Shown: positions 1-64,000 of the stretch, piece after piece | Numbering within the stretch: position 1 is the stretch's first letter | How the letters are laid out: the number at the start of each line of letters is the position of its first letter | DNA from: Penicillus capitatus | Taxonomy: Eukaryota; Plantae; Chlorophyta | NCBI GenBank assembly: GCA_965649825.1 | Contig: OZ287706.1 | Location: 186,001-250,000 of the forward strand | DNA: 64,000 nt | Direction of reading: 5' to 3' | Translations under genes and position numbers: made by a program | The notes under the pieces: generated by a model | The model's database searches: none | What the model saw: only the letters and a program-made list of their open reading frames with translations | What the model was told of the DNA's origin: nothing

Positions 1-160
1 AAGGAGGTTGTCACGGTGGGTGTCGTAAGAGGGGGCCGACCTGGTGAGACGGCGACAAAAGGCAGCTCTGTGGCTTCGTGCTGATGAGATCCGACGGTCG
101 GTTCGTCGAGTGCGTCTGAGGGGATGGTCGTTTCTTTCTTCGAGGCGAAGTCGAATCGAA

Positions 161-3100
161 ATGTCGCCATGCTCGATCGCAGATGACGCATCCCGTCTTT
201 TCATTGCAAATCGCGCACGTGTGATCGGCGTTTTGCTCATGGACGCCGCACTCCATGCAACGTCTGCAGCGGGAAACGCGCCGTCGGACGTGTGGATCCC
301 GAGTGTGGATCGGTTCAAGAGAGCACTGCAGAAATGCACGACAGTGCGCCATGCCTCACACGACAGGTCCCGTGTCGACATGTGCATCGAATGCAATGCA
401 CGGCAACGGGCAGGACTTTGCACGAGATCGTCCTGGACGCACGAACCTACGACGTTCGCTCGCTTAAGTACGCCAGAGAGCTCGGTCTCTTAAACGCCGC
501 GTCTTCAACGGTGAGCCTGGCTAAGGACGAAAGGAGAGCGGCATTTCGGTGTGTCTGTATGGTGTCAGGTTCGGCAGCGGGGAAAGACATCGACAATATC
601 GGCGTCGGAGAGAGACGAGGAGAGACGAGATCCATTCGAGAGCGTCCAAACGGGCGATAACGTCGTGGAGTTCTACGCTCGTTACGGTCAGGACAGTCCA
701 GTCAAGTTCTTCTACTGCAACCGGTATGCTCGCGCCCTTTACGCCCTGCTCACCCGACAGTACTGAATGGACGAAGGGCCGATACCTCTGTCTCTTATCT
801 GCCGTATGATCTGGTTGTGGTGCCGAAGGAACGGCGTTCGAGATCTGAGTACTTTACTGTATCGGCCACCGGTGTTATGCGCATCCATAAAAGCAAGAAG
901 TGATCGGGTAAAGCTGAGAGAAGCATGTATGGTCTGTAGATGTGCATGCGGAGTTCACTCCTTTGTCCGACTGGGTGCACGAGAAGATTATGTTTCGCCT
1001 GTTGAAGCATCTGAAGTTCTATCGATTTTTCTTCGAAATGGGGAGCTTTGTTCGATGGCGTAAGGTATGGGTTGCAGGACGCGAGTGTTCTGGGTATGGC
1101 GGCGCTGTGGCCAGACCGTCCGGCGCATCAAACTCGGCCGTCTGCGAAGTCTCGTCGAGCGTCAGTTGTTTCTGACGATGAAGACGTTTTCCAAGCCCCT
1201 GATGGAACTGCATGCGATGACGCAGCGAGTCGAGGCCTTAGAGTTCTGTCGTATGACGCCGCATCACACTTACGTCATCGATGAGTTCAAAGAGCTGCAA
1301 CGGACGACACGTGAGGAGAGCACCAAACCAAAAATCGGCGAAATCGCCGATACAGCCCAAGCGGTCAGGCACAAGACAGTTCTGCACGCCATGGCCAACG
1401 ACGCGTTATTAGGCATTGGAAGATCTCTGTGTGGCGGTCGAGACGCAGGCACAACGGCACCGCGATTCGATCCGTGACGAATCGGAGCTGCTCGATCAGA
1501 CAGGTAGGCGATCATGCACGCTGTCCGGTCTCGCGCTAGACGTCGGTACGGTGTTAAGGGGTGGAGCTCGTTCCGGGTCAGAGCGCGTCGAAACGAGAGA
1601 GCATGCGAGCGATTCGATTGAAGAAGCGACAGCGAGGGCGGGACTATCGCAGGGCAATGCGCGAAGAGAAGCTTCTCGGGAGATTCGTTCGTCTCGTCGA
1701 TATCATGCTCACCGAAAGTACGCATCGTCCTTTGAGTGTGTCCTTGCTGGTACTGTCTGCGGGTTCAGAGTTGCTGGAGAAGAGCGAGGCGTCGTTGTCT
1801 TTTCTCCTCGAGCAATTGACACCGTCGTCTGCCGTTTCTCCGACGGGAAAAGTGTCGAGAGGCGTCATACAGACGTCGATTCGTTTTGACCAAGGGAAGA
1901 CGCTGTTCTCTCCAGATCATGCTTCGGTCCAGACGGTCATCAACGAGCAGGTTTTCGAAGGAATGGCATCCGTTCTGCAGCAGGTCAGCACGAGATGTCA
2001 CATCACGTCTTAAGTACACATGACGCAGACGCCGCATCTCATCTTTGCTCGGAGTTTTGCGCGGTTCTTTCCAGAAAAGCCGTCGGCAATGAACGCGTTA
2101 CAGTGCTTCATGGCCTCCGAGTCCGAGTCCTGTCAGTCACTCAAACGTCGTATCCAAACGGTACTCAAAAGCGATTTTGAGGAAGCGGCGCATTACGCTA
2201 AAGTATGAAAAAGTGGAAATGTCACACTTATTTCATTGCGCACAATTTTGATTCGATAGGGATTTGATGATTACCAAAGACTGCATGCATTCGGTATCGA
2301 GTGGGATCCGAATCGATTCAGGGAGAGAGCGTCCTTTGGGCTTCGAGAGATCCGACGAGAATTGCATCGGCAGCGAGAGTGGCGCAATGAGTTAGAGAAG
2401 ATGAAGATGTCACAGGTCAGTCACACTTTTCCTAGCTATAAAGCGAAAAGAGTGATGTGACGTCCAGGTGCTCGGATATTTGTGCGTCGAAACCAAAACG
2501 CTGCGCGCTGCGCTGCTGCCTGTTACGGAGACCATCGTCGAAGATCTCAAACGTCTCTTATTGCAACACGCCAGAAGCGTCTGCGCGACAATACTGCAGA
2601 GTTACCAGGAGAGAATTGCACGGTTGCGGCATCGTCCTCTGCTGCTCGACGAGTTTGCAGACTATCAGGCAGAAACGTCCTATTTCCTAGATCTAATACG
2701 ACAGAGGCGTTTCTAGGCGATGTATGCGAAGGAGCTCGATGCGAAGAACGCACTCGTTAAGCGTGTTGCCGAGCTAGACGACATGTATGATCTGCTTGCC
2801 GTTCATCGTCACGAGGTTGCGCCATCTATTGAACGGCAAACCGAACGAAAGGTGTTATTCTGTGGAGATACCGACCGCAGATCAGGTGAAGTATGATGAT
2901 CTGAAAGAGGCCGTCAATGCGTTCGTCGGGGAACTGAAAAGCGGAAAGGAATTTATCGCCGATCAGAAGGAGACGCAAACGATCCATCTGCAAAGTCGCG
3001 TTCGATCGGCAAACGAGACGTTGATGCACATCTATAGATCCCTTCAGAACGGTAATACCATAAGATCGCCACATCACAGCGTTTTGACGATACTGGTCCA

Positions 3101-3862
3101 GGTGCCGTTGTTCATGCCGACAGTGATCCGGAGGCGATGGTGGCCGATTTGGAAGAAAAGCTACAGAAGGTTTTGGAAATGGGGATGGAGATCGAGAAGT
3201 TGAAGCGCTTTCAGACGGTCCTCGAGTTGCCGCCTGACGATTTTCACGACCTCGAAACGGCCGAAAAAGCGGCGAGAGTAAAACTCCAGATCTGGCATCT
3301 GTTCAGACGATTTACCGACCGCACACGTGTGCCTTGACGCAACGCACGCAATCGAAAGGAGACGTCTCTTGTTGTACATACAGACAGGTGGCAGAATGCA
3401 TCGGTGTTTGATGTGGAGACCGGCAGGGTTCGATTTGTCGTCGAGGAGATGAAGAGTGAGATGACTGAGATGACAACGTTAGCCGCCAAGATCGCACGCG
3501 AAAATAGAGAAGTGAACAATGCGGTGGTGTTGCGAGACCGTTGCCCGAGGCGAATGTGTTAGGAGCGCGTGATCCTGCGCCTCAAAGATCGCATGGAGCA
3601 GTTTATGACCCTGTGGCCACTACTGGAGGCTCTCTGGCATCCAGCCCTCGATCTTTCTCACTGGAAGCAGATCGTGGCGCTGCTGCCGTCGACAGATAAA
3701 GGGATAAGCGCTGTAGAGTTAACCCTCCAACAGCTCTTAAGTCGTTTCCAGAAAGGACCGTTGAGCATGATTGACGTGATGGGTGCAGGTTTGGGTATTC
3801 GAGATCATATCGAGACGGTGAAGGGTATCTGTGAGATGGCATCAGGGGTGAAATCCGCTTAA
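161..3862 (+). CDS. Axonemal (inner-arm, DNAH6-like) dynein heavy chain, N-terminal tail only; multi-exon, 5' end uncertain and possibly outside the window
   Basis: Spliced exons give VEFYARYGQDSPVKFFYCNR/..YLPYDLVVVPK..EYFTVSATGVMRIH/..EFTPLSDWVHEKIMFRLLKHLKFYRFF, later IPTADQVKYDDLKE and PLLEALWHPALDLSHWKQI..GICEMASG. These match dynein tail and start-of-linker motifs as I recall them. Frame closes at TAA 3860-3862 and no AAA/P-loop exons follow. Confidence 0.8.
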
Positions 3863-6800
3863 CGCTACGGCAGATACGGTGCCGAATTTTGGCCTCGGCC
3901 TCTGTAAAGAACCGCGAGATGTCGAAAGCAAAGATCAAATAACTGCCACGTTTTGCCGGAAAAAACTGAAATGCTGGAAATAAGAGGATGACATTGGACA
4001 GCACGATGGGGGAGGGATGCGCTAGCGATTACAGTTGGTCTTGTGAGACCATTCAGTCCGAATCATAGACAAGACACTAACAGTTTCGGTAATTGACATC
4101 AGAGTCACGTTTTGTAGTTACGTTCATACACTTCATTGAGGTGTTTATTTTCGACATCCGAAATATGAGAGCGAAATAAAGCATCATTCGACCGGAATCT
4201 TACAGTACGACCACAGATTCCCCACCGCCACGTGACTGGGCGGGCATTAGATTTTAATGCATATACTTAGCAAACACCCACGACTGGATTTGTCTTACGG
4301 AGATGGTTTTCGTTCGACACGACAGTATGGTGCGTTAAATCAACAGAAGGATAAAGGCGGCCCAGAGCGCGAAAAGCCCACAGACGATTTTGACTCCTGC
4401 GTAGCTTCGTTGTTTTGCAACAGAGGTAGGTTCTTGTGCGCCGCGTTTTCCAGAAAGGACATCGGTCTTCTCCACGTTAGCTGTTGCCATATTGCAGCAC
4501 AAACGACACGGATCAACGAAGGCGCGTGACTGGTTGGTTAAAAGGCGCAGATCGATGATGCGCGCGCGGCTGGTCGGTTAAAAGGCAGTAGTGGACGGAC
4601 AACTTCGAAGCGACCTGCAACTTGGAGGATGCTGTCTGTGCTGTCTGGAATCTGCGAAAAGACTTGCCTCCGAACAAATTCGCCCTGTCCACTCGTTTTA
4701 TCAGAATCCGGGATAACCGCCGTGTCAGGTTTTGCGCAAAAAGTCCACCTGACGTATGTCTGGAGGCTGATGCCGTCCGACTGGATGCCGAGGAAGAGAA
4801 CACGGCCACAGACGCGCTGTTTTGAGCTTTTGGAGGCGAGAAGTCTCGTGCCGTGATTGCCGAAAGAAGCTGCTGTCGTTTCATCTGTTTCTCACATTCG
4901 CCTCTGTGCTGCACGCAACTGCTCAGGCGGCATACGTTACGAGAAACGGGTGTAAACGGCAAAAGCGGCGGGCGTGTTTCGTGGATCGTACGCTTCGGTC
5001 ATCCACTCTAGTTCCTGGCCCGTAAGGTATGGAGACAGCAGACAGACACGTGCCCATTCATTTCCATTGACCGCCACGAGATTGTTTCGTACACGGAGGC
5101 ATTTTGAAGGACATGTTGTCATTACCATTCGACTTGGTTCGCTCTTATGCTTTTGTAGCATATGTACTGTTGTGTCCTATGGCTATCGGATCGTGCTGCC
5201 CTAGATGTCGTACGATCGTTGTACCCGCAGTCGATTCTCAATTGAGCGGCTCCATCAGCAAAACAGGGTATGCCAAGGTCCCGGAGACAGAACATGAAGT
5301 GAATCCATCGTCGATGAAGAGTGTCGAACGACGCGATTCGGTCGAACGAGATGACATCGGATGAAGCAGACCGCGTTGCTGTTCATGTCCATCACAAAAA
5401 CGGCCGTTCCTCTGCCGCGTGTGCTGCACACAATGGCAAAGTCATCCACTACAAGATGACCATCGCGTTGTTTTTTACAGCGAATTCAACCTCGGCTTGT
5501 GAGCAAGTCGTCAGTTTCGGTTTTTACAAAGAATGTAAACAACGGGTCAAAAAAGAGTGTTCCCTTCGAAATGTGTCACATCAGGAAAATGACAAGCTAA
5601 ACTACCGATGAGCATAAAGTGTGTTTTGTTCTTGCTTTACTGCAGCATGATGCTGCAGAGATTGAACAGGGACGGACTACGGAGGCATGTCGCTAACGAG
5701 ATTTCGGTTTTGCGAGATTAGGTCCAGAGGGCTCCACAAGACATCGCCGACGGTCCACGTCGTTCAGAAAATGATAACGATGGCAAGGATCCACGCCACG
5801 CAGAGAAAAGAGATAATGCGGAATTCCATAGCGTCGTCTTTCTGGCCGAAAAGATACTTAGATATGTCGAGGAAGTTTTCACAATGCACTGGACGCGGAT
5901 TCTAAGCAAGAGGATATTTCCCGGAGCGAAGAATGGCTTTTTCAACAAAAATGCACCGCCCGTGGGGTTTTTGTCTCTGTGGGTTTGAATCGACGAGCTG
6001 TTTCAAAAACAGACCACGTTCGGCGAAACTGTAACAAGGTATGTGTGCCAGGTCATGAAACGTCACATCGCTTCATGAACACCACAGAGCCAAACTGCGC
6101 GCTCTGTTGTTGCCTTGAATCTGCGTCAGATTTTCGTCAACACTCTGGCTTATTTGTCGAGTAGAGTTTCTTGAGTCCACGACGGTGACAAGGATTGCAC
6201 CGTTCTTATTTTTAAAGTGGTCTTTTTGCCTTTGCGAACATCGAACGATCTATCTTCGACGCATGCGCTGTTTTTGCTGAACGCGAATCCAACTGGTCGG
6301 CTGCCTTGGGTCATGCGCCAGAACACCTTGGTTGCAGAGGGATGAGATCGAGAACATGAGTATGTCTCGCTTGTCAGGATGGCTACTCAGACGGTGGCTG
6401 TTTTGGAATCCATATACGGATGGGTCCTTCTATATTTGGATAACCAACAGTACCTTCTGCATCACTGCTAAATCTGCCCTGTGTTGCACACCGTGAGACA
6501 TGGATTGCCGATGCTGAACTCATAGACGTAGCCAGATCAATGCCACCATCAGGGAGGCCAAAATCCGTACTCGCTCAAAATGAACGAACGAACGAACTTA
6601 GCTGGACTGGAGAAAATCCCTCTTTTGAGCAGAGGTGGATATACGTGGAAGGGAGAATAACACAAAGCGAGAAAGGAATGCACGCACTTGACATGTGGAT
6701 TGAAGCTATCTCGATAGCTGCGCCACAAATGATTGTCATTCCTGCTCATCACGATGGAATACCTGTCAAGGTGTGATGATCGAGGCAACGCCGAAGCAGA

Positions 6801-7031
6801 TGACGACCAGAGTGATGTGACCGTTCGTCCGATCTCGTTTCACCGATCCAAAGATCTGCCGTCGACGATCGCGATCGTTTTCGAGTATTCAGCAAAAAGA
6901 CTATTGACATGATGCGTGACGTGCACAGCTTAGATGTCTGATATGATCGAGGTGTATCTTCCAGTGAACTCATTCGTCCGTAAGAATCATAAAGATGATG
7001 CGTACTACTTTGTTAATATGAGATCCGAAAC

Positions 7032-10000
7032 TCATGGTATCAGAGTCACTTTAATGCCACCCCGGTTCGTAAGGTGATATTCGATTTCGTTCGAATCGGC
7101 GTGAAATGCCACGACCAGATCGATCTCGCCTTCTCCATCGAAATCGTCATCGAAAATGCGTTTGAATCTGAGAATCGATCCGTCGTCGTCTTGCTCGATC
7201 TCGCCGTCTTCGATTTCGAAGAGATCGCCGTCTTCCACGATGGCATCTGCAGATTTTTCTTCAAGTTTGTAAGTACTCACACTGCCTTCGTCGCCGCCAA
7301 GGCCGATCACTGCCTCGGAGCCGATCATCAAACCTGGACTCTCTGGCCAACCGAGAGCGACCCATCCAGTACCCGTCGTCTGACAGGCAAAGGAAACACC
7401 ATCATCCTCCACAATCCAATGCAAGAGGTATTCGCCGCCCAGTGCTTCGCTCATACAATCGTATCCATCGAGGGTCGATTTGACGCACTCTCCCTCAGGA
7501 GCGTCGCCTGGTACATCGAAGAAATTGACACGGCCAAATATACCACGGCCTTCGTATGTTGTTCCGATGCCGCCGCCGTGGAACTTCAGTTCATCTTCTC
7601 CGTAGAATTTCGCGTTGGAAACGCGACCAGTTTCGAGACCCGAATTTGGGACGTGCGTGTACTTCTTCCTTTCTTGTCCATAGGCGTAGACAAGCAAGTA
7701 GTCCACATCCTTCAGGATGCAGTAGTCTGAGTTGGCATCAACTGTCTCCAGCTTTCTTCTGAACTTCAGATAAGTGTGATCATCGAATTCTGCTCCCAGT
7801 GCATCGGTGATGCCATCATCGCCGCCATAGAAGACATCTGGCAGAGGTTTGGCGCGACTGGGTGTGAAGGAATCTTGAATTCTGAACATGCCGTCTTTGG
7901 TGTAAACAACGTAGATGTCTTGATTAATCATGGCATGCGCCGCTGGCGTTGTCGCGACGTTCTCACACTCCGTTCCTTTGGCGATGATCTCAGGAATGAA
8001 CTCTTTATCTGCAAGACCACAAAGGACGAGACGTTCGGGAACGAAAATGATATGTCATGAAGACTGTACCTTTGTCCGATTTGCCTTCACCCTCAGATTC
8101 CGAACCCCCCTCGCCTTCACCCTCAGATTCAGAATCGCCCTCTCCTTCGGCCTTGGAGTCCTCTTTCTCGTCACCCTCTCCTTCGGCCTTGGAGTCCTCT
8201 TTCTCGTCACCCTCTCCTTCGGCCTTGGAGTCCTCTTTCTCGTCACCCTCTCCTTCGGCATCAGATTCGGCATCTTTTTGTTTCAGAGATCGGCTGGAAA
8301 GACGATCTTCGGTCTTTTCCATGAGAAGAGATGGCATTTCTGCTTTTAATCCACGTTTTCCTTTCGGGCGTTTCACCAAATCATGGGTTCCTTCATCATA
8401 CTCTGCTGTAAAAGGTTTACCATCTTCGCAAACACCCGAAGCACCATCTCCTTCACCCTCAGATTCCGAATCCCCTTCGCCTTCGCCCTCAGATTCAGAA
8501 TCGCCCTCTCCCTCAGCCTTGGAGTCCTCTTTCTCGTCTCCCTCTCCCTCAGCCTTGGAGTCCTCTTTCTCGTCTCCCTCTCCCTCAGCCTTGGAGTCCT
8601 CTTTCTCGTCTCCCTCTCCCTCAGCCTTGGAGTCCTCTTTCTCGTCTCCCTCTCCCTCAGCCTTGGAGTCCTCTTTCTCGTCGCCTTCTCCCTCTCCTTC
8701 GGTTGTGGAATCCTCATCATCTGATTTTTGTTGGAGCATTCGATGATCAATGTTTTTTGCTTCTTGTTGAATCTCAGGCATCCGTCGATGGACCTTTAGA
8801 GAGCGGCGGCGAGATGACTCATCGTCTTCTTCTCCCTCGGAAGCGGTGTCTTTTTCATCCTCGTCTTCTTCAGAAGCCGTGTCTTTGTCTTCGTCGTCTT
8901 CTCCCTCGGAAGCTGTGTCTTTGTCTCCTTCTCCTTCTCCTTCCGTTTCAGCATCAACATCAAGTAGCGTATCATACTCCTCTGCGATTTCTGAACCCAT
9001 TGCATGGTCGTTTCCCAATCCTGTGGCAATGGGACGAAATCCAAATGCAGCCCAGTTACTCGTCTTCGCCTTAATCGCAAATTCAATCTCGTTTGCTTCT
9101 TCATCGATTTTGAAAAACAGTTTGAAATTTCCTTCGGGGACAGATGCGTACATAACGGGATACTCGTCTTCCCAATCATCGGGTTCACCCATCTTCAATT
9201 TACTTCTCTTGTTGCAATTTCTGGACGTGATATATGAACCCTTCAACGGCTTCGTTTCTTTACCAAACCACCCTTCTCGGCAGTAACACTGTTTGTTGGG
9301 AGGCGTAATATTGCCAGTGTCCACACAGACCCCTCCTTCACCGCAGTGCTCATCTTCTTCGCATTCATTCTGACTTTGACAGTATTCTCCATACCAGAAT
9401 CCATCTTTCGGCGAGCTGTCACATTCACACTTGCCCTTCTTATCACATTTACCATGTCCAGAACAGCCATTGCAGTCGGCAGCATCGTCCACGATATCCA
9501 CCAGAGCACAGCTGTGGAATCGGTACCCCGATCCCCATTCCAAAGCCTGACGTCTCAGTCTGAGAACGCATCCCTTGCAAGGGGTCTCGGGCATTTTCAA
9601 TGTGGCAGACTGCTGAGTCGAATCTGAGACGCAGTCCCAGTGATCGCTGTTGTTCCATGTCGACGTCATCTGACTGTCAGCATCGTACAACTCAAACAGC
9701 CAACCACCCTGGTGTGCATAATGCAGCGCCCTGATCACACCGACGATGTAAACCCCGGCCGCTTGACTTAGCGTGAGGGCCTTACCAGTAAACGGTGACA
9801 TTCTCGCCGGCCTTGAATTCTGTCACTGTCTTCGTATTGGGTTCCGGCAATCGCCATTCTTCCGTTTGTTCGGAGCCAGATGCGTCGTGTCCACAGATAC
9901 CGTTTGTGCGGAAGGTATCCAAAAAGTCTAGGCACCCGAGGCATTGTCATGGCTGCAACGGTCGACGGATGAGGCAGCTCTTACCTAAGTTGAGCGTCGC

Positions 10001-10075
10001 AGGCGGATAAAGCAACTGAACGTGTGCATCGACGCTCAGAAAGAGCGCAAAGAGCGTCAGACAGATGCGGAGCAT
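7032..10075 (-). CDS. Secreted protein: signal peptide + N-terminal His-brace (LPMO-like) domain + EGF repeats + DOMON (with large acidic insert) + second DOMON
   Basis: ATG at 10075; introns 9984-9928, 9785-9731 and one near 8070-8010. MLRICLTLFALFLSVDA|HVQLLYPPATLNLDFLDTFRTNGICG..WALHYAHQGGW..RQALEWGSGYRFHSCALVDI; EGF CSGHGKC..CECD and CGEGGVC..CYC; DOMON motifs WAAFGFRP..HAMINQDI..KFHG and WVALGW..GLMIGSE..EYH. Confidence 0.85.
8095..8705 (-). repeat. Coding 36-nt tandem repeats (DEKEDSKAEGEG) in two blocks, each followed by DSESEGEG units
   Basis: About five units of gagtcctctttctcgtctccctctccctcagccttg near 8510-8700 and three units of gagtcctctttctcgtcaccctctccttcggccttg near 8140-8260. 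Synonymous differences are block-specific. Confidence 0.95.
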
Positions 10076-10784
10076 CTTCTCTTAAGAGGACAGTAGACTG
10101 CGGTTTGGGCGCCGAGCAAAAATGTCGAATTCACAACGTGCGTGGCAGGGGAAGAGAAATAAGGTATCCAAAGACAACTTCTTTGCTTGTCTAAAGAATG
10201 GATATCGTCTGCTTCGACAATTCAAAGTAAACTCTGGCACGGATACTGGAATTTATATGACGGGTACATGGGATGAGACATCACGTAACGCTGTGGTCGA
10301 TGATGACACAGCCGTCCGTTCACAGCGAACCTCCGAGCGACCGTCAAACCATAGTGACGCGATGAAGCTAGTCGCATCATCACAAAAGATGTCTAGAGAT
10401 GGAGAATGTGCCTCACCCGCTGTTGTTTACAGATCGACGACGACGACGACGGGTTCTTCAGAATCGTCATAATACACCGAAACAAAACTTCAGGAGAGAG
10501 AGGGTGGGGTTGTGAATAAGAGCCACCCGATACTTAAGAGATATCATCGACGGACTAAGGGGACGACGATCACCCCATCATGAGTTGATAAGGAAAGGAA
10601 GGGAGTGCGCTATCACTGAAGGATCAACAGAGCGATGGTGAGGCAGCGGAGCACTCCGTATAACAACTCCGTCCCCCTTTCAGACAGCACTGATGTCTAC
10701 ACAAACATAGGATGAAGAAAAATCCGATTCAGAGAGCGTGGAAGTCCGTGGCCAGCATTCCCTCCCGGTCGACCGTGGGGCCTT

Positions 10785-12283
10785 TTAGTTTGTGCTGGGT
10801 CCTCGGATTTTTTCGACGACGTGATTTGGTGCCTCGTCCAATTCTCCGGGCAACCAGTTGAAGAGCTGAGGTGGTGCATGATCTGCACAAACATACCGAC
10901 GCCTGTTAGCAGGGGATGCGATCGAAGCGCACAGACCTTTGCCGAAACGTGTGTTGGGGTCACGAAGTTCATCAAAGTATGGATGGGCCAGAGCCTCAAA
11001 GGCAGTGATACGTTGCTTTGGATTGTAAGTGAAGAATTTGGAGAGGAGATCGACAGCATTGGACGGAATATGCCTCTCCGTCATGCGAGAAAGCCATCTG
11101 GCCAATGGCTGGGATCGGATGTTCGGAAATTTAAGCTCGGTGTAGTGACGGTTCATGGCCACCATGTCTTCTCTACTCGGTGTGCCTAGCACTCTCACAA
11201 CTTGAACTAACTGATTCATACTGGTTTCGCCTATATGTCACACAAACAGATTTTTCTCACACATTTGTGGGTGGTGGTGGTTTACTAACTGACCTTGAAA
11301 CATTGGTCGTCCCGTCAATAGTTCAGCCATAACGCATCCTGTTGACCACATGTCAATGGCACAGGTGTATTCGGATGCTCCGAAAATGAGTTCTGGAGCC
11401 CGATAGTATCTGCGCATTGAATATGAGATGCGGTCAAAAGTGTGATCGATGATGTGACCTGGAGCAGATGTATGCAATGTTGGGTTCTCCTTTGACCAGT
11501 ACTTTTGCACTTCCAAAGTCACAAAAGAAGAGTTGTTGCCTTTCCAGGTCCAGAAGAAGATTTTGAGGTTTGATATCTCGATGGCAGATGCCCATAGAAT
11601 GCATGTAAGCCAGTCCTCTGCACATCTGATAGACGTACAATTTCACACATAGCAAGGGCACAGCCTGTTGGTTATTGTTGTAGTGACGGATCAAACGATG
11701 GACCGTATCTGGAACATAATCCAGAACCAAGTGTAAGTAAGACTCATTATCTTCAGCGTTAACGGTGAAGCAATGATGCAGCTTGATGATATTGGGATGA
11801 TTCACTAAACGCATGATTTGCAGCTCACGACTCTTGAATCGCTTGTCCAGTAAAACCTTCTTGATACCCACCTACACGCAGATCGTCCATTGTGTTAGGG
11901 GACAGGGTGCAGGAGAGGGCGATGAAGATACGTGTGCACCCGTGTCGACGCGGACGGCCTTGAAGACAGAGCCAAAAGAACCCGTTCCCGCCAGTTTGCA
12001 CGTGGTATAGCGTATCGTTTCATAGTTACCGCTCTCGTTGAGGATAACGACTTCGAACATCCATCGATTCTCGCTGGCATCCGAATGCAGCACGTGGCCC
12101 TCTGGAACCTACAATGACATTATGTACAGGGAGGACCTCGTGGGTGAAAGGGCACTACTGACCGTTTCCGCTTTTTCCGAAAGCGCCTGAAACTCCCTTA
12201 TCTTTTGATCCTTGACTTTCTGAGCGGCACGGCAGTGAGAGATGAGGGTTGGTGTGGTGGATGGTGGTTTGTGTTACTTTCAT
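10785..12283 (-). CDS. GSK3: Shaggy/GSK3-like protein kinase
   Basis: [70 protein letters not shown] across short introns. First exon uncertain. Confidence 0.95.
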
Positions 12284-12725
12284 GGATTCTTGTTGAGGTA
12301 TGAAACTAGAAGGCGCTGCTGTATCCTATCAGACACACTCTGTTGAGTTCAGCAGCGGTACGCGCACCGACTCGCGATGTTTCTCTCCGTCCTTTCTGAG
12401 AACTAGAGTCGTGCCGATCCTACCACGCTGTGCACGTCGGCGCGCAACTTTCTAGCGATGCTCGTTTTCCTTTACCCAAACCGCGAGGTTAAATGGAAGA
12501 AGAAAATCGCTCGGTCAGAGAAAAAATAAAACAAGAAAACAGACGCAGCGAATGGGATGGAAGAATGGTGCCTTGTTGACATGACCTGAGCATTTTCATG
12601 TCGCATCCGTCTCGCCGACGCCCGCAGTAAACGATCCATCTCTCCCTCGGATAACAGCGCCAAATCAAAACACCGCCCCTCAAATCTTCATCATTTCGCC
12701 CTGTCGACGCCATTTGTGCGCGAAA

Positions 12726-13839
12726 ATGGAAGGCGCAAACGACGGGCATCACGACCGCGTCGTCTTATCCTTGGTTCTACGCTTCCTACACGAATCTGGA
12801 TATGACCGTGCGTATTCCACCTTAACACACGAGGTCGCAGCAGCCGCGCGTTTAGAACAGGTCCTGAGGTGACGCCTTAGGTGCCAGCAGCACCGGCGTG
12901 CGACAAATGTCTGCTTGGATAGGTTGATGTGGCGGAAACGCTCTCCTTGAGCAACGTTGTCCGTGACTACACAACGCTCTACGCAGAGAAACATGGACAT
13001 CCACCTCAGATGACGACCCACCGTAGCGAATACAAACCTGTCGAGACGTTGCCTCCATCGCCTCCACCATCACAAGCGGCTTTGCAGCTCCGCCTTCGAC
13101 CAGAAACGATCGTCGGAACGACGAAGCTCTTTGGCACAACGAACACCGTTTCGCAAGTAGCTGACAGCGAAGAGTGACCGTATTGAATGCGAAGCGGGGC
13201 TTGCCTGCCTGCCTTCGTTTAGGAGGATTTTTTTCGCGTTCTCTGCGCCAATCACGCACTGGATCCCGTAAATCTCTTCTACATCGAACTCCCTCTCTCC
13301 TGTGCTCGGCGTTTTCGTCCCTCTCAGCTAACGCTGACATCTATCCAAGAGCATCTGTTATACGGATTGGTCGGGTGTGCCGATGTCGGCTGGCGTCTCA
13401 GCAGTGTCAGCCAAACCTCCCGTGCCATTCTCGAAGACAAGTCACTCTTTATGTCACACAATTATCATCAACTTATGTACTGCGCCTTAGGTATGGCATT
13501 ACCAAGAAAATGCTGCAGCTTTTCTTTAAGAATCGCTGCCAACAGAAGCAGCGACGCAAGAGAAAGAAACCCGAAAAAGACGAGTCACGTGGCCCCCTGG
13601 ATCAGGATCCGGCACATCGCGAACTGCTGGAGAGTTTTCCACCGATTGCCCCGGCACCAGCTTCCGATCTCCTCCACGTCAATTCCTTACTCGAGATGGT
13701 GAAAGGGGAGGAATTCGATGGATCATCTTCCGATGTGCAGCACCACGTACCCACATCGTTGATGAATCCTCAGGCACTCGAAACCTATACCCCTGCTGCA
13801 CATCTCGCCTCTTCGACGACTCCTGCACAGCTGCCTTAA
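12726..13839 (+). CDS. LisH/KATNAL2-like N-terminal domain protein with a homeodomain-like helix motif
   Basis: MEGANDGHHDRVVLSLVLRFLHESGYDRAYSTLTHE (LisH)..VDVAETLSLSNVVRDYTTLYAEKHGHPP. An in-frame 66-nt intron (13157-13222) and later introns lead to QTSRAILEDKYGITKKMLQLFFKNRCQQKQRRKRKK. The join of the two halves is inferred from splice sites. Confidence 0.55.
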
Positions 13840-13896
13840 TACAATGCCATTAAATCGCATTGGACATAAGAATTGACACGCCATTGTGTAGAGAAG

Positions 13897-15005
13897 ATGA
13901 CCACACCGAGTGGCACCACGCGTCACCATGCGCTTGCTATCAAAACAAATGACGGCCGGGAGTCGGACTTCGATTTTCTGGCCGAACCGCCGGGTTACCA
14001 ACGTCACCTGATTCCGTTTAAGTGGGTGTTTCGCATTGCCATATTTGTCGTCCTCATCTCTCTCCTCGTCCTCGTCGTACGCATCGTCCTACGCCAATGG
14101 CGAAGACGAGACGCCGCATCGTAGATTGTGGACCTGAGCAAAACGCCGGACGATAAGTCGAATACGGCCGATGCGCTGAACGCGGCAAAATGCTTTTACA
14201 TTGTGGGTGGAGGCAAATTACCTGAGGGCGGAACTCTCGCCACGGATGACCTTCTCAGCTTCTCCTGTCTCAACTACTATCGCCATTACTTCGGAGACGT
14301 TCGTTTTTCATCCCACGGGTCATCGCTGGTGACGGGATGGGTGTGTAGGAAGGACAATACCAACAAGATACCGAAAGAGCCATTGCTGACGGGAAACGTC
14401 TCTTGAAGGATGTGGCGTATCAGAAGATGGTGGTCTTTGATATCGACGAGACAGCCCTGTCCAATATGCCTTTCTTAAAAACCCATGATTTCGCCCCGAC
14501 AGCAGAAGAGAGAAGAGAGTGGAACATTGGAGGCAAATCTCCGGCCATCGCTGCCACACTGCAATACTACAAAGCAAGAACGCGTCATCTGCCATTCACC
14601 GTACAGCCTGTGTGATCTATGGACAGGATCTGAGATCGCACGGATACGCGATCGCTTTCATCACAGGGCGCAATGAAAACGCGAGAAGCAGCACAGAAAG
14701 GAACCTCAAAGGCGCTGGATATGGAAGCAAATGTGCAACGTGCGATGTCTCGCTCTATAGATTGGCCTTCGGCATGCGTTTACAGGAGTCCTCCAAGCAC
14801 CGATGATATCTGCTATGAGCGCCTGATCATGCGCAAGGATGATTATCGCGATGCAATGGTCTACAAGAGCGCTGAGCGGAAGAAGCTGATGGATGAGGGA
14901 TTCGATATTGTGGGAGGTGTAGGGGATCAGTGGTCAGATCTGCTGGGCACCGATCGACCTCTTACGGTTATCAAAATGCCGAATCCCATCTATTTCATTC
15001 CCTGA
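13897..15005 (+). CDS. HAD class IIIB acid phosphatase (VSP/HAD-IIIB family) with N-terminal membrane anchor
   Basis: TM segment WVFRIAIFVVLISLLVLV; VVFDIDETALSN; FITGRNE; YKSAERKKL..IVGGVGDQWSDL..KMPNPIYFIP stop. Confidence 0.9.
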
Positions 15006-15305
15006 CATTACACAACCTCACTCTTTTGACAGAAACCTTTTTCTTCGAAATCAGAACATAGTACAATGAGGTCATGTTGCTGTTGCTGTTGAATAACATC
15101 GGTCTCAACAAACACTGTTCGTCAGATGAAGCTCGCCCTTTACTCCCAAAGGGCATTCCCATCGGGTATGCATCCGTTGGATTTATGGATCGGTTTTAAG
15201 TCATGAAAGAAAACCTAAGGCGAATTATTGCGTGTGTTGAGGGGATGATGCATTAAATCCCCAGCAATCGTCGAACAAAACTCTCCGGAGGTGCCTAGAG
15301 CAGGA

Positions 15306-16692
15306 TCAGAGTGAGCAGAGCGCCTTTGGTGCGGGAAAGGCTGTTCTTGCCGCTTCTTTGAGTTCTGTCACGATATCACTCAGTTCCGTGACGATCCAGT
15401 CAAAAGAGGGACGTTGCGATGGATCAAATTTCAGAACCCTGTCCAGCAAAGTATTGAGTCGCGGATGAATATCGCGCGGAAAAGACGGCTTCAGTTTTCC
15501 CTCGCTGACACCCACAGCAACCTGCACCGGCGTCAAATAGTTTCCTTGATAGGGCAGACTCTTCATCACCAGGCACCTATTAAGTCAACATCGAGATGAA
15601 AAGAGTGATGTCACACTTTGGTAATGAGTTCGCATGTGAGGACACCCCAGCTCCAGACATCCGTCGATGTATGATAGGTCTCGTGTTTGATCATTTCTGG
15701 TGACATGTAAACGTATGTGCCTGTCTCGCCCGTCAATGAGGCAATGCCTTCTGGATTCATGCGTCGTGCCAGACCAAAATCTCCGATTCTCGCTGTGCCG
15801 TTGTCGTCCATAAAAATGTTGCTCGGCTTCAGATCACGGTGCACGATGGCCGGCTGACATTTTGAACAGGCTTCCATTCCCTGTGCCACATCGAGGGCAC
15901 GTTCCAGTCGTGTCAGCAGCGATCTGGGCTTGGCCTTGTCTCCGTGAAGCCAAGCGGCCAATGTTCCACCCGACATGTACTCGCAGATCAGCCAGCAGCG
16001 CTCGGGTCGTTCCAAACAGGCACCGACGAAAGGAAGGATGTTTGGGTGACGGAGAGCAGATAGGGCCTCAATCTCACGAAAAAAACTAACTTGGTCTTGA
16101 CAGCTCTCCACACGAACACACTTGACACAGACTCGGGCCCCGTGCCATTTCGCTAGATGTGTCTTCCCGAACATCCCTTCCCCTAAGACGTCCATAAGAG
16201 TGACCTGTGGTCAAAGAGTGAGATTCGGTGGAAAGAGTGCGTGATGACTTCGGAGGAGGAAATGAACCAACTGGCAATGAGGCCACGTTCGACGAGTGAA
16301 GAGACCAAAACGCCGTCGCGTTTGAAATCGTCCTCGGAAATGTTGCTCGTTATCTCTTGGCAGATTTTCTGCAGCTCCTCGGTGTCCACTTCCGTCCCAA
16401 ATGGCGTCATCTCTCGGCGGCATTTCTGCAACGTCTCTGTCAGCAACGCAGAGCGTCGTCGCCAAGCTTCCTTCTCTTTCTTCATCGTGGCCAGCTGATC
16501 CGTCAGCTCCTCCACTTTCGCATCGAGATGCTTGTTCACATCTCTGTACGTCTGTATAAGCAACTGCAGGTCTCCTGGACTGCAGAATTCCGTGAGATGG
16601 AGGATGGTGTGGGTCTGTTTACGAGTGGTTTTGTAACATGGGCGACTGCGAAGGCGAGGAAGAAGCGTGGACGTCGTTGCCTTTATCGCCAT
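15306..16692 (-). CDS. TKL/Raf-like Ser/Thr/Tyr protein kinase with N-terminal coiled coil
   Basis: GEGMFG, VCVK, HPNILPFVGAC, HRDLKPSN, DFGLAR, GTYVYMSPE, DVWSWGV, RPSFDWI. Confidence 0.92.
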
Positions 16693-16846
16693 TGTCTATA
16701 CAAACAGAGTTCGGTCGTGGCGGCGTCGAAGTGTCGTCCCGGATGCCATCATCTATCCCGTCGGCCATTGGACGTTACAAAACGAACCCGCGAACGCAGA
16801 GCGTCAGAACATGACGTCACATCACTCTTTGGTTAGGAAAAGCGTC

Positions 16847-17469
16847 TCATTGATTGAGATCGTCCAGTACATTATCAATCTCGGCGTCGAGTGCCCAAGC
16901 TTGACGAGAGAGGATCCCTTCGTCACCCGATGCCACCACAGGACGCGCAGGAAGCGGCACTAGGAACCACAATGGTGCGCAATGCACTGTGTAGAGACTA
17001 GGTAACTTGGCAGAGGTTCGAGGGATGCGGCCGTGCGTTGACGGTACTGACGCAAGAGATCCTTCGCCAAAGTGTGACCAGGGCAGACCGACAGGAGCTT
17101 ATACCTGGCACTCCTTGCTCTGACCCAGTTTTGCAATTCTCTGGACAAAGTCTTCGAAGGACCCGATGGGAAAAAACTTCTTCCGCCATTGGTCGTACAG
17201 ACTGAGCAGCACGCTCATATCGTGTCCCTCGTGTCCAACGCCGCGCACGTTGGATGCAAAAGAGCGTTGAAAATTGACGTAGATATCTTCCAGTCCAAGA
17301 TTCGGATTCTACACAGCATCGTCCTCCGTGGCGACATCTTGAAACGCACGTTTGGCACTCGAAGCTGTTCGATCGTCAGCTTGGGACGTGGCTTCCGCGT
17401 CGAGATGCGTTCGGCATTGTCCGTCTTCGTCGTCGTCGGCGCCGTCGGAACAGATGACGTCTCTTGCAT
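16847..17469 (-). CDS. TIPIN: TIPIN/Swi3/Csm3 replication-fork protection protein (missed by the ORF track because of introns)
   Basis: RKPRPKLTIEQLR/NPNLGLEDIYVNF..GVGHEGHDMSVLLSLYDQWRKKFFPIGSFEDFVQRIAKLG matches the Swi3 domain pattern GHE..DL..LL..Y..W...FP...F.DF....KLG. Termini approximate. Confidence 0.8.
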
Positions 17470-17508
17470 CGTTGCGTCCAAAGGAATGTCATCTGAGGCA
17501 TTAACCGA

Positions 17509-18359
17509 ATGCAGGCCCTGCGTGGTGGCTGTCGCCTACAGCGATATCTCCGCCATGCGCGTTGCTGGGCGTCATTGCCTTCTACGAGAAAGCGCCTGAG
17601 AGATGGAAGCTGCTGCGAAGCGACGGGTGTCGGTAGAGGAGCAATCCGTCGCAACATGGTCTGCCAGGCCACTCGTGTGGTTTTCTGTCGCGAGTGTGGA
17701 TATACGTTGACGAAACAGATTCCTCCAGATGACACAAGGGAACGCTTCGTCTGCCCTCGATGCGGCTACATCGAATATCACAATCCCAAAATTGTATCAC
17801 ACATTTCTCACTCTTTTGTCATGAAACGTCTCATCAGGTTGTGGGATGCGTCGTGGAGCATGAGGATCGCATTTTGCTCTGCTCTAGAGGCATTGACCCA
17901 TGCAAGGGGCTGTGGACATTGCCGGCCGGATATTTAGAAATCGGAGAATCGACGGCATCTGGCGCGGCGCGCGAGACACTTGAAGAAGCCAATGCGAAGG
18001 TGTCGGTACAGTCCATGCTTTCTATGTTTGATGTCCCCATCATTGGGCAATGTCACATCTACTATCGGGCGACATTGGAATCGCCCTTTCATTTCTCTCC
18101 TGGACCCGAAACGCTGCACACCGAACTCATCAAACCGGAAGAGATCGATTTTGGCAAGGTAGAAATCGACAATGGCGTGCGAAAGTGTGATCACGTAATG
18201 CAGATTGCGTTCACGACCGTCATGGAAACGATCAAAGCTTACACCAGCGATCGTCAATCTGGCCAATATCGATTTCACCATGGAGTGATTGTCCGAAAAG
18301 CAGACGCATTGCCGAACGATGCCTCGGGATACAAACTCGAAAACTACACCGTCCAATAA
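17509..18359 (+). CDS. Nudix hydrolase with N-terminal zinc ribbon (NUDT23-like)
   Basis: FCRECG..FVCPRCGYIEYHNPK, LCSRGIDPCKGLWTLPAGYLEIGESTASGAARETLEEA (Nudix box); stop TAA 18357-18359. Confidence 0.92.
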
Positions 18360-18585
18360 CGCACTCTTCAATTCTTACTCAATCCCTCACTCTTCTTACT
18401 CACTCTCTCACTCTTCTCAAAGTATTCCTACTTTGCACGACTTGAGTGTAGTATATCCTTGCAGAGGTGATCACACTTTCAGGGGGGCAGCAAAGATGTA
18501 GTAGCCGCTTCCGACGCCGATACTGTTGCAGTGTATCGACTGGAATGAAAGGAGGTAGAGATGGTTACCAGCACGCCAGGAGGAA

Positions 18586-19275
18586 GTGATATCTCATGTG
18601 TCTTCGGTAAAACATCTTCGCACGATGATCATTCGCGTTTTTCGTTCACCAGCAATGCGCTGCGTCAAGCGCGTCAGTCTGAGGCGTCTTTGGCGGCCGG
18701 GGCGTTTTCGGTCGGCGCGACTGCCGTGGGAATTCGGTTTCCAACTCAACGAGCGTTATCTCAAATGGAACGACAGTGCCCAAGCGCAGCTCGTCAAACT
18801 TGTCGTGCAGGATAAACTGCAGCTGTCGAGAGCGCAGCTTCAGATGCGTCTGAATGAACTTACAGTCATTCTGCCAGATCTGACCGAGAGATTAGATACC
18901 TTAACGGTGCCCCTTCTATCCGACCTCCTGCGCGATCCAGAAGAGATCGCCAACAGAGTTCTATTACTTAAGACGCTGTTACCCAATCTCAACCTGGGCC
19001 ACGCTGTTCGGCGCTACCCTGAACTCGTCGCCTGTCATACCGAATCCGAATTGCAGGAACACGTCGACCGACTGCGAGACGCCTTTCATGGCGATGCCTT
19101 CCAAGTCGGTGAACTGCTCACCAAAGAGCCGCGCTGTTTGAAGGTCGATATCGACGAGGTGCTTAAGGAAGTCCAACGACTCATGCCAGACTGCCCCGAT
19201 CCTATGGAGCTGTTCAAGCGCGACCCTGGCCAGTTCCTGTCGATGGAGCAGATGGGCTTGGAGTCAACGAATTGA
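18586..19275 (+). CDS. Hypothetical helical protein, possibly organelle-targeted
   Basis: Uninterrupted 229-aa ORF with a basic N-terminal transit-like segment and an amphipathic helical body; no family recognised. Confidence 0.65.
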   Translation: MISHVSSVKHLRTMIIRVFRSPAMRCVKRVSLRRLWRPGRFRSARLPWEFGFQLNERYLKWNDSAQAQLVKLVVQDKLQLSRAQLQMRLNELTVILPDLTERLDTLTVPLLSDLLRDPEEIANRVLLLKTLLPNLNLGHAVRRYPELVACHTESELQEHVDRLRDAFHGDAFQVGELLTKEPRCLKVDIDEVLKEVQRLMPDCPDPMELFKRDPGQFLSMEQMGLESTN

Positions 19276-19308
19276 GTGAGAGACGATCGAAAGCGGCAGA
19301 GATTTGCA

Positions 19309-21490
19309 TTATTGACGTGACAGACATTCTTTGTAAGTGTACGGAATTGTGTAATCCGCTTTGCAGACTCCAGAGCAGGCAGTTTCAAAGTATCCAATAC
19401 AGCGGTCTTCGACAGATGGTCCCCTGTTGAGACAACCCTTGGGCGTGCAGCACAGACGGGCTTCGTGCATGTACTCGACTTCGAGTCCCAAGAGCCAGAC
19501 ACCTGAAAAGCACACCGTCAGCGATCGTCACAGAAAAGAGCAATGCGTCTACCTACAGAGACGTCGTCATTCGCATAGAAATGCATGACGTCGGCGTTTT
19601 GGGCGAGGTAACGTGCCACGAGTTGTGAGACGCCGAGCAGCTGGCGATGCGCATGACGGGGATAGTTCGCTTTGCGTTCGCTTCCCTGTGCATCACCAAA
19701 TTTCCAGTGCTCTGGTTCGTGCCACTTCTGCCGGGCACTGCGCACCACTTCTCCTGATTTCATACATCCCTAACACAGGCAGACCGACAACCCTTTGACA
19801 CTCCATCTTCGCAAACGGCAGCAAAGAGACCATGTAGAGATTGCCTTTGACTTTAAGCGGCGTCAAGAACGCGGCGAGGGCATCGATATCGATCACGGTG
19901 TCTTTGTCGGCCTATCATACCAAGACGACATTCTGGCGGCACTCGATGACAACAGGTAGGTGACTTTGAACACGAAGTCGACATCGTATGCAAAGGCGAC
20001 GGCAGAAAAGAAGGCCAATGTCTTTTTGGCGGGGTCCTCGAAGCCTCGCATGTCGACAACGAGAATATCACCATGACGGTCTTTCTCTTCCCGAATCGCC
20101 TTCATCTCTTTCTCTGTCATCCAATCACTGCCCGAAGAGCGACCCGATGGAGGAGAGGAGAAAGCAGAATGTGTTTACTTCTTGCCGATGACAAAACGAA
20201 TGATGATCCCTTTCGCTTCGGCCGTGCGGTTCAACTCCGCTCCCTGCGGAAACCAAGCACGGCGTTGAACATCGCGGCTGTGGATGTCGTTGGGGTTGGA
20301 GATGAGCCCAACGAACGCCAGGTATTTATTATCCGTCTTCGGTTTGGAAAACGTATGCACCAGTTCCGTCTTGATCACTTTCTGTGGAAGAGGAAACAAA
20401 TGATATGTGATGTTCGGCGTCGCAGACCAGACCTGCCAGATCCCTCTTGTGTGCAGCTGTTCGTAGAGCGCAGCGACTTGGGCATTGCGTGCGCGAATAA
20501 CGGCGTCTTTACGCTTGACGGCATCACTCAGTCCAGGTGTCGTCGACGATTCCACAAATCTCTGTGGAGATGAATTGAGTTCTTTTCGCCACAGGCCATC
20601 GCCACTGTACACAAACGCCCGTAACTGTCATCCACGCATCCTCAGTCGCACGCAGCGTCAATAGAGATGGGTGTGTGCACGTGATAGAGCCCTTCATTGA
20701 GTCGTGGCATCTGGAATTTGAACGCAACGTTGCGCACATCCTCGTCATCCTTGCCAATGTTCGCCGGTCCTGCGCAGATGCGATCGACGAGGGGATGCTG
20801 CGCACGGCCTTCCGTGAAGATACTCCCGATGAGAACTTCGTTCACAAAGAACTTGACTTGAAGAGAGACATCTTGACTCCCCTTATGACACGCCCATCCC
20901 GAGATAAAACCGTCTTCGATCAGATCGACTTGACCCAGAATCGGTGGCATACGCGAATCATCCTCATCCACACCCACTACGGCAACAAGAGTGTCTCCAG
21001 AGATGCGCCTTCGATGACTAATCACTGCCTGTCTGGATGTTCTCGTCATCGAGGCGTATCATCTGTTCTCCGGTGGGCAGATCTTCGAGATGAGCAGGTT
21101 GGACGTTGATGAAAGGCACTTCCAAGATGCTCGTCTCTTCGGCAGGGGTCTTTTCGCAGCGACTGGTGAGATTCTTCAAATCGCCAAGGCGTTGGATGCC
21201 AGCCTCGTTCAGGGTCTGCCGAATGTGATTGCGTTCGCTTGTCACGACCTGCAGCTGGTTTTGCTGTAGACGATAGCACGTCACATCACGTGAGAGAGGT
21301 GTGGAGAGATTTACCAGATAAGTGATTTCGCGGGTCAGGCGCGAAAGCCTGCAGAAAGGTCAACCTTGTCGAGACACAATGCGCTTGGGATATCTTACCG
21401 TTCTCCAACGAAGACCGTCGCGACGAGGCTGACGAAAATGAGCACGAGGGGAGAGAAGCCATTTCCTCGACCGTTATTTCCAGTCGCCAT
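19309..21490 (-). CDS. GT31 beta-1,3-galactosyltransferase (type II membrane) with an extra beta-sandwich-like stem domain
   Basis: MATGNNGRGNGFSPLVLIFVSLVATVFVGER anchor; AFVGLIS..RRAWFPQG..IIIRFVIGK; VFK/ADKDTV; MKSGEV..WHEPEHWKFGD..YPRHA; YANDDVSVG/VWLLGLEV..LCC..CSGVCK. Confidence 0.88.
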
Positions 21491-21660
21491 AAAGGGAACA
21501 AAGAATCGTCAATTATCGCACGTCCAGTGCCCACTATCTACTGTAACGCTTTCAAACGTCCCATCACCATCATCGTGCACACATTCCTGTCATCCGATCA
21601 ACCGAGAGCAAAGAGACCCCCACGAGACACATCCCATAAACGTGCTCCAATGCCGATCCT

Positions 21661-23357
21661 TCATCCTCTTTCTTCTGAAATGGGCAGTTTTTCCATACAC
21701 AGTTTCTTCAGCAATATCTCGTGTGGTTTGAGAAGATAGGAATCCACCTCCGCATCGGACACGGCATTGCTTAACTTCGCTGCTTTTCTAGGCGGTGCAA
21801 CAGGATTCGATGGTTTTCTTTTGGATTCTTTCTTAGATGTCCAGTTGTAACATCCTTTGCGGATTTCCGCGACATCTCCTGTGAAGCGCTTGAAGGGGAG
21901 AGAGAAGTGGTACCCCATAACTTTCCCTTGGTGCTGCATTCTGGAGGTGCCACTGTAAGAACAGAGCTCCTCTTGTCCTTCTTTTTGTCTCTTTGCGTTG
22001 ATTGTTTGCAGAAAACGGTCGAAACCGCGTTTTCGTTTTGCCTGTCTTACACGTGTCCTTTCTGAGACGCTCTTGTTTTCGGCATCCGTCTGACAAACAC
22101 TCCTTCCCAGCTGGCATCTTGCCAGAGACATCCGTAATCTGATCCTCTCCTGAATCGAGGATTCTGTGCGAAGCTGCCGAGTCCAGGGCGATAATTCCTG
22201 AAGCTCCACACGTTTAGCGTTTCTTTTGTCCGACTGTCTTTTCTCGGACCCGAGTCTACCCTCTCTGCGATCCTCCTTCGTCTTCTGCAAAGCGTTGCTC
22301 ATGCTATTGGGAGCAGAAGAGATAGGTGCACGTGTTGATGCTCGTGGACGGCATGGATCTGCTGGTAATAGTCTTTGAGAAGGGGAAGATGATGTTCGAT
22401 ATTTCGAATCGTGATCGATGGCATTGCTCCAGGAATTCTGGAACAGAGACTAACAAGGTGCTGTCTCACTTTTCTATAATGCTGATGGAAAACGGAAGAG
22501 CGCATGCCAAATCGCTGACAGATCCATGAGTGCGTATCGGCGTCCATTCTGCCACCTGCTGACTGACACCAAGCCACATAGATTGCCGCAACTGTACGCA
22601 ACACCCACTTCTAAGAATCGAGCGACAGAGAAGCATACCCGAAAGAAAGACAGGATTGCCAAAACGGCAGTTGATTTCTGCTTGGACAAAGAAGTGCGCC
22701 ATTGCTAAACACTCATCTCGGAATGCGTGTCCTTTTGCTGCCAGATGGCGTGCACAGTGATCCGTTGCATCTTTCTGAATGTCCTGCAGGCAACGATCCA
22801 TCAGCTGACTCAGCGAGAGGGATGGCAACGTCCACTGCGCATGAAGGCTCAATGATCTGTTTTCTTATGTCAGGGTGATGGAATAGAGAAGCTCGATTTC
22901 ACTTGTAGTGTCTGTTGAAGGTTGATGGACGCACGCCGACGACGGCCGCCATTTCCGGCATCGTCAACGGGATGTCGCAATGCCGACAGGCAGCGAACAG
23001 AAGAACGCCGGATAGCAGTTTCCTTCCGAAGATGCGCTTGCGATGCACATCGCTTGTCTCGAGGAACAGCGACTTGGCTTCGGATATCACACGAAAAGGC
23101 AGATGGAGGCTGTGAGCCGTTGCGTCGATTGTCTCAAACCAGCGCTTTTCGCGCAGAACGCCTCTCTTAGTGAGGATCGTGGACGCGTGTTGCTCAGCGG
23201 GAAGACGAATGTGCCCGCTGCCAGGAAAACAAGTTTCTTCGACGAAGTATGTAACGGATTCGTCGACGCGACCACAGGAAGAACACGCGTAGATGCCGGC
23301 AACAGCATCGAGAATGACTTTGCCCTTCGAACAATGACGACATCGTTGGTGCTCCAT
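21661..23357 (-). CDS. TFIIB-family factor, BRF-like (TFIIIB subunit)
   Basis: Zn ribbon MEHQRCRHC..YACSSCG; cyclin-fold core with LFAACRHCDIPLT; C-terminal SDAEVDSYLLKPHEILLKK resembling the BRF1 TBP-binding motif. Confidence 0.8.
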
Positions 23358-23897
23358 TAACGACGCGAATGAAGTGTCGGTCGAAGAAGAAGCGATCTTG
23401 TGGAAGCACCCTCTTTGGCGAGTCGAGGTTGCAATGCAAGAAGCGCGAGGAGCACGATAAGCAGCTACGCACGGAGCTTGGGTCTGTTCGAGAAAGATGC
23501 TTTTTGTGTATCGAGTCGTCAAGAGAAGTTGGCGGAATCGTCAAAGGTCACCGGGATTGGATTCGCGTTTTTTGTCGACGAAGAGACAGGCGTCGTGAGA
23601 AGCCTCGTCCCCTTCCTCTCCATTCCGATTCGTTGTCTCCTAGCTTTCTGCCGCTGTCATTTCTTGGCAGATTTCGACATCCCCGTACTCTATGCCGATC
23701 GACCGCCGCCACTATCTCTCCCTTCCGTTTAGGCACAGCACTCGCCTCTCTTCTTTCGAGGGCACTGTGGCGTCTTTCACAACAAGTCGACCAAGTTTTT
23801 CAGTCAATACTCCTTTGCATTCCGTCCCTTTGAACGCTTTGTCCTTTTCGGCTGGCATTGTCTTTGCTCGCCGACATCGTACGTCATAAGGCATTCA

Positions 23898-26800
23898 ATG
23901 ACAGCGACCGACGCTTCCCATTTGGCAGTCGTAATGAATCTATCCCGCGTGCAGTGTTCTCTGGTGCTCAGCAACGAAATCTCGAACGTCGCTACGGCGC
24001 TGCGCCAAACAACGCGATGGGAGAACGAGTATGACGAACCTCTCGAAGACACGCTGCACGGAGAATTCGTCTCGCTGCAGCAGAAAGTATTATATATGCG
24101 ACAGTGGGAAGTGGTGGACCCCTTCGAATACGTGGCGCCCTTTCTCGACGTTGTACGGTCCGAACACGTCGGCGCCGACATCACGAGCACTGCCTTAGCG
24201 GCACTGTGGAAGCTCCTGACCGCCAATGTCGTCCCAGCGTCACACCACAACTCAGCACAGACACTCAAACATGTCGTTTCCGCTCTGGACGGATGCAAGT
24301 TTACCAAGGCATCCAATGTCACGTACGAGACGGTCGTGACCCGTCTCGTTCAAGTCTTTGCCGCGTGCGTTTGTGCAGAAGTGGGTGTTCTGCTGAACGC
24401 AGAGGACGTGACGCTTGTGACGATGAGTATCTGGAAATGGTGTGAGTATTCGCCCACCAATGAATCGGTCATGCGCACCTCACACATCTTCCTTCAAACG
24501 GTGCGGCAGTGTCTGCAGCAATTGATCTCCTGTCTCTTCTCCAGACTCCGCACCTGCCAAGTTTTTCCTGACGAGATACCGGTGCCCACAGAATACGGAG
24601 AACAGACACTCGATTACGTGGGGCTCCGTTCGGACGCCGTTTATCAACCGCCGGGCGTTTCCTTTCATTTGACAGAGGAGTCCATGGTCGCCAATCATCT
24701 CTGCTGTGGTCTGGAGCCCTTCCACGAGATCCTCATCTACTGCACGGAGCCGATGCTCATCGAAAGCGACACCGAACCGCACACCGATCGTATCCTCTTC
24801 GTCCTGCAGATGCTGCACACGGCCATTGTGCACGCCGGGGAGATCCTAGCCGGTTACGGGAGTCTCTTGACCGTGATCCGCGGACACGTGTTTCCTGCCT
24901 TGACCTTCTGTCTCCATCGGATGTCGCAGCGCATCCACGCAGCGGTGTTTCAAGTCGTCTTTGCCATGTACAAGCTCTTCGGAGATGAGCTGCTGCTCCA
25001 GATCGAGTGCTTCTTTCAGACATCCGTCCTGAGACTCTGCGAAGGGCGAGGCTGTCCAACTCAGGAGCACCAGGAGATCGCATTGGAGGCATTGGTAGAC
25101 TTCTGTGGCTATCCAGGATTCCTGAGAGATATCTATCTCAATCTCGACTGCCGCATCGAACGGTCGAATCTTTTCGAAGACATCTGTTCGTTGCTGTCCA
25201 AAACGGCCTTTCCTGTCAAGACCCCACTCTACTCCATCCATATGATCTCTATGGAAGGCCTCCTGGCAATGCTCTTGACGCTGTCCTCCGCCTGCGGAGG
25301 CGACGAAGCTCCTGTGGATCTACCGGAGCCGAAATCGGAGTTGCCGTGTTACGTGGATGTCTGGACAGAACTGTTTAGAGGTGTCTCGCCGCAGTTCGCA
25401 GAGGTGGAAGGTCTGTTGGATGAGATCGAGAACGAAGACATGAAGCACGTCATGATTATCTCTCTAGAGAAACGCCTGAAGCAACGCATTGCCGTCGCCG
25501 TCGATCACTTTAATCGCGATTTCAAGAAAGGATTTCAGTATCTCCGTTCGATTCGTCTCTTTCCCGAAGAGAATAACGCCGACGTGATCGCTAAGTTCCT
25601 CAGAGTGTGCCCTAATCTGAACGGTCACATCATGGGGGACATGTTGGGTGACTGCGATCCCTTCTATCAAGAAATCCTCGAATGCTTCACCGAGACATTC
25701 GATTTCTCAGGCAAAACCATCGACGCCGCCCTCAGAATGTACTTCGATGTGTTCAAAGTCCCCGGAGAAGCGCAGAAGGTCGACCGCGTGTTGAGCAAGT
25801 TCAGTAAGGTCTTCTACGACTATCAAGACGGCACCTTTAAGAACGAGGATTCAGTGCACATCTTGGCCTACTCCATCATCATGTTGAATACCGATCTGCA
25901 CAAGCCCGAGATCAAAAATAAGATGACGCCAGATCAGTTCATCCGCAATAACAGAGGAATGAACGGGGAAGAGGATTTTCCCAAGAGGATGCTGGAGGAT
26001 ATCTACCAGTCCATCAAAGAACAGCCGATGCGTATCAGCGATGGCTCGCATCTCGATTTCTCGCCCGTCAGGTGGATGAATCTGAATCAGGTGTCGAAAA
26101 CATCCCGTGGAAAGAAAGAGAATCCCTTGAGGCTGACGTCTGCCCTCGACAGAGACATGTTCACTCTGATCTGGGGACCTGCCGTTGCAGCGATCTCCGT
26201 GATCCTCGACCAAGCCAACGAGCTGACCACTGTACAGACAACATTGACTGGACTAAAACTGGCGGCTAAGATTGCGTTCTTTCATGGAGTGGACGAAGTG
26301 ATCGACAGTCTTGTCGTCTCGTTATTTAAATCGACGCAAATGCTCAGTCCTCGAACGCCCAAGGCACTTGTGCAGTTTGGCATGAAAGAAGAGGCACAGC
26401 TGGCAACGGAGGCTGCTTTCTTCATTGCGAATAAGTTGATCTTTCTGATCCGTCACGTGGGATAAGACAGGATGGCGGCGATGGTGTGCTTAGGTACACG
26501 AGTAGCTTGGGTAGCTCTGGCTGGCAGAGTGTCATGGACTGCGTCATTCGGTTGAGCCAACTCGAAATCCTGCCTCCGCATTTCTGGGAAGACGGTCTGC
26601 ATGTCGCACCGACAGCCTCGCATTTCTGAAAGCTGTTTTGTTTGTGTGTGCATCACAGAGAATGAATCAGATGGATTCTCCGAACCGATGTTCGAGATGT
26701 CGGCCGAGAACAGTAGCTCAACTGGTGGATCCAGCGTCAGTGCAACGCTGTGGCCATTCAGGAAAACAGATTCGCCGCTTTCGGAAGAGGAACAGGCCGC

Positions 26801-28204
26801 ACAGCAACGAGCACTGAGCTGCATCCGACGATGCGAGATCCGTGTCGTGTTCCGCGATACGAAGTTCCTGAAGATTGAGTCTCTCATCGAACTCATCAAA
26901 GCCATCTGCTTTGCCTCGCACGCCGACGAAAAGACAGCCCGCATCTGTCTGGATCTCGTTTTCTACATCACACTGCGTAACCGAGATCGCATCCAGCACG
27001 TCTGGCCAGAGATCGAGGCGCATCTGGAGAGGATACTGAACACGGAACCCAAGTTGCCGTCATCGATCATTGAAGCCGCCGTCTTCGGCATTCTCCGCGT
27101 CTGTCAACGATCCCTTGCGAAGAATGGACTGTCCGGTATCATGCTTCGCATTTTGCAGATGGTGCCGAATGTCGGAGAAGAGATCATTGAGAAAATCGCC
27201 GAACGGCTTTCCGAAGAGATTCACATCCTCATCAAACTGGCAGCACCGGTGATCGAGGAAGGCTGGGCGTGGGAAGCGATCTGTCATCTGCTGTACCTCT
27301 CTGCCACTTCCAGAAAGAACATTCTCTCTGGCGTGGACACTCTAGCCATCATCGCCAAGAACGGAGAGCACATCTCTTCTGAGAACTTCTTGACGGTTAT
27401 GGAGACGCTGAGATATTTTCAACAGCAGTCCAGTGCCGACACCGTCTGCATGATCGTGGATCTGATTCACGATATGGTCTCCTGTTTAACGACCTGGCCA
27501 CTGCCACCCACCGGCGGCGATCAACTCGAGAGCGAAGTCCAAACAGCTGCCACACAGCGAGGCATTCTGTGGTACGGTGCCTTTGTCCAACTGAAGAACT
27601 CGGCTACGGAAATGGACGCTCAAGTGTTTTTTACGGACTGTTTTGTAGTTCTGCAGCAGACGGACTGTCTTTAGGTGCGCAACCATGCAGTGCTAACGCT
27701 GCAGAGATGTGTCATGCTTGGCGAAACGTTGAAGTTGCCGATGGAGACGTGGAAGAAGACGTTGAAGAAAGACATGATGGACTTTGTACAGTTCCTCACC
27801 AAGAAACAGAATAGCCGTGACTTCCCCGAATGTGACAAGACACTGCGTCAGGCGCTGAGAATCTTGACGAAGACTTTCCTGCAGTTTCTGGATGCCATTA
27901 AAGGCGACGCAGATTTCCCACAGACATGGGTGAAAATCCTCTACCTTCTTCAGGTGCGTCGCTCACTGAAGCGTCATCGAAATCTGATGTGACGTGTGTT
28001 CAGCAATCGTACTCTGGTCGAGAGGACGAGCTCTCCGATGCGGTGCCTGAGGAGACGAAGAATCTGATACTGGTGATGCACAAAGAAGGCATCTTGATTG
28101 AAGGCTGGGCGGATGAGAACGGCATGTCCATGTGGGACATAACATGGCGCAAAGCACGTGACATTTCGTTTGCGTTGAAGCCAGAGATGTTGTTGAATCT
28201 GTAA
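23898..28204 (+). CDS. GNOM/GBF1-type ARF guanine-nucleotide exchange factor (Sec7 domain)
   Basis: YLNLDCRIERSNLFEDIC; HFNRDFKKG; FKVPGEAQKVDRVL (Glu finger); LAYSIIMLNTDLH; WGPAVAAISV; ends WDITW..LLNL TAA. Confidence 0.95.
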
Positions 28205-28499
28205 GGGAGACGGAAAGGCGTTGTGGCCGGGAGTGCTTGAACGGTGCGCGCACCGGCGTGTCGCGTGTCGCCACGGACTCCGTTCGAAAAACGTCGGCAG
28301 AAATCGCACCCTACTGACTTGCCCTTCATCACCTCTCCGTATCGCTCGATTCTCTAAACAGATCGACCGCGGAAACTTTCGGCTGCTGTCTGCAGACCAG
28401 GTCGTCACAAAAGGCGTATGAATTTCTTCAGAAAGGTCGCCATGAGCCGGACATAATGTAGTGAAGCTTGGGCGATGACCTCCTCTTCACGGACGGCGG

Positions 28500-31400
28500 C
28501 ATTTCGTCAGCAGCACTGTCCTTGAAGAAATCGACAACGACCTGCAGAAGATTATCGACTGCGCCAAAGAGGGCGATATCATCTCTTTCAACGTAACAGA
28601 CGTCGTGCGCCCATCGTCGCGTGTCACCATTCCTCGGCAACTGACGCTCGCCGCTCAAGTCGAAAGCACCGTTTCTCGTGTCGACTTCCTCTCTGGTTCA
28701 ACCACAAAGACGAGATTCACATGTTCTTACGAGAACTCCGGACTCTTTCTCGTAGAGTAAGACAAACAGCATCGAATGAGATAGTTATTCTCTGTTCGCC
28801 CGTAGGTCCACGAACGCCACTTTTGTGGATCTCATCGTCGAAGAATGCGCGTTCGATGGCGCATACGAAGCCTAGTCGCTTATCGAAGTGGCAGCGTGCC
28901 GCACTGAAGATGCCTCCGCTCTCGTGGCTTTGCGACGCGTTGCATTTCGGGAGAACGACCTGACTGCAGCGTCGGCGCTTCGAATGTCTTCCCCGTCCTG
29001 CTCTGAACTAAACTTGATCGAAGTGGAGATTTCAGACAACGTCTGCTTAGACGAAGCTTGCGGAGTCTACCTTGCACAGAAAAACCGACTCGAAGATTGC
29101 ACCGCATCCGAGAACAGAGTCACCGAAGCTGATGGACAGCAGTCTTCCTTATTCTATGGACACATCTCGTCAAGTATCAGGATCCGAAAATTCACCGCTT
29201 CCGGCAGCAACCTCGCCATTATTCGAATCCGAGAAGGCGAACTTTCACTGTCGAATGCATCGTTTAGAAGGAATGTGTTGGGTACACGAATCGATGAAGA
29301 CACAAAGAATCACTGTGTTCGTTCGATAGAATCGTCTGTCCAAATAGAGAAGTGCACGTTCGTCGCAAACGAAGGCTTTGCAGGACCCGTAATCCTCGCC
29401 AATGCATCGAAGATTTCAGTGTTCCGCTCCACGTTCAACAAAAATGTCGCATTTGAAAACGGTGGCTGCGTCTGCGTAGAGGGCTCAGAGCTGGAGATCA
29501 AGCGCGCGAAAGCACTGAATAATACGGCACATGGACGTGGAGGATTATTCCACGCATCGACCTCAATCGTGACGCTCGAGCACACAAATGCGACAGCCAA
29601 CAGTGCTAAAGAGAGTGGTGGATTCATCTATGCGAGCAACTCGACGCTGAAGCTAGACAAAACGAACGCTGCTAATAATTCAGCACAATGGGGCGGGTCC
29701 ATCTCTGCAGTAGACTCTAACATGAAGCTGAAGCGCACGAACGCGGTTGGCAACAACGCAGAAGCGAACGGCGGTTTCCTGATGGCAGTGAACTCGAGAG
29801 TAAGGCTGGAGCATACGAACGCGACGGCTAACAGAGCTGCTTACGCCGCGTTCTTGTACACTAAAATCTCAAGTGTGACGCTAGACCACACAAACGCGAC
29901 CGCCAATAGCGCGGAAAGAACTGGCGGCTTCATGTACGCAGACAACTCGACCGTGAATCTGGAGGAAACAAACGCGATCGACAACGAAGCGCAGTGGAGC
30001 TCATTCATATACGTACAAAATTCGGATCTGAAACTGGAGCGTACGGACGCGATTGGCAATCGCGCGACATCATACGGCGGATTCCTTTATACGGAGAACT
30101 CGAGACTAACGCTGAAGCGCACGAATGCGACCATCAGTAGTGCACAAACGAGCGGCGGATTCGTGCACGCGGAGAACTCGATTATCAGTATCACACAGTC
30201 GTACTTGTCCTTGAGCTCAGCAAGTTCCAGAGGCGGAAGGGACCGAGTCCTTACTTGCACCGACGAAAGTGGGCACAGAAGAACGTCGACTTCTCCTCGC
30301 CTGCTGAACGAATGCGCCGTAGGTTCAAGCCCTTGGACTGCCTGCGTCCGACAAAACCCTGGCGAAATGGAAAGCGGTGGAGATGTTTAAAGTGCTAGTC
30401 AATCCCGTTCATCTGGCACTGAACGCGTTGTTTCCAGATCACTCTAAGCTACGTTCAGACGACTGTTCTGCTAGCTTCCCTTAACGTAGGATGGTCGATT
30501 CCGGTCATCGTTATGGCGACAGTTGGAGGCGCGGTCATAATCTCTAAATTCCCGTATTGCCGACCGTCGTGCTGTTTCTAGAATTGCTCGGCGGTCTCGC
30601 GTCTGATGGCATTCGACACTCCGTCGTTTGTCTATCTTTAAACCACTCATCCTTGCAGCCGACGGCATTGGCACTCGTCGTCAGCGTGTGCATCGTTCCC
30701 TGTGCCGTGTTTCTCTGCTGGATCGTGTTCTGGATGGCGAAATCGGCGAGATCCAAAAGCGACAGACTGCCCCGCTACCTGTCGAAGAGATGCTTGCTCA
30801 CGGTGATGGTCATTTGGTACATCACACTTGTACCGGTGCTGAAGACAGCCTTGAGCGTCTTCCTGTGCGTCAACGTCCACGACGCATCAGACTACGCGAT
30901 TGTTGACGTGACGCGCATATACTGGGCAGTCGACACGAGCATGGCGTGCTACGAAGGCGACCACAAGAAACTCGTTTATGGAGTAGTCGTTGCGTTTGTG
31001 TGTCCAGTGTACGGTGGACTTCTCGTGCTCTTCATCTACTTCCTCAGAAGTTCATTCCAGCACCTCATCTACAAGCGCGACTGGGCGTACCAGACGACGG
31101 GATTCCTTTACCGCTTTTACAGAATGGATCTTCGTGTGTACTGGGAACTCGTCATCGTAGCCAGGAAGGTTACTATTGCCTTTCTTGTGTTCTGCGCGCA
31201 CCTGTTTGACAGTGGCGTGCCAATCACCGGCGTCGCATACATCATCACGCTTGCTATCCTGGCTCAGATTCTGGCGATGCCGTACCGAGAGGACTTCAAA
31301 GACCTGAATGGAATGGAACTGGCATCCCTTTACGTGTCGCTGTCGACAACGTTGGCAGCTTCTATGCTCAAGGACGAAGGCTACCCGGAAGACTTCACTC

Positions 31401-31654
31401 GTGTGCTGCTTACAGTCGCGTGTGCTTTGCTGAATGTCATTTTGTTTTTTGTTTTCGTTTTCTACATTCTCAGGTTTGCCGCCGAGTTTATGAAACATGC
31501 GATGAGGGAACGAGACGAGCGCTTTGCATCCGATGCCGGCATGTTCCGCATTCTGACGCACTGGATTGGCTACAAAGTCAAGCGTCTGATTGGCAAGTTG
31601 CGTCCGACGCCCGAGGAGCCCAAGACCTCCGATATTCCGAACGTCGAAGCCTAA
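28500..31654 (+). pseudogene. Decayed beta-helix (polymorphic-membrane-protein-like) repeat + multi-TM gene
   Basis: About 24-aa N.A..GG repeats at 29400-30230 and an intact-looking multi-TM C-terminus (30557-31654). However, there is no in-frame start or signal peptide, an in-frame TAG at 28873-28875 (DGAYEA*SLIEVAAC), and an abrupt junction near 30235 where the middle of the protein appears missing. Confidence 0.65.
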
Positions 31655-32763
31655 AAGAGTCATCCTCCGTCGACCGGAAGATCTTTTTCTTTTTAGGATG
31701 TGTCCGAAACGGGCTCGATGTTCAAACTGTGATGGGACTTTTCTTCATTTTCGAGTTTGAAACGAATGATAAGCATCTTGCGTTAGACAGTGAGAGCAAT
31801 GGGTTTCCGCTGTGACAGTTTTTAAGTATGTGACGCGACAAAAACGCCGAGCCTCCGCCTCTCTTCAAAAAGACCGAACGAGGAGGACTTTAACACCGCC
31901 GTCAACGCGTTTGCATGCAAGCGGCTTCATTCGACAGGAGTTTTGCAATTTGTGTGCTTCTGCGTACAGAGGTTTGGCCTATCTCAGCTACCTCGAGTCA
32001 TGCCATCGCCGGGAGTAACGCAACAACAGTCCGTCTTGCGAGCTGCGTAGATTATATGCTGTGCTGCAGCAAAATGCGTATCTAAAAAGTGAAATCTGTA
32101 TGACGAATTGATCAAACAGGTCTGACGACAGTCGCGTGTGCAGTCTCTGTCGAAAAAAGCGTCAAAGATTTGGATTCTTGTAATTGAATAGTAACGAATG
32201 CACCTGCGTCAGCTAATGGAGCGCGTCGCAGATATCCAATCGGCACGCCTTCTTTGTTTCTGGAGGTGTGTCACTCCGGTTTAGTCGTCTTGTGCAGCAC
32301 CTCGACTGTCGGCAGTTCCGACGTGCCAGCGACAAGATCGCCGCGTTTACTGATCGGCAACGGGACGATCTGAAAACCATGCCGCATTGCAAGCGAAGGC
32401 AACAGAGAGCGACACTTCTAGTCCGTCACATACGTCACCATCGTCCACATCCAACCGTCTATCTCGACGAGGTCGAACGCCTTTCGATGAAAGGACACGA
32501 GTCCCAGCCTCGCGTCGTTTTGTCTTCCATTTGACACAGGATTTCGTAGACGATGATCCGTCGCCTTTGGCAATGCGTCTCTCTATCGCCAGCAAAGAAT
32601 CGCGAAGACGAGAACCACGCGCATGGGATCGTGAGCAACCGTACCGATAACAGCGACCTGACATTGCACGGTGTTCGTTGCGACGCTCCTTGACGTGCAA
32701 ACGCAGACCTCATTAAAATGGATCGACGAACATCCAAACGTACGTCGCTCTCAAATGCCGTAT

Positions 32764-35700
32764 TCAGGACGGCGACCACCAGGACGATGACGGCGACCAT
32801 TCCGTCAGTCTCTTCGGTTCCTGGCTCTTACGATCGTAGACAGAGCGCAGCTTCTTCGCTGCGTTGCTGTTGAGACGGAAACGACATTTGCCCTGTTTCC
32901 GCATCCGCTCAAAATCCTGAACGCGGCCACAGCAAACACTCAGAGGCGCTGTCGAGAGCGCGGCGGCGCACTTTGAGAAACTGAGGAGCGCTGTTGCGGA
33001 TCTCTTCGGCTGAGGGCAGGGCCATGCGTTCTGTCCTGGCCTCTAGGTGACGTCGGACCTTCTTTGCATTGAGACGAGCTCTCCATCTTCGCTCCAGTCT
33101 CGGCACGAGGACCGCTGTGCTGAAGTTGAGCGTGGCATCGACCGGAAGATCGTTGAAGAATTTTTCGACGAGTTTATCGAGCTGATTTTTGATCTCTCCC
33201 TGTGGCATGACCGTCTCGCAGCAACGACGGACGAGTTCGTAAGCCGTCCGATGAAACGGCACGCGTCCGTCGATGACTGGAATATCCAGATCGTAAACGA
33301 AACGCAGGACGTCGTTGCTGTCGGCATAGGGTCCGAGTCCAAGAGGCGGCGGAAGTCGGACCAGAATATGCTCCAGCTGTTTGGGCGAAATATTCGTCGA
33401 GCCATCGTCGTATTCGCTCCACAGATCGACAAACTCTTCCAGCATCGACGGATGGAGCTTCCATTGGTCTTGATCCTGTTGCTTCTCGAAGTTTTCGATG
33501 ATGACGGCCGTAAAGAGGTTGAGCATGATGATGGAGATCGACAGAACGAAAGTGAGGAAGTAAGGAATCGCCACAAACACCGACGCCTTCATGCATCCCT
33601 CCATCACACCTTTCCACTCGTCATTGGTCGCCACGCGAAAGAGAGTGAGCATCGCCATCGGGAAGGTCTCAAAATTAGCGTGCTCGTTAATGTGGGCCCC
33701 TCGCTCGGCAGTTCCAAAGGAGAGAACGCCCGTGTAGGCGTAGACGAAGAAGAGGAGGAGGATCAGAGCGCCGACGTTCCAGAAGGCGGGGAGAGAGACG
33801 ACCAGTGTGGCAAAGAGGGATCGAATGCCTTTGAGTCCTCGGATGAGCTTAAACATACGAGAGATGCGCAGCAGCCTGAGGAGCTTCTGAATGGCAAAGA
33901 CCTTGTCAATGCTGGCGAATCCGACGGAGACGTAAGAGAAGAGCAGATCGACGGAAGAAACGACGACCAGCGTGAAATCGAATTTGTTCCATCCGGACTT
34001 CCAGTAGATGCTCCAGCCGAAGGAGAAGATCTTGAGAGCCGCTTCGGCGCCAAAGATACCGGAGAAGACGATGTTGCAGATCTCTTTGGCACGTGTGAAA
34101 CGCGGAGACTCGTTGTAAACGGTCGCCGCCAGGAGGATCACGTTGAGGACGATGTTTACCGTGATAAATACATCGAATTCTCTCGAAAGGGCGACGCGGT
34201 AGCATCCACGGCGGAAAAGCGACTTTGGAAGAGGCGCCTTGGCGATGGGCTTCAATCGGAAGACCATCTTGATCAGCTCGGACCATTCCTAAGACGGATG
34301 CGGGAGCTAAGTGCTACGGTTAGAGGTTTTCTACTTGCTGGTTCGATGTGAGAAACGCCGAGCCGGTTTGGCTGAGGAGTCGGATGCGGGAGAATTGATA
34401 GAAGACGACGCCGACGTAGAGGTTCAGAAGACAGAAGGCGCAGACCATGATGAAGGCCATAAAGTAAAAGAAGGCTCCCGGGTTTGCCATGTGTCTCGGC
34501 TGTCTGTCCTTCTCGGTAACCGACATAGCGTCCACCAAGATATTGTTGTAGCCATCTTGGGTAACAGTAATGAACAGCGTCAGCAAGGCGTTGCCAATAT
34601 CGTCGAAATGAAAGGTCGCATTGGACCACTCGCGTTGGATCTCGCCTTCTTCAGAATGCCAGAAGATCCCCACGCATTCCCACTTGAATTCAATGGCATC
34701 GTCGTTGCACCTTTAGGTAAAGGATGGATGGTGGAGAGGGCGGTGCCGGGGTTACCTGTAGAAGCGCCCGGAGAATAGCTGGACGCCAAGGATGGCGAAG
34801 ATGATGCAGAAGAGGAGGCAGACGACGGATACGTTGGCCATGGCTGCGAGGGATAATGTCACCGAACGAAACACAAGCAGCATTCCGGCACTCCGCGTCA
34901 GGACACGGAGCGGCTTGATGGCTCGCAAAACGCGCAGTGTCTTGACCAACTGGACATCCATCGACTCCAATACCAATACGAGAATCGACGACAAGACAAT
35001 AGACAGATCCACCTGCATAACACGCCCCGCCGCCGCCTCTCAAGTGGATCGCTTCGTACTGTTCAGCTTACTTTGTTCGTGAGCGTCTGGATGTAGACGG
35101 AGAAGGAGAGGGCGATGGATTTCATGAGGAACTCGAGTCCGAAGACGACGGTAAAAAACGCGTCTAGATAGAAGAGCATAGTCTCCTCGGGGGATCCCGG
35201 TTGGATGGAAGGCCGCTCGAATGTCATGGCGATGCAGCTGAGGAGGATCATGAAGAACATGACGTATTCGAAGAGATCCGAAGAGGTCATGCGCATCAGC
35301 AGGAGGCGAAATGGATTCTCTGGGCCAATAAACCACCAAGCATAACCCGTCAGCTTCGCCGTCTCTTGCTCTTCTATGTTAGATGGCTCGTCGATGGCGG
35401 CGGAAACGTCGATATTATGGTGGGTGTCGACGGTTACGGAATCAGAGACGACAGTTTGTTGAGATGGAAGCAGCTCGGAGACTGGAGGGTTTCCATCGCT
35501 TGTTCGCTCGACAGCGACCCTTGCTTCACGCGTGGCCTCCACGCGTCTGTTCGCGTCGACATCGGCTGCGTCAGCCAACACACTCCCCCGTGGGTGGGTC
35601 ATGTGACTTTGGACGTCGCTTAAAGTCGAGTGCTGTCTGTGTCTGATGCGCCACTGCAATGCTCGTGTGGCATTGCGGAGAAAATCGCAGCACGACTTGA

Positions 35701-38700
35701 AAAATCGATTGCTGTGTGGGTGGAGTGTCTCATTGCGCGGCGTCGGTTTGCTCGAAGAGAACGCCGACTCGGAAAGGACGATTCGCCGCTCACCGTCTAG
35801 CACTTCAACGTACGGCGCAAAATCGACACTTCTCTTCGAACGTTGTGTCGACGGCGGCGTCGATGCCGTGAAGCTCTGTCCGTCGTCGGCCTTTGTCGAA
35901 AAAGTGTGATGCATTCTTAGCACCGAAGGCAATTCTGTCAGCGCATAGCCAGACCCGCCGCCAGTGGACGACGCTCCACGTCTCGGCGTCGGCAGGGACG
36001 TGACGTCGAGATCCGTCACCTCGCTGGTTTCGGACGATGCGCCGTCGCTGATCGTCGCGTCGTCGATCTCCTCAACCGTTTCCAGCGTCGGCTGCGAAGA
36101 CGGCGTCGACACAGCCATCACGCCTTCCTTCTTCTGCTCCATCTGAATCGCGTGTTCCCAGTTCTCTGCGAAAACACAACGTGCGTTGGACAAAGAAATT
36201 CCGTTAGTGATCTGTGCCCTTGTCAGCGGGGTAGGCATCGCTCGATGCATCGGCCTCGTACTTCGATTCGAATGCTTCCAGCGTCACCGCCAAGAAGAGC
36301 GTCAAGAATATATACTTCCCAAGCACGACCCAGGATACAAAGAAGAGGACACTCCAGTCGTTCGTTTCGCGGACAACGGCATACATCGTAATCTCCCAGT
36401 CCTCCAACGTCAATACCTACAGCGCAGATACCCACTTCTGATGCGTTTGCCCCGACGGCGGCAGCTTCGAACGTTGAACATGACGATGATGGCGTCAAGG
36501 AAGGAATTGAAGTTGGGAAAGACATTGTCCGCGAAGATCCCTCCATAGACGTGAAGACCCACAATGGCATAGACGACCATGAAGATGAACATCAACAGGA
36601 CGATGGCGATGAAGGACGAGGCGGACGAAACTAAGACCTCTCCAATCTTCCTCAGCGAAGATAGGTATCGGAACACCTTAAACAGACGAAACACGCGAAA
36701 CGCCTTGAGCACGTGGAGGCTCTCGATGGATCTGAGTGAAGGCACCATCGGCGTTTGGTGTTGTCGACAGATGGGCTCACTCGTTGTTGCCACCGATGAG
36801 CTGGAAGGCGAGTTCGATGAAGGCAAAGACGACGATGACGGCGTCGAAGACGTTGAAGCGATCGGCACAGTAACGCCGCCAGCCCAGTCCGATGAGTTTG
36901 GCGATGAGCTCCACAGTGAAGAGTCCAGTGAGGATGACGTTGGCGATGGAAAGGAAGGATTTTAGACTGCCAGACATGCCGTCATGCTCCAATGTCAACA
37001 GCAACGTGTTAAGGATGATGCATCCGAGGAAGAAGTCGGAAAAGAGCGGAGTCTCGACCCCACGTCGTGCAGCGGACTGCACACGCTCTCGTGCGAAGGC
37101 GCATCGATTCCATGCCCTTTGCGAGGTCGATAAGACGATGCGTGCCTGATAAGAGAGATGATCATTTTGAGACGGCGCCCTTTCGAGAAGGCATACCGTC
37201 GATTGTCGCGCTCGGGAGAAGCTGTCCAAGAGTCGCTCCAGCGAGGCGCCTTCCATCTGGCCAGTCATATTGGACGACGATCTGCGCGTGGTGCGTAGGT
37301 ATATCGTGGACGACGTCGTCGATGCGTTTTACTTGATCGACGGCAACCGCCGCCACGTTCCGCTGCACACAGCGACGCATTTCTGAATGATATTGCGTCG
37401 CATCCGAGGAGAGGTCTTGACTTTGCTCTGAAACAGCGACTGCGCTTTGCCGAACTTCGTTTTCAGAACGGCGAGGAAGAGATTGACCTACGATGATGAC
37501 ACCGCACAGATGTGGCGCCTCCTGTTCTAAGGCGACCCACGACAAAGAAGGCGCCAAAGAGGATCAAGAAGACGAAGTAGAGACAGGTGATGATGGAGGT
37601 GTTGTCCATCGCTCTGTACATAACGTAGGACCATCCTCCAAGGGTGGTGCATTGGAAGACGGTGAGCATGCTCGATCCGACATTGTCGAATCCGGCGACG
37701 TCTTGATTCGTTCCGATATCGACGCTGCGACAGGAGAAGCCCTGTGGACAGGAACGCATTCCGCCGCAGCCCATTTCGTCGGGACTGTTGCCAAGTGCTC
37801 TCTCCATTTCGCCCGTCACATCATCGAAGCATGCTTTGTGATAGACATCGGAGTAGACTTGCAGACCGGCGATGGCGAAAAGAAAGAGGAAGAAAAAGAG
37901 CATACCGACCACAGATACCAGCAGAGGGACAGCCTACGCAATGCATGCTCCGTTGCGGTCGGCGTCGATGGCGGCGGCTCTGACACCTCGAGGAAGCACA
38001 CGACGACGGAGCGCAGTGACTGAAATCGTGTGATCGTGCGCAAAGGACGCAGCGCTCGGAGGGCTCGCAGAGCGCGAAAAGAACTCGTGCTTCCACTCCC
38101 TTCGCCGTTTTGCATGAGGCTGGTATAGCCAACGAGCACCATCGCCCCGTCGAAGATATTCCACGGTTCGCGAACGTAGCCGAGAGGACCACGAGCCGCC
38201 ATACGCACGACCATCTCCACGGAGAAGATACCATTGAAGGCGAGATCTGTCAACGGCGAGCATGAGTGGAGGAAACGACAGAAGTCGGGCACACCGATAG
38301 CGGAGAGGATGCTGTTCCACGTGGATGTCTCCGACTGCATCGGGTCGTACATCGCCAGCGTCACGCAGTTGGCCAGAATCAAGACGATGATCAGTAGTTG
38401 GATGTCTTTGTGGTCGTCCACCGCTATGAACCATTTTCTTACCGCCGAGTGACGCGCCGTTTCATCAGCCGAGTCCGTTTCACTCTTCTCGTCGACAGCG
38501 TTGGTCAGACCTGAACGAACGAACAGGAAAGCGCGACGTGTGGCGGCAGACAGGTGGAGTATGGCAGACCTAGATTCTTGATGATGCGTGTGGTGCGAAC
38601 GACGCTGTTGCGGACAATGGACGTGACGCTGAGGCGTCCGTCGCTGCGCTGTGGTGGTCCTTCTTCGTCTACTTCGTCCGCCTCCAGCTGTCTGCGCTAT

Positions 38701-39243
38701 GCGTTTCTTTGCCTAAAGAGATGGCGGACGGCGTGCTGTGTACCGTGATCGACGACGCAGCGCGATTTCTTCGAGCCATTTGATCTTTTCGTCTTGCGGA
38801 TCGCGGTCAAAATCTTGTGACCCTGAAAGGCTCTTTGTCAGACGACGGTACTCGGAAGTCAGCGTTGAACCTGTTCGGGCTGTAAAGCGTTGCAGCATCT
38901 CGACCTCCGAGAGCTTCTCGAAAGTGGCGACCTGTGCATTACGGTAGTCATGCTTGGCGATGTCGTCTTCCTTTTCATCGAATTCTGGCTCGAGGGCCTT
39001 AAGTAAATTAACAGGATGCGTTTCCGGTTCGCTGAACGACTTATGTCGACAGCTGCGACACAAACGGCAGAAGAGACTTGGAGGACAGTAGCGTCGTTTC
39101 GGGGGAAAGGGTCCTGCGCGTCGGCCGATAAGTGAAAACAGTCGGAGGGCGAGGAGGCAATGGCGGCGGAGTGTCTTCCGCGTCTCCCATGAGCGGCACT
39201 GTCGTTTCGGTGAGAAATGCGTCAAAACGCTTTGCATCAACAA
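32764..39243 (-). CDS. Four-domain voltage-gated Ca2+ channel alpha subunit (Cav-like)
   Basis: Four S4 segments (FRALRALRALRPLR; LKAFRVFRLFK; LRVLRAIKPLR; LLRLLRISRMFK); pore loops TTLGGW, LTLEDW, VTQDGY, ATNDEW; C-terminal EF-hand-like region. Both termini approximate. Confidence 0.93.
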
Positions 39244-40279
39244 CAGTCAACGCATGGCAAAACACCACGAGGCCGAAACCCTTCGCCCATTGTCCGATCA
39301 GTCTTGTGCCTTACGACGCCTTTGTCTGACAAAACGTTCGAGATTTCGCTGCAAGATACGCTAGTCGACTGTGAAGCGCGACGGTGTTGTGCATCTGCTC
39401 CAGTTGGAATTCCTTAACGAAGCGCGACATCTGTCACTCGGCTAAATATTTCCAGTATGCGAAATGCATACTTTGAGGTCGAGGTAGCGTTTTCCCGGAG
39501 TGTGGCGTCAAATAGGTTCTCCTCTATCACGTAACGGTAGCCATACATGACCTTGACACCATCGATGGCTCGACTGAAAACGCTTTCGCTTGGCTCGAAC
39601 CGTCCTCGACAGTGCAGAGGGACAGACCTGAACCGCGAGACGGCTATTCGAAAGTATACGCATGAGCGGGCGACGATTGACGGCAGATTTCTGTGGACGG
39701 TTCATGCGCTGTTCACAGCCCAACTGTAGAATGCTGTGGTAGATGCCGGCTGTGCGCATCCCATGTACCTCGACCGTCAGCTTGGATACCTAGAGCAACA
39801 GAAAGGCGCTTCCGAGAACGCCTGTGTGCCGCAGAGAGAGGAGGAAGATTCCCACGTCGCTGTCGTACGAATCCGCGTCGACGTTCGCAGACATCGCGTG
39901 CATCCGAAGCGTTTACCCGGTATGACGAAGAAGAAAAAGTCCGTGAGGTAGGTACTGTCTACACCCCATTCCCGTTGTCCGGATCGATCGATCGATCACG
40001 TCACGCCCTGTAGGTTTCCTGTCAAACCTGAACGTTTCACGCCTTCGCCGTCGCGTGATCCAAAACCATTGAAAGTGTGTGACCTGTCCCATCATTCTGC
40101 TCGAGGACAAGACTGCGGTGACATGACAGAGCATCTTAAAGAAGAGGGGCGCCGTCGGAGACGACGATACGGTTGACAGTAATGTGGACCAGGTCCTGCA
40201 CTCTATCGAATGCCTTCCACACAGAATGGACTGGCCTGTCCGACAGGAAAGGGGATGTCTGCTGATGCGCGTTCCGAGA

Positions 40280-42448
40280 ATGCCATCGAGTGAGAGCCTC
40301 GAATTAGAAGAGATTATATCTGGTGAGTGAGGACGTTCTCAAGAATACCAGCGCGCCGCATTCTCGTTAGATGAGGACATCGGCCGCAATGGATACCCCT
40401 CAGAGTGTCCGCCTCATTCTGTGGGATCTTCGTCAGATGAGGCGATGTTGGAGGACGATTTTGGATCGCTCTCCCATTCGGAAAGCGATTCGGAGCTCGA
40501 CATCGAAAGAGAAACGCGTCTGCTCGACGCCTTCAAGTCTCGGCAATGTACAGAGAGCATCTTGATGTGACGTATGGATACTTGTGCAGGCAGAGGGAGG
40601 AGGAAGACGCCAAACAGCAGGAGCTCTCTATGGCAACGACACGACTCGAAGTCCCATCATCTACCGACGGATCTCATTTCGCATGCGATGTTCCTGGCAG
40701 GACGATGAGATGTCTTTGGCGTCGGATGACGTGACAGGTGTCTCTTTTGGCAAGATGGATCTGGAACACATCAAGATACGTATCGCTGAGATCTTGCAGT
40801 TTCTGCAGAGATCTCCCAAAACGGACGGCGATTCTCGTCGTCTCTCGCGTCAGCGATATCTGCAGCAACTGAAGGAAGACATCATGACATACTACAGTTA
40901 CAACGAATTCATGACAGAGATGCTGCTGGCCTATTTTTCACCGACAGAGGCGATTGAGTTCATCGAGGCGAGCGAAGTGCCACGCCCAGTAACCATCCGC
41001 GTCAACAGTCTGAAAACGAAAAGAAGAGAGCTGGCGGCGGCGCTTATCAACCAAGGCATCAATCTCGATCCCGTCGGCGATTGGTCGAAAGTCGTGTCAC
41101 GATTAGATCGCGATCAGCGGACGATGCAGTGTGTGATGTGACAGGTGGGATTGGTCATTTACGACGCACCTGTCGCCGTGGGAGCAACACCCGAGTACAT
41201 GGCAGGACATTACATGCTTCAAGGTCACACCATCCCCATCGACGATCACAATATAAAGCGATGGACAGGTGCATCGTCCTTCCTGCCGTGTATGGCCTTG
41301 GCACCTCGACCGGATGAAGTCGTCGTCGACATGGCGGCCGCCCCCGGCGGCAAAACGACATATCTCGCCGCCATGATGCACAACAAAGGCAGGACAGTCC
41401 GATCACACTTTGTTTTATTCAAAAGAGTGAGAGAGGGATGTATCAGGGATGATTGTGGCCAATGACATGAACAAGAAACGCACAAAGGCCCTGTTTGCAA
41501 ACATCCAGAGAATGGGTGTCAAGAATGCCGTCGTCTGTAATCTCGAAGGCAGAGAACTGTTACAGAAACTGGGTCGACAGTATGCCGATCGCGTCCTGCT
41601 GGATGCTCCCTGCAGCGGCACAGGAGTCATCTCCAAGGATCCCTCTGCAAAAGTGTGCTGCTCCCTTAACTCGTTGTCTTTCGCCGATAGACTGCGGAAT
41701 GACAGAGTAGTAAAAACGAAAAGGATCTGCAGAAATTGACACATGTGCAGCGACAGCTGATATTGGCTGCGATTGATATGGTGAATGCAAAGTCCAAGCA
41801 CGGAGGATGTGTTGTCTACTCTACCTGCTCAATTCTTCCGGAAGAGAACGAAGCTGTGGTGCACTATGCTCTGAAGGAGAGGTTTGTGAAAGTGGTGGCG
41901 ACGGGACTGGAGTTCGGTCGAGATGGATTCGTCCGTTGCGGAAAACATCGATTTCATCCCTCAGTCAAGGAAGCGCGACGTTATTACCCGCATGCACATA
42001 ACATCGAAGGTCACATCATCACACTTTGATGACATAGAGTGAGAAATGATATTCAGGTTTCTTCGTCTGTAAACTGCAGAAGTTTCAGAATGGATCGCGG
42101 CGAGATGTGTCGCAGGGGAAAGTGGAAGAGAACGAAGAGGAAGCTGTGGAGAAGGCACGGAAAAACGGCCTAATCGATGAAGGCTTAAAATTCCCGCCGC
42201 CGAACGGAACGGCACATCCCCAGATCAAACGACCGAAGCCCACCGAGGGCGAGGCAAAAGAACGCAGGCCTTCGTGGCTGGTGACAGCGACAGATGCGAC
42301 AACTTCCTCTGGCAAACGAAAGAAGCTCTCGTGGGGGAAGAAACTCGCCGAAGTACAGACCGTCTTTGTGCTCTATCTCTGCTCCCTACACAATTTGTCT
42401 GCCGTAGCAATTGAGGGCCAAGAGATCAAAGTCCTGACGAAGAGATGA
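40280..42448 (+). CDS. NOP2: NOP2/NSUN1 25S rRNA m5C methyltransferase
   Basis: RPVTIRVNSLKTKRRELA; GATPEYMAGHYMLQG; DMAAAPGGKTT; VANDMNKKR; DRVLLDAPCSGTG; VYSTCS; HNIEG/FFVCKL. Confidence 0.95.
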
Positions 42449-42672
42449 GAGATGCAGGAGATGGATGGAATCCGAACGGACACGCTATTTGTGTTAACTG
42501 ACCGACTGACGTTCTGTCGAATCGATCGCGTTTCTCCGGGCCGCCGCCGCAGCAGCTGTCACATCAAGCCGACGAACGAAACGACCCCGACGACGTTGAC
42601 GCTTCATCTCGGTGGTCCTTGTGGACGAAACCCTTAAGCGTCCTTCGGGCGAAACGCCTCCTCGTCTTCTGC

Positions 42673-44974
42673 ATGTCACCCACTGGCCTTCGTCGCGTCA
42701 TGTTCTGCCAAGGCCACCGCGGCGTCGCATCTTTCGCGTTGCGCAAGGCGGTCGTCTCAGCGCGACCTGTTCACCGACCCATCTCATGGGCCCGTCGTCA
42801 TATCAACGATCGTTTCAGGCTCTTGGCTGAAAAAGAGACCGTCACATCATCTTCTTCAGGTTGACCCAATGTCGCAGAGGACTCGTGAGGAGACAGACCG
42901 GTGCGGCATTCAGAGAATGGCCTGGCGATGGGCGTCGCGATAGAAGGGGATCTGTCTGTGATCGATGGCGCCACCGTCGATGAGACGACGTATGTCGAAA
43001 AGTACCGTTGCGATCAGAGGACGGTGTCGATTGTCGTGGTCGGCGCCTCGGGCGATTTGGCGAAGAAAAAGATCTTCCCTGCATTGTTTGCCCTCTACTA
43101 CCAAGGAATGCTTCCAGAAGTCAGGACCAGCAGATATCTCATTACCAAATGTGTGACGTGTGACCCGTCTGACTGTTTCTCCAGAACTTCCAGATCTTCG
43201 GCTTCGCACGGAGTCAGATGTCCGATGCGTCTTTTCGGGATGCCATCGTCGAGACACTGACATGTCGGATCGACGCTGGGTACATCACACTTCTCACTCT
43301 TATGCCATCGTCCATTCGCCTTTCCGTTTCTAGAGAGAACTGCGAAGAAAAGATGGACCATTTCTTGGAAAGGTGCTTCTATAAATCGGTACGGAACGCC
43401 GGAGCCCGAGCAAGAGAAGTGAAGGTGGTGGTGTAGGGGCAATACACAAGTCCAAGCGACTTCAAATCGCTCGATGCGATGATGCATACCATAGAAGGTC
43501 CTTGTCCAGCCGATCGCGTATTCTACCTCTCCATTCCGCCCAGCGTCTTCACCGACGCCGCCGCCAATGCCTCTGATCACTGCTCCAGCTCGTACATCTC
43601 GTTGGGCACAACGAAAGGAGTGATCTGGTCGGTATTGTGTGAGTAGATCAGGCTGGACGAGGTGTGTCGTGGAGAAGCCGTTCGGCAGAGACAGTGGATC
43701 GAGTCGGCAACTGAGCGAGGCACTTTCTCGCCATCTGACGGAAGATCAGATATACCGAATCGATCATTACCTTGGCAAAGAACTCATCGAGAATCTCACG
43801 GTAGTAAACAACACAGAGCGTTCACCGCTCTCTAGCAAACTGCAGAGATGCGTGATGTGACAACCTGTGTGCCAGGTGCTACGGTTTTCGAATCTGATCT
43901 TCGAGCCGCTCTGGTCTCGGCAGTACATCAAGAACGTCCAGATCGTCTTTTCGGAAGACTTTGGCACCGAAGGCCGTGGTGGATACTTCGATCAGTACGG
44001 AATCATCCGAGACGTCATCCAAAATCACCTTCTGCAAATTGTGGCACTCTTTGCGATGGAGCAGCCTGTCTCTTTGGACGCAGAGGATATCCGGAACGAG
44101 AAGGTCAAGGTCCTGCGCAGCATCGAGAAGGTCAATATCGATGACGTCGTCCTGGGACAGTACTCGAAACGCCAGACGAGGGGACACACCTACCCTGGTT
44201 ACATCGATGATCCCACTGTTCCGCAGAACAGGTCAGGCATCCCTGTACACCTCCTGTCACATCATGGATCGTGTGTGCATGCCGACAGCATCACGCCGAC
44301 ATTTGCTGCGCTGGCCCTGTTCATCAACAACTCCCGGTGGGCCGGTGTTCCTTTTCTGTTAAAAGCGGGGAAGGCGCTGAACAGCAAGCGTGCCGAGATT
44401 CGCGTCCAGGTAATGCAATCGTGGCACTGATCGGTGCAGACTCGCAACGACGACGTCTTCTTTGTGTGTCCTGTGCAGTTTCATCAAGTGCCGGGCGGAT
44501 TGTATAAGGGAAAGTTTGGTGTCGATTCTGCCAGTTCTTTTAACGAACTCGTTATCCGTATCCAGCCGAAGGAGGCCATTTACCTCAAGATCAATAGCAA
44601 GGCGCCAGGTCTTGGCATCCGTATTGAAAACACGCGTCTGGATCTGCCATATCACATCCGCTACGACAAAGAACTCCCAGACGCCTACGAACGTCTCATT
44701 CTGGATGTCATCAACGGTTCGTTCTCTCACTCTTTCGCTGACGTGACGGCAAAAGTGTGATGCAGGAGACAAACGCCTGTTCATACGGAATGATGAGTTA
44801 GACGCCGCATGGGAGTTGTTCACGCCTGTTCTCGAAGCGTTGGAAGAAGAACAGACGGCACCTGAACTCTACCCCTATGGTTCCAGAGGCCCAGTCGGGG
44901 CACATTACTTAGGCGCCAAGTATGACGTCCGATGGGGTGATCTCTCTTACTCGCCCAGCACCAGCAACGAATGA
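42673..44974 (+). CDS. G6PD: Glucose-6-phosphate dehydrogenase, plastid (redox-regulated) type
   Basis: [16 protein letters not shown]; LTCRID..ENCEEK (the two regulatory Cys of plastid isoforms); RIDHYLGKE; [18 protein letters not shown]; PDAYERL; YGSRGP; N-terminal transit-like peptide (start approximate). Confidence 0.96.
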
Positions 44975-45051
44975 CGTGACAGCGATGCGACAGGATGACG
45001 CAATGCTTGGACGTATTTTAACAACGGCCAGATCCATTTCAGCGTTTCCCA

Positions 45052-48000
45052 ATGGCCAGTTCCGCATTTTATCGCGAAGCGGTCGCGAATCAACAGAAAC
45101 TCTTCGAAGAGCTTGTTGGAAAGATCCTCGGTCCGGAGGTCGCACCGACCGTCGCGCGATGTGACGTTTGCCATGGGTCCGTTTCTCTAGGCGACCACCG
45201 GAGAGAAGAGACGGGCAGTGGGGCGCTGTCAACATCGCTCGGCGTTTCATGGCTGCCTCGACACGCATTCCACGGCAGTCGAGGCGGAGCTGCGTCGCAT
45301 CGTCGAGTTCATGCGGATCGAATCGCGGGAGCGCGACACAGCAAGACTGCTAAAACTCAAGGAGCGTTTTCTCAGTCTATCCCTTCCGTCTGACGTCACA
45401 GACGTGCACTACGTTATGCTTCGCTTCCTGACCTGCCTCACTGGCAATCTCTCCCGCGCCAGTCAAAGGACAGAAGAGGCAATGGAGATCGAATCATCCG
45501 ACGGGGCAGCGAACAAAGACGACGTCAGTCTTTCTAACTCTCTGAGTGATTCCGCAGAAGCGAGTGCATCGGAGCTGTCGTGCTGGTCTGAAGAGGACGT
45601 CGGCGAGGAGAGCAGCCATACGGCCATGAGCAGCGAGGACATGCCACAGGAAGCAGCTCTGCTGAACTGGGAGGCGTACTTCGTCCCCTTCTGCGATGCC
45701 GAGACGTCTGTCGTCCGAACAGAGCAGCCGTCCGATGGATCGCTGCTGGAATGCTTGACGAAGATTCAGTTGCCAGAGGTGCCATTGAGTGCTTGTCTGT
45801 TGTTTCTGCGTTCGGAGTGGGACCTTGTCCTCAGTTGCCTGAGAGTCCTCCAGGGACGAGACTCTGTGGCCTTTCAGTGGGATCGATGCACTCGTGCCTT
45901 CGCAATCGATGTCCATCTTCAGACGCTACACTTTTCCGCCGCCACGATGCGACATGCGCTAGAATGGTTTGGACGCTATGGATGCGACACTCGGTGTCTC
46001 CTGGAATGGACGGCTTCCATCGTGGACGTGAGCAGTCGACAGGAGCTGAGCGGAAGCTACGGCCGCCGTCCTCTCTCTTCCCAACCCGTCGTCTGTCCAA
46101 CCCTCTCCGCAACGGCACATGCGATTCAGGCCGAGCTCAATCGATTGCTGCGTCCTTTGATTCAGACGGAGCATCTCGTCGAATGCGATCCCAGTCGTCG
46201 CGTAACGCTCGTTCGTTTGAAATGCCTGACATCGGCAACGGCACGACAGATTCGCGTACTGCACAGTGTGGTGCGGGAACTGCAGCGCGTATTAGAGAGT
46301 GATATGTCTTCGAATGCCATGACGTCTGCCGTTTTGGACTGTCTCTATGACATGGCGACGAAGAACGAGGCGAACAGCAGTCCTCTCTTTCAGGCAGGAG
46401 ATGAAATGATCTGGAAGATCTTTACCGAAGCACTGTCGCCTCTTCTCTCGCACTTGACGGCTTGGCTGTACATGGGCGATGTCTCGAGCCTTGCAGACGA
46501 TTTCTTTATTTCGTCGATGCCGGCGCGTCAGACAGAGGAGGCAGATTTCTGGTTGGATGCTTATGTCTTGAAGGACGATGGGTCATGTCCCAAATTCCTT
46601 TCTCCCATTGTCTCTGCCATCCACGACGGTGGCAAGGCGCTGCAATTCATGCGGAATCAAGAGCAGGGTTGTGCATTCGATAAATTCGGAACGCAGGAGG
46701 TCGTTGGGACGGGAAAACTGCAAGCGCTCGTTTCCGATCAGTGGACGAATGATCATCTCTGCCAGCAATTCATGAAGTACCTCGCGTCGAACAGCGAAGA
46801 CGCTGTCAGCGAAGAGACGTCGGAATCGACTAGCCTCGCTCAGAAAATGGCCATTGCTGGAAAACATAGAGGCGAAGACGCTGTGCATATTCTGCAGGGA
46901 GCGGTTCCTTGGGAGTATGTGGCCGACGAAGACGCGACTGCCGAATTCAGGACGCCATCGACGAGTCCGAATGTCTATTCCCAATCTTCCACGAGTAATG
47001 ACGTGGCGACGGCTGCTCCGCACGAGAACGTCATCGTTTCGGCGGCGGATGCATCTGACTGGCCAGACTCGTATGTCGACATCGGCAAAGCGATGGAACG
47101 TGTGCGAATTGAATTCGAGTCTGCGTTGCTCACCCAGCCGTCCCACTGCAAGTAATGATATCGCCCGTCGTCTTTGCATGGTGTGGTGGCACACTGTATT
47201 GCACGTGCAGGAATGCCGCTCTGTGTCAGGTCCTTCCTGGAGGCGCCGATCGTCTGCCCTACGCCGAACTCCGAGAAACCATTTTCAAGAGCAGGGGCAC
47301 AGAGATTCCTGCCTTCCCGAACAAGGACGCCGATCTGTCCACCTCGACACGCAACGGCATCCGTTGTGCCCCGGCCGAGGTCGTACTCAGACAAAGCCTC
47401 ATCACGACCTTGCTCAACAGAGTCCGTCCCATTGCTGCTGCCCTTTGGTTTGAAGCTGCTTTCTAGAGTGTGGAGGTCGTTCGCTCCTTCATCGACTTTC
47501 TGCTGAAGGATCAGGGTTTGATGTCGGAGATCCAGATTCTCAAAAACGTCTTCCTTCTCGGTTCGCCTGCCATGGCAGAATGGGTGCGGCGTTTTACCGA
47601 ACAGCTGATTCAGAGCGACGGTCTCGAAGATCTGATCGAGTTCCACGTCCTCACGGATATGCAGGAGTGCTTTCGCAGCTGTCACATCGGCGAGGAGCTG
47701 CCCATCTGCGGATACAACGAATTCGACGAGCTCTTCTTCGACATGCGTCTCTCGCAGTGGGATAAGCGCTTTTCAGATCAGCAGCATCTGTGGAAGGAGA
47801 GGTCACCTCAGGAGATCCACGAATGTGGCCTGAACTATCCCCTCAAGTGGCCCCTCTGTCTCGTCGTCAATGAGCCTCGCCTGAAGAGATACAACAAGGT
47901 GTTTCTCTTTCTCCTGAAGATGCAGTGGGTCAGTTATGCCGTCAAAAGCAACGGCTGGCGAATGAAGCAGCTCCGAGACCACGTATCCCCTGAGCTGCTT

Positions 48001-48560
48001 GTACCGTATGCCCAGCTGCAGAACTGGCGACAGCTGTACCGACTTTCCCACGAGATGACGCACTTTATGAAGCACCTGCAGCAGCACGTCCTGGAAAACA
48101 TCCACACAACGTTTGATCGATTCTGCCAAGTGCGAGCTGTCTTTGATGTGACGTTTGGTGCATACGGTATGTGCGTGCTCAGGGGATGGCGGATGCGCAG
48201 TCCGTTAGCGAACTGCTCAATCAACACGATGCCGCCTTGGAAGATATCGTGCGTTTCAGTTTTCAGACGAAGAAGAAACAATGGGCGACGGTCCATACCC
48301 GTCTTCTCACTCTCTTCCACGCCATTCTCAATTTCTGCGCTTTATGGAAAGCCATTGCTGTCACAGATCGTAGAGAGACGGGCAAGATCGATGTCCTGTT
48401 GGAAGGCATGAATCGAGTGGTCGGGCAATATAACGACACTCGGGCAAGCGTGATGATGATTTTGCAGATCTACAGTTTCTCCCTGGGCGGCAACCGAGAA
48501 CTCAATCATCTCATCGCGCTGCTCAATTTCAATGACATCTACCAACATTACACGCCTTAA
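45052..48560 (+). CDS. Gamma-tubulin complex component (Spc97/98 family, GCP5-like)
   Basis: LLSHLTAWLYMG..DDFFI; FWLDAY..CPKFL..IHDGGKALQ; LKNVFLLGS; LNYPLKWPLCLVV..RYNKVFLFLLK. Paralogue assignment is less certain than the family. Confidence 0.85.
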
Positions 48561-49256
48561 CTGTGCGGCTGGTTCAGAATGACGCCGACGGCGATGCCGA
48601 GGCGCGAGAAACGGGGCCAGGGATGACAACGCGATCCGCGAGCGACATAGGCGTGCGACCTTGTGTCACCGCCGTCGCGATGAACGCAATGTGCTATGAG
48701 ATCTGAGGCCACCCACCGCCTTCGAGCGTTTCCCTCTCGATGCCGCCGTCCCTTGTTCCACTCGCCGCGTCGTATCCGAGTCGGTGATGACACTATTGGT
48801 TGACTAGAGTCGCTGAGACGGGCATTGATGATTCCTCCTGGCTGTCTGAGACTCGGATACCGTCGTACCGATGCTGTCACTGTTTTACCGTAGCCTCTCT
48901 GGAAAGCAGAATGGACCCCGGCGTCATCGCCTTGTGTGTCGAACGTCACGCCAGCGATGGAAATGGACCCCGTGTGGACCTCAAGTGGACCCCTGTGTGT
49001 GACCCCTTCCTCCGGTACTTCAGCTTAGTCCTCGGCGTCTTTATCTCAGAAAGCGAATACGCAACAGTCGACAAGAACTCTCATCGCTTCTTTGCAGAGA
49101 CATCAGAACAAAGGTCATTCATTTTACTGGACAGCTTCTTTAGACTTTGACGACGACGACGCATCTCGTTCACCCCTGTCCTCAAGTACGTTGTCTCCGT
49201 CCGGGCCGGAATCAATCTTTGAGGTGACGGTTGGTGTGCAGCTTTACGATTGCGTA

Positions 49257-50276
49257 ATGGATACTGATCGTCTGTCGAATGCGCGTGTCTTTATCGAGCC
49301 GCTATCGATTCTGGCATCCGTTGCTCTTGTGCTATGGGCGCGGCGTCAGATGCGACGCGTTCCATCGCCGAAGACGCCGCCACCGACAGCACTCATTCGA
49401 GGACAGCGATGCGGCTTTCCACTGATCTCGAAGCGACATCTCAGTCACGACACCGTGCTCATGCGGTTTGGTCTACCGGCCCCACACCACGTGCTTGGAT
49501 TGCCAGCTGGACAGCACCTCTTCTGCTATGCCACAATCAAAGGCGATACCGTCATGCGTGCCTACTCCACCGTGACGCCGCCGACGACACCGGGATACTT
49601 CGACATTGCGCTCAAAGTCTATTTCCCCAATCCGCCGAAGTATCCAGACGGCGGCAGAATGTCGCAAGTGCGTCTATGCTTCGGTATTGTGATGCCACGG
49701 TGTGATCTCATGGCGATGGTGTAGCATTTGAATGGATTGTCTCTTGGTGATGTTGTGGAATTCAAGGGACCCGTCGGGCGCTTCGTCTACCAAGGCATGG
49801 GCGTCTTTTCTAAGAACCGCCGATCGAGTAAGGCGACGAAAATATCGATGATTGCTGCTGGCACAGGCATCGCGCCGTTTCTTCAGATCATTCGCAAAAT
49901 TCTGGATGATCCTAATGATCCGACGCAGATCTCACTCATCTATGCCAACAAGACTGAAAAGGTCGACCGGCACCATCGATCTGTAAACCAGAAGTGATAT
50001 GCGTGATGACTGCAGGACATTCTGTTCCATCACGAACTGAACCGTCTGTCCAACCGTCACCGAAACCTCTCTGTACACTACACCGTGGACAAGGCATCCT
50101 GGCATTGGAGTCACGGACGTGGGCGCATTGATCGACAGATGCTGCAGAGATATCTCTTCACGGCAGAGGACGGAAGCATTTTGCTCCTCTGTGGTCCGGG
50201 GCCTATGACCGACGCCATGAGCCGCATCTGCACAAGTCAGCTTGGATGGTCCACAGACCAGATCGCCGTTTTCTAG
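49257..50276 (+). CDS. NADH-cytochrome b5 reductase
   Basis: N-terminal anchor; RFGLP..LGLPAGQH; RAYST; KVYFPNPPKYPDGGRMSQ; MIAAGTGIAPFLQ; LLCGPGPM; stop TAG 50274-50276. Confidence 0.93.
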
Positions 50277-50484
50277 GCCATCCCTGATCGCAATCCGAAT
50301 AGCTCTTCTTCTCCCTTTCATTTTATTGGACTTGGCGTCTTTGCCTCAATGCACGTACGCACAGAGCAACGCGTCTCATGAGCTTCTGTGACGCGATAAT
50401 CGCTCTGTTATGTGTATGTATGTATCGTCTGTCCATCGGAAAGGCAAGCGTGTAACATAGTGTCGCGATACAGGCAATGATGGT

Positions 50485-50846
50485 TCAGCTCTGTCGCAGT
50501 TCGGCTTTTCTCTTGTTCCACAGAATGTCCAGGGCGGAATCGGCTTCTCCCTGTTCATAGCAGTGCTCATTCAGATGTGGTGGTCCGTTGTTCGTGGCGG
50601 CGTACTCGACGGCGAACTAGTCCGGATATAGCAAACGTCGTGAACTGTCCCGTATAGACACCCGAGTCGTCCAGGTGTCCAATGTTCAACTGTATGGACC
50701 CGTGATCTTTCGCCGTCACCAGTTTGTTCGTCCACGAACTGGACGAGAACAGACGCCGCGTGACATCGATTGTGCTCAAGACGAAGCACGGCCTACCATT
50801 TTCGTGGAATGTAGAGATCCACCAACTGCTCTTCGGAGTTCATCAT
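50485..50846 (-). CDS. RPS21: 40S ribosomal protein S21 (eS21)
   Basis: Three exons: [82 protein letters not shown] stop. Confidence 0.97.
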
Positions 50847-51277
50847 CTTGGCGGCTGATACGCTGGAAGGAGCCGACGGCAATGAAAGCAAACGATAATG
50901 AAAAGACGTCTAGAGGACATTGCTTGAGAATGCCAGTCGCTTCGTGAGAAGACGTCTTTATCATGTGCACTGGCGATTTACATTTGAGGCAGGTCGAGCA
51001 GAAGGCACGTGATCGCGCCGTGAGTTCCGGGCGTTGCAAATCTCTTGTTGAACAGATTGATTGATTGTAAAGTTTGGCAAACAGTCGTGTTCGACAACTG
51101 ATTCGTCAGTTGATGAGTTGGTTGCTTGGCAGACGGCCTCGAGTGAGAGGCATTCATCATGGCGACAAAAACAAAAAGGCTGAGAATAGACGTTGCTCGA
51201 TCGGCAGCAGACGACCTGGTGACGCTGCTGTTGCTCCTGATCCTTTCTAAAAGGCGGGACCTGTGCATAGCCGTCGG

Positions 51278-52892
51278 TCAGCGCTGTCCTTTCGGAGAGA
51301 CGTCACATCATGTGAGCTAGATTCCTTTACCTGCTGGTTGGTAGACGTCGAAGCAATCTCCGTTCAGATCACAGACGCGATCTGCATTGTGGATGCGCTG
51401 TACGTTTTCACGCTCGTGTGCTGGAGGCACGATGTCTGAAACAAACGTTCTTGAGTAGTTGGCGGTTATCGAACTATATGAATCTCTCTACCTGAATCAG
51501 CACATGGGCAGACATCGGAACACGCGATACCAGTTCCGGTACACTTGGCCAGGCACTCATTCGCGTATGTCTTCTTATTAACGCCGCACACTGGACTGTA
51601 GATTTTCGGACAATCTGCACAGGTTGTACTCGGCTTGAGCTCCGTAGTAACCGGACTGATGCCTAGACGGGTCGATCTTAGCGACCTGAGAGAAGTATTC
51701 AGCAATACTTCCCGTACCTGGTTTTGAGCATGGACACGTGCCTTCGCACGCAATGGCGATTTCAGCACACTTGGCCTCGCACTCATTCTCGTACGTCTTC
51801 CCATTAACACCGCACACCGGACTGTAGATTTTCGGACAGGGACAGCCTGTACTTGGACTCGGTTCGGGTTCCTTAGTAGGGGGACTGATGCCTAGACGGG
51901 TCGATCTTAGGAGTGTTCGGCAATACTTCCCGTACCTGGTTTTGAGCATGGACACGGGCCTGTGCACGCAATGGCGATTTCAGCGCACTTGGCCTCGCAC
52001 TCATTCTCGTACGTCTTCCCATTAACACCGCACACCGGACTGTAGATTTTCGGACAGGGACAGCCTGCACTTGGACTTGGACTCGGTTCGGGTTCCTTAG
52101 TAGGGGGGCTGATGCCTAGACGGGTGGATCTTAGCAACCAGCGAGGAGTGTTCGGCAACGCTGTCCGCACCTGGTTTGGCGACACATGGGCAGAATCCAG
52201 AGCATGCTACTGTAGTTCCTGCGCACTTGGCCAGACATGGGTTTTCGTAGCTCTCCCCATCTGCCCCACAGACTGGACTCGAGATTTTGGGGCACCCGCA
52301 CGGTATCTGCATTCCACTCTCCACTAACAAGACGCAATGCCGTTTTTTGTCACCTGCCTTGGGAGCCACCGGAGATGGTAGTGGGGATGTTGGTGGCGCC
52401 GATGGAAGAGGTTTGACAGGAGTAGGAGTTACCGGAGATGGTTGTGGGGATGTTGGCGACGCCGATGGAAGAGGTTTAACAGAAGTGGGACAATGACGGC
52501 ACCAGAAGGGATGCCACTTGGTTTTTGGCTCGCCACCTTGATCAAGACAGCGCATTCTATGGCGGCCTGCAAGGCGATCGAGCCTTACATGGGCAAAATC
52601 CACTACAATCGACCTCAACTCCGCGACACGAAGCGGTGCAGACGTTGGCGTAGGTACGACCGTCTTGGCCGCACACGGGCGCATACCACCAGAAGATCGG
52701 GACAGGTTTCGTACAGAGGCACAAGGGAATCGCCTCATCAGATCCTGAACACAGAGAGGTTGCGGCGGTCTATTGAGTAAGAGGCGAAATTGCGCGTGTC
52801 CCGAGGGCGACGCAATGTCACGTACCTTCGTAACCGGCCGTTGTTTGGAAAAACAGCGCAGCGACGGAGACAACCAGCAGAAGTCGCAACAT
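51278..52892 (-). CDS. Secreted five-domain Kazal-type protease inhibitor with a Ser/Pro/Thr-rich linker
   Basis: Signal MLRLLLVVSVAALFFQTTA; Kazal units C.C....PVCG.DG.TY.N.C.A.C....C.G.CPC, five copies; SPTSP linker. The apparent frameshifts in the ORF track are phase-1 GT-AG introns. Confidence 0.88.
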
Positions 52893-54715
52893 CTTGGCGA
52901 GCCTGCGAATGCGAACTTCAATCGAGACTGGCGGTCTGTATGAGGCGACGCAACGACGTCCTGTCAGGAGACCGCCGTCGACGTATGGTCACCATCCCAG
53001 TCTGCGACGACGATGGACAGTGATGCGTGGTCGGTCGCACAGTGCCATCAGCAACAGCCTGTCGTCATCCTTGCACATTGCGATCGTTTCTCCTGACCTC
53101 TGAATGCGAGGCAGAAATAGAAGGCGGTCGAATTGGAAGGCCTAGGTGGATGCCCCGAACAGCAGGCAGATATAAATAAGACACTGCGGAGGAGGAGGAT
53201 TCTGTTGTCGCGGATCCGCTATTCAAAAGCTGTTTCCCTTCTCGGCCTGTCTTTGTCGATTCGAACGAGACTGGAAGGAGTGTGCGATTCGCGTCTTTTC
53301 GTTCTCAGGGAGATAGATCACAGGCGATGAGAATGGCACAGTCATATCCATCGAGATTCATGGATCGGTTGGCTTCTGGCGGTGCCACAGTGAATCTGTG
53401 TTTGAAGCGAAAGAGCATTCGAGTAAAGGACGACACAAGAGTGGAATGGGAGAAACTGCGGTTTCACGCCATCGTTGCTTCAGCCTCTATTTTTCGGATC
53501 TGACGGTTCCAGGTTCAAGACTTAGTCATTCCAGAACCACTGCCATGTTCGATGATCACAGTAGACACGGGTCCAGAGGCGGACACATGACACTAGAGTC
53601 ACTCATCATCCACCACTGCCACAACGTCTTCGGCAGCAACTCTAGTCCAGATGCCACTCGATCCAAAAGCTGCGCTTCCTGATCAGTCACGGCCTTTCAC
53701 ACAGCTCAAGGAAGTCTGTCGAAGAAATGACAGGAAACGCCAAGAAGCGTAGCGGGACACGAGGATTTCTAGGCCAGCGATGGGCCTTTAACGTTTTCTA
53801 CATATATTGAAAGAGTACGATGAGAGAAGGAGCCAAACAGCAACAAAAGTCAATGTTCATCGTTGGCTGTTTTCCTGCGGTGTCTGTCTCCCTTTCTATA
53901 CCAAAGATATAAGACGGGCAAAAGGGTAGTAAGGAAACCAATAAAATTCATGATGGCCTTCAATCGTTCTATCTTCTTGCGCTATACATAATGTCTTTTT
54001 CAGCGTTCATCGCCAAAAGACGTCATTTTAGCTCGACGATGCCGAGAGGCTGCGTGCGACATTGATCCGGCGTTGTAGTCAAGGAGCAGCTGTTTTGGCC
54101 ATTGTGTTTCCGTCTACCGCGTATAGTAGACCGCCATCCATTGCAAAGACATTCACGCATTCTTGCTTTTTCTGTCACGCCTAGACGTATTCCCATAGTC
54201 TAATCTTTTCGCTCGCATGGCAGCACTAGACAGAGAAGAAAAGTTCATTACATGAGACCTAAACAATTCCAAAACTCGTCGACCAATAAATTCAAGTGAC
54301 AGGGGAAACTTCCTATATCAAACATGACAGATTACGGCAAGCACTACCCTTTTGCTTGTCAACACGAATAACAGATCTGCGTTCGGTCTGTCGATTGCAA
54401 GAAAACACCTCACAGATATCGCCTTCAAGAAAGAATAGGAACTTGGTCGGCAAAGGCGCAAAACGCCGAATGTTTCCCCGTCTAAACTCCAAAGAGGCGA
54501 CGACAGCGAATACACGAAGCAAGAATGTAAAGAAGCAGTCTATACAAACAACTAGCGTGTATGCTAAGAAGACACCTGTAAACCCAGACAGAGTCTGACT
54601 GACTCCTTTAACGAACTCTGCGACTCGTATCGCACGACGGCGGAGAACGCGACGGATACGAAAGAAACCTTTACATGTCTGTTTTTTCAGTGGCAAAAAG
54701 AATCAAAGGAGAAGT

Positions 54716-55050
54716 GGACAAAAGTTTTTGTCCGGGTGGTGACTCCATCGTCGGCCCCCGAACTGGCTCGACGTTGTCCTTTCCCCGCCGTAACCCATCC
54801 AACTCGGCGCGGGCTCGCCAGACACTTCTGGGTCAACTCTGATGGGACTACCCTCCTCTGTGTCCGGCGCAGGAATCGAACCCCCGCGGTCGTACTTCTC
54901 GAACTGGCCAACTGCACCATCCGCTTTCGGGTCGATCCCCACAGTCGAGAACGCGCCGACTTCAACATATGCCCACCGTATTCGCCGTATCCGCGTCGTC
55001 CATCCAGAACGACTACCGGCACTCGTGACGACTTCGCCGACGACTTTGTG
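54716..55050 (-). mobile_element. tRNA-derived Pol III (SINE-like) repeat copy
   Basis: Minus strand carries an A-box-like TGGTGCAGTTGG (54919-54908), a B-box GGTTCGATTCC (54882-54872), a body of about 140 nt, then the hairpin GGACAAAAACTTTTGTCC (54733-54716) and T-runs. The upstream part recurs inverted at the window end. Confidence 0.55.
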
Positions 55051-55604
55051 ACGACTTTGCTGGCACTTCGCTTCCCGTCCACCATCCGTCCATGACAAGA
55101 TCACCGACGATACTCTCCTGACGGTTACGTCACAAAACGAAACACGTAGAGAACGTACGGAAACCCTACTAAGGAGACCCTTTTCACTGTCGTTTCGTTA
55201 TTCCTTGTTGGTAATCTTTCTTGCTATAGAATAAGAACATTTGCCATTTCCGCGTCTATCTGCTCGCGAATATGATGGTTTGGATGCCGGAGAGAACTTG
55301 TTGAAAACAAGGGTGGATTAAGATACAGCTAGCAAGTTCTTTCCTTGTTTATTCTGTAAAAGTTCCTTCTTGTACACGAGGACGTCCTGTGAGAAGATTT
55401 CGAAACTGTACATGCTTTTCATCTACGATCAGTGGACCGAAACAAAAATCTCATAAAGAAACGCCTCTGGCTAACATTCCGAGACAACTGTTAACTGTCA
55501 CTGTGACATGTATTTATGTACACAGTTAACGAAGGTTCATATATCAAAAGAGATTTCTACGAAACAGAGTCGACACCTCAGAAGAACCAGACTCTTCGCA
55601 CTGT

Positions 55605-56484
55605 TCACAGTTCGACCATTTTACTACGATTCTCATTGACTTTAGCTTTGCGGGCAGCGTCATCTTCCACCATTTCCTGCTCATTGCATTGTCCTCTTAG
55701 ATGTACCACCGAACACAACGGTACGTACCTTACTGACAGCGCCTTCAGGAACATCGAGGCCTTTCTGCGTCGCCTCTCTTGTATAGACGCGTTTCATCCA
55801 TTCCTGCACGTTGACAGTTGCAATGATTATCACTTATCGCAGCGAGCACTTTGACAGAGGGAAACTCGTCGACATCAATGGCCGAGTTGTAGGCACGCAG
55901 CACCCAGCAGAAATTGGCGATGTCTGCCAGAGTGAATTGGTCTCCTGCCAAGTACGCGTGATCCTTCAGGCGGCTTTCCAAGACTCCCAGAAGACGTTTG
56001 CTCTCATTGTAATAGCGCTTCTGTCCGTATGGCACCGTTTCAGGCGCATACTGTATGAAATGATTTGCCTGTCCCATCATGGGGCCCAGTCCTCCCATCT
56101 GAAACATCAGCCACTGGATCACTTCGTAGCGTGTGTTCCCTTCCTTGGGCAGCAGAGATCCATCCCCGTAGCGTTCTGCTAAGTATATCATGATGGCACC
56201 ACTCTCGAAGACAGGCAGGTCTCCATTGCTGTGGTCCACTGTGGAAACCTGCTTTGGAGAGAAGTAGATGCGAGTCGGCCCGCACCGATGGCAGGAATGC
56301 GGCCGTTGGGGTTGATTTCGAGAAACCAGTCCTGCTTCTGCTCATTCTCGCCGAGTTTGATATGACGCATGTCGTACTCGATCCCGAGTTCTTCAAGAGT
56401 AACGGAAGCTTTTAGGCCGTTGGACGTGCCTGCGGTGTAGAGAGTAATAGGCGCCGCACGTGCTGCACTAGGAAAAGAGATCAT
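55605..56484 (-). CDS. Glutathione S-transferase, YfcG/Ure2-like (Nu class)
   Basis: LYTAGTSNGLK; EQKQDWFLEINPNGRIPAI; FESGAIMIYLAE; WLMFQMGGLGPMMGQANHF; YLAGDQFTLADIA. Last exon uncertain. Confidence 0.92.
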
Positions 56485-57313
56485 CAGATGTACAGTGTTT
56501 GCAATCAGTCGTGGCGAGAAGCGGCGAAACTTGATGGAACTTCCTCCTATCGCCGGAATTGCTCGAAGGAACTCACCTCGACATAACGACGCGTTTCTTG
56601 AAGACGGACCAACGCCGAGTAGAGGATCGTACAGAGCTAAGGGGAAAACTTGCGAAAAAACGTGCAGCGGAAAGACTTCGCATCGCGTTAGGTCAGCTGC
56701 GCAGATAAGACAGGGGTTGCGTTTAATCGTTCAAATCGCTTTCTCCGTATTAGAACGCCTCGCCATCTGTTCAGGAAAACTCCTACGCGCTTACATCATG
56801 TCAAGCGAGCGGCTGAACTGCATTTCCAACTTTGGTTGCTACGTATATACCTGAACTGATGTGAATAGCACAGGGCTGAGATTGACCAAGTGTCAAAGCA
56901 TCGGATTGATCTACGCAAGCAGATCGAAATAAAGATAACGTACTCCAGAGTAAGGGTGTGGCCGATGTGCGTCATCATCGGAGTAGGAAGAAGGGCCGCG
57001 CCGGAATCCCTCACTGAGAGTTAGGAGAGCAAGACAAAGTGTGAGACGATGCGTGAGAAATAGTGGCGATGACACAGTGGAAGGTGGATGACGTGATGAG
57101 ACTGATGGCAGATTGGTGCCAATGCGACTTGAGCAAGGAGGTAAGGTAGCGACGTGCACCTCACTAGCAGATGGAACTGCGTCACGTGTGTACATAACAG
57201 TCATGTGCTGTTTGCGAAGGTCGGATCGGTCAAAGACTAATGATGTCGCGGAGTTGTTAACAGCACTTCACCAAATGCAATAGTATGTTCAATGCAAGAC
57301 CTCAGTCTTGGTC

Positions 57314-58636
57314 TCAACAGTCCCGGCGTCGTAAGCCTTCGAGGAAGGAATTGATCTCTCCTGCAAGGAACGCTATTTCATTGTCTCCAGAGGCTGTCGT
57401 TGCAATGTGGTGCTTTCCAAAACGGCCCACCAATTCGAGATGTAGACTTTCATCGCTGTTGCTGCGACGGTGGACCACCATCTGCCGAAGAACGCAACAG
57501 TGACGCTCATTCAAAGATACTGAATTCGCACTTCTGCTCTCTCCAAGTCGGTTGTGTTGCCGAATATCTGTCGATTCAAACTGTCCCGCGCCACTTCATC
57601 CCGCGCATCAGATCTGTCTCCTTCACCAGCTTCTGCTAAAGAGTTCCAGTACCGAAAATCGAGAGATTTTCCAATTTCAAACTCTGTCTCGGTGATCGTG
57701 ATTTGCTCACGTGTGAAGAAGTTTGGGAAAGAGCAAATCAATCCGAGGCCAATAAGCGAGCTCATGACAATAGGACCAATCCAAGCCGTTGCTGTACATT
57801 AAAAATTGCTTTACGAACGCAAGCAAATTTCAGAAGAGTACGTGTGGATGGGAATAGGGCGATGAAGACAACTGTTATCGTTACGGCTATCGCTCCTAAG
57901 ATAAGAACTGCAACAAGATACTGGCCTCCTAAAAACATTGGAGTTCTCTTTCCTTGCTCTCAGTTTGCGAGCGAGGACAGTTCAGTGTCGCGATGTCCTT
58001 ACCGCCACAGGACATGGGAGGGATGTGTGCTTCGAAATGGGTCTCTCCGCGTCTGATGACGTATGCTCTTCCTGGTCCTTGTTTCCTCTGCGCTTCTCGC
58101 GTGACACTGTATGAAGAGGACAGCGATCGATCATCGACGCCTCTCGATTTACCTCACCTTTCTCGCTGGTTGGCAGTGGCGGCGGATGGTGTTTTCTGTG
58201 CTTTAACCTGAGTGGCACGTCAAGTGTCTAGTTACAGGAAGCTCCGACTGGCAAGGCGACTTACGATGACAATGTGAAAAATCTTCTCTGTTCCGACGAC
58301 TATCTCAAAGAACTCTATCCTCTGTTCAATATCATGATGGACATTGTTGCGCAGTTCCTGAAAACAGAAACAAGCACGTGTGTCGGACTTCTTGACTTGA
58401 CGCGAACTTGTTTCTGTTTCTCGTAGATGCCTTGTAGGTTGGAAGAAGCAGTAATCTCGAGCGAAAGGCACTTCACAGTGACTTGGCTTCTGTCTGACAA
58501 CCTTTCGCACTAACACACGTCGACTCAGAGAAGAGAGCGGAAGCCAGAGCCATACCTCGCAGATGTATCCGACTGTTGAAGGGCGGACGCTGAGGATTCG
58601 AAAGCGTCCGTCGATAATAGCCCCTTCCGCATACAT
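57314..58636 (-). CDS. Membrane protein with a degenerate kinase N-lobe, resembling cyanobacterial-type Ser/Thr kinase + TM C-terminal domain proteins
   Basis: MYAEGAIIDGRFRIL..; ELRNNVHHDIEQRIEFFEIVVGTEKIFHIV; then RAYVIRRGETHFEAHIPPMSCG, two TM segments, REQITITETEF and C-terminal GRFG..EIAFLAGEINSFL. No HRD or DFG seen. Confidence 0.5.
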
Positions 58637-59439
58637 GATTCTGTGTTTGTGGAGATGGGAATCGTTTTGGAAGTCTACTGAGCCCAGTCAGTCAGACAGA
58701 CAGACAGACAACCAGAGTACAAAACACAATGCAGCGCGGCGGACGAAAGAGGAAGGTATCTTCGAGGAACTGTAACGTTCGCTGAATACTTGTCATTGTT
58801 ATGCAAACGGTGAACATAACGTAAAACATGACATAAGGAAAATAACGTTCATAAGTGTGGTCTGCCACTCAAATACCATACGATTTAGACAAGCAGCCTG
58901 TACTTTCACCTTTATCGTGTTGTACTTCGATAGCGCGTTGTGTCTGTTTGTTGCATTATCTTGTGTCAATGCATATTGATTGCCAACATCCAATCTTGCA
59001 GATCGTCGAGTCACATCAAATATGGCGAGGTGAACGGCCTTTTCAACGACACGATCGATCAAACGTCGCGAATAATCACAGGAAACGGCGAGATCAATGA
59101 TTTTTGAGATTTGTGTTCGTTGTCGCTCTGACGATGAATGCACCGATCGATCCCTTCCTCAAGCCGTCTTACGATCAAGTTCTTTTCTGCCATTTGGACC
59201 AGAGGGTCATTGTCATCTCTCTCGATGAAACAACCAGCTGCGCAGAATCACCAGGTGTCCAATGAACGGCGTAACAGTATAAAAAATGAAAGTGGCACGT
59301 GAGAGACAAATTTAAACTCTCTTACCGAATGCGACCAACAGCGTGCACAGATTGAGACTAGACAATTGGATCACCGTGTTAAATTGTTGAAGTTCTTTTC
59401 AAGTGCATCGAATTCCATGAGGCGACACTCGACGGCAAA

Positions 59440-60835
59440 ATTTGGAGGTACTCATCGCACAGCTCTTCGATGTACATGTCCACACTCATCCTCTCTGTCT
59501 TTTCTTGGCACAAGAAGGATGCGTTTGTACTACAGATGTTCACAGCAATGGCGTCCAGATGATCGATCTGGTTTCGTGTTACCCTCGGGTGCTTCGTACA
59601 GAACTCGGTCGACTGTCCCGCGACCGCGGGCGAGTTGGAGTGTCCCCGCGCGGCATCCGTTCTATGTTCAGAGGAAGAAGCTCTCTTCTTCGAAGCGGAG
59701 GAGACGACGTCGATACCGTTGTCCGTTTCCGCGAGCTTGGGACGTCATCGAGGATCTCCTCATCCGTCCACTTCGGCGACATCAATCCTAGTGTCGTCCT
59801 GCTCGCCGTGTTCGCCGGAGATCATGGTAATCTGCAAACGGTCGAATATCTGCGGTCAACGAGGGCTTCAGTTATGGATATCGAGGCTATCTTCTGGATC
59901 AGCTCTGTCTGCTGTCAGATGGGCCACAATGTCGCCCCGGTAACCACAGAAAACAGACGATCGAAGATTTCATCGCTTTCTCACACACATCGGCTTGCGA
60001 AAGGGTAAAACAGACAAGAGAGACTGGACAATAGACTTGCAGGGATTCCACGTTTCTGGTGCCAGATGGTGTCGAGTGAGGGATTCAGCAGACCACGAGC
60101 TTCTGTCCCTTTCCCGACACATGACGCGTTTCTCGCTACGCCGCTCATAACACCTGGAATGGATGCCCCTGCGAGTGCCTTCTGTACTTTGTTTTCGTCC
60201 GTTCTTCCTTCAATGAGGATTATAGGCACACCTGCATGGCGTGCTCATCTCGGAGGAGACGGTGCTGACGGCGGCGCACTGGGTGAACGGATCCACGGAT
60301 ACTGCGTGCCTGTTCTCGTGATCGATGCTCTGGTTATCTAGAGCAAAGGCAACAACTGCCGAGAACAGCCAGGAGTGCGTGCTCTCTCGCTTTTCCGGAA
60401 ATCTCCACTGACGGCTTCGATTGTTGGCTGGGTTCGGAAAGCGGCGCAGATGATGATCCATCCTTACTGGCTCAGTAGAAACTTCTCGAGATCTGGGAAA
60501 TGGATACGACCTGGTGGAACAAGCCATCGAGCAAAAATTCCATCGCAATTCAGGGACCAGGAGTGGTCAAAACGAGCGATGTTTTGAGATTCTTCTGTCT
60601 TTGAAGGCAATCGAGAAACAGCAGTTTTGCATCGGTCATGCAGATGGGTATCACGAATGTCGAAAGAAGTGCCTGCGAGGCCGAGTACGGAGGAAACTTT
60701 CCGACAAACATCATGTGCACCACGAGAGAAGGAGCTTACTGCGAGGGGGATGAAGGAGACTTGTTTTCAGACAGTGATAGAGAGAGGCTCCTTGGAGTCA
60801 GTGCTTTATGCCCGGTGGCGAATTCATCTAGATAA
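59440..60835 (+). pseudogene. Degenerate tandem copy of the ankyrin + trypsin-homologue gene
   Basis: VRFRELG.. ankyrin-like segment; YRHTC then a frameshift at 60236-60237, then GVLISEETVLTAAHW (cac tgg 60277-60282); later CEGDEGD; several stops. Confidence 0.75.
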
Positions 60836-61373
60836 AGGACTCTCGTTGTCACATGTGACCTGTTGTGCACAAGTCGTTGCTGGTAATGTTCGCCGACAAT
60901 TTTAACTGCGTCATTCATGTTGCTTCAAAAGGTGTGTAATACAGTGAAAAAGTCAACGTGTGGATGGACTTCATCGTCGCTATTAGATTGTACGACAAAC
61001 AGGTTGTCGTCGAAGAGTGGTCAGTCCGCGCTTTTGCTGAGACCAGCGGACATTGTCATCTCCGCACGACTGTTTGAAGAGACCGCAAACTGTCCATCAA
61101 AAACAAACCATCCATGCAAGAGACTGCATCCACACTAGCCAACGACGTCTTCGTGGACATTTATATCTATCATGAGCCACTACGGCAAAGCTTCTTTCAC
61201 TGTTGATGTGACGTTGTGACGTTGAACTTCGCAATGATGTCGCCGACATCCAGTTTAACGTATCGGGTCCGACTGTTCTCAGTGCATTTTTGAACACACA
61301 ACAACCAATCAGAGCTGCAGTGTCGAGAACACGTTTCTTTTCCACGTGCACGTTCGATAGACATTGTTTTGCG

Positions 61374-62898
61374 ATGAACAAGACGAAGCTGCATCCGCAA
61401 ACCGCTGCTGTAGCGCGAATAGTTTTGCTGACGATGGTCGTGCCTCTCAGCCATGCTTTTCCTTGGCAGAATGCGTGCGATTGCTCTTCCGATGGTCTGA
61501 GCAATGGCGTCGAAATCGAGAAGCCAAGATGCGCGCTACGGTCCGAGTCTCCGGTTGAGCCAACCTGCTTCGTCCAGAATTCGACGAACTGCGAGAAGGC
61601 CGTGAACTCAACTGAGTACCCTGGAGCTGCTTTCGCGCCGTGTTCCGTCTCGGAAGCTCTGTTCACCGCGGCAGAACTGGACGATGTCGATTCGATTGTC
61701 AGATTTCGCGAGCTCGGAGCTTCGTTGGACATCAAGAGACGCTTTCCTTACCCTTTTGTCAGATTTGGTTATCGAAGATTCTCGGTCGTCGAGTACGCCG
61801 CCATTTGGGGTAGCTTTCATGTCGTCGAAGACATGCTTCTCAATGACGATTTCAACTGCGACGACTCAATCTCTCTCTACTACAGACTCTGTCGTCTATC
61901 CAACGAACTACGCTGCCGCAAAAAGGACGAAAAAAGGAAAGCGATTGAGGACTTTATCGATTTGATCGTCACACAAACATGTGGACTGGTAAGCAGTTTG
62001 CAAAAGTGGCAAAGTCGATGGCCTTCTTGTAGAATGATGTCGAGCTTTTTATGGAAACGAGATCAGACGGGAGGTCGCTGGAAAAAGAAGTGTTTGTTGA
62101 GCGTGTTTATGGCGGCGTAGATGCTCGCTGCGATAGCTACACCTACTTCGCTTCTCTGCGCACGTCGTTAGACAATGGCTATCGTCATGTCTGCGGCGGC
62201 GTGCTCATATCGGAGAGGGCGGTGTTAACGGCCGCACATTGCGTGGATGGAACTGGAGGTTTGTCAATTCAGCTTGTTACGGTGAGCGCACGTGGCTCTG
62301 ATGACGACGGAAACGACTGTCACACCAATCCCTCTGAAGTGCTCCCTCCTTTTGTCTGTTATCCACATGAGCCCGCTTTTTCCTTTAGGCTCGTCGTGTG
62401 GCAGGAATCGAGATGCATCCGAAATGGTCTGTGGGCGAGAAGGCCAGAAGTTTGGGCAACGGATACGACTTGGCAGTGATCAAGCTGAATAAACCGTCCG
62501 AAAAGACGCCGATCAAGGTCCACGAAAAAACGAACATAACAGCGGATTTTTTGAACTTCGTTGGACTGGGAAGGCAATCTGTGGATAGTAGATTTGCATC
62601 TAATCTTCAGGTGTCCAGAGTGTCTGTTCTCAGTAAAGCAGATTGCGAGAAAGCATACGATACAACTTTCCAGAGAAATATCCTCTGTACGGATTATGAC
62701 TCGGAGTTCTGTGCTGGAGACGAAGGAGGACCGTTGATCGACACGACATCGAAACCGGAAGAACTTGTTGCCATTGCACATCTGAAACATCCGTCCGATG
62801 TCTGTGGGAACTCGGATTTCCCGGGACTCTATGCCGATGTCATAGAGTCAAGGAGCTGGATCACTGAGACAGTAACGAAGTTCTCCGAAGACTCGTGA
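61374..62898 (+). CDS. Secreted Cys-rich + ankyrin-like + S1 trypsin homologue lacking the catalytic Ser
   Basis: Signal peptide; CDCSSDG..C..CFV..C..S.EYPGAAFAPC; LFTAAELDD..; VCGGVLISERAVLTAAHC; DLAVIKL; FCAGDEGGPL (Ser replaced by Glu). Confidence 0.85.
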
Positions 62899-63855
62899 AG
62901 ACCTCTGAGTTCATTCGTACTTTTGATTCAATTGTTGCATGAGTTTTCTCTTCACGCAGTATTTTTTATTTTTGTTTAAGTGCTCGTTGCGTTTCTGGGC
63001 GTTTGAGGGTGGATGCTCTTTGGTCGAAGTAAAGGGGTTGTTTCCTAGCCTCCGACAATTCTCCAACTCACATGTCAACTGCGAACAAAGAAGTCACATA
63101 TGTGACATCACATTCAAACGTATACACCCCATTAACGTATTCCTAATCAGCTCCTTTAAAGCAGCTACTGGTTTGTTAGTGAGTGCACGCGTATCGTCAT
63201 AAACACGATCGAAGTTACAGAACTCCGCAAGCAAAAGAATCCTAAAATCGCCTCTGTTTGACAGACTATTGCAAAGCCTTCTGTGCCGTTTCACAATGCG
63301 AAATTTTTCTGCTCAAGATGACTGCGCCGCGTCTGTGCGCATCCAGAGAACGGCATCTATACAAGGCAACGTGTAATATACAACAATGGCGTCTGTTTTA
63401 TACCACCAGAATCCGAACAGAGTAATAGGATGGACACGCGGGACCTTGAAGGCCTACCGGTAGAGCGCACTCAAGACGTATGTGGCGATCTAGGGATGTG
63501 ATCTTCCGAATGGACGCATTCATGCCGATCATTAGGCAGATAGACAGACAGTGTTTGAGTTACATAGTCATTCTGAGGCGGCGTTTTCATGGTGTTTATT
63601 GAGACATCGCACAAGGTGTTGAACCACTTCTGCGAGAAAGACTCGATTGGCAAAACAAGAAAAGAGAGTATGAGATTAAACTAACTTGGTCGGCTCTTCG
63701 GCAGGTAAGATACTTAAACGTTAGTGCCGAAGAGTACTAGTCGCTGCAGTCTGTAAACACTCGTTCGCTGTAATAGAAGCACAAAATCAGTCATACATGC
63801 CAGAGCTCACTCCTTGTCCACTTCAACCGTTCGTAAGGACCTGGGTGCGTAGGGC

Positions 63856-64000
63856 AGTCAATCATCGGGCAATGCCGAAAGTCGTCACAGTCAATCATCG
63901 GGCAATGCCGAAAGTCGTCACGAGTGCGCGGCGGTCGTCACTGGACGGACGACGCGGATACGGCGAATACGGTGGGCATATGTTGAAGTCGGCGCGTTCT
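63856..64000 (+). repeat. Second, inverted copy of the 54.7-55.05 kb repeat (runs off the window), preceded by a 33-nt direct duplication
   Basis: agtcaatcatcgggcaatgccgaaagtcgtcac twice (63856-63921). The final ggacgacgcggatacggcgaatacggtgggcatatgttgaagtcggcgcgttct is the exact reverse complement of about 54948-55001. Confidence 0.9.

Follow-up and report, generated by a model that had tools for sequence, protein, structure and literature searches.

A sharply defined nine-base word in the tiny introns and short spacers of a green alga may be a lineage-specific protein-binding site on DNA

In the 64-kb stretch of DNA that was analysed here (the window), the nine-base word TGATGTGAC, or GTCACATCA on the opposite strand, was found to be strongly enriched, sharply specified and indifferent to strand. 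It is present in spacers as well as introns, is common to three species in which its individual sites turn over, and lies in introns that are old in position and polar in composition. The word, more exactly YGAYGTGAC, is possibly a lineage-specific site for a sequence-specific DNA-binding protein; arguments from symmetry point to a signal on double-stranded DNA, and we give this reading a probability of about 0.4.

An earlier note, made by eye, had listed 20 exact copies and estimated a 40-fold excess. The enrichment is real, with the copies numbering 21 after addition of one at 25624-25632 (minus strand) and the excess being about 21-fold window-wide, as dinucleotide shuffles gave a mean of 1.0 copy and a maximum of 5. 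Among the strand-merged 9-mers of the window the word ranked first by count and also had the top z-score (21 observed against 0.84 from a third-order Markov model of the window). Ten copies are on the plus and 11 on the minus strand; 12 lie in introns of 42-72 nt, two in coding sequence and seven in other non-coding DNA. The possibility, raised earlier, that the enrichment would vanish against a dinucleotide-matched non-coding background was examined in a block of genes annotated independently of the word. The enrichment persisted, with four copies in the 14 introns of the block (797 nt) against 0.05 expected and two in its spacers against 0.046 expected, about 40-fold. The word was present in just 4 of these 14 introns. 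Its density was about 3-fold higher in introns than in spacers of the block (P ~0.06), and perhaps 7-fold higher across the whole window, where compartment sizes are rough. Along the DNA the density was patchy: the final 12 kb of the window contain two copies and the 8.9 kb to its right one. In the non-coding DNA of this uncultured siphonous green alga and its closest relatives the word occurs at about 20-80 times chance, mainly in the introns of about 50 bases.

The specificity of the word is sharp over 9 bp. Beside the 21 exact copies, 32 one-mismatch forms were counted in the window against about 23 by chance, an excess of about 9. Among YGAYNYGAY and its single-substitution variants, only TGACGTGAC (5 copies), CGATGTGAC (3 in the window, 6 in L003, the syntenic locus of a close relative) and TGATGGGAC (6) rose above background, and TGAT-N1-TGAC was found 23 times against 0-5 for other half-site spacings. 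The surroundings of the 21 copies are unrelated, with no more than 9-11 nt shared between copies, and the nearest inverted pairs in the window are 403 and 456 nt apart.

The claim that twelve copies lie in tiny introns was borne out, three of these introns (at 40563, 51302 and 21280) being called from reading-frame logic only. In the dynein-heavy-chain-like gene, assigned to the plus strand by a DHC_N2 match at 3563-3859, one copy (1997-2005, minus) is antisense and lies 13 nt into intron 1984-2028, and another (2453-2461, plus) is sense and stops 6 nt short of the acceptor in intron 2416-2467, the sole clearly hairpin-forming word-bearing intron (folding z-score -4.1). Further sense copies are found at 21280-21288 (minus) in a minus-strand gene (putative GT31, with no Pfam match), in its probable intron 21264-21314; at 27985-27993 (plus) in the last intron of GNOM (27954-28003), ending 10 nt from its acceptor; and at 40563-40571 (plus) in a probable NOP2 intron ending at 40589, where both TGA triplets of the word close the two flanking open frames. 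In the 54-nt NOP2 intron 41091-41144, the sense copy at 41134-41142 (plus) ends 2 nt from the acceptor and its TGA is the single in-frame stop. The remaining sense copies are at 43853-43861 (plus), ending 14 nt from the acceptor of G6PD intron 43804-43875; at 48144-48152 (plus), 30 nt before the acceptor of GCP intron 48130-48182 and kept in L003; and at 51302-51310 (minus), in a probable intron with its donor at 51330 in a minus-strand Kazal-domain gene. Two antisense copies form the donor as GTCACATCA, confirming what had been noticed by eye: 11450-11458 (plus) in intron 11410-11458 of a minus-strand GSK3-like kinase gene, and 42010-42018 (minus) in NOP2 intron 42010-42056, where the L003 site reads GTCACATCG. 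The last antisense copy, 44256-44264 (minus), is kept in L003 and lies mid-intron (offset 24) in G6PD intron 44232-44288, which is 57 nt long and can be read through in frame. The two very short distances to the acceptor noted earlier, at 41134 and 2453, were confirmed. The copies at 1997 and 44256, however, are not sense copies near the acceptor but antisense ones in mid-intron (offsets 13 and 24), so the intronic copies divide into eight sense and four antisense. Sense copies occur at various positions, the extremes being offset 14 and 2 nt from the acceptor, and the median distance from word to acceptor is about 14 nt. Word-bearing introns are about 53 nt long, against about 55 nt for the others.

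Introns here are C-rich in their first half and G/T-rich in their second. GC skew changed from -0.18 to +0.26 in 17 introns that contain no recurrent word, the switch being seen in 16 of them, and between first and second halves the counts were 17 and 1 for TCAC, 3 and 19 for GTGA, 4 and 28 for TGTG, and 7 and 16 for TGAC. Following this polarity, the C-rich reading GTCACATCA occurs in the first half, twice giving the donor GT, and the G-rich reading TGATGTGAC mostly in the second. In six introns a related word, UCACACUU, lies 5-19 nt past the 5' splice site. The introns are not unusually structured (mean folding z-score -0.3 over 28 introns), and the 5' part of an intron paired no better with its own 3' part than with that of different introns (P = 0.88), which speaks against the self-pairing splicing element that had been suggested.

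Outside these introns, two copies were assigned to coding sequence instead of the one reported previously. The copy at 25624-25632 (minus) is antisense in the plus-strand GNOM gene (codons GGT CAC ATC ATG), and that at 37815-37823 (minus) is sense and probably coding (Asp-Val-Thr) in a minus-strand four-domain cation (calcium) channel gene, whose open frame 37466-37933 has an Ion_trans match that spans the word. The copy at 5575-5583 (minus) lies in non-coding DNA between two convergent genes, beside a plus-strand open frame (5318-5608) with no Pfam match, and that at 59010-59018 (minus) is likewise in non-coding DNA. At 6813-6821 (plus) the word lies about 210 nt past the stop of a minus-strand DOMON gene and provides GTCACATCA as donor of a candidate intron, 6763-6821. 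The spacer between a minus-strand kinase-like gene and a divergent NUDIX gene contains the copy at 16816-16824 (minus), part of the composite AAAGAGTGATGTGACGT, about 125 nt ahead of the kinase-like gene's ATG (16692). The copy at 42558-42566 (minus), in the NOP2-G6PD spacer, is identical in L003; the copy at 42841-42849 (minus) lies about 20 nt upstream of the first G6PD ATG, possibly in a 5'-UTR intron (42812-42859), with GTCGCATCA in its place in L003. The copy at 61204-61212 (plus) precedes the ATG (61434) of a plus-strand gene by about 230 nt and is followed by the repeat GTGACGTT GTGACGTT. Three plus-strand variant sites are perfect words in L003: TGACGTGAC at 44739-44747, with one mismatch, in G6PD intron 44717-44765 (L003 position 10864); TGACGTGAC at 44972-44980, whose TGA is apparently the G6PD stop codon (11096); and CGATGTGAC at 45157-45165 in the G6PD-GCP spacer (11282). 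With both species combined, 8 of 10 sites in the annotated block are found in the 1 kb that precedes the start of the next gene, and these zones make up about half of the non-coding bases; this location relative to gene starts is suggestive only.

The word persists in close relatives while its sites turn over. In L003 it was found 12 times in 20 kb against 0.34 expected, is again the top 9-mer, and occupies four further spacer sites. A third species (L006/L007) has one copy, nucleotide identity among the three word-keeping species being 72-84%. No copy was found in the distant relative L004, in L005 or across 80 algal G6PD loci (L009-L088), and distant L001 has a single coding copy only. Individual sites are conserved only modestly more than expected under neutrality: of 10 non-coding sites, 8 have at most one mismatch in the other species, against 47% for control 9-mers, and 3 of 6 are perfectly conserved against 21% expected (P ~0.1). 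The differences between species at word sites are mostly single transitions, not indels. In one orthologous G6PD intron (44232-44288) the window and L003 have the word in antisense orientation, but L006 has it in sense orientation, 11 nt from the 5' end of the intron; L004 has the counterpart of this intron without the word. Similarly, L001 has the last GNOM intron at the same position and phase without the word, and all three word-bearing introns testable for age (the last GNOM intron and the G6PD introns at 43804 and 44232) match word-less distant relatives in position and phase.

Several other explanations could be considered. Since the splice consensus is weak (donor GT[AC][AC], acceptor CAG), the tiny introns may need internal signals, and the word could be an intronic splicing element acting in RNA, with UGAUGUGAC, containing UGAY branch-like cores and a UG-rich run, as an optimal 3'-half element, and GUCACAUCA/UCACA as a 5'-half element, each read by a spliceosome-associated factor. 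The concentration of the word in introns (4 copies in the 797 nt of the block), the strong polarity of short words with an orientation of the word that follows it, and the position of UCACACUU near the 5' splice site are in agreement with such a role. However, independent RNA-binding factors would not lead to two elements that are exact reverse complements over 9 nt, the spacers are enriched about 40-fold as well, the presence in only 4 of 14 block introns indicates that the word is not required for splicing, and the sense copies are widely spread, including the L006 copy close to the 5' end, making this explanation unlikely. Another possibility, which we regard as quite unlikely, is that the word is a functionless by-product, created repeatedly when short stretches are inserted, GTGAC units slip or repair is biased, and then decaying neutrally. 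Three other species do lack a stretch of about 16 nt that contains the copy at 43853-43861, intron 43120-43184 carries a tandem GTGTGAC GTGTGAC that is a 7-nt duplication relative to L003, a repeat adjoins the copy at 61204, sites turn over between close species, and there is the small one-mismatch excess. On the other hand, no mechanism is known by which a single exact 9-mer would be created at places that are not linked; the flanks have nothing in common, transitions rather than indels predominate, orthologous sites are somewhat better conserved than control 9-mers, and the word has been kept in three species at 72-84% identity.

The earlier note had also offered the terminal inverted repeat of a small intron-seeding transposon. 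Among transposon-derived introns, the Introners of Micromonas and Aureococcus show whole-length similarity, terminal repeats, target-site duplications and lineage-specific positions (PMC9860276). The likeness consists in a repeated sequence in introns of many unrelated genes, in both orientations, in an aquatic alga; moreover, GTCACATCA begins two introns (11458 and 42010), and a few introns resemble imperfect palindromes GTCACATCA-TCACACTTT ... AAAGWGTGA-TGATGTGAC, the best being 2416-2467. In contrast to Introners, the word-bearing introns share 9 nt only and are not longer than others, none in 84 kb of two species has both arms, and the three testable ones are at old positions. As the antisense word brings its own donor GT, simple arithmetic predicts a fair share of antisense intronic copies at donors. 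The remnant explanation is thus largely refuted and very improbable. Equally remote is a branch-point sequence of this lineage, in spite of the UGAU and GUGAC within sense copies, the preference of TGAC for second intron halves and the median distance to the acceptor. As the earlier note recognized, a plain branch point is insufficient, given that a third of the intronic copies, 4 of 12, are antisense and that two sense copies stop just 2 and 6 nt short of the acceptor; the word is also missing from most introns, is much sharper than usual branch sites and, by reasoning from the conserved U2 GUAGUA box rather than this organism's own U2, would pair poorly.

The three readings in the earlier note are thus partly supported, with the transposon and the self-pairing element disfavoured and a genome-wide DNA-binding site favoured by strand-blindness, spacer copies, 9-bp sharpness and persistence in three species with turnover. 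The 9 bp of the word contain two TGAY-type half-sites, repeated directly at a distance of 5 bp, an anatomy which would fit the sites of TALE homeodomain (KNOX/BELL-type) pairs, although a TALE partner is putative for this word. The closest described analogue appears to be the zygotic response element (ZYRE) of Chlamydomonas reinhardtii, a 9-mer, YGACAYGAC, without strand bias, which is enriched in promoters, 5' UTRs and introns, has one functional intronic copy, depends on the TALE homeodomain protein GSP1, and marks a zygote-induced gene set with a peak 50-100 bp upstream of the transcription start (PMC4889651). The siphonous alga Caulerpa has an expanded set of TALE homeobox genes (PMC6476727). 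Both words are strand-blind, 9-bp direct repeats of YGA(C/Y) half-sites 5 bp apart, found in introns of a green alga; TGATGTGAC fits ZYRE at 7 of 9 positions and the minor variant TGACGTGAC at 8 of 9. They differ at position 4 (T, not C) and position 5 (G, not A) of TGATGTGAC, which, unlike ZYRE, occurs in housekeeping genes, about one per 3 kb and densest in introns, with TALE dependence putative. ZYRE itself was not clearly enriched in the window (TGACATGAC twice against 0.65 expected). Other compact genomes have regulatory words such as the DRE TATCGATA of Drosophila and the telo-box and site II motifs of plants, which concentrate near transcription starts. The present word is similar to these as an exact 8-9-mer that tops the non-coding k-mers, is independent of orientation, occurs across many unrelated genes and shows site turnover, but most of its copies are in introns along the whole gene body.

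In a genome this compact (about one gene per 3.5 kb), free DNA would consist mostly of the interiors of introns of about 50 nt and of short spacers, which would explain why about 60% of the copies are intronic. Within introns such a site would work in either orientation, the transcript limiting which orientation fits where. Counted against a DNA site are the higher density in introns than in spacers, an excess that a pure DNA site does not predict; the hosts, which are housekeeping genes (dynein, GSK3, GNOM, NOP2, G6PD, GCP) with no obvious regulon; the uneven density along the DNA; and the modest site conservation. If the word is indeed a DNA site, a nuclear protein, for example a KNOX/BELL pair, would bind TGATGTGAC and not TGATCTGAC, and may thereby affect transcription in this lineage.

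The 9-mer TGATGTGAC, read together with its reverse complement as one word, occurs 21 times in the window (10 plus, 11 minus) and is its most frequent 9-mer when the strands are merged. Dinucleotide-preserving shuffles of the window averaged 1.0 copies and never exceeded 5, and a third-order Markov model gave the word its top score, with 21 copies against 0.84 expected. The enrichment described in the earlier note is real, although its list of 20 copies had overlooked the one at 25624. Copies with one mismatch numbered 32 in the window, against about 23 expected, and the counts of the 7-mers contained in the word come mostly from the full 9-mer. Among single substitutions, only TGACGTGAC (5 copies), CGATGTGAC (3) and TGATGGGAC (6) rose above the background of the window, and TGAT-N1-TGAC was found 23 times, alternative spacings 0-5 times. 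From these substitution and spacing counts, the unit is YGAYGTGAC, 9 bp in length; comparison of flanks in the window gave a mild preference for G at the base that follows. The transversion variant TGATGGGAC (window 21558, 31730, 40086, 40651, 54840 and 56071; six copies against 0.6 expected) is absent from L003, the syntenic locus of a close relative. A literature search for the word gave just primers and unrelated sequences. An Rfam scan of the window matched no family, so the word does not belong to any known RNA gene.

The GNOM protein of the window has its nearest relatives among Bryopsidales green algae (a EukProt protein, 64%; Bryopsis, 53%; Ostreobium, 48%), and on such protein matches we take the source to be a siphonous green alga. 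The G+C content is 52%, genes follow one another at about one per 3.5 kb, and intron lengths run from 41 to 72 nt. Gene strands were taken from Pfam matches, homologues and the 84%-identical alignment with the close relative. A dynamic-programming gene finder (codon log-odds plus splice matrices) was dropped because it chained genes together after matrix training; coding potential was too weak for gene finding, recovering 15 of 19 known frames, and open frames of at least 40 codons were too common, giving 7,049 candidate introns. Gene models were built instead from homology, the L003 alignment and reading frames checked by eye. An exact-protein look-up of two reading frames of the window found neither on record. 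The plus strand at about 500-5000 carries only N-terminal regions of a dynein heavy chain (DHC_N2 at 3563-3859); since a convergent gene lies at 7 kb and a full heavy chain needs more than 10 kb further, the gene here is either truncated, present as a fragment or domain-only. An acidic tandem repeat of EGEGDEKEDSKA-like units, with 12-mers present eight times, was seen inside a DOMON-domain gene at about 8300-9100 on the minus strand.

Twelve copies lie in tiny introns, as the earlier note had counted: eight are sense relative to the transcript of the host gene (2453, 21280, 27985, 40563, 41134, 43853, 48144 and 51302) and four antisense (1997, 11450, 42010 and 44256). The introns at 40563, 51302 and 21280 were assigned on the basis of reading frames only. 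The copies at 1997 and 44256 had been placed otherwise and are now put in the antisense orientation in mid-intron. Where a single coding copy had been claimed, two were found, at 25624 (antisense, in GNOM) and at 37815 (sense, reading Asp-Val-Thr within an Ion_trans match). The remaining seven (5575, 6813, 16816, 42558, 42841, 59010 and 61204) are in spacers, UTRs or unassigned DNA. Only one copy is present in the 8.9 kb that adjoin the window on its right, so that the density of the word is uneven along the DNA. At window 44972-44980 and L003 11096-11104, the apparent stop codon TGA of G6PD is the first triplet of the word, which is perfect in L003 and a one-mismatch variant in the window. 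The introns 44232-44288 and 41091-41144 have lengths divisible by three; the former can be read through in frame with no stop, and in the latter the TGA of the word is the sole in-frame stop.

For an unbiased comparison of compartments, introns between 41.4 and 51.1 kb were called by conservation and indels against L003, with the word disregarded. The 14 introns of this block (797 nt) contain 4 copies, each in a different intron, against 0.05 in dinucleotide shuffles and 0.07 when the two intron halves were shuffled separately, and its four spacers (1,973 nt) contain 2 against 0.046 expected. Enrichment therefore survives in both introns and spacers against a dinucleotide-matched non-coding background, the comparison that the earlier note had named as one that could refute it. 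With both species pooled, introns carry 7 copies in 1.6 kb and spacers 6 in 3.9 kb, a density about 3 times higher in introns (P ~0.06); beyond the 9.75-kb block, the sizes of the compartments are approximate. Of 10 sites in the block, 8 have the start of the next gene within 1 kb downstream, a location that is suggestive only.

A repeat lying in many introns and in both orientations could be the terminal inverted repeat of a transposon that seeded introns, as had been proposed. Introner copies should be alike over most of the intron length; here the flanks of the 21 copies are unrelated, with 9-11 nt in common at most, and a four-species alignment showed ordinary divergent introns. Inverted repeats at both intron ends, with a target-site duplication, would also be expected, and zero introns carried both arms: the nearest inverted pairs of the word in the window are separated by 403 and 456 nt, and L003 has no closer pair. 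Nor are the intron positions recent, as those tested are shared with relatives. In GNOM, the final intron (27954-28003, in phase 0, with LLQ before it and QS after it) is identical in position and phase in the more distant relative L001, where its counterpart measures 43 nt and is without the word. The G6PD introns 43804-43875 and 44232-44288 have identical positions in L003, in the third species (L006) and in the more distant relatives L005 and L004, with phase also identical in the last three. Given these shared positions, the word-bearing introns are old in 3 of 3 testable cases; they are not longer than others. The word was acquired later, within pre-existing introns, which argues against an Introner.

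The tiny introns have a mirror symmetry of their own, the first half being C-rich and the second G/T-rich in place of a pyrimidine tract. This was seen over 30 introns of the window (26595-26658, 21264-21314 and 27954-28003, for example). Some of the reliable introns on which polarity was measured had been picked by eye, and the word-free subset agrees: in 17 introns free of recurrent words the GC skew goes from -0.18 to +0.26, with the switch in 16 of 17. The polarity is also present in L003 and L006 and is weak in the distant relatives. Short motifs are partitioned accordingly between first and second halves (TCAC 17 vs 1, GTGA 3 vs 19, TGTG 4 vs 28, GTCA 11 vs 0). The C-rich reading GTCACATCA of the word is found in first halves, at offsets 0, 0, 13 and 24, and the G-rich reading mostly in second halves, at offsets 26-49 with one at 14. 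The pattern in which one orientation stands at the donor and the other before the acceptor arises because the introns are C-rich and then G/T-rich. That GTCACATCA forms the donor itself at 11458 and 42010 was confirmed; two such coincidences among four antisense copies are unsurprising, since the antisense word starts with GT and two of its nine bases come free. The splice-site consensus is very weak, GT[AC][AC] ... CAG.

Two further recurrent words were observed. The second, AAAGTGTGAT/ATCACACTTT, occurs 11 times in the window against 0.5 expected (2222, 2421, 11438, 41403, 42019, 43285, 44753 and others) and is enriched in L003 too. Its reading UCACACUU is found in six introns, 5-19 nt past the 5' splice site, and the opposite orientation once, so that this word, unlike the main one, looks strand-specific in introns. 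The third, AAAGAGTGAGA/TCTCACTCTTT, occurs 9 times against 0.8 expected (window 2446-2463, 16814-16830, 41424, 42036, 43293 and 44726) and 7 times in L003. The composite AAAGAGTGATGTGACGT, in which it is fused with the main word, was met twice, and the 49-nt G6PD intron 44717-44765 is almost wholly built of the three words.

A branch point should be found on the transcript strand only, about 10-40 nt before the acceptor of most introns. Four of the 12 intronic copies are antisense, the distances from the end of the sense word to the acceptor are 2, 6, 10, 14, 16 and 30 nt, and the word is present in only 4 of the 14 block introns, which together exclude a branch point as a general explanation. 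The earlier note had likewise judged a plain branch point inadequate. It had also considered a self-pairing splicing element, for which folding and duplex tests were negative. Folding energies were no lower than those of shuffles (mean z -0.3 over 28 introns, 3 below -1.5), the introns standing out being 2416-2467 (-4.1), 43804-43875 (-2.6) and 44232-44288 (-1.7). Pairing of the first 24 nt with the last 28 nt of the same intron gave -10.1 kcal/mol and cross-intron pairing -10.9 (permutation P=0.88). Complementarity to U1, U2 and U6 was partial only, using textbook sequences that may not be those of the host; ATCACACTT pairs around the branch-recognition box of textbook U2, yet it adjoins the 5' splice site.

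The close relative's locus, from another ENA assembly, has the order NOP2-G6PD-GCP-NAD_binding-Kazal and is 84% identical to the window over 9.85 kb. There, too, the word is the top 9-mer, with 12 copies against 0.34 expected. The third species (L006/L007, 72% nucleotide identity) has one copy in 0.8 kb. The word is absent from the more distant L004 and L005, and L001 has one copy, which is coding; L001 and L004 have 43% G+C and L005 shows 69% nucleotide identity. When an analogue of the intron word was sought in L001, the top k-mers were simple GATC-type repeats in spacers. Metagenome contigs were scanned with the G6PD exon for closer relatives; the best algae reached at most 78% identity, and the 80 algal G6PD loci were used as negative controls, in which zero copies were found. 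Synteny with the close relative extends over only about 12 kb (window 41399-53330 versus L003 7568-19198). On one side it is lost outright; on the other, L003 20080-20417 is an inverted match to window 28444-28101, where the GNOM region has its 3' end, which indicates rearrangement between close species.

Ten distinct non-coding sites of the aligned block carry a perfect word in at least one of the two sequences, window and L003. Those at 42558, 44256 and 48144 are perfect in both, those at 42010, 42841, 44739, 44972 and 45157 differ by one transition, and at 43853 and L003 17087 the other species lacks the site or has a strongly diverged one. As controls, 9-mers drawn from this non-coding DNA were 21% perfect and 47% within one mismatch; against these, word sites were within one mismatch in 8 of 10 cases (P ~0.04) and perfect in 3 of 6 (P ~0.1). 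The comparison points to weak constraint together with real turnover. Around the copy at 43853, some 16 nt are missing from three other species. In an orthologous G6PD intron, the word is antisense in mid-intron in the window and L003, and sense, 11 nt from the 5' end, in L006. Across the clade, it is the identity of the word that is conserved, and not its places or orientation. An 18-nt identity, GAGTGATGTGACGTCCAG, between the dynein intron at 2450-2467 of the window and a G6PD intron of L006 (about 675-692) exceeds the 9-mer; it may represent flank preferences or the copying of a longer unit.

The sharp 9-bp specificity, indifference to strand and enrichment in spacers as well as introns suggest that the word is recognised on double-stranded DNA by a sequence-specific protein, and so do the sharing of one word by three species, the turnover of sites, the flipped orientation and the weak purifying selection. 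A genome-wide DNA-binding site, one of the readings offered in the earlier note, is thus favoured by the sequence evidence. Binding by a protein, and the kind of protein, we infer; to recognition of this kind, with an anatomy like that of the zygotic response element (ZYRE) of Chlamydomonas, we assign a probability of about 0.4. ZYRE, YGACAYGAC, shows no strand bias and is over-represented in promoters, 5' UTRs and introns; it is active when intronic and requires the TALE homeodomain protein GSP1 (PMC4889651). The siphonous alga Caulerpa has an expanded set of TALE homeobox genes (PMC6476727). The word is a 9-mer with the anatomy TGAY-N-TGAC, a direct repeat at 5-bp spacing, which would resemble that of ZYRE. 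In the main word, TGAT-G-TGAC, the second half-site fits YGAC; the first is TGAT, with TGAC in a minor variant alone. Strand bias is lacking here as well: the window counts are 10 plus against 11 minus, the intronic copies divide into 8 sense and 4 antisense, and one orthologous intron is flipped. The enrichment in introns and spacers may be set beside the promoters, 5' UTRs and introns of ZYRE. However, two mismatches, housekeeping hosts and an approximately 3-fold intron excess over spacers argue against a simple equation of the word with ZYRE.

An element acting in splicing at the RNA level would suit the weak splice-site consensus and the intron polarity, but exact reverse complements and copies in spacers are left unexplained by it, and we consider it unlikely. 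A purely generative DNA process would account for the insertion at 43853 and for local duplications of GTGAC, but it comes with no mechanism by which one exact 9-mer would be written at unlinked sites, and it seems less likely still. Introner remnants, in view of the old introns and the missing arms, are very improbable, and a branch point, with its antisense copies and short acceptor distances, is equally so. A bolder form of the protein-binding reading, which we regard as a long shot, is that in one siphonous-algal clade the 9-bp word became a genome-wide response element, such as one for a KNOX/BELL diploid-phase switch, by spreading through tiny introns in housekeeping genes, the mirror-symmetric introns tolerating either orientation; alternatively, word and polarity would form a new intron-definition code.

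The negative result counts in itself, as an algal repeat lying in many introns in both orientations resembles an Introner and the comparative data say otherwise. The C-rich-then-G-rich polarity and the low-information splice sites are of interest to splicing specialists in themselves. The word occurs about once per gene, is common to three species or more, and is lacking in the nearest relatives of these that have been sequenced. If it is a protein-binding site, it would offer an accessible handle on gene regulation in a siphonous alga and a direct candidate target for the TALE homeobox families expanded in Bryopsidales, and introns of about 50 nt would double as regulatory DNA. If the response-element reading is true, introns would be the main regulatory real estate of this compact genome.

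What the first reader, a model, noticed from the sequence alone, without database searches (positions are those of the whole stretch)
7032..10075. Secreted His-brace (LPMO-like) domain fused to two putative heme-binding DOMON domains: a possible self-reducing copper oxygenase in an alga
Seen only after splicing the first two exons, which the ORF track misses. Signal peptide ..VDA ends right before His (codon 10024-10022). A second His cluster WALHYAHQGG and a closing strand YRFHSC..VDI follow, then EGF repeats and two DOMONs. Each DOMON has a Met (HAMINQD; GLMIGSE) and a late His (KFHG; EYH). Established: LPMOs (AA9/10/11/15) and LPMO-like X325/Bim1 proteins bind Cu with His1 plus a second His. 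Heme DOMONs (CDH cytochrome, cyt b561-linked DOMONs) use Met/His ligation, and the CDH cytochrome reduces LPMOs. From memory, similar H1-EGF-DOMON proteins exist uncharacterised in invertebrates. Inference: a one-chain electron donor plus Cu site acting on wall polysaccharide, or a Cu-handling protein.
Basis: partly seen in the sequence, partly recalled or inferred. Interest (0 to 1): 0.8.

Follow-up and report, generated by a model that had tools for sequence, protein, structure and literature searches.

The report
Copper His-brace domain fused to heme DOMONs
A green alga's secreted protein joins a copper-binding domain of the LPMO type to two probable heme-carrying DOMON domains, and it belongs to an uncharacterised family shared by algae and invertebrates that may carry electrons from hemes to an extracellular copper site.

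Summary
A four-exon gene on the minus strand (10075-7032, three GT..AG introns) encodes a 956-aa secreted protein. An intronless orthologue (P0163) confirms all three splice junctions.

- **N-terminal domain.** The mature N-terminus is His. That His follows a signal peptide in 64 of 64 complete relatives. The 142-aa domain models confidently (pLDDT 89.8), and its 21 best PDB fold matches are all LPMOs or LPMO-like proteins. A family profile hits the AA15 LPMO 5MSZ, aligning the second His to His91 and Phe132 to Tyr184.
- **Family placement.** The domain falls below the Pfam cut-offs for both LPMO_10 and BIM1-like. I read it as a separate clade between them.
- **DOMONs.** Two EGF-like modules and two DOMONs follow. 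Each DOMON keeps a conserved Met/His pair.
- **Electron source.** Algal relatives (Bryopsis, Apatococcus) add a cytochrome b561. This protein has none and is soluble, so "self-reducing" overstates it.

Copper binding, heme binding and catalysis are all untested. An LPMO-type oxidase and a Bim1-like copper handler both remain open. I found only a passing mention of the architecture in the literature (Voshol 2019).

The parts
9985..10075 (-). Exon 1: start codon, signal peptide (10075-10025), and the first residues of the mature protein
   Evidence: A GTAAG donor follows at 9984. An in-frame TAA lies 9 nt upstream of the ATG.
10022..10024 (-). Codon of His18, which is His1 of the mature protein (the proposed N-terminal ligand of the His brace)
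   Evidence: His follows a signal peptide in 64/64 complete relatives and is invariant in alignment A1.
9786..9927 (-). Exon 2, the middle of the His-brace domain
   Evidence: The junction peptides are identical in the intronless orthologue P0163.
8070..9730 (-). Exon 3: rest of the His-brace domain, the EGF modules, the N-terminal part of DOMON1, and most of the acidic loop
7032..8008 (-). Exon 4: end of the loop, the C-terminal part of DOMON1, DOMON2, and the stop codon (7034-7032)
9487..10024 (-). His-brace (LPMO-superfamily) domain, aa 18-159, spanning introns 1 and 2
   Evidence: AF2 pLDDT 89.8 and pTM 0.85. The top 21 Foldseek PDB hits are all LPMOs or LPMO-like proteins. The A1 profile hits TdAA15A 5MSZ at E 1.4e-6. 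LPMO_10 scores 17.7 bits, below its cut-off of 23.
9712..9714 (-). Codon of His84 (mature His67, in AHQGG), the proposed second His of the brace
   Evidence: Conserved in >=90% of A1. It aligns to His91 of TdAA15A.
9517..9519 (-). Codon of Phe149 (mature Phe132, in YRFHSC), the proposed axial aromatic residue
   Evidence: Conserved in >=90% of A1. It aligns to Tyr184 of TdAA15A.
9208..9486 (-). Two EGF-like modules acting as a spacer
   Evidence: Pfam EGF_2, E 2.6e-5, 24.9 bits. The same modules occur in relatives.
9025..9162 (-). DOMON1, N-terminal strands (aa 268-313)
   Evidence: Joining this piece to 7515-7940 gives a full DOMON match, profile 3-124 of 124, E 7e-24.
7950..8997 (-). Polyacidic low-complexity loop inserted in DOMON1 (aa 323-651, net charge -85; spans intron 3). 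It contains 36-nt tandem repeats.
   Evidence: All 33 relatives compared carry an insert of 20-627 aa at the same site.
7515..7940 (-). DOMON1, C-terminal part (aa 655-796). It carries Met658 (7931-7929) and His775 (7580-7578).
   Evidence: The Met and His are invariant in 36/36 sequences and in A2. The fold matches CDH cytochrome domains.
7035..7493 (-). DOMON2 (aa 804-956). It carries Met859 (7328-7326) and His943 (7076-7074).
   Evidence: Pfam DOMON E 8.3e-6 when scanned alone. The model is a beta-sandwich with pLDDT mostly 80-95. The Met is invariant, and the His is kept in every row that reaches that position.

Best explanation
**What it is.** This is a soluble, secreted, modular redox protein of a bryopsidalean green alga. 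The signal peptide is removed to expose His1. With His67 and the axial Phe132, His1 forms a mononuclear copper His brace on a small LPMO-type beta-sandwich. That domain belongs to a separate, uncharacterised clade lying between AA15/AA10 and X325/Bim1.

**The rest of the chain.** Two EGF modules hold the copper domain away from two DOMON domains. Each DOMON most likely binds one b-type heme through a conserved Met/His pair.

**How it most likely works.** The hemes probably take single electrons from an outside donor. Candidates are a membrane cytochrome b561-DOMON paralogue fed by cytosolic ascorbate, or apoplastic reductants. The hemes then pass the electrons to the copper, as the cellobiose dehydrogenase cytochrome does for LPMOs. 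I think the reduced copper most likely activates O2 or H2O2 for oxidative chemistry on a wall or matrix polymer.

**Shown versus inferred.** The gene model, domain identities, residue conservation, predicted folds and the b561 fusions in relatives are shown here. Cleavage of the signal peptide is inferred from sequence and from the 64 relatives. Copper binding, heme binding, electron transfer and the final reaction are also inferred.
For: - **His1.** It lies directly after a signal peptide in 64/64 complete relatives.
- **Conserved core.** H1 is invariant; H67, F132 and E125 are >=90% conserved.
- **AA15 match.** The family profile hits AA15 5MSZ at E 1.4e-6, aligning H67 to His91 and F132 to Tyr184. 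Those roles are described in PMC5823890.
- **Fold.** A confident model has its 21 best PDB matches all among AA10/AA16/AA11/AA9 entries.
- **DOMON ligands.** The DOMON1 Met and His are invariant in 36/36 sequences. DOMON2 keeps its Met and His.
- **DOMON fold.** The DOMON model matches heme-binding cytochrome domains of CDH (1PL3, 4QI3, 1D7B), pyranose dehydrogenase (6JT6) and ethylbenzene dehydrogenase (2IVF), each at probability 1.00.
- **Contrast with DBH.** The heme-free DBH DOMON lacks axial ligands. The family's Met aligns to a Leu in DBH.
- **Linkage.** 34 of 37 long relatives carry this special DOMON1 after the copper domain.
- **b561 relatives.** Algal relatives P0006 and P0155 and locus L002 end in cytochrome b561.
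- **CYBDOM precedent.** A CYBDOM protein carries ascorbate electrons over three hemes to external Fe(III) and Cu(II) through a DOMON Met/His heme (PMC10784544).
- **Topology (my inference).** In anchored relatives the copper domain sits at the end furthest from the membrane anchor. That suits chemistry out in the wall or matrix.
Against: - No copper, heme or activity data exist.
- I had no model coordinates, so the brace geometry and the heme-to-copper distance could not be measured.
- The window domain scores below the LPMO_10 cut-off. It lacks most of the part matching LPMO_10 profile positions 1-60. From my own knowledge, that part forms much of the substrate surface in AA10.
- 35 of 54 relatives also hit the non-catalytic BIM1-like profile, nearly end to end.
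- The family spans animals and algae, which share no obvious common polysaccharide.
- The segment holding the DOMON1 His is poorly modelled (pLDDT below 50).
- This chain has no electron source of its own.
Confidence: 0.4

Rival explanations
1. Copper capture and reduction. The His-brace domain acts like Bim1/X325. It binds extracellular Cu(II), the DOMON hemes reduce it to Cu(I), and the metal is handed to an importer. No polysaccharide is oxidised.
For: - 35 of 54 N-domains hit Pfam BIM1-like_dom (best E 1.7e-7). P0043 and P0070 reach 26.1 and 26.6 bits against a cut-off of 27, covering about 136 of 140 profile positions.
- The domain is small and lacks the LPMO_10 N-terminal region.
- X325 proteins show no polysaccharide activity, and Bim1 works with Ctr1 in copper uptake.
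- A CYBDOM protein reduces cupric substrates.
- A universal need such as copper fits a family shared by sponges, arthropods, nematodes and green algae.
Against: - The window's own domain gives no BIM1-like hit at E<=0.1.
- The family profile finds AA15 among solved structures but no X325 entry.
- No entry described as X325 or Bim1 is among the 50 Foldseek matches listed.
- The window protein has no GPI signal or membrane anchor.
- In anchored relatives the copper domain is at the end furthest from the membrane, which is a poor position for hand-off to a transporter (inference).
- LPMO-type sites bind Cu(I) more tightly than Cu(II), so reduction alone would not release the metal.
Confidence: 0.3
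2. A redox protein with another acceptor. The copper site is an electron-transfer or oxidase centre, for example making H2O2 or reducing iron or another small molecule. The DOMON hemes serve as the wire.
For: - Met/His DOMONs and b561 fusions point to electron transport.
- CYBDOM proteins reduce ferric chelates.
- LPMOs without substrate reduce O2.
- An electron-transfer role for His-brace proteins is listed as an open possibility in PMC10952591.
Against: No specific evidence supports it. The copper domain would be unnecessary for plain ferric reduction, which CYBDOM proteins perform without it.
Confidence: 0.15
3. A non-redox matrix or adhesion protein. The His-brace domain would be a degenerate binding module, and the DOMONs would bind sugars rather than heme.
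For: - DOMON-type folds can bind sugars.
- EGF modules and long low-complexity loops are typical of matrix proteins.
- A few relatives have lost the second His, as in PTKGG and PNRGG.
Against: - His1 is invariant directly after the signal peptide in 64/64 relatives.
- The Met/His pairs are invariant.
- Fusion to cytochrome b561 in algal relatives makes little sense without redox chemistry.
Confidence: 0.08
4. An artefact: a wrong gene model or a pseudogene whose N-terminal His is an accident of the chosen splice sites.
For: The first two exons are short and are missed by ORF lists. The exact window ORFs are not on record as called genes.
Against: - All introns are GT..AG and the model is in frame.
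- The intronless orthologue P0163 has the same junction peptides, N-terminus and C-terminus.
- Locus L001 shows the same exon 1 pattern...AVLG|HIHLTYP.
Confidence: 0.02

Closest known systems
AA15 / AA10 lytic polysaccharide monooxygenases (Pfam LPMO_10; e.g. TdAA15A, PDB 5MSZ)
   Same: An N-terminal His follows the signal peptide. The second His and the axial aromatic lie at aligned positions, on a beta-sandwich LPMO fold.
   Different: The domain scores below the Pfam cut-off and is about 142 aa rather than 170-230. It lacks most of the part matching LPMO_10 positions 1-60. It has Tyr where AA15 has Ala89, two residues before the second His. It is always followed by EGF modules and DOMONs rather than CBMs.
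X325 / Bim1 LPMO-like copper proteins (Pfam BIM1-like_dom PF20238)
   Same: Small His-brace domains of about 140 aa. Many relatives match this profile nearly end to end at near-threshold scores.
   Different: Known members are fungal and GPI-anchored, with an Asp as fourth copper ligand and no fused cytochrome. The window domain itself does not hit the profile. No GPI signal is present, and an equivalent Asp could not be checked.
Cellobiose dehydrogenase cytochrome domain plus LPMO
   Same: A heme b held by Met/His in a DOMON-type fold gives electrons to a His-brace copper site.
   Different: In fungi the two are separate proteins, and CDH has its own flavin dehydrogenase as electron source. 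Here cytochrome and copper domains share one chain and there is no dehydrogenase.
CYBDOM proteins (cytochrome b561 + DOMON; e.g. Arabidopsis HYP1, CRR) and AIR12
   Same: An extracellular DOMON with a Met/His heme. Ascorbate-driven transmembrane electron flow reaches external Fe(III) and Cu(II). Algal relatives P0006, P0155 and L002 have the same b561 end.
   Different: The window protein has no b561 and is soluble. No described CYBDOM carries a His-brace copper domain.
Dopamine beta-hydroxylase / MOXD family (DOMON + copper monooxygenase)
   Same: A DOMON fused to a copper oxygenase in a secreted protein. The DBH DOMON is the best fold and sequence match for the DOMON part.
   Different: The DBH copper domains are of the unrelated two-copper PHM type. 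Its DOMON has no heme ligands.

Membership tests
LPMO (AA10/AA15, Pfam LPMO_10 PF03067) | His as first residue of the mature protein | tested here: met
   The signal peptide ends ..SVDA|H, and the same arrangement occurs in 64/64 relatives. Actual cleavage was not tested, because no signal-peptide predictor was available.
LPMO (AA10/AA15, Pfam LPMO_10 PF03067) | Second brace His and axial Phe/Tyr at the family's positions | tested here: met
   In the profile alignment to 5MSZ, H67 aligns to His91 and F132 to Tyr184. Both are >=90% conserved.
LPMO (AA10/AA15, Pfam LPMO_10 PF03067) | Score at or above the curated Pfam cut-off | tested here: not met
   17.7 bits against a cut-off of 23, covering profile positions 61-180 of 183 only. 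33 of 54 relatives match at E<=0.1, best 6.4e-7.
LPMO (AA10/AA15, Pfam LPMO_10 PF03067) | LPMO beta-sandwich fold | tested here: met
   Model pLDDT is 89.8. The top 21 PDB matches are all LPMOs or LPMO-like proteins, with E from 1.5e-5 and TM 0.42-0.58.
LPMO (AA10/AA15, Pfam LPMO_10 PF03067) | T-shaped Cu brace geometry, copper binding, and oxidative cleavage of a polysaccharide | not testable with these tools
X325 / Bim1 (Pfam BIM1-like_dom PF20238) | Score at or above the curated Pfam cut-off | tested here: not met
   The window domain gives no hit at E<=0.1. 35 of 54 relatives hit. P0043 scores 26.1 and P0070 26.6 bits against a cut-off of 27.
X325 / Bim1 (Pfam BIM1-like_dom PF20238) | C-terminal GPI anchor | tested here: not met
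   There is no hydrophobic C-terminal segment. The only hydrophobic stretch is the signal peptide.
X325 / Bim1 (Pfam BIM1-like_dom PF20238) | Asp carboxylate as fourth copper ligand | not testable with these tools
   The feature is described in PMC10952591. D14 is invariant, and D17 and E125 are >=90% conserved, but their positions relative to the copper could not be measured.
DOMON (Pfam PF03351) | Score at or above the curated cut-off and a DOMON beta-sandwich fold | tested here: met
   93.1 bits against 32.7 for the whole protein. DOMON1 without its loop matches profile 3-124 of 124. The fold matches the DBH DOMON and CDH cytochromes.
Heme-b DOMON cytochromes (CDH cytochrome, AIR12, CYBDOM DOMON) | Conserved Met and His axial ligands | tested here: met
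   M658 and H775 are invariant in 36/36 sequences. M859 is invariant and H943 is kept. In DOMON2 the two residues are 84 apart, the same spacing as HYP1 M90 and H174. The heme-free DBH has Leu at the Met position.
Heme-b DOMON cytochromes (CDH cytochrome, AIR12, CYBDOM DOMON) | Bound heme b with a cytochrome spectrum | not testable with these tools
   This needs purified protein.
CYBDOM (cytochrome b561 + DOMON) | Transmembrane cytochrome b561 domain in the same chain | tested here: not met
   tblastn with P0006 finds nothing in the window for its residues beyond 1072. There is no membrane segment. Orthologues P0163 and P0039 end at the same place. Relatives P0006 (30.2 bits against 23) and L002 do have b561.

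The most novel reading that the evidence does not exclude
The family is a new class of copper oxidase whose power supply is built in. An array of heme DOMONs, fed in some species by cytosolic ascorbate through a fused cytochrome b561, would wire electrons out from the cell. They would reach a distal His-brace copper site that remodels the organism's own wall, cuticle or matrix. This would be an ancient system kept from green algae to sponges, nematodes and arthropods. The window protein would be the soluble, wall-resident version.
Probability: 0.25. Interest if true: 0.85.

Novelty: new variant of a known kind. Interest (0 to 1): 0.66.

Why it matters
Fungal LPMOs can take their electrons from a separate protein, the cytochrome domain of cellobiose dehydrogenase. 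How the many LPMO-like proteins of animals and algae are reduced is largely unknown.

A natural one-chain fusion of a His-brace copper domain with Met/His DOMONs would give a directly testable model of heme-to-copper electron delivery outside the cell. In some species that fusion extends to cytochrome b561.

It would also give a first function to a widespread family of "uncharacterised" cell-surface proteins of invertebrates. It would help decide where the border lies between catalytic LPMOs and Bim1-type copper handlers. If the domain is catalytic, it could found a new auxiliary-activity family from organisms with mannan and xylan walls.

Tried and rejected
**Searches that gave little or nothing**
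- A single-sequence search of the N-domain against PDB sequences gave nothing useful. Only the family profile found AA15.
- The word-index protein search returned only exon-sized fragments. The exhaustive search was needed.
- A PDB search with an animal N-domain, meant to reach X325, found nothing.
- The DOMON1 profile against PDB sequences found only DBH.
- I tried to fetch plant CYBDOM proteins, to align their published Met/His with this family. The search returned only two algal fragments.
- Exact look-ups of the window's two long ORFs were not on record.
- Literature searches for CYBDOM with LPMO, and for b561, DOMON and LPMO together, found nothing.
- A lead from memory that Drosophila nahoda might belong here could not be checked.

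I repeated it with contiguous segments.

**Ideas considered and rejected**
- The acidic region is not an intron. It is an open frame, it is present in the intronless orthologue, and it sits at the same site in all relatives compared.
- There are no missing downstream exons with a third DOMON or b561. Nothing turns up in the window, and orthologues end at the same residue.
Full report
**1. Gene model**

The finding lies on the minus strand. The exons are 10075-9985, 9927-9786, 9730-8070 and 8008-7032. All three introns (57, 55 and 61 nt) begin with GT and end with AG. The 2871 nt read in frame to a stop at 7034-7032, giving 956 aa. An in-frame TAA sits 9 nt upstream of the ATG.

The model does not rest on my choice of splice sites. 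P0163 is an 894-aa protein read as one uninterrupted ORF on a 3224-nt JGI contig. It has the same peptide across each junction (PPATLNL|DFLDTFRT; VTVFW|ALHYAHQGGW...EFVPELIAEGTECENVATT...). It starts with a signal peptide followed by HVQLLYPP, and it ends at the same position. A second genomic relative, L001, shows the same exon 1 logic...CCTAVLG|HIHLTYPRATL.

**2. Host**

The window is part of a 954-kb ENA contig. Its neighbouring genes are ordinary eukaryotic ones: a GNOM-type Sec7 exchange factor, a gamma-tubulin complex protein and a voltage-gated channel. The Sec7 protein is closest to Bryopsis sp. KO-2023 (53%) and Ostreobium quekettii (48%). "An alga" is therefore right, and more precisely a siphonous green alga of the Bryopsidales or close to them.

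**3. N-terminal domain**

*Family and conservation.* The 17-residue signal peptide (MLRICLTLFALFLSVDA) is the only hydrophobic segment of the protein. It ends directly before His (codon 10024-10022).
- An exhaustive HMMER search with the mature domain found 205 relatives at E<=1e-3.
- In all 64 relatives with a complete N-terminus, the aligned residue is His and it is directly preceded by a signal peptide.
- In an alignment of 54 domains, H1, P7, D14, C25, G26, G69 and C135 are invariant. H67 (AHQGG), F132 (RFHSC), E125 and two more Cys are at least 90% conserved.

*Links to known structures.*
- A profile of this alignment finds the AA15 LPMO of Thermobia (5MSZ) at E 1.4e-6 and an AA9 entry weakly.
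- The printed alignment puts H67 on His91 and F132 on Tyr184. These are the second brace ligand and the axial residue of that enzyme (PMC5823890).
- The AlphaFold model is confident (pLDDT 89.8, pTM 0.85).
- Its 21 best PDB matches are all AA10, AA16, AA11 or AA9 entries. TM-scores of 0.42-0.58 are moderate, because the domain is smaller than those proteins.

*Limits of the LPMO assignment.*
- The window domain scores 17.7 bits on LPMO_10 against a cut-off of 23. The match covers only profile positions 61-180 of 183. Most of the N-terminal part of that profile is therefore missing. From my own knowledge, this part forms much of the substrate surface in AA10.
- Across the family, 33 of 54 domains hit LPMO_10 (best 6.4e-7). 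However, 35 of 54 hit BIM1-like_dom, the X325/Bim1 family (best 1.7e-7).
- Two animal members reach 26.1 and 26.6 bits against a cut-off of 27, covering almost the whole 140-position profile.
- X325 proteins bind copper with a brace plus an Asp, show no polysaccharide activity, and Bim1 serves copper uptake.

I therefore file the domain as a separate clade of the His-brace/LPMO superfamily, not as a member of AA15, AA10 or X325. I could not measure brace geometry, because model coordinates are not exposed to scripts.

**4. DOMONs**

*DOMON1 is split.* Pfam finds DOMON at 93.1 bits against a cut-off of 32.7. Strands at aa 268-313 and aa 655-796 together give a full-length DOMON match (profile 3-124 of 124, E 7e-24) once the 329-aa loop between them is removed.
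- The loop is E/D/G/K-rich with net charge -85. It holds perfect 36-nt tandem repeats.
- All 33 relatives compared, animal and algal, carry an insert of 20-627 aa at the same site. The inserts are mostly E/P/S/T/G-rich, and a few hold extra DOMONs. The split is thus a conserved trait, not an annotation error.

*Met/His pairs.*
- The Met just after the loop (HAM) and the His of K[FY]HG are invariant in 36 of 36 sequences.
- DOMON2 keeps its Met (GLMIG) in all 16 aligned rows. Its late His (EYH) is kept in every row that extends that far.
- In DOMON2 the two residues are 84 apart, the same spacing as the M90/H174 pair proposed for the heme of the Arabidopsis CYBDOM protein HYP1.

*Fold.*
- The two-DOMON model is of medium quality (pLDDT 74.6). 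The segment around the DOMON1 His is below 50.
- Its confident fold matches are the DBH DOMON, the heme-binding cytochrome domains of cellobiose dehydrogenase (1PL3, 4QI3, 4QI7, 1D7B), pyranose dehydrogenase (6JT6), and the heme subunit of ethylbenzene dehydrogenase (2IVF).
- The DBH DOMON binds no heme and has no axial ligands (PMC4846438). In the profile alignment the family's Met faces a Leu of DBH.

Heme binding is thus well motivated but remains an inference.

**5. The family**

Named members come from these organisms:
- Algae and relatives: Bryopsis, Apatococcus, Pyramimonas, Rhodelphis.
- Animals: the sponge Sycon, nematodes, a copepod, a horseshoe crab, an annelid, a butterfly and a hemichordate.

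All are labelled uncharacterised or named only by a domain.

Of 37 members of at least 600 aa with a complete copper domain, 34 carry this particular DOMON1 downstream. The pairing is therefore close to obligatory.

The C-terminal ends differ:
- Bryopsis P0006 adds a third DOMON and a cytochrome b561 (30.2 bits against a cut-off of 23).
- Apatococcus P0155 has a b561-type end as well (20 bits, below the cut-off; a source names it a cytochrome b561 domain protein).
- Animal proteins have further DOMONs and a single membrane segment.
- The window protein and its orthologues P0163 and P0039 stop after DOMON2 and are soluble.
- One sample holds both kinds: L001 without b561 and L002 with it.

**6. 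How it most likely works**

The constant features are a copper site of LPMO type, Met/His DOMONs, and in some species a b561 that is known to bring ascorbate electrons across the membrane to a DOMON heme. The simplest reading is an extracellular relay from heme to copper.

This chain has no electron-generating domain, so "self-reducing" is too strong. It would need a donor, plausibly a membrane b561-DOMON paralogue or apoplastic reductants.

For the last step I favour O2/H2O2 chemistry on a wall or matrix polymer (about 0.4). My reasons are these:
- The closest solved relatives are catalytic LPMOs.
- Cytochromes of this fold are natural LPMO reductants.
- In anchored relatives the copper domain sits at the end furthest from the membrane, behind spacers and DOMON arrays. 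That position suits work in the matrix better than hand-off to a transporter. This last point is my inference.

The main rival is Bim1-like copper capture and reduction (about 0.3). It is favoured by the BIM1-like profile matches, the small size of the domain, and the wide taxonomic spread. Other redox roles (0.15), a non-redox matrix role (0.08) and an artefact (0.02) follow.

**7. Novelty**

In the searchable literature I found one passing remark. Voshol et al. [quoted passage not shown] Other searches found nothing on this architecture.

The parts are known kinds, but the combination is an uncharacterised variant. The window adds a soluble algal form, and the family comparison adds a conserved split DOMON. 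I rate interest at about 0.66.

Noticed in passing
window 7950-8997 (-); repeats at 8138-8259 and 8504-8694: The acidic loop inside DOMON1 contains 36-nt tandem repeats (3.4 copies at 100% and 5.3 copies at 98% identity) encoding EGEGDEKEDSKA units. This points to recent expansion. The loop is 329 aa with net charge -85. Its role is unknown; it could be a spacer or a cation binder.
   Followed up: partly
L001 7600-12200 and L002 2400-8200 (sample SRR23272282): One sample carries two paralogues of this family. For L001 no cytochrome b561 part was found. L002 matches the Bryopsis protein through residue 1258, including b561. Soluble and membrane-wired forms may work as a pair. I could not find exon 1 of L002.
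   Followed up: partly
relatives P0036, P0085, P0097 (not in the window): In some animal members the insert in DOMON1 is 515-627 aa long and itself contains further complete DOMON domains, so one DOMON is nested inside another.
   Followed up: no
relatives P0032, P0037, P0043, P0050, P0076 (not in the window): Arthropod members share a strongly conserved cytoplasmic tail ending ...PDFYFMPSQRKYSGEVVRVYVDY.. after the membrane segment. This looks like a sorting or signalling motif.
   Followed up: no
window 23898-26465 (+), continuing into 26601-27674: GNOM/GBF-type Sec7 Arf exchange factor. The 855-aa ORF is identical to a gene call on ENA contig ctg340479 (954 kb, ERZ25074695). Its nearest named relatives are Bryopsis (53%) and Ostreobium (48%), which places the window in a bryopsidalean green alga.
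   Followed up: yes
window 32909-36250 (-) and 45218-48411 (+): A voltage-gated cation channel gene (Ion_trans and PKD_channel hits) and a gamma-tubulin complex component (GCP N- and C-terminal domains). Both appear split over several ORFs by introns.
   Followed up: no
window 10785-11219 (-): The ORF directly upstream of the gene reads like the C-terminal lobe of a protein kinase (my reading of the sequence only). It has no Pfam hit at E<=1e-5.
   Followed up: no
relatives P0065, P0104, P0115 (not in the window): A few members have Thr or Asn in place of the second brace His (PTKGG, VTEGG, PNRGG) while keeping His1. They may be copper-free variants.
   Followed up: no
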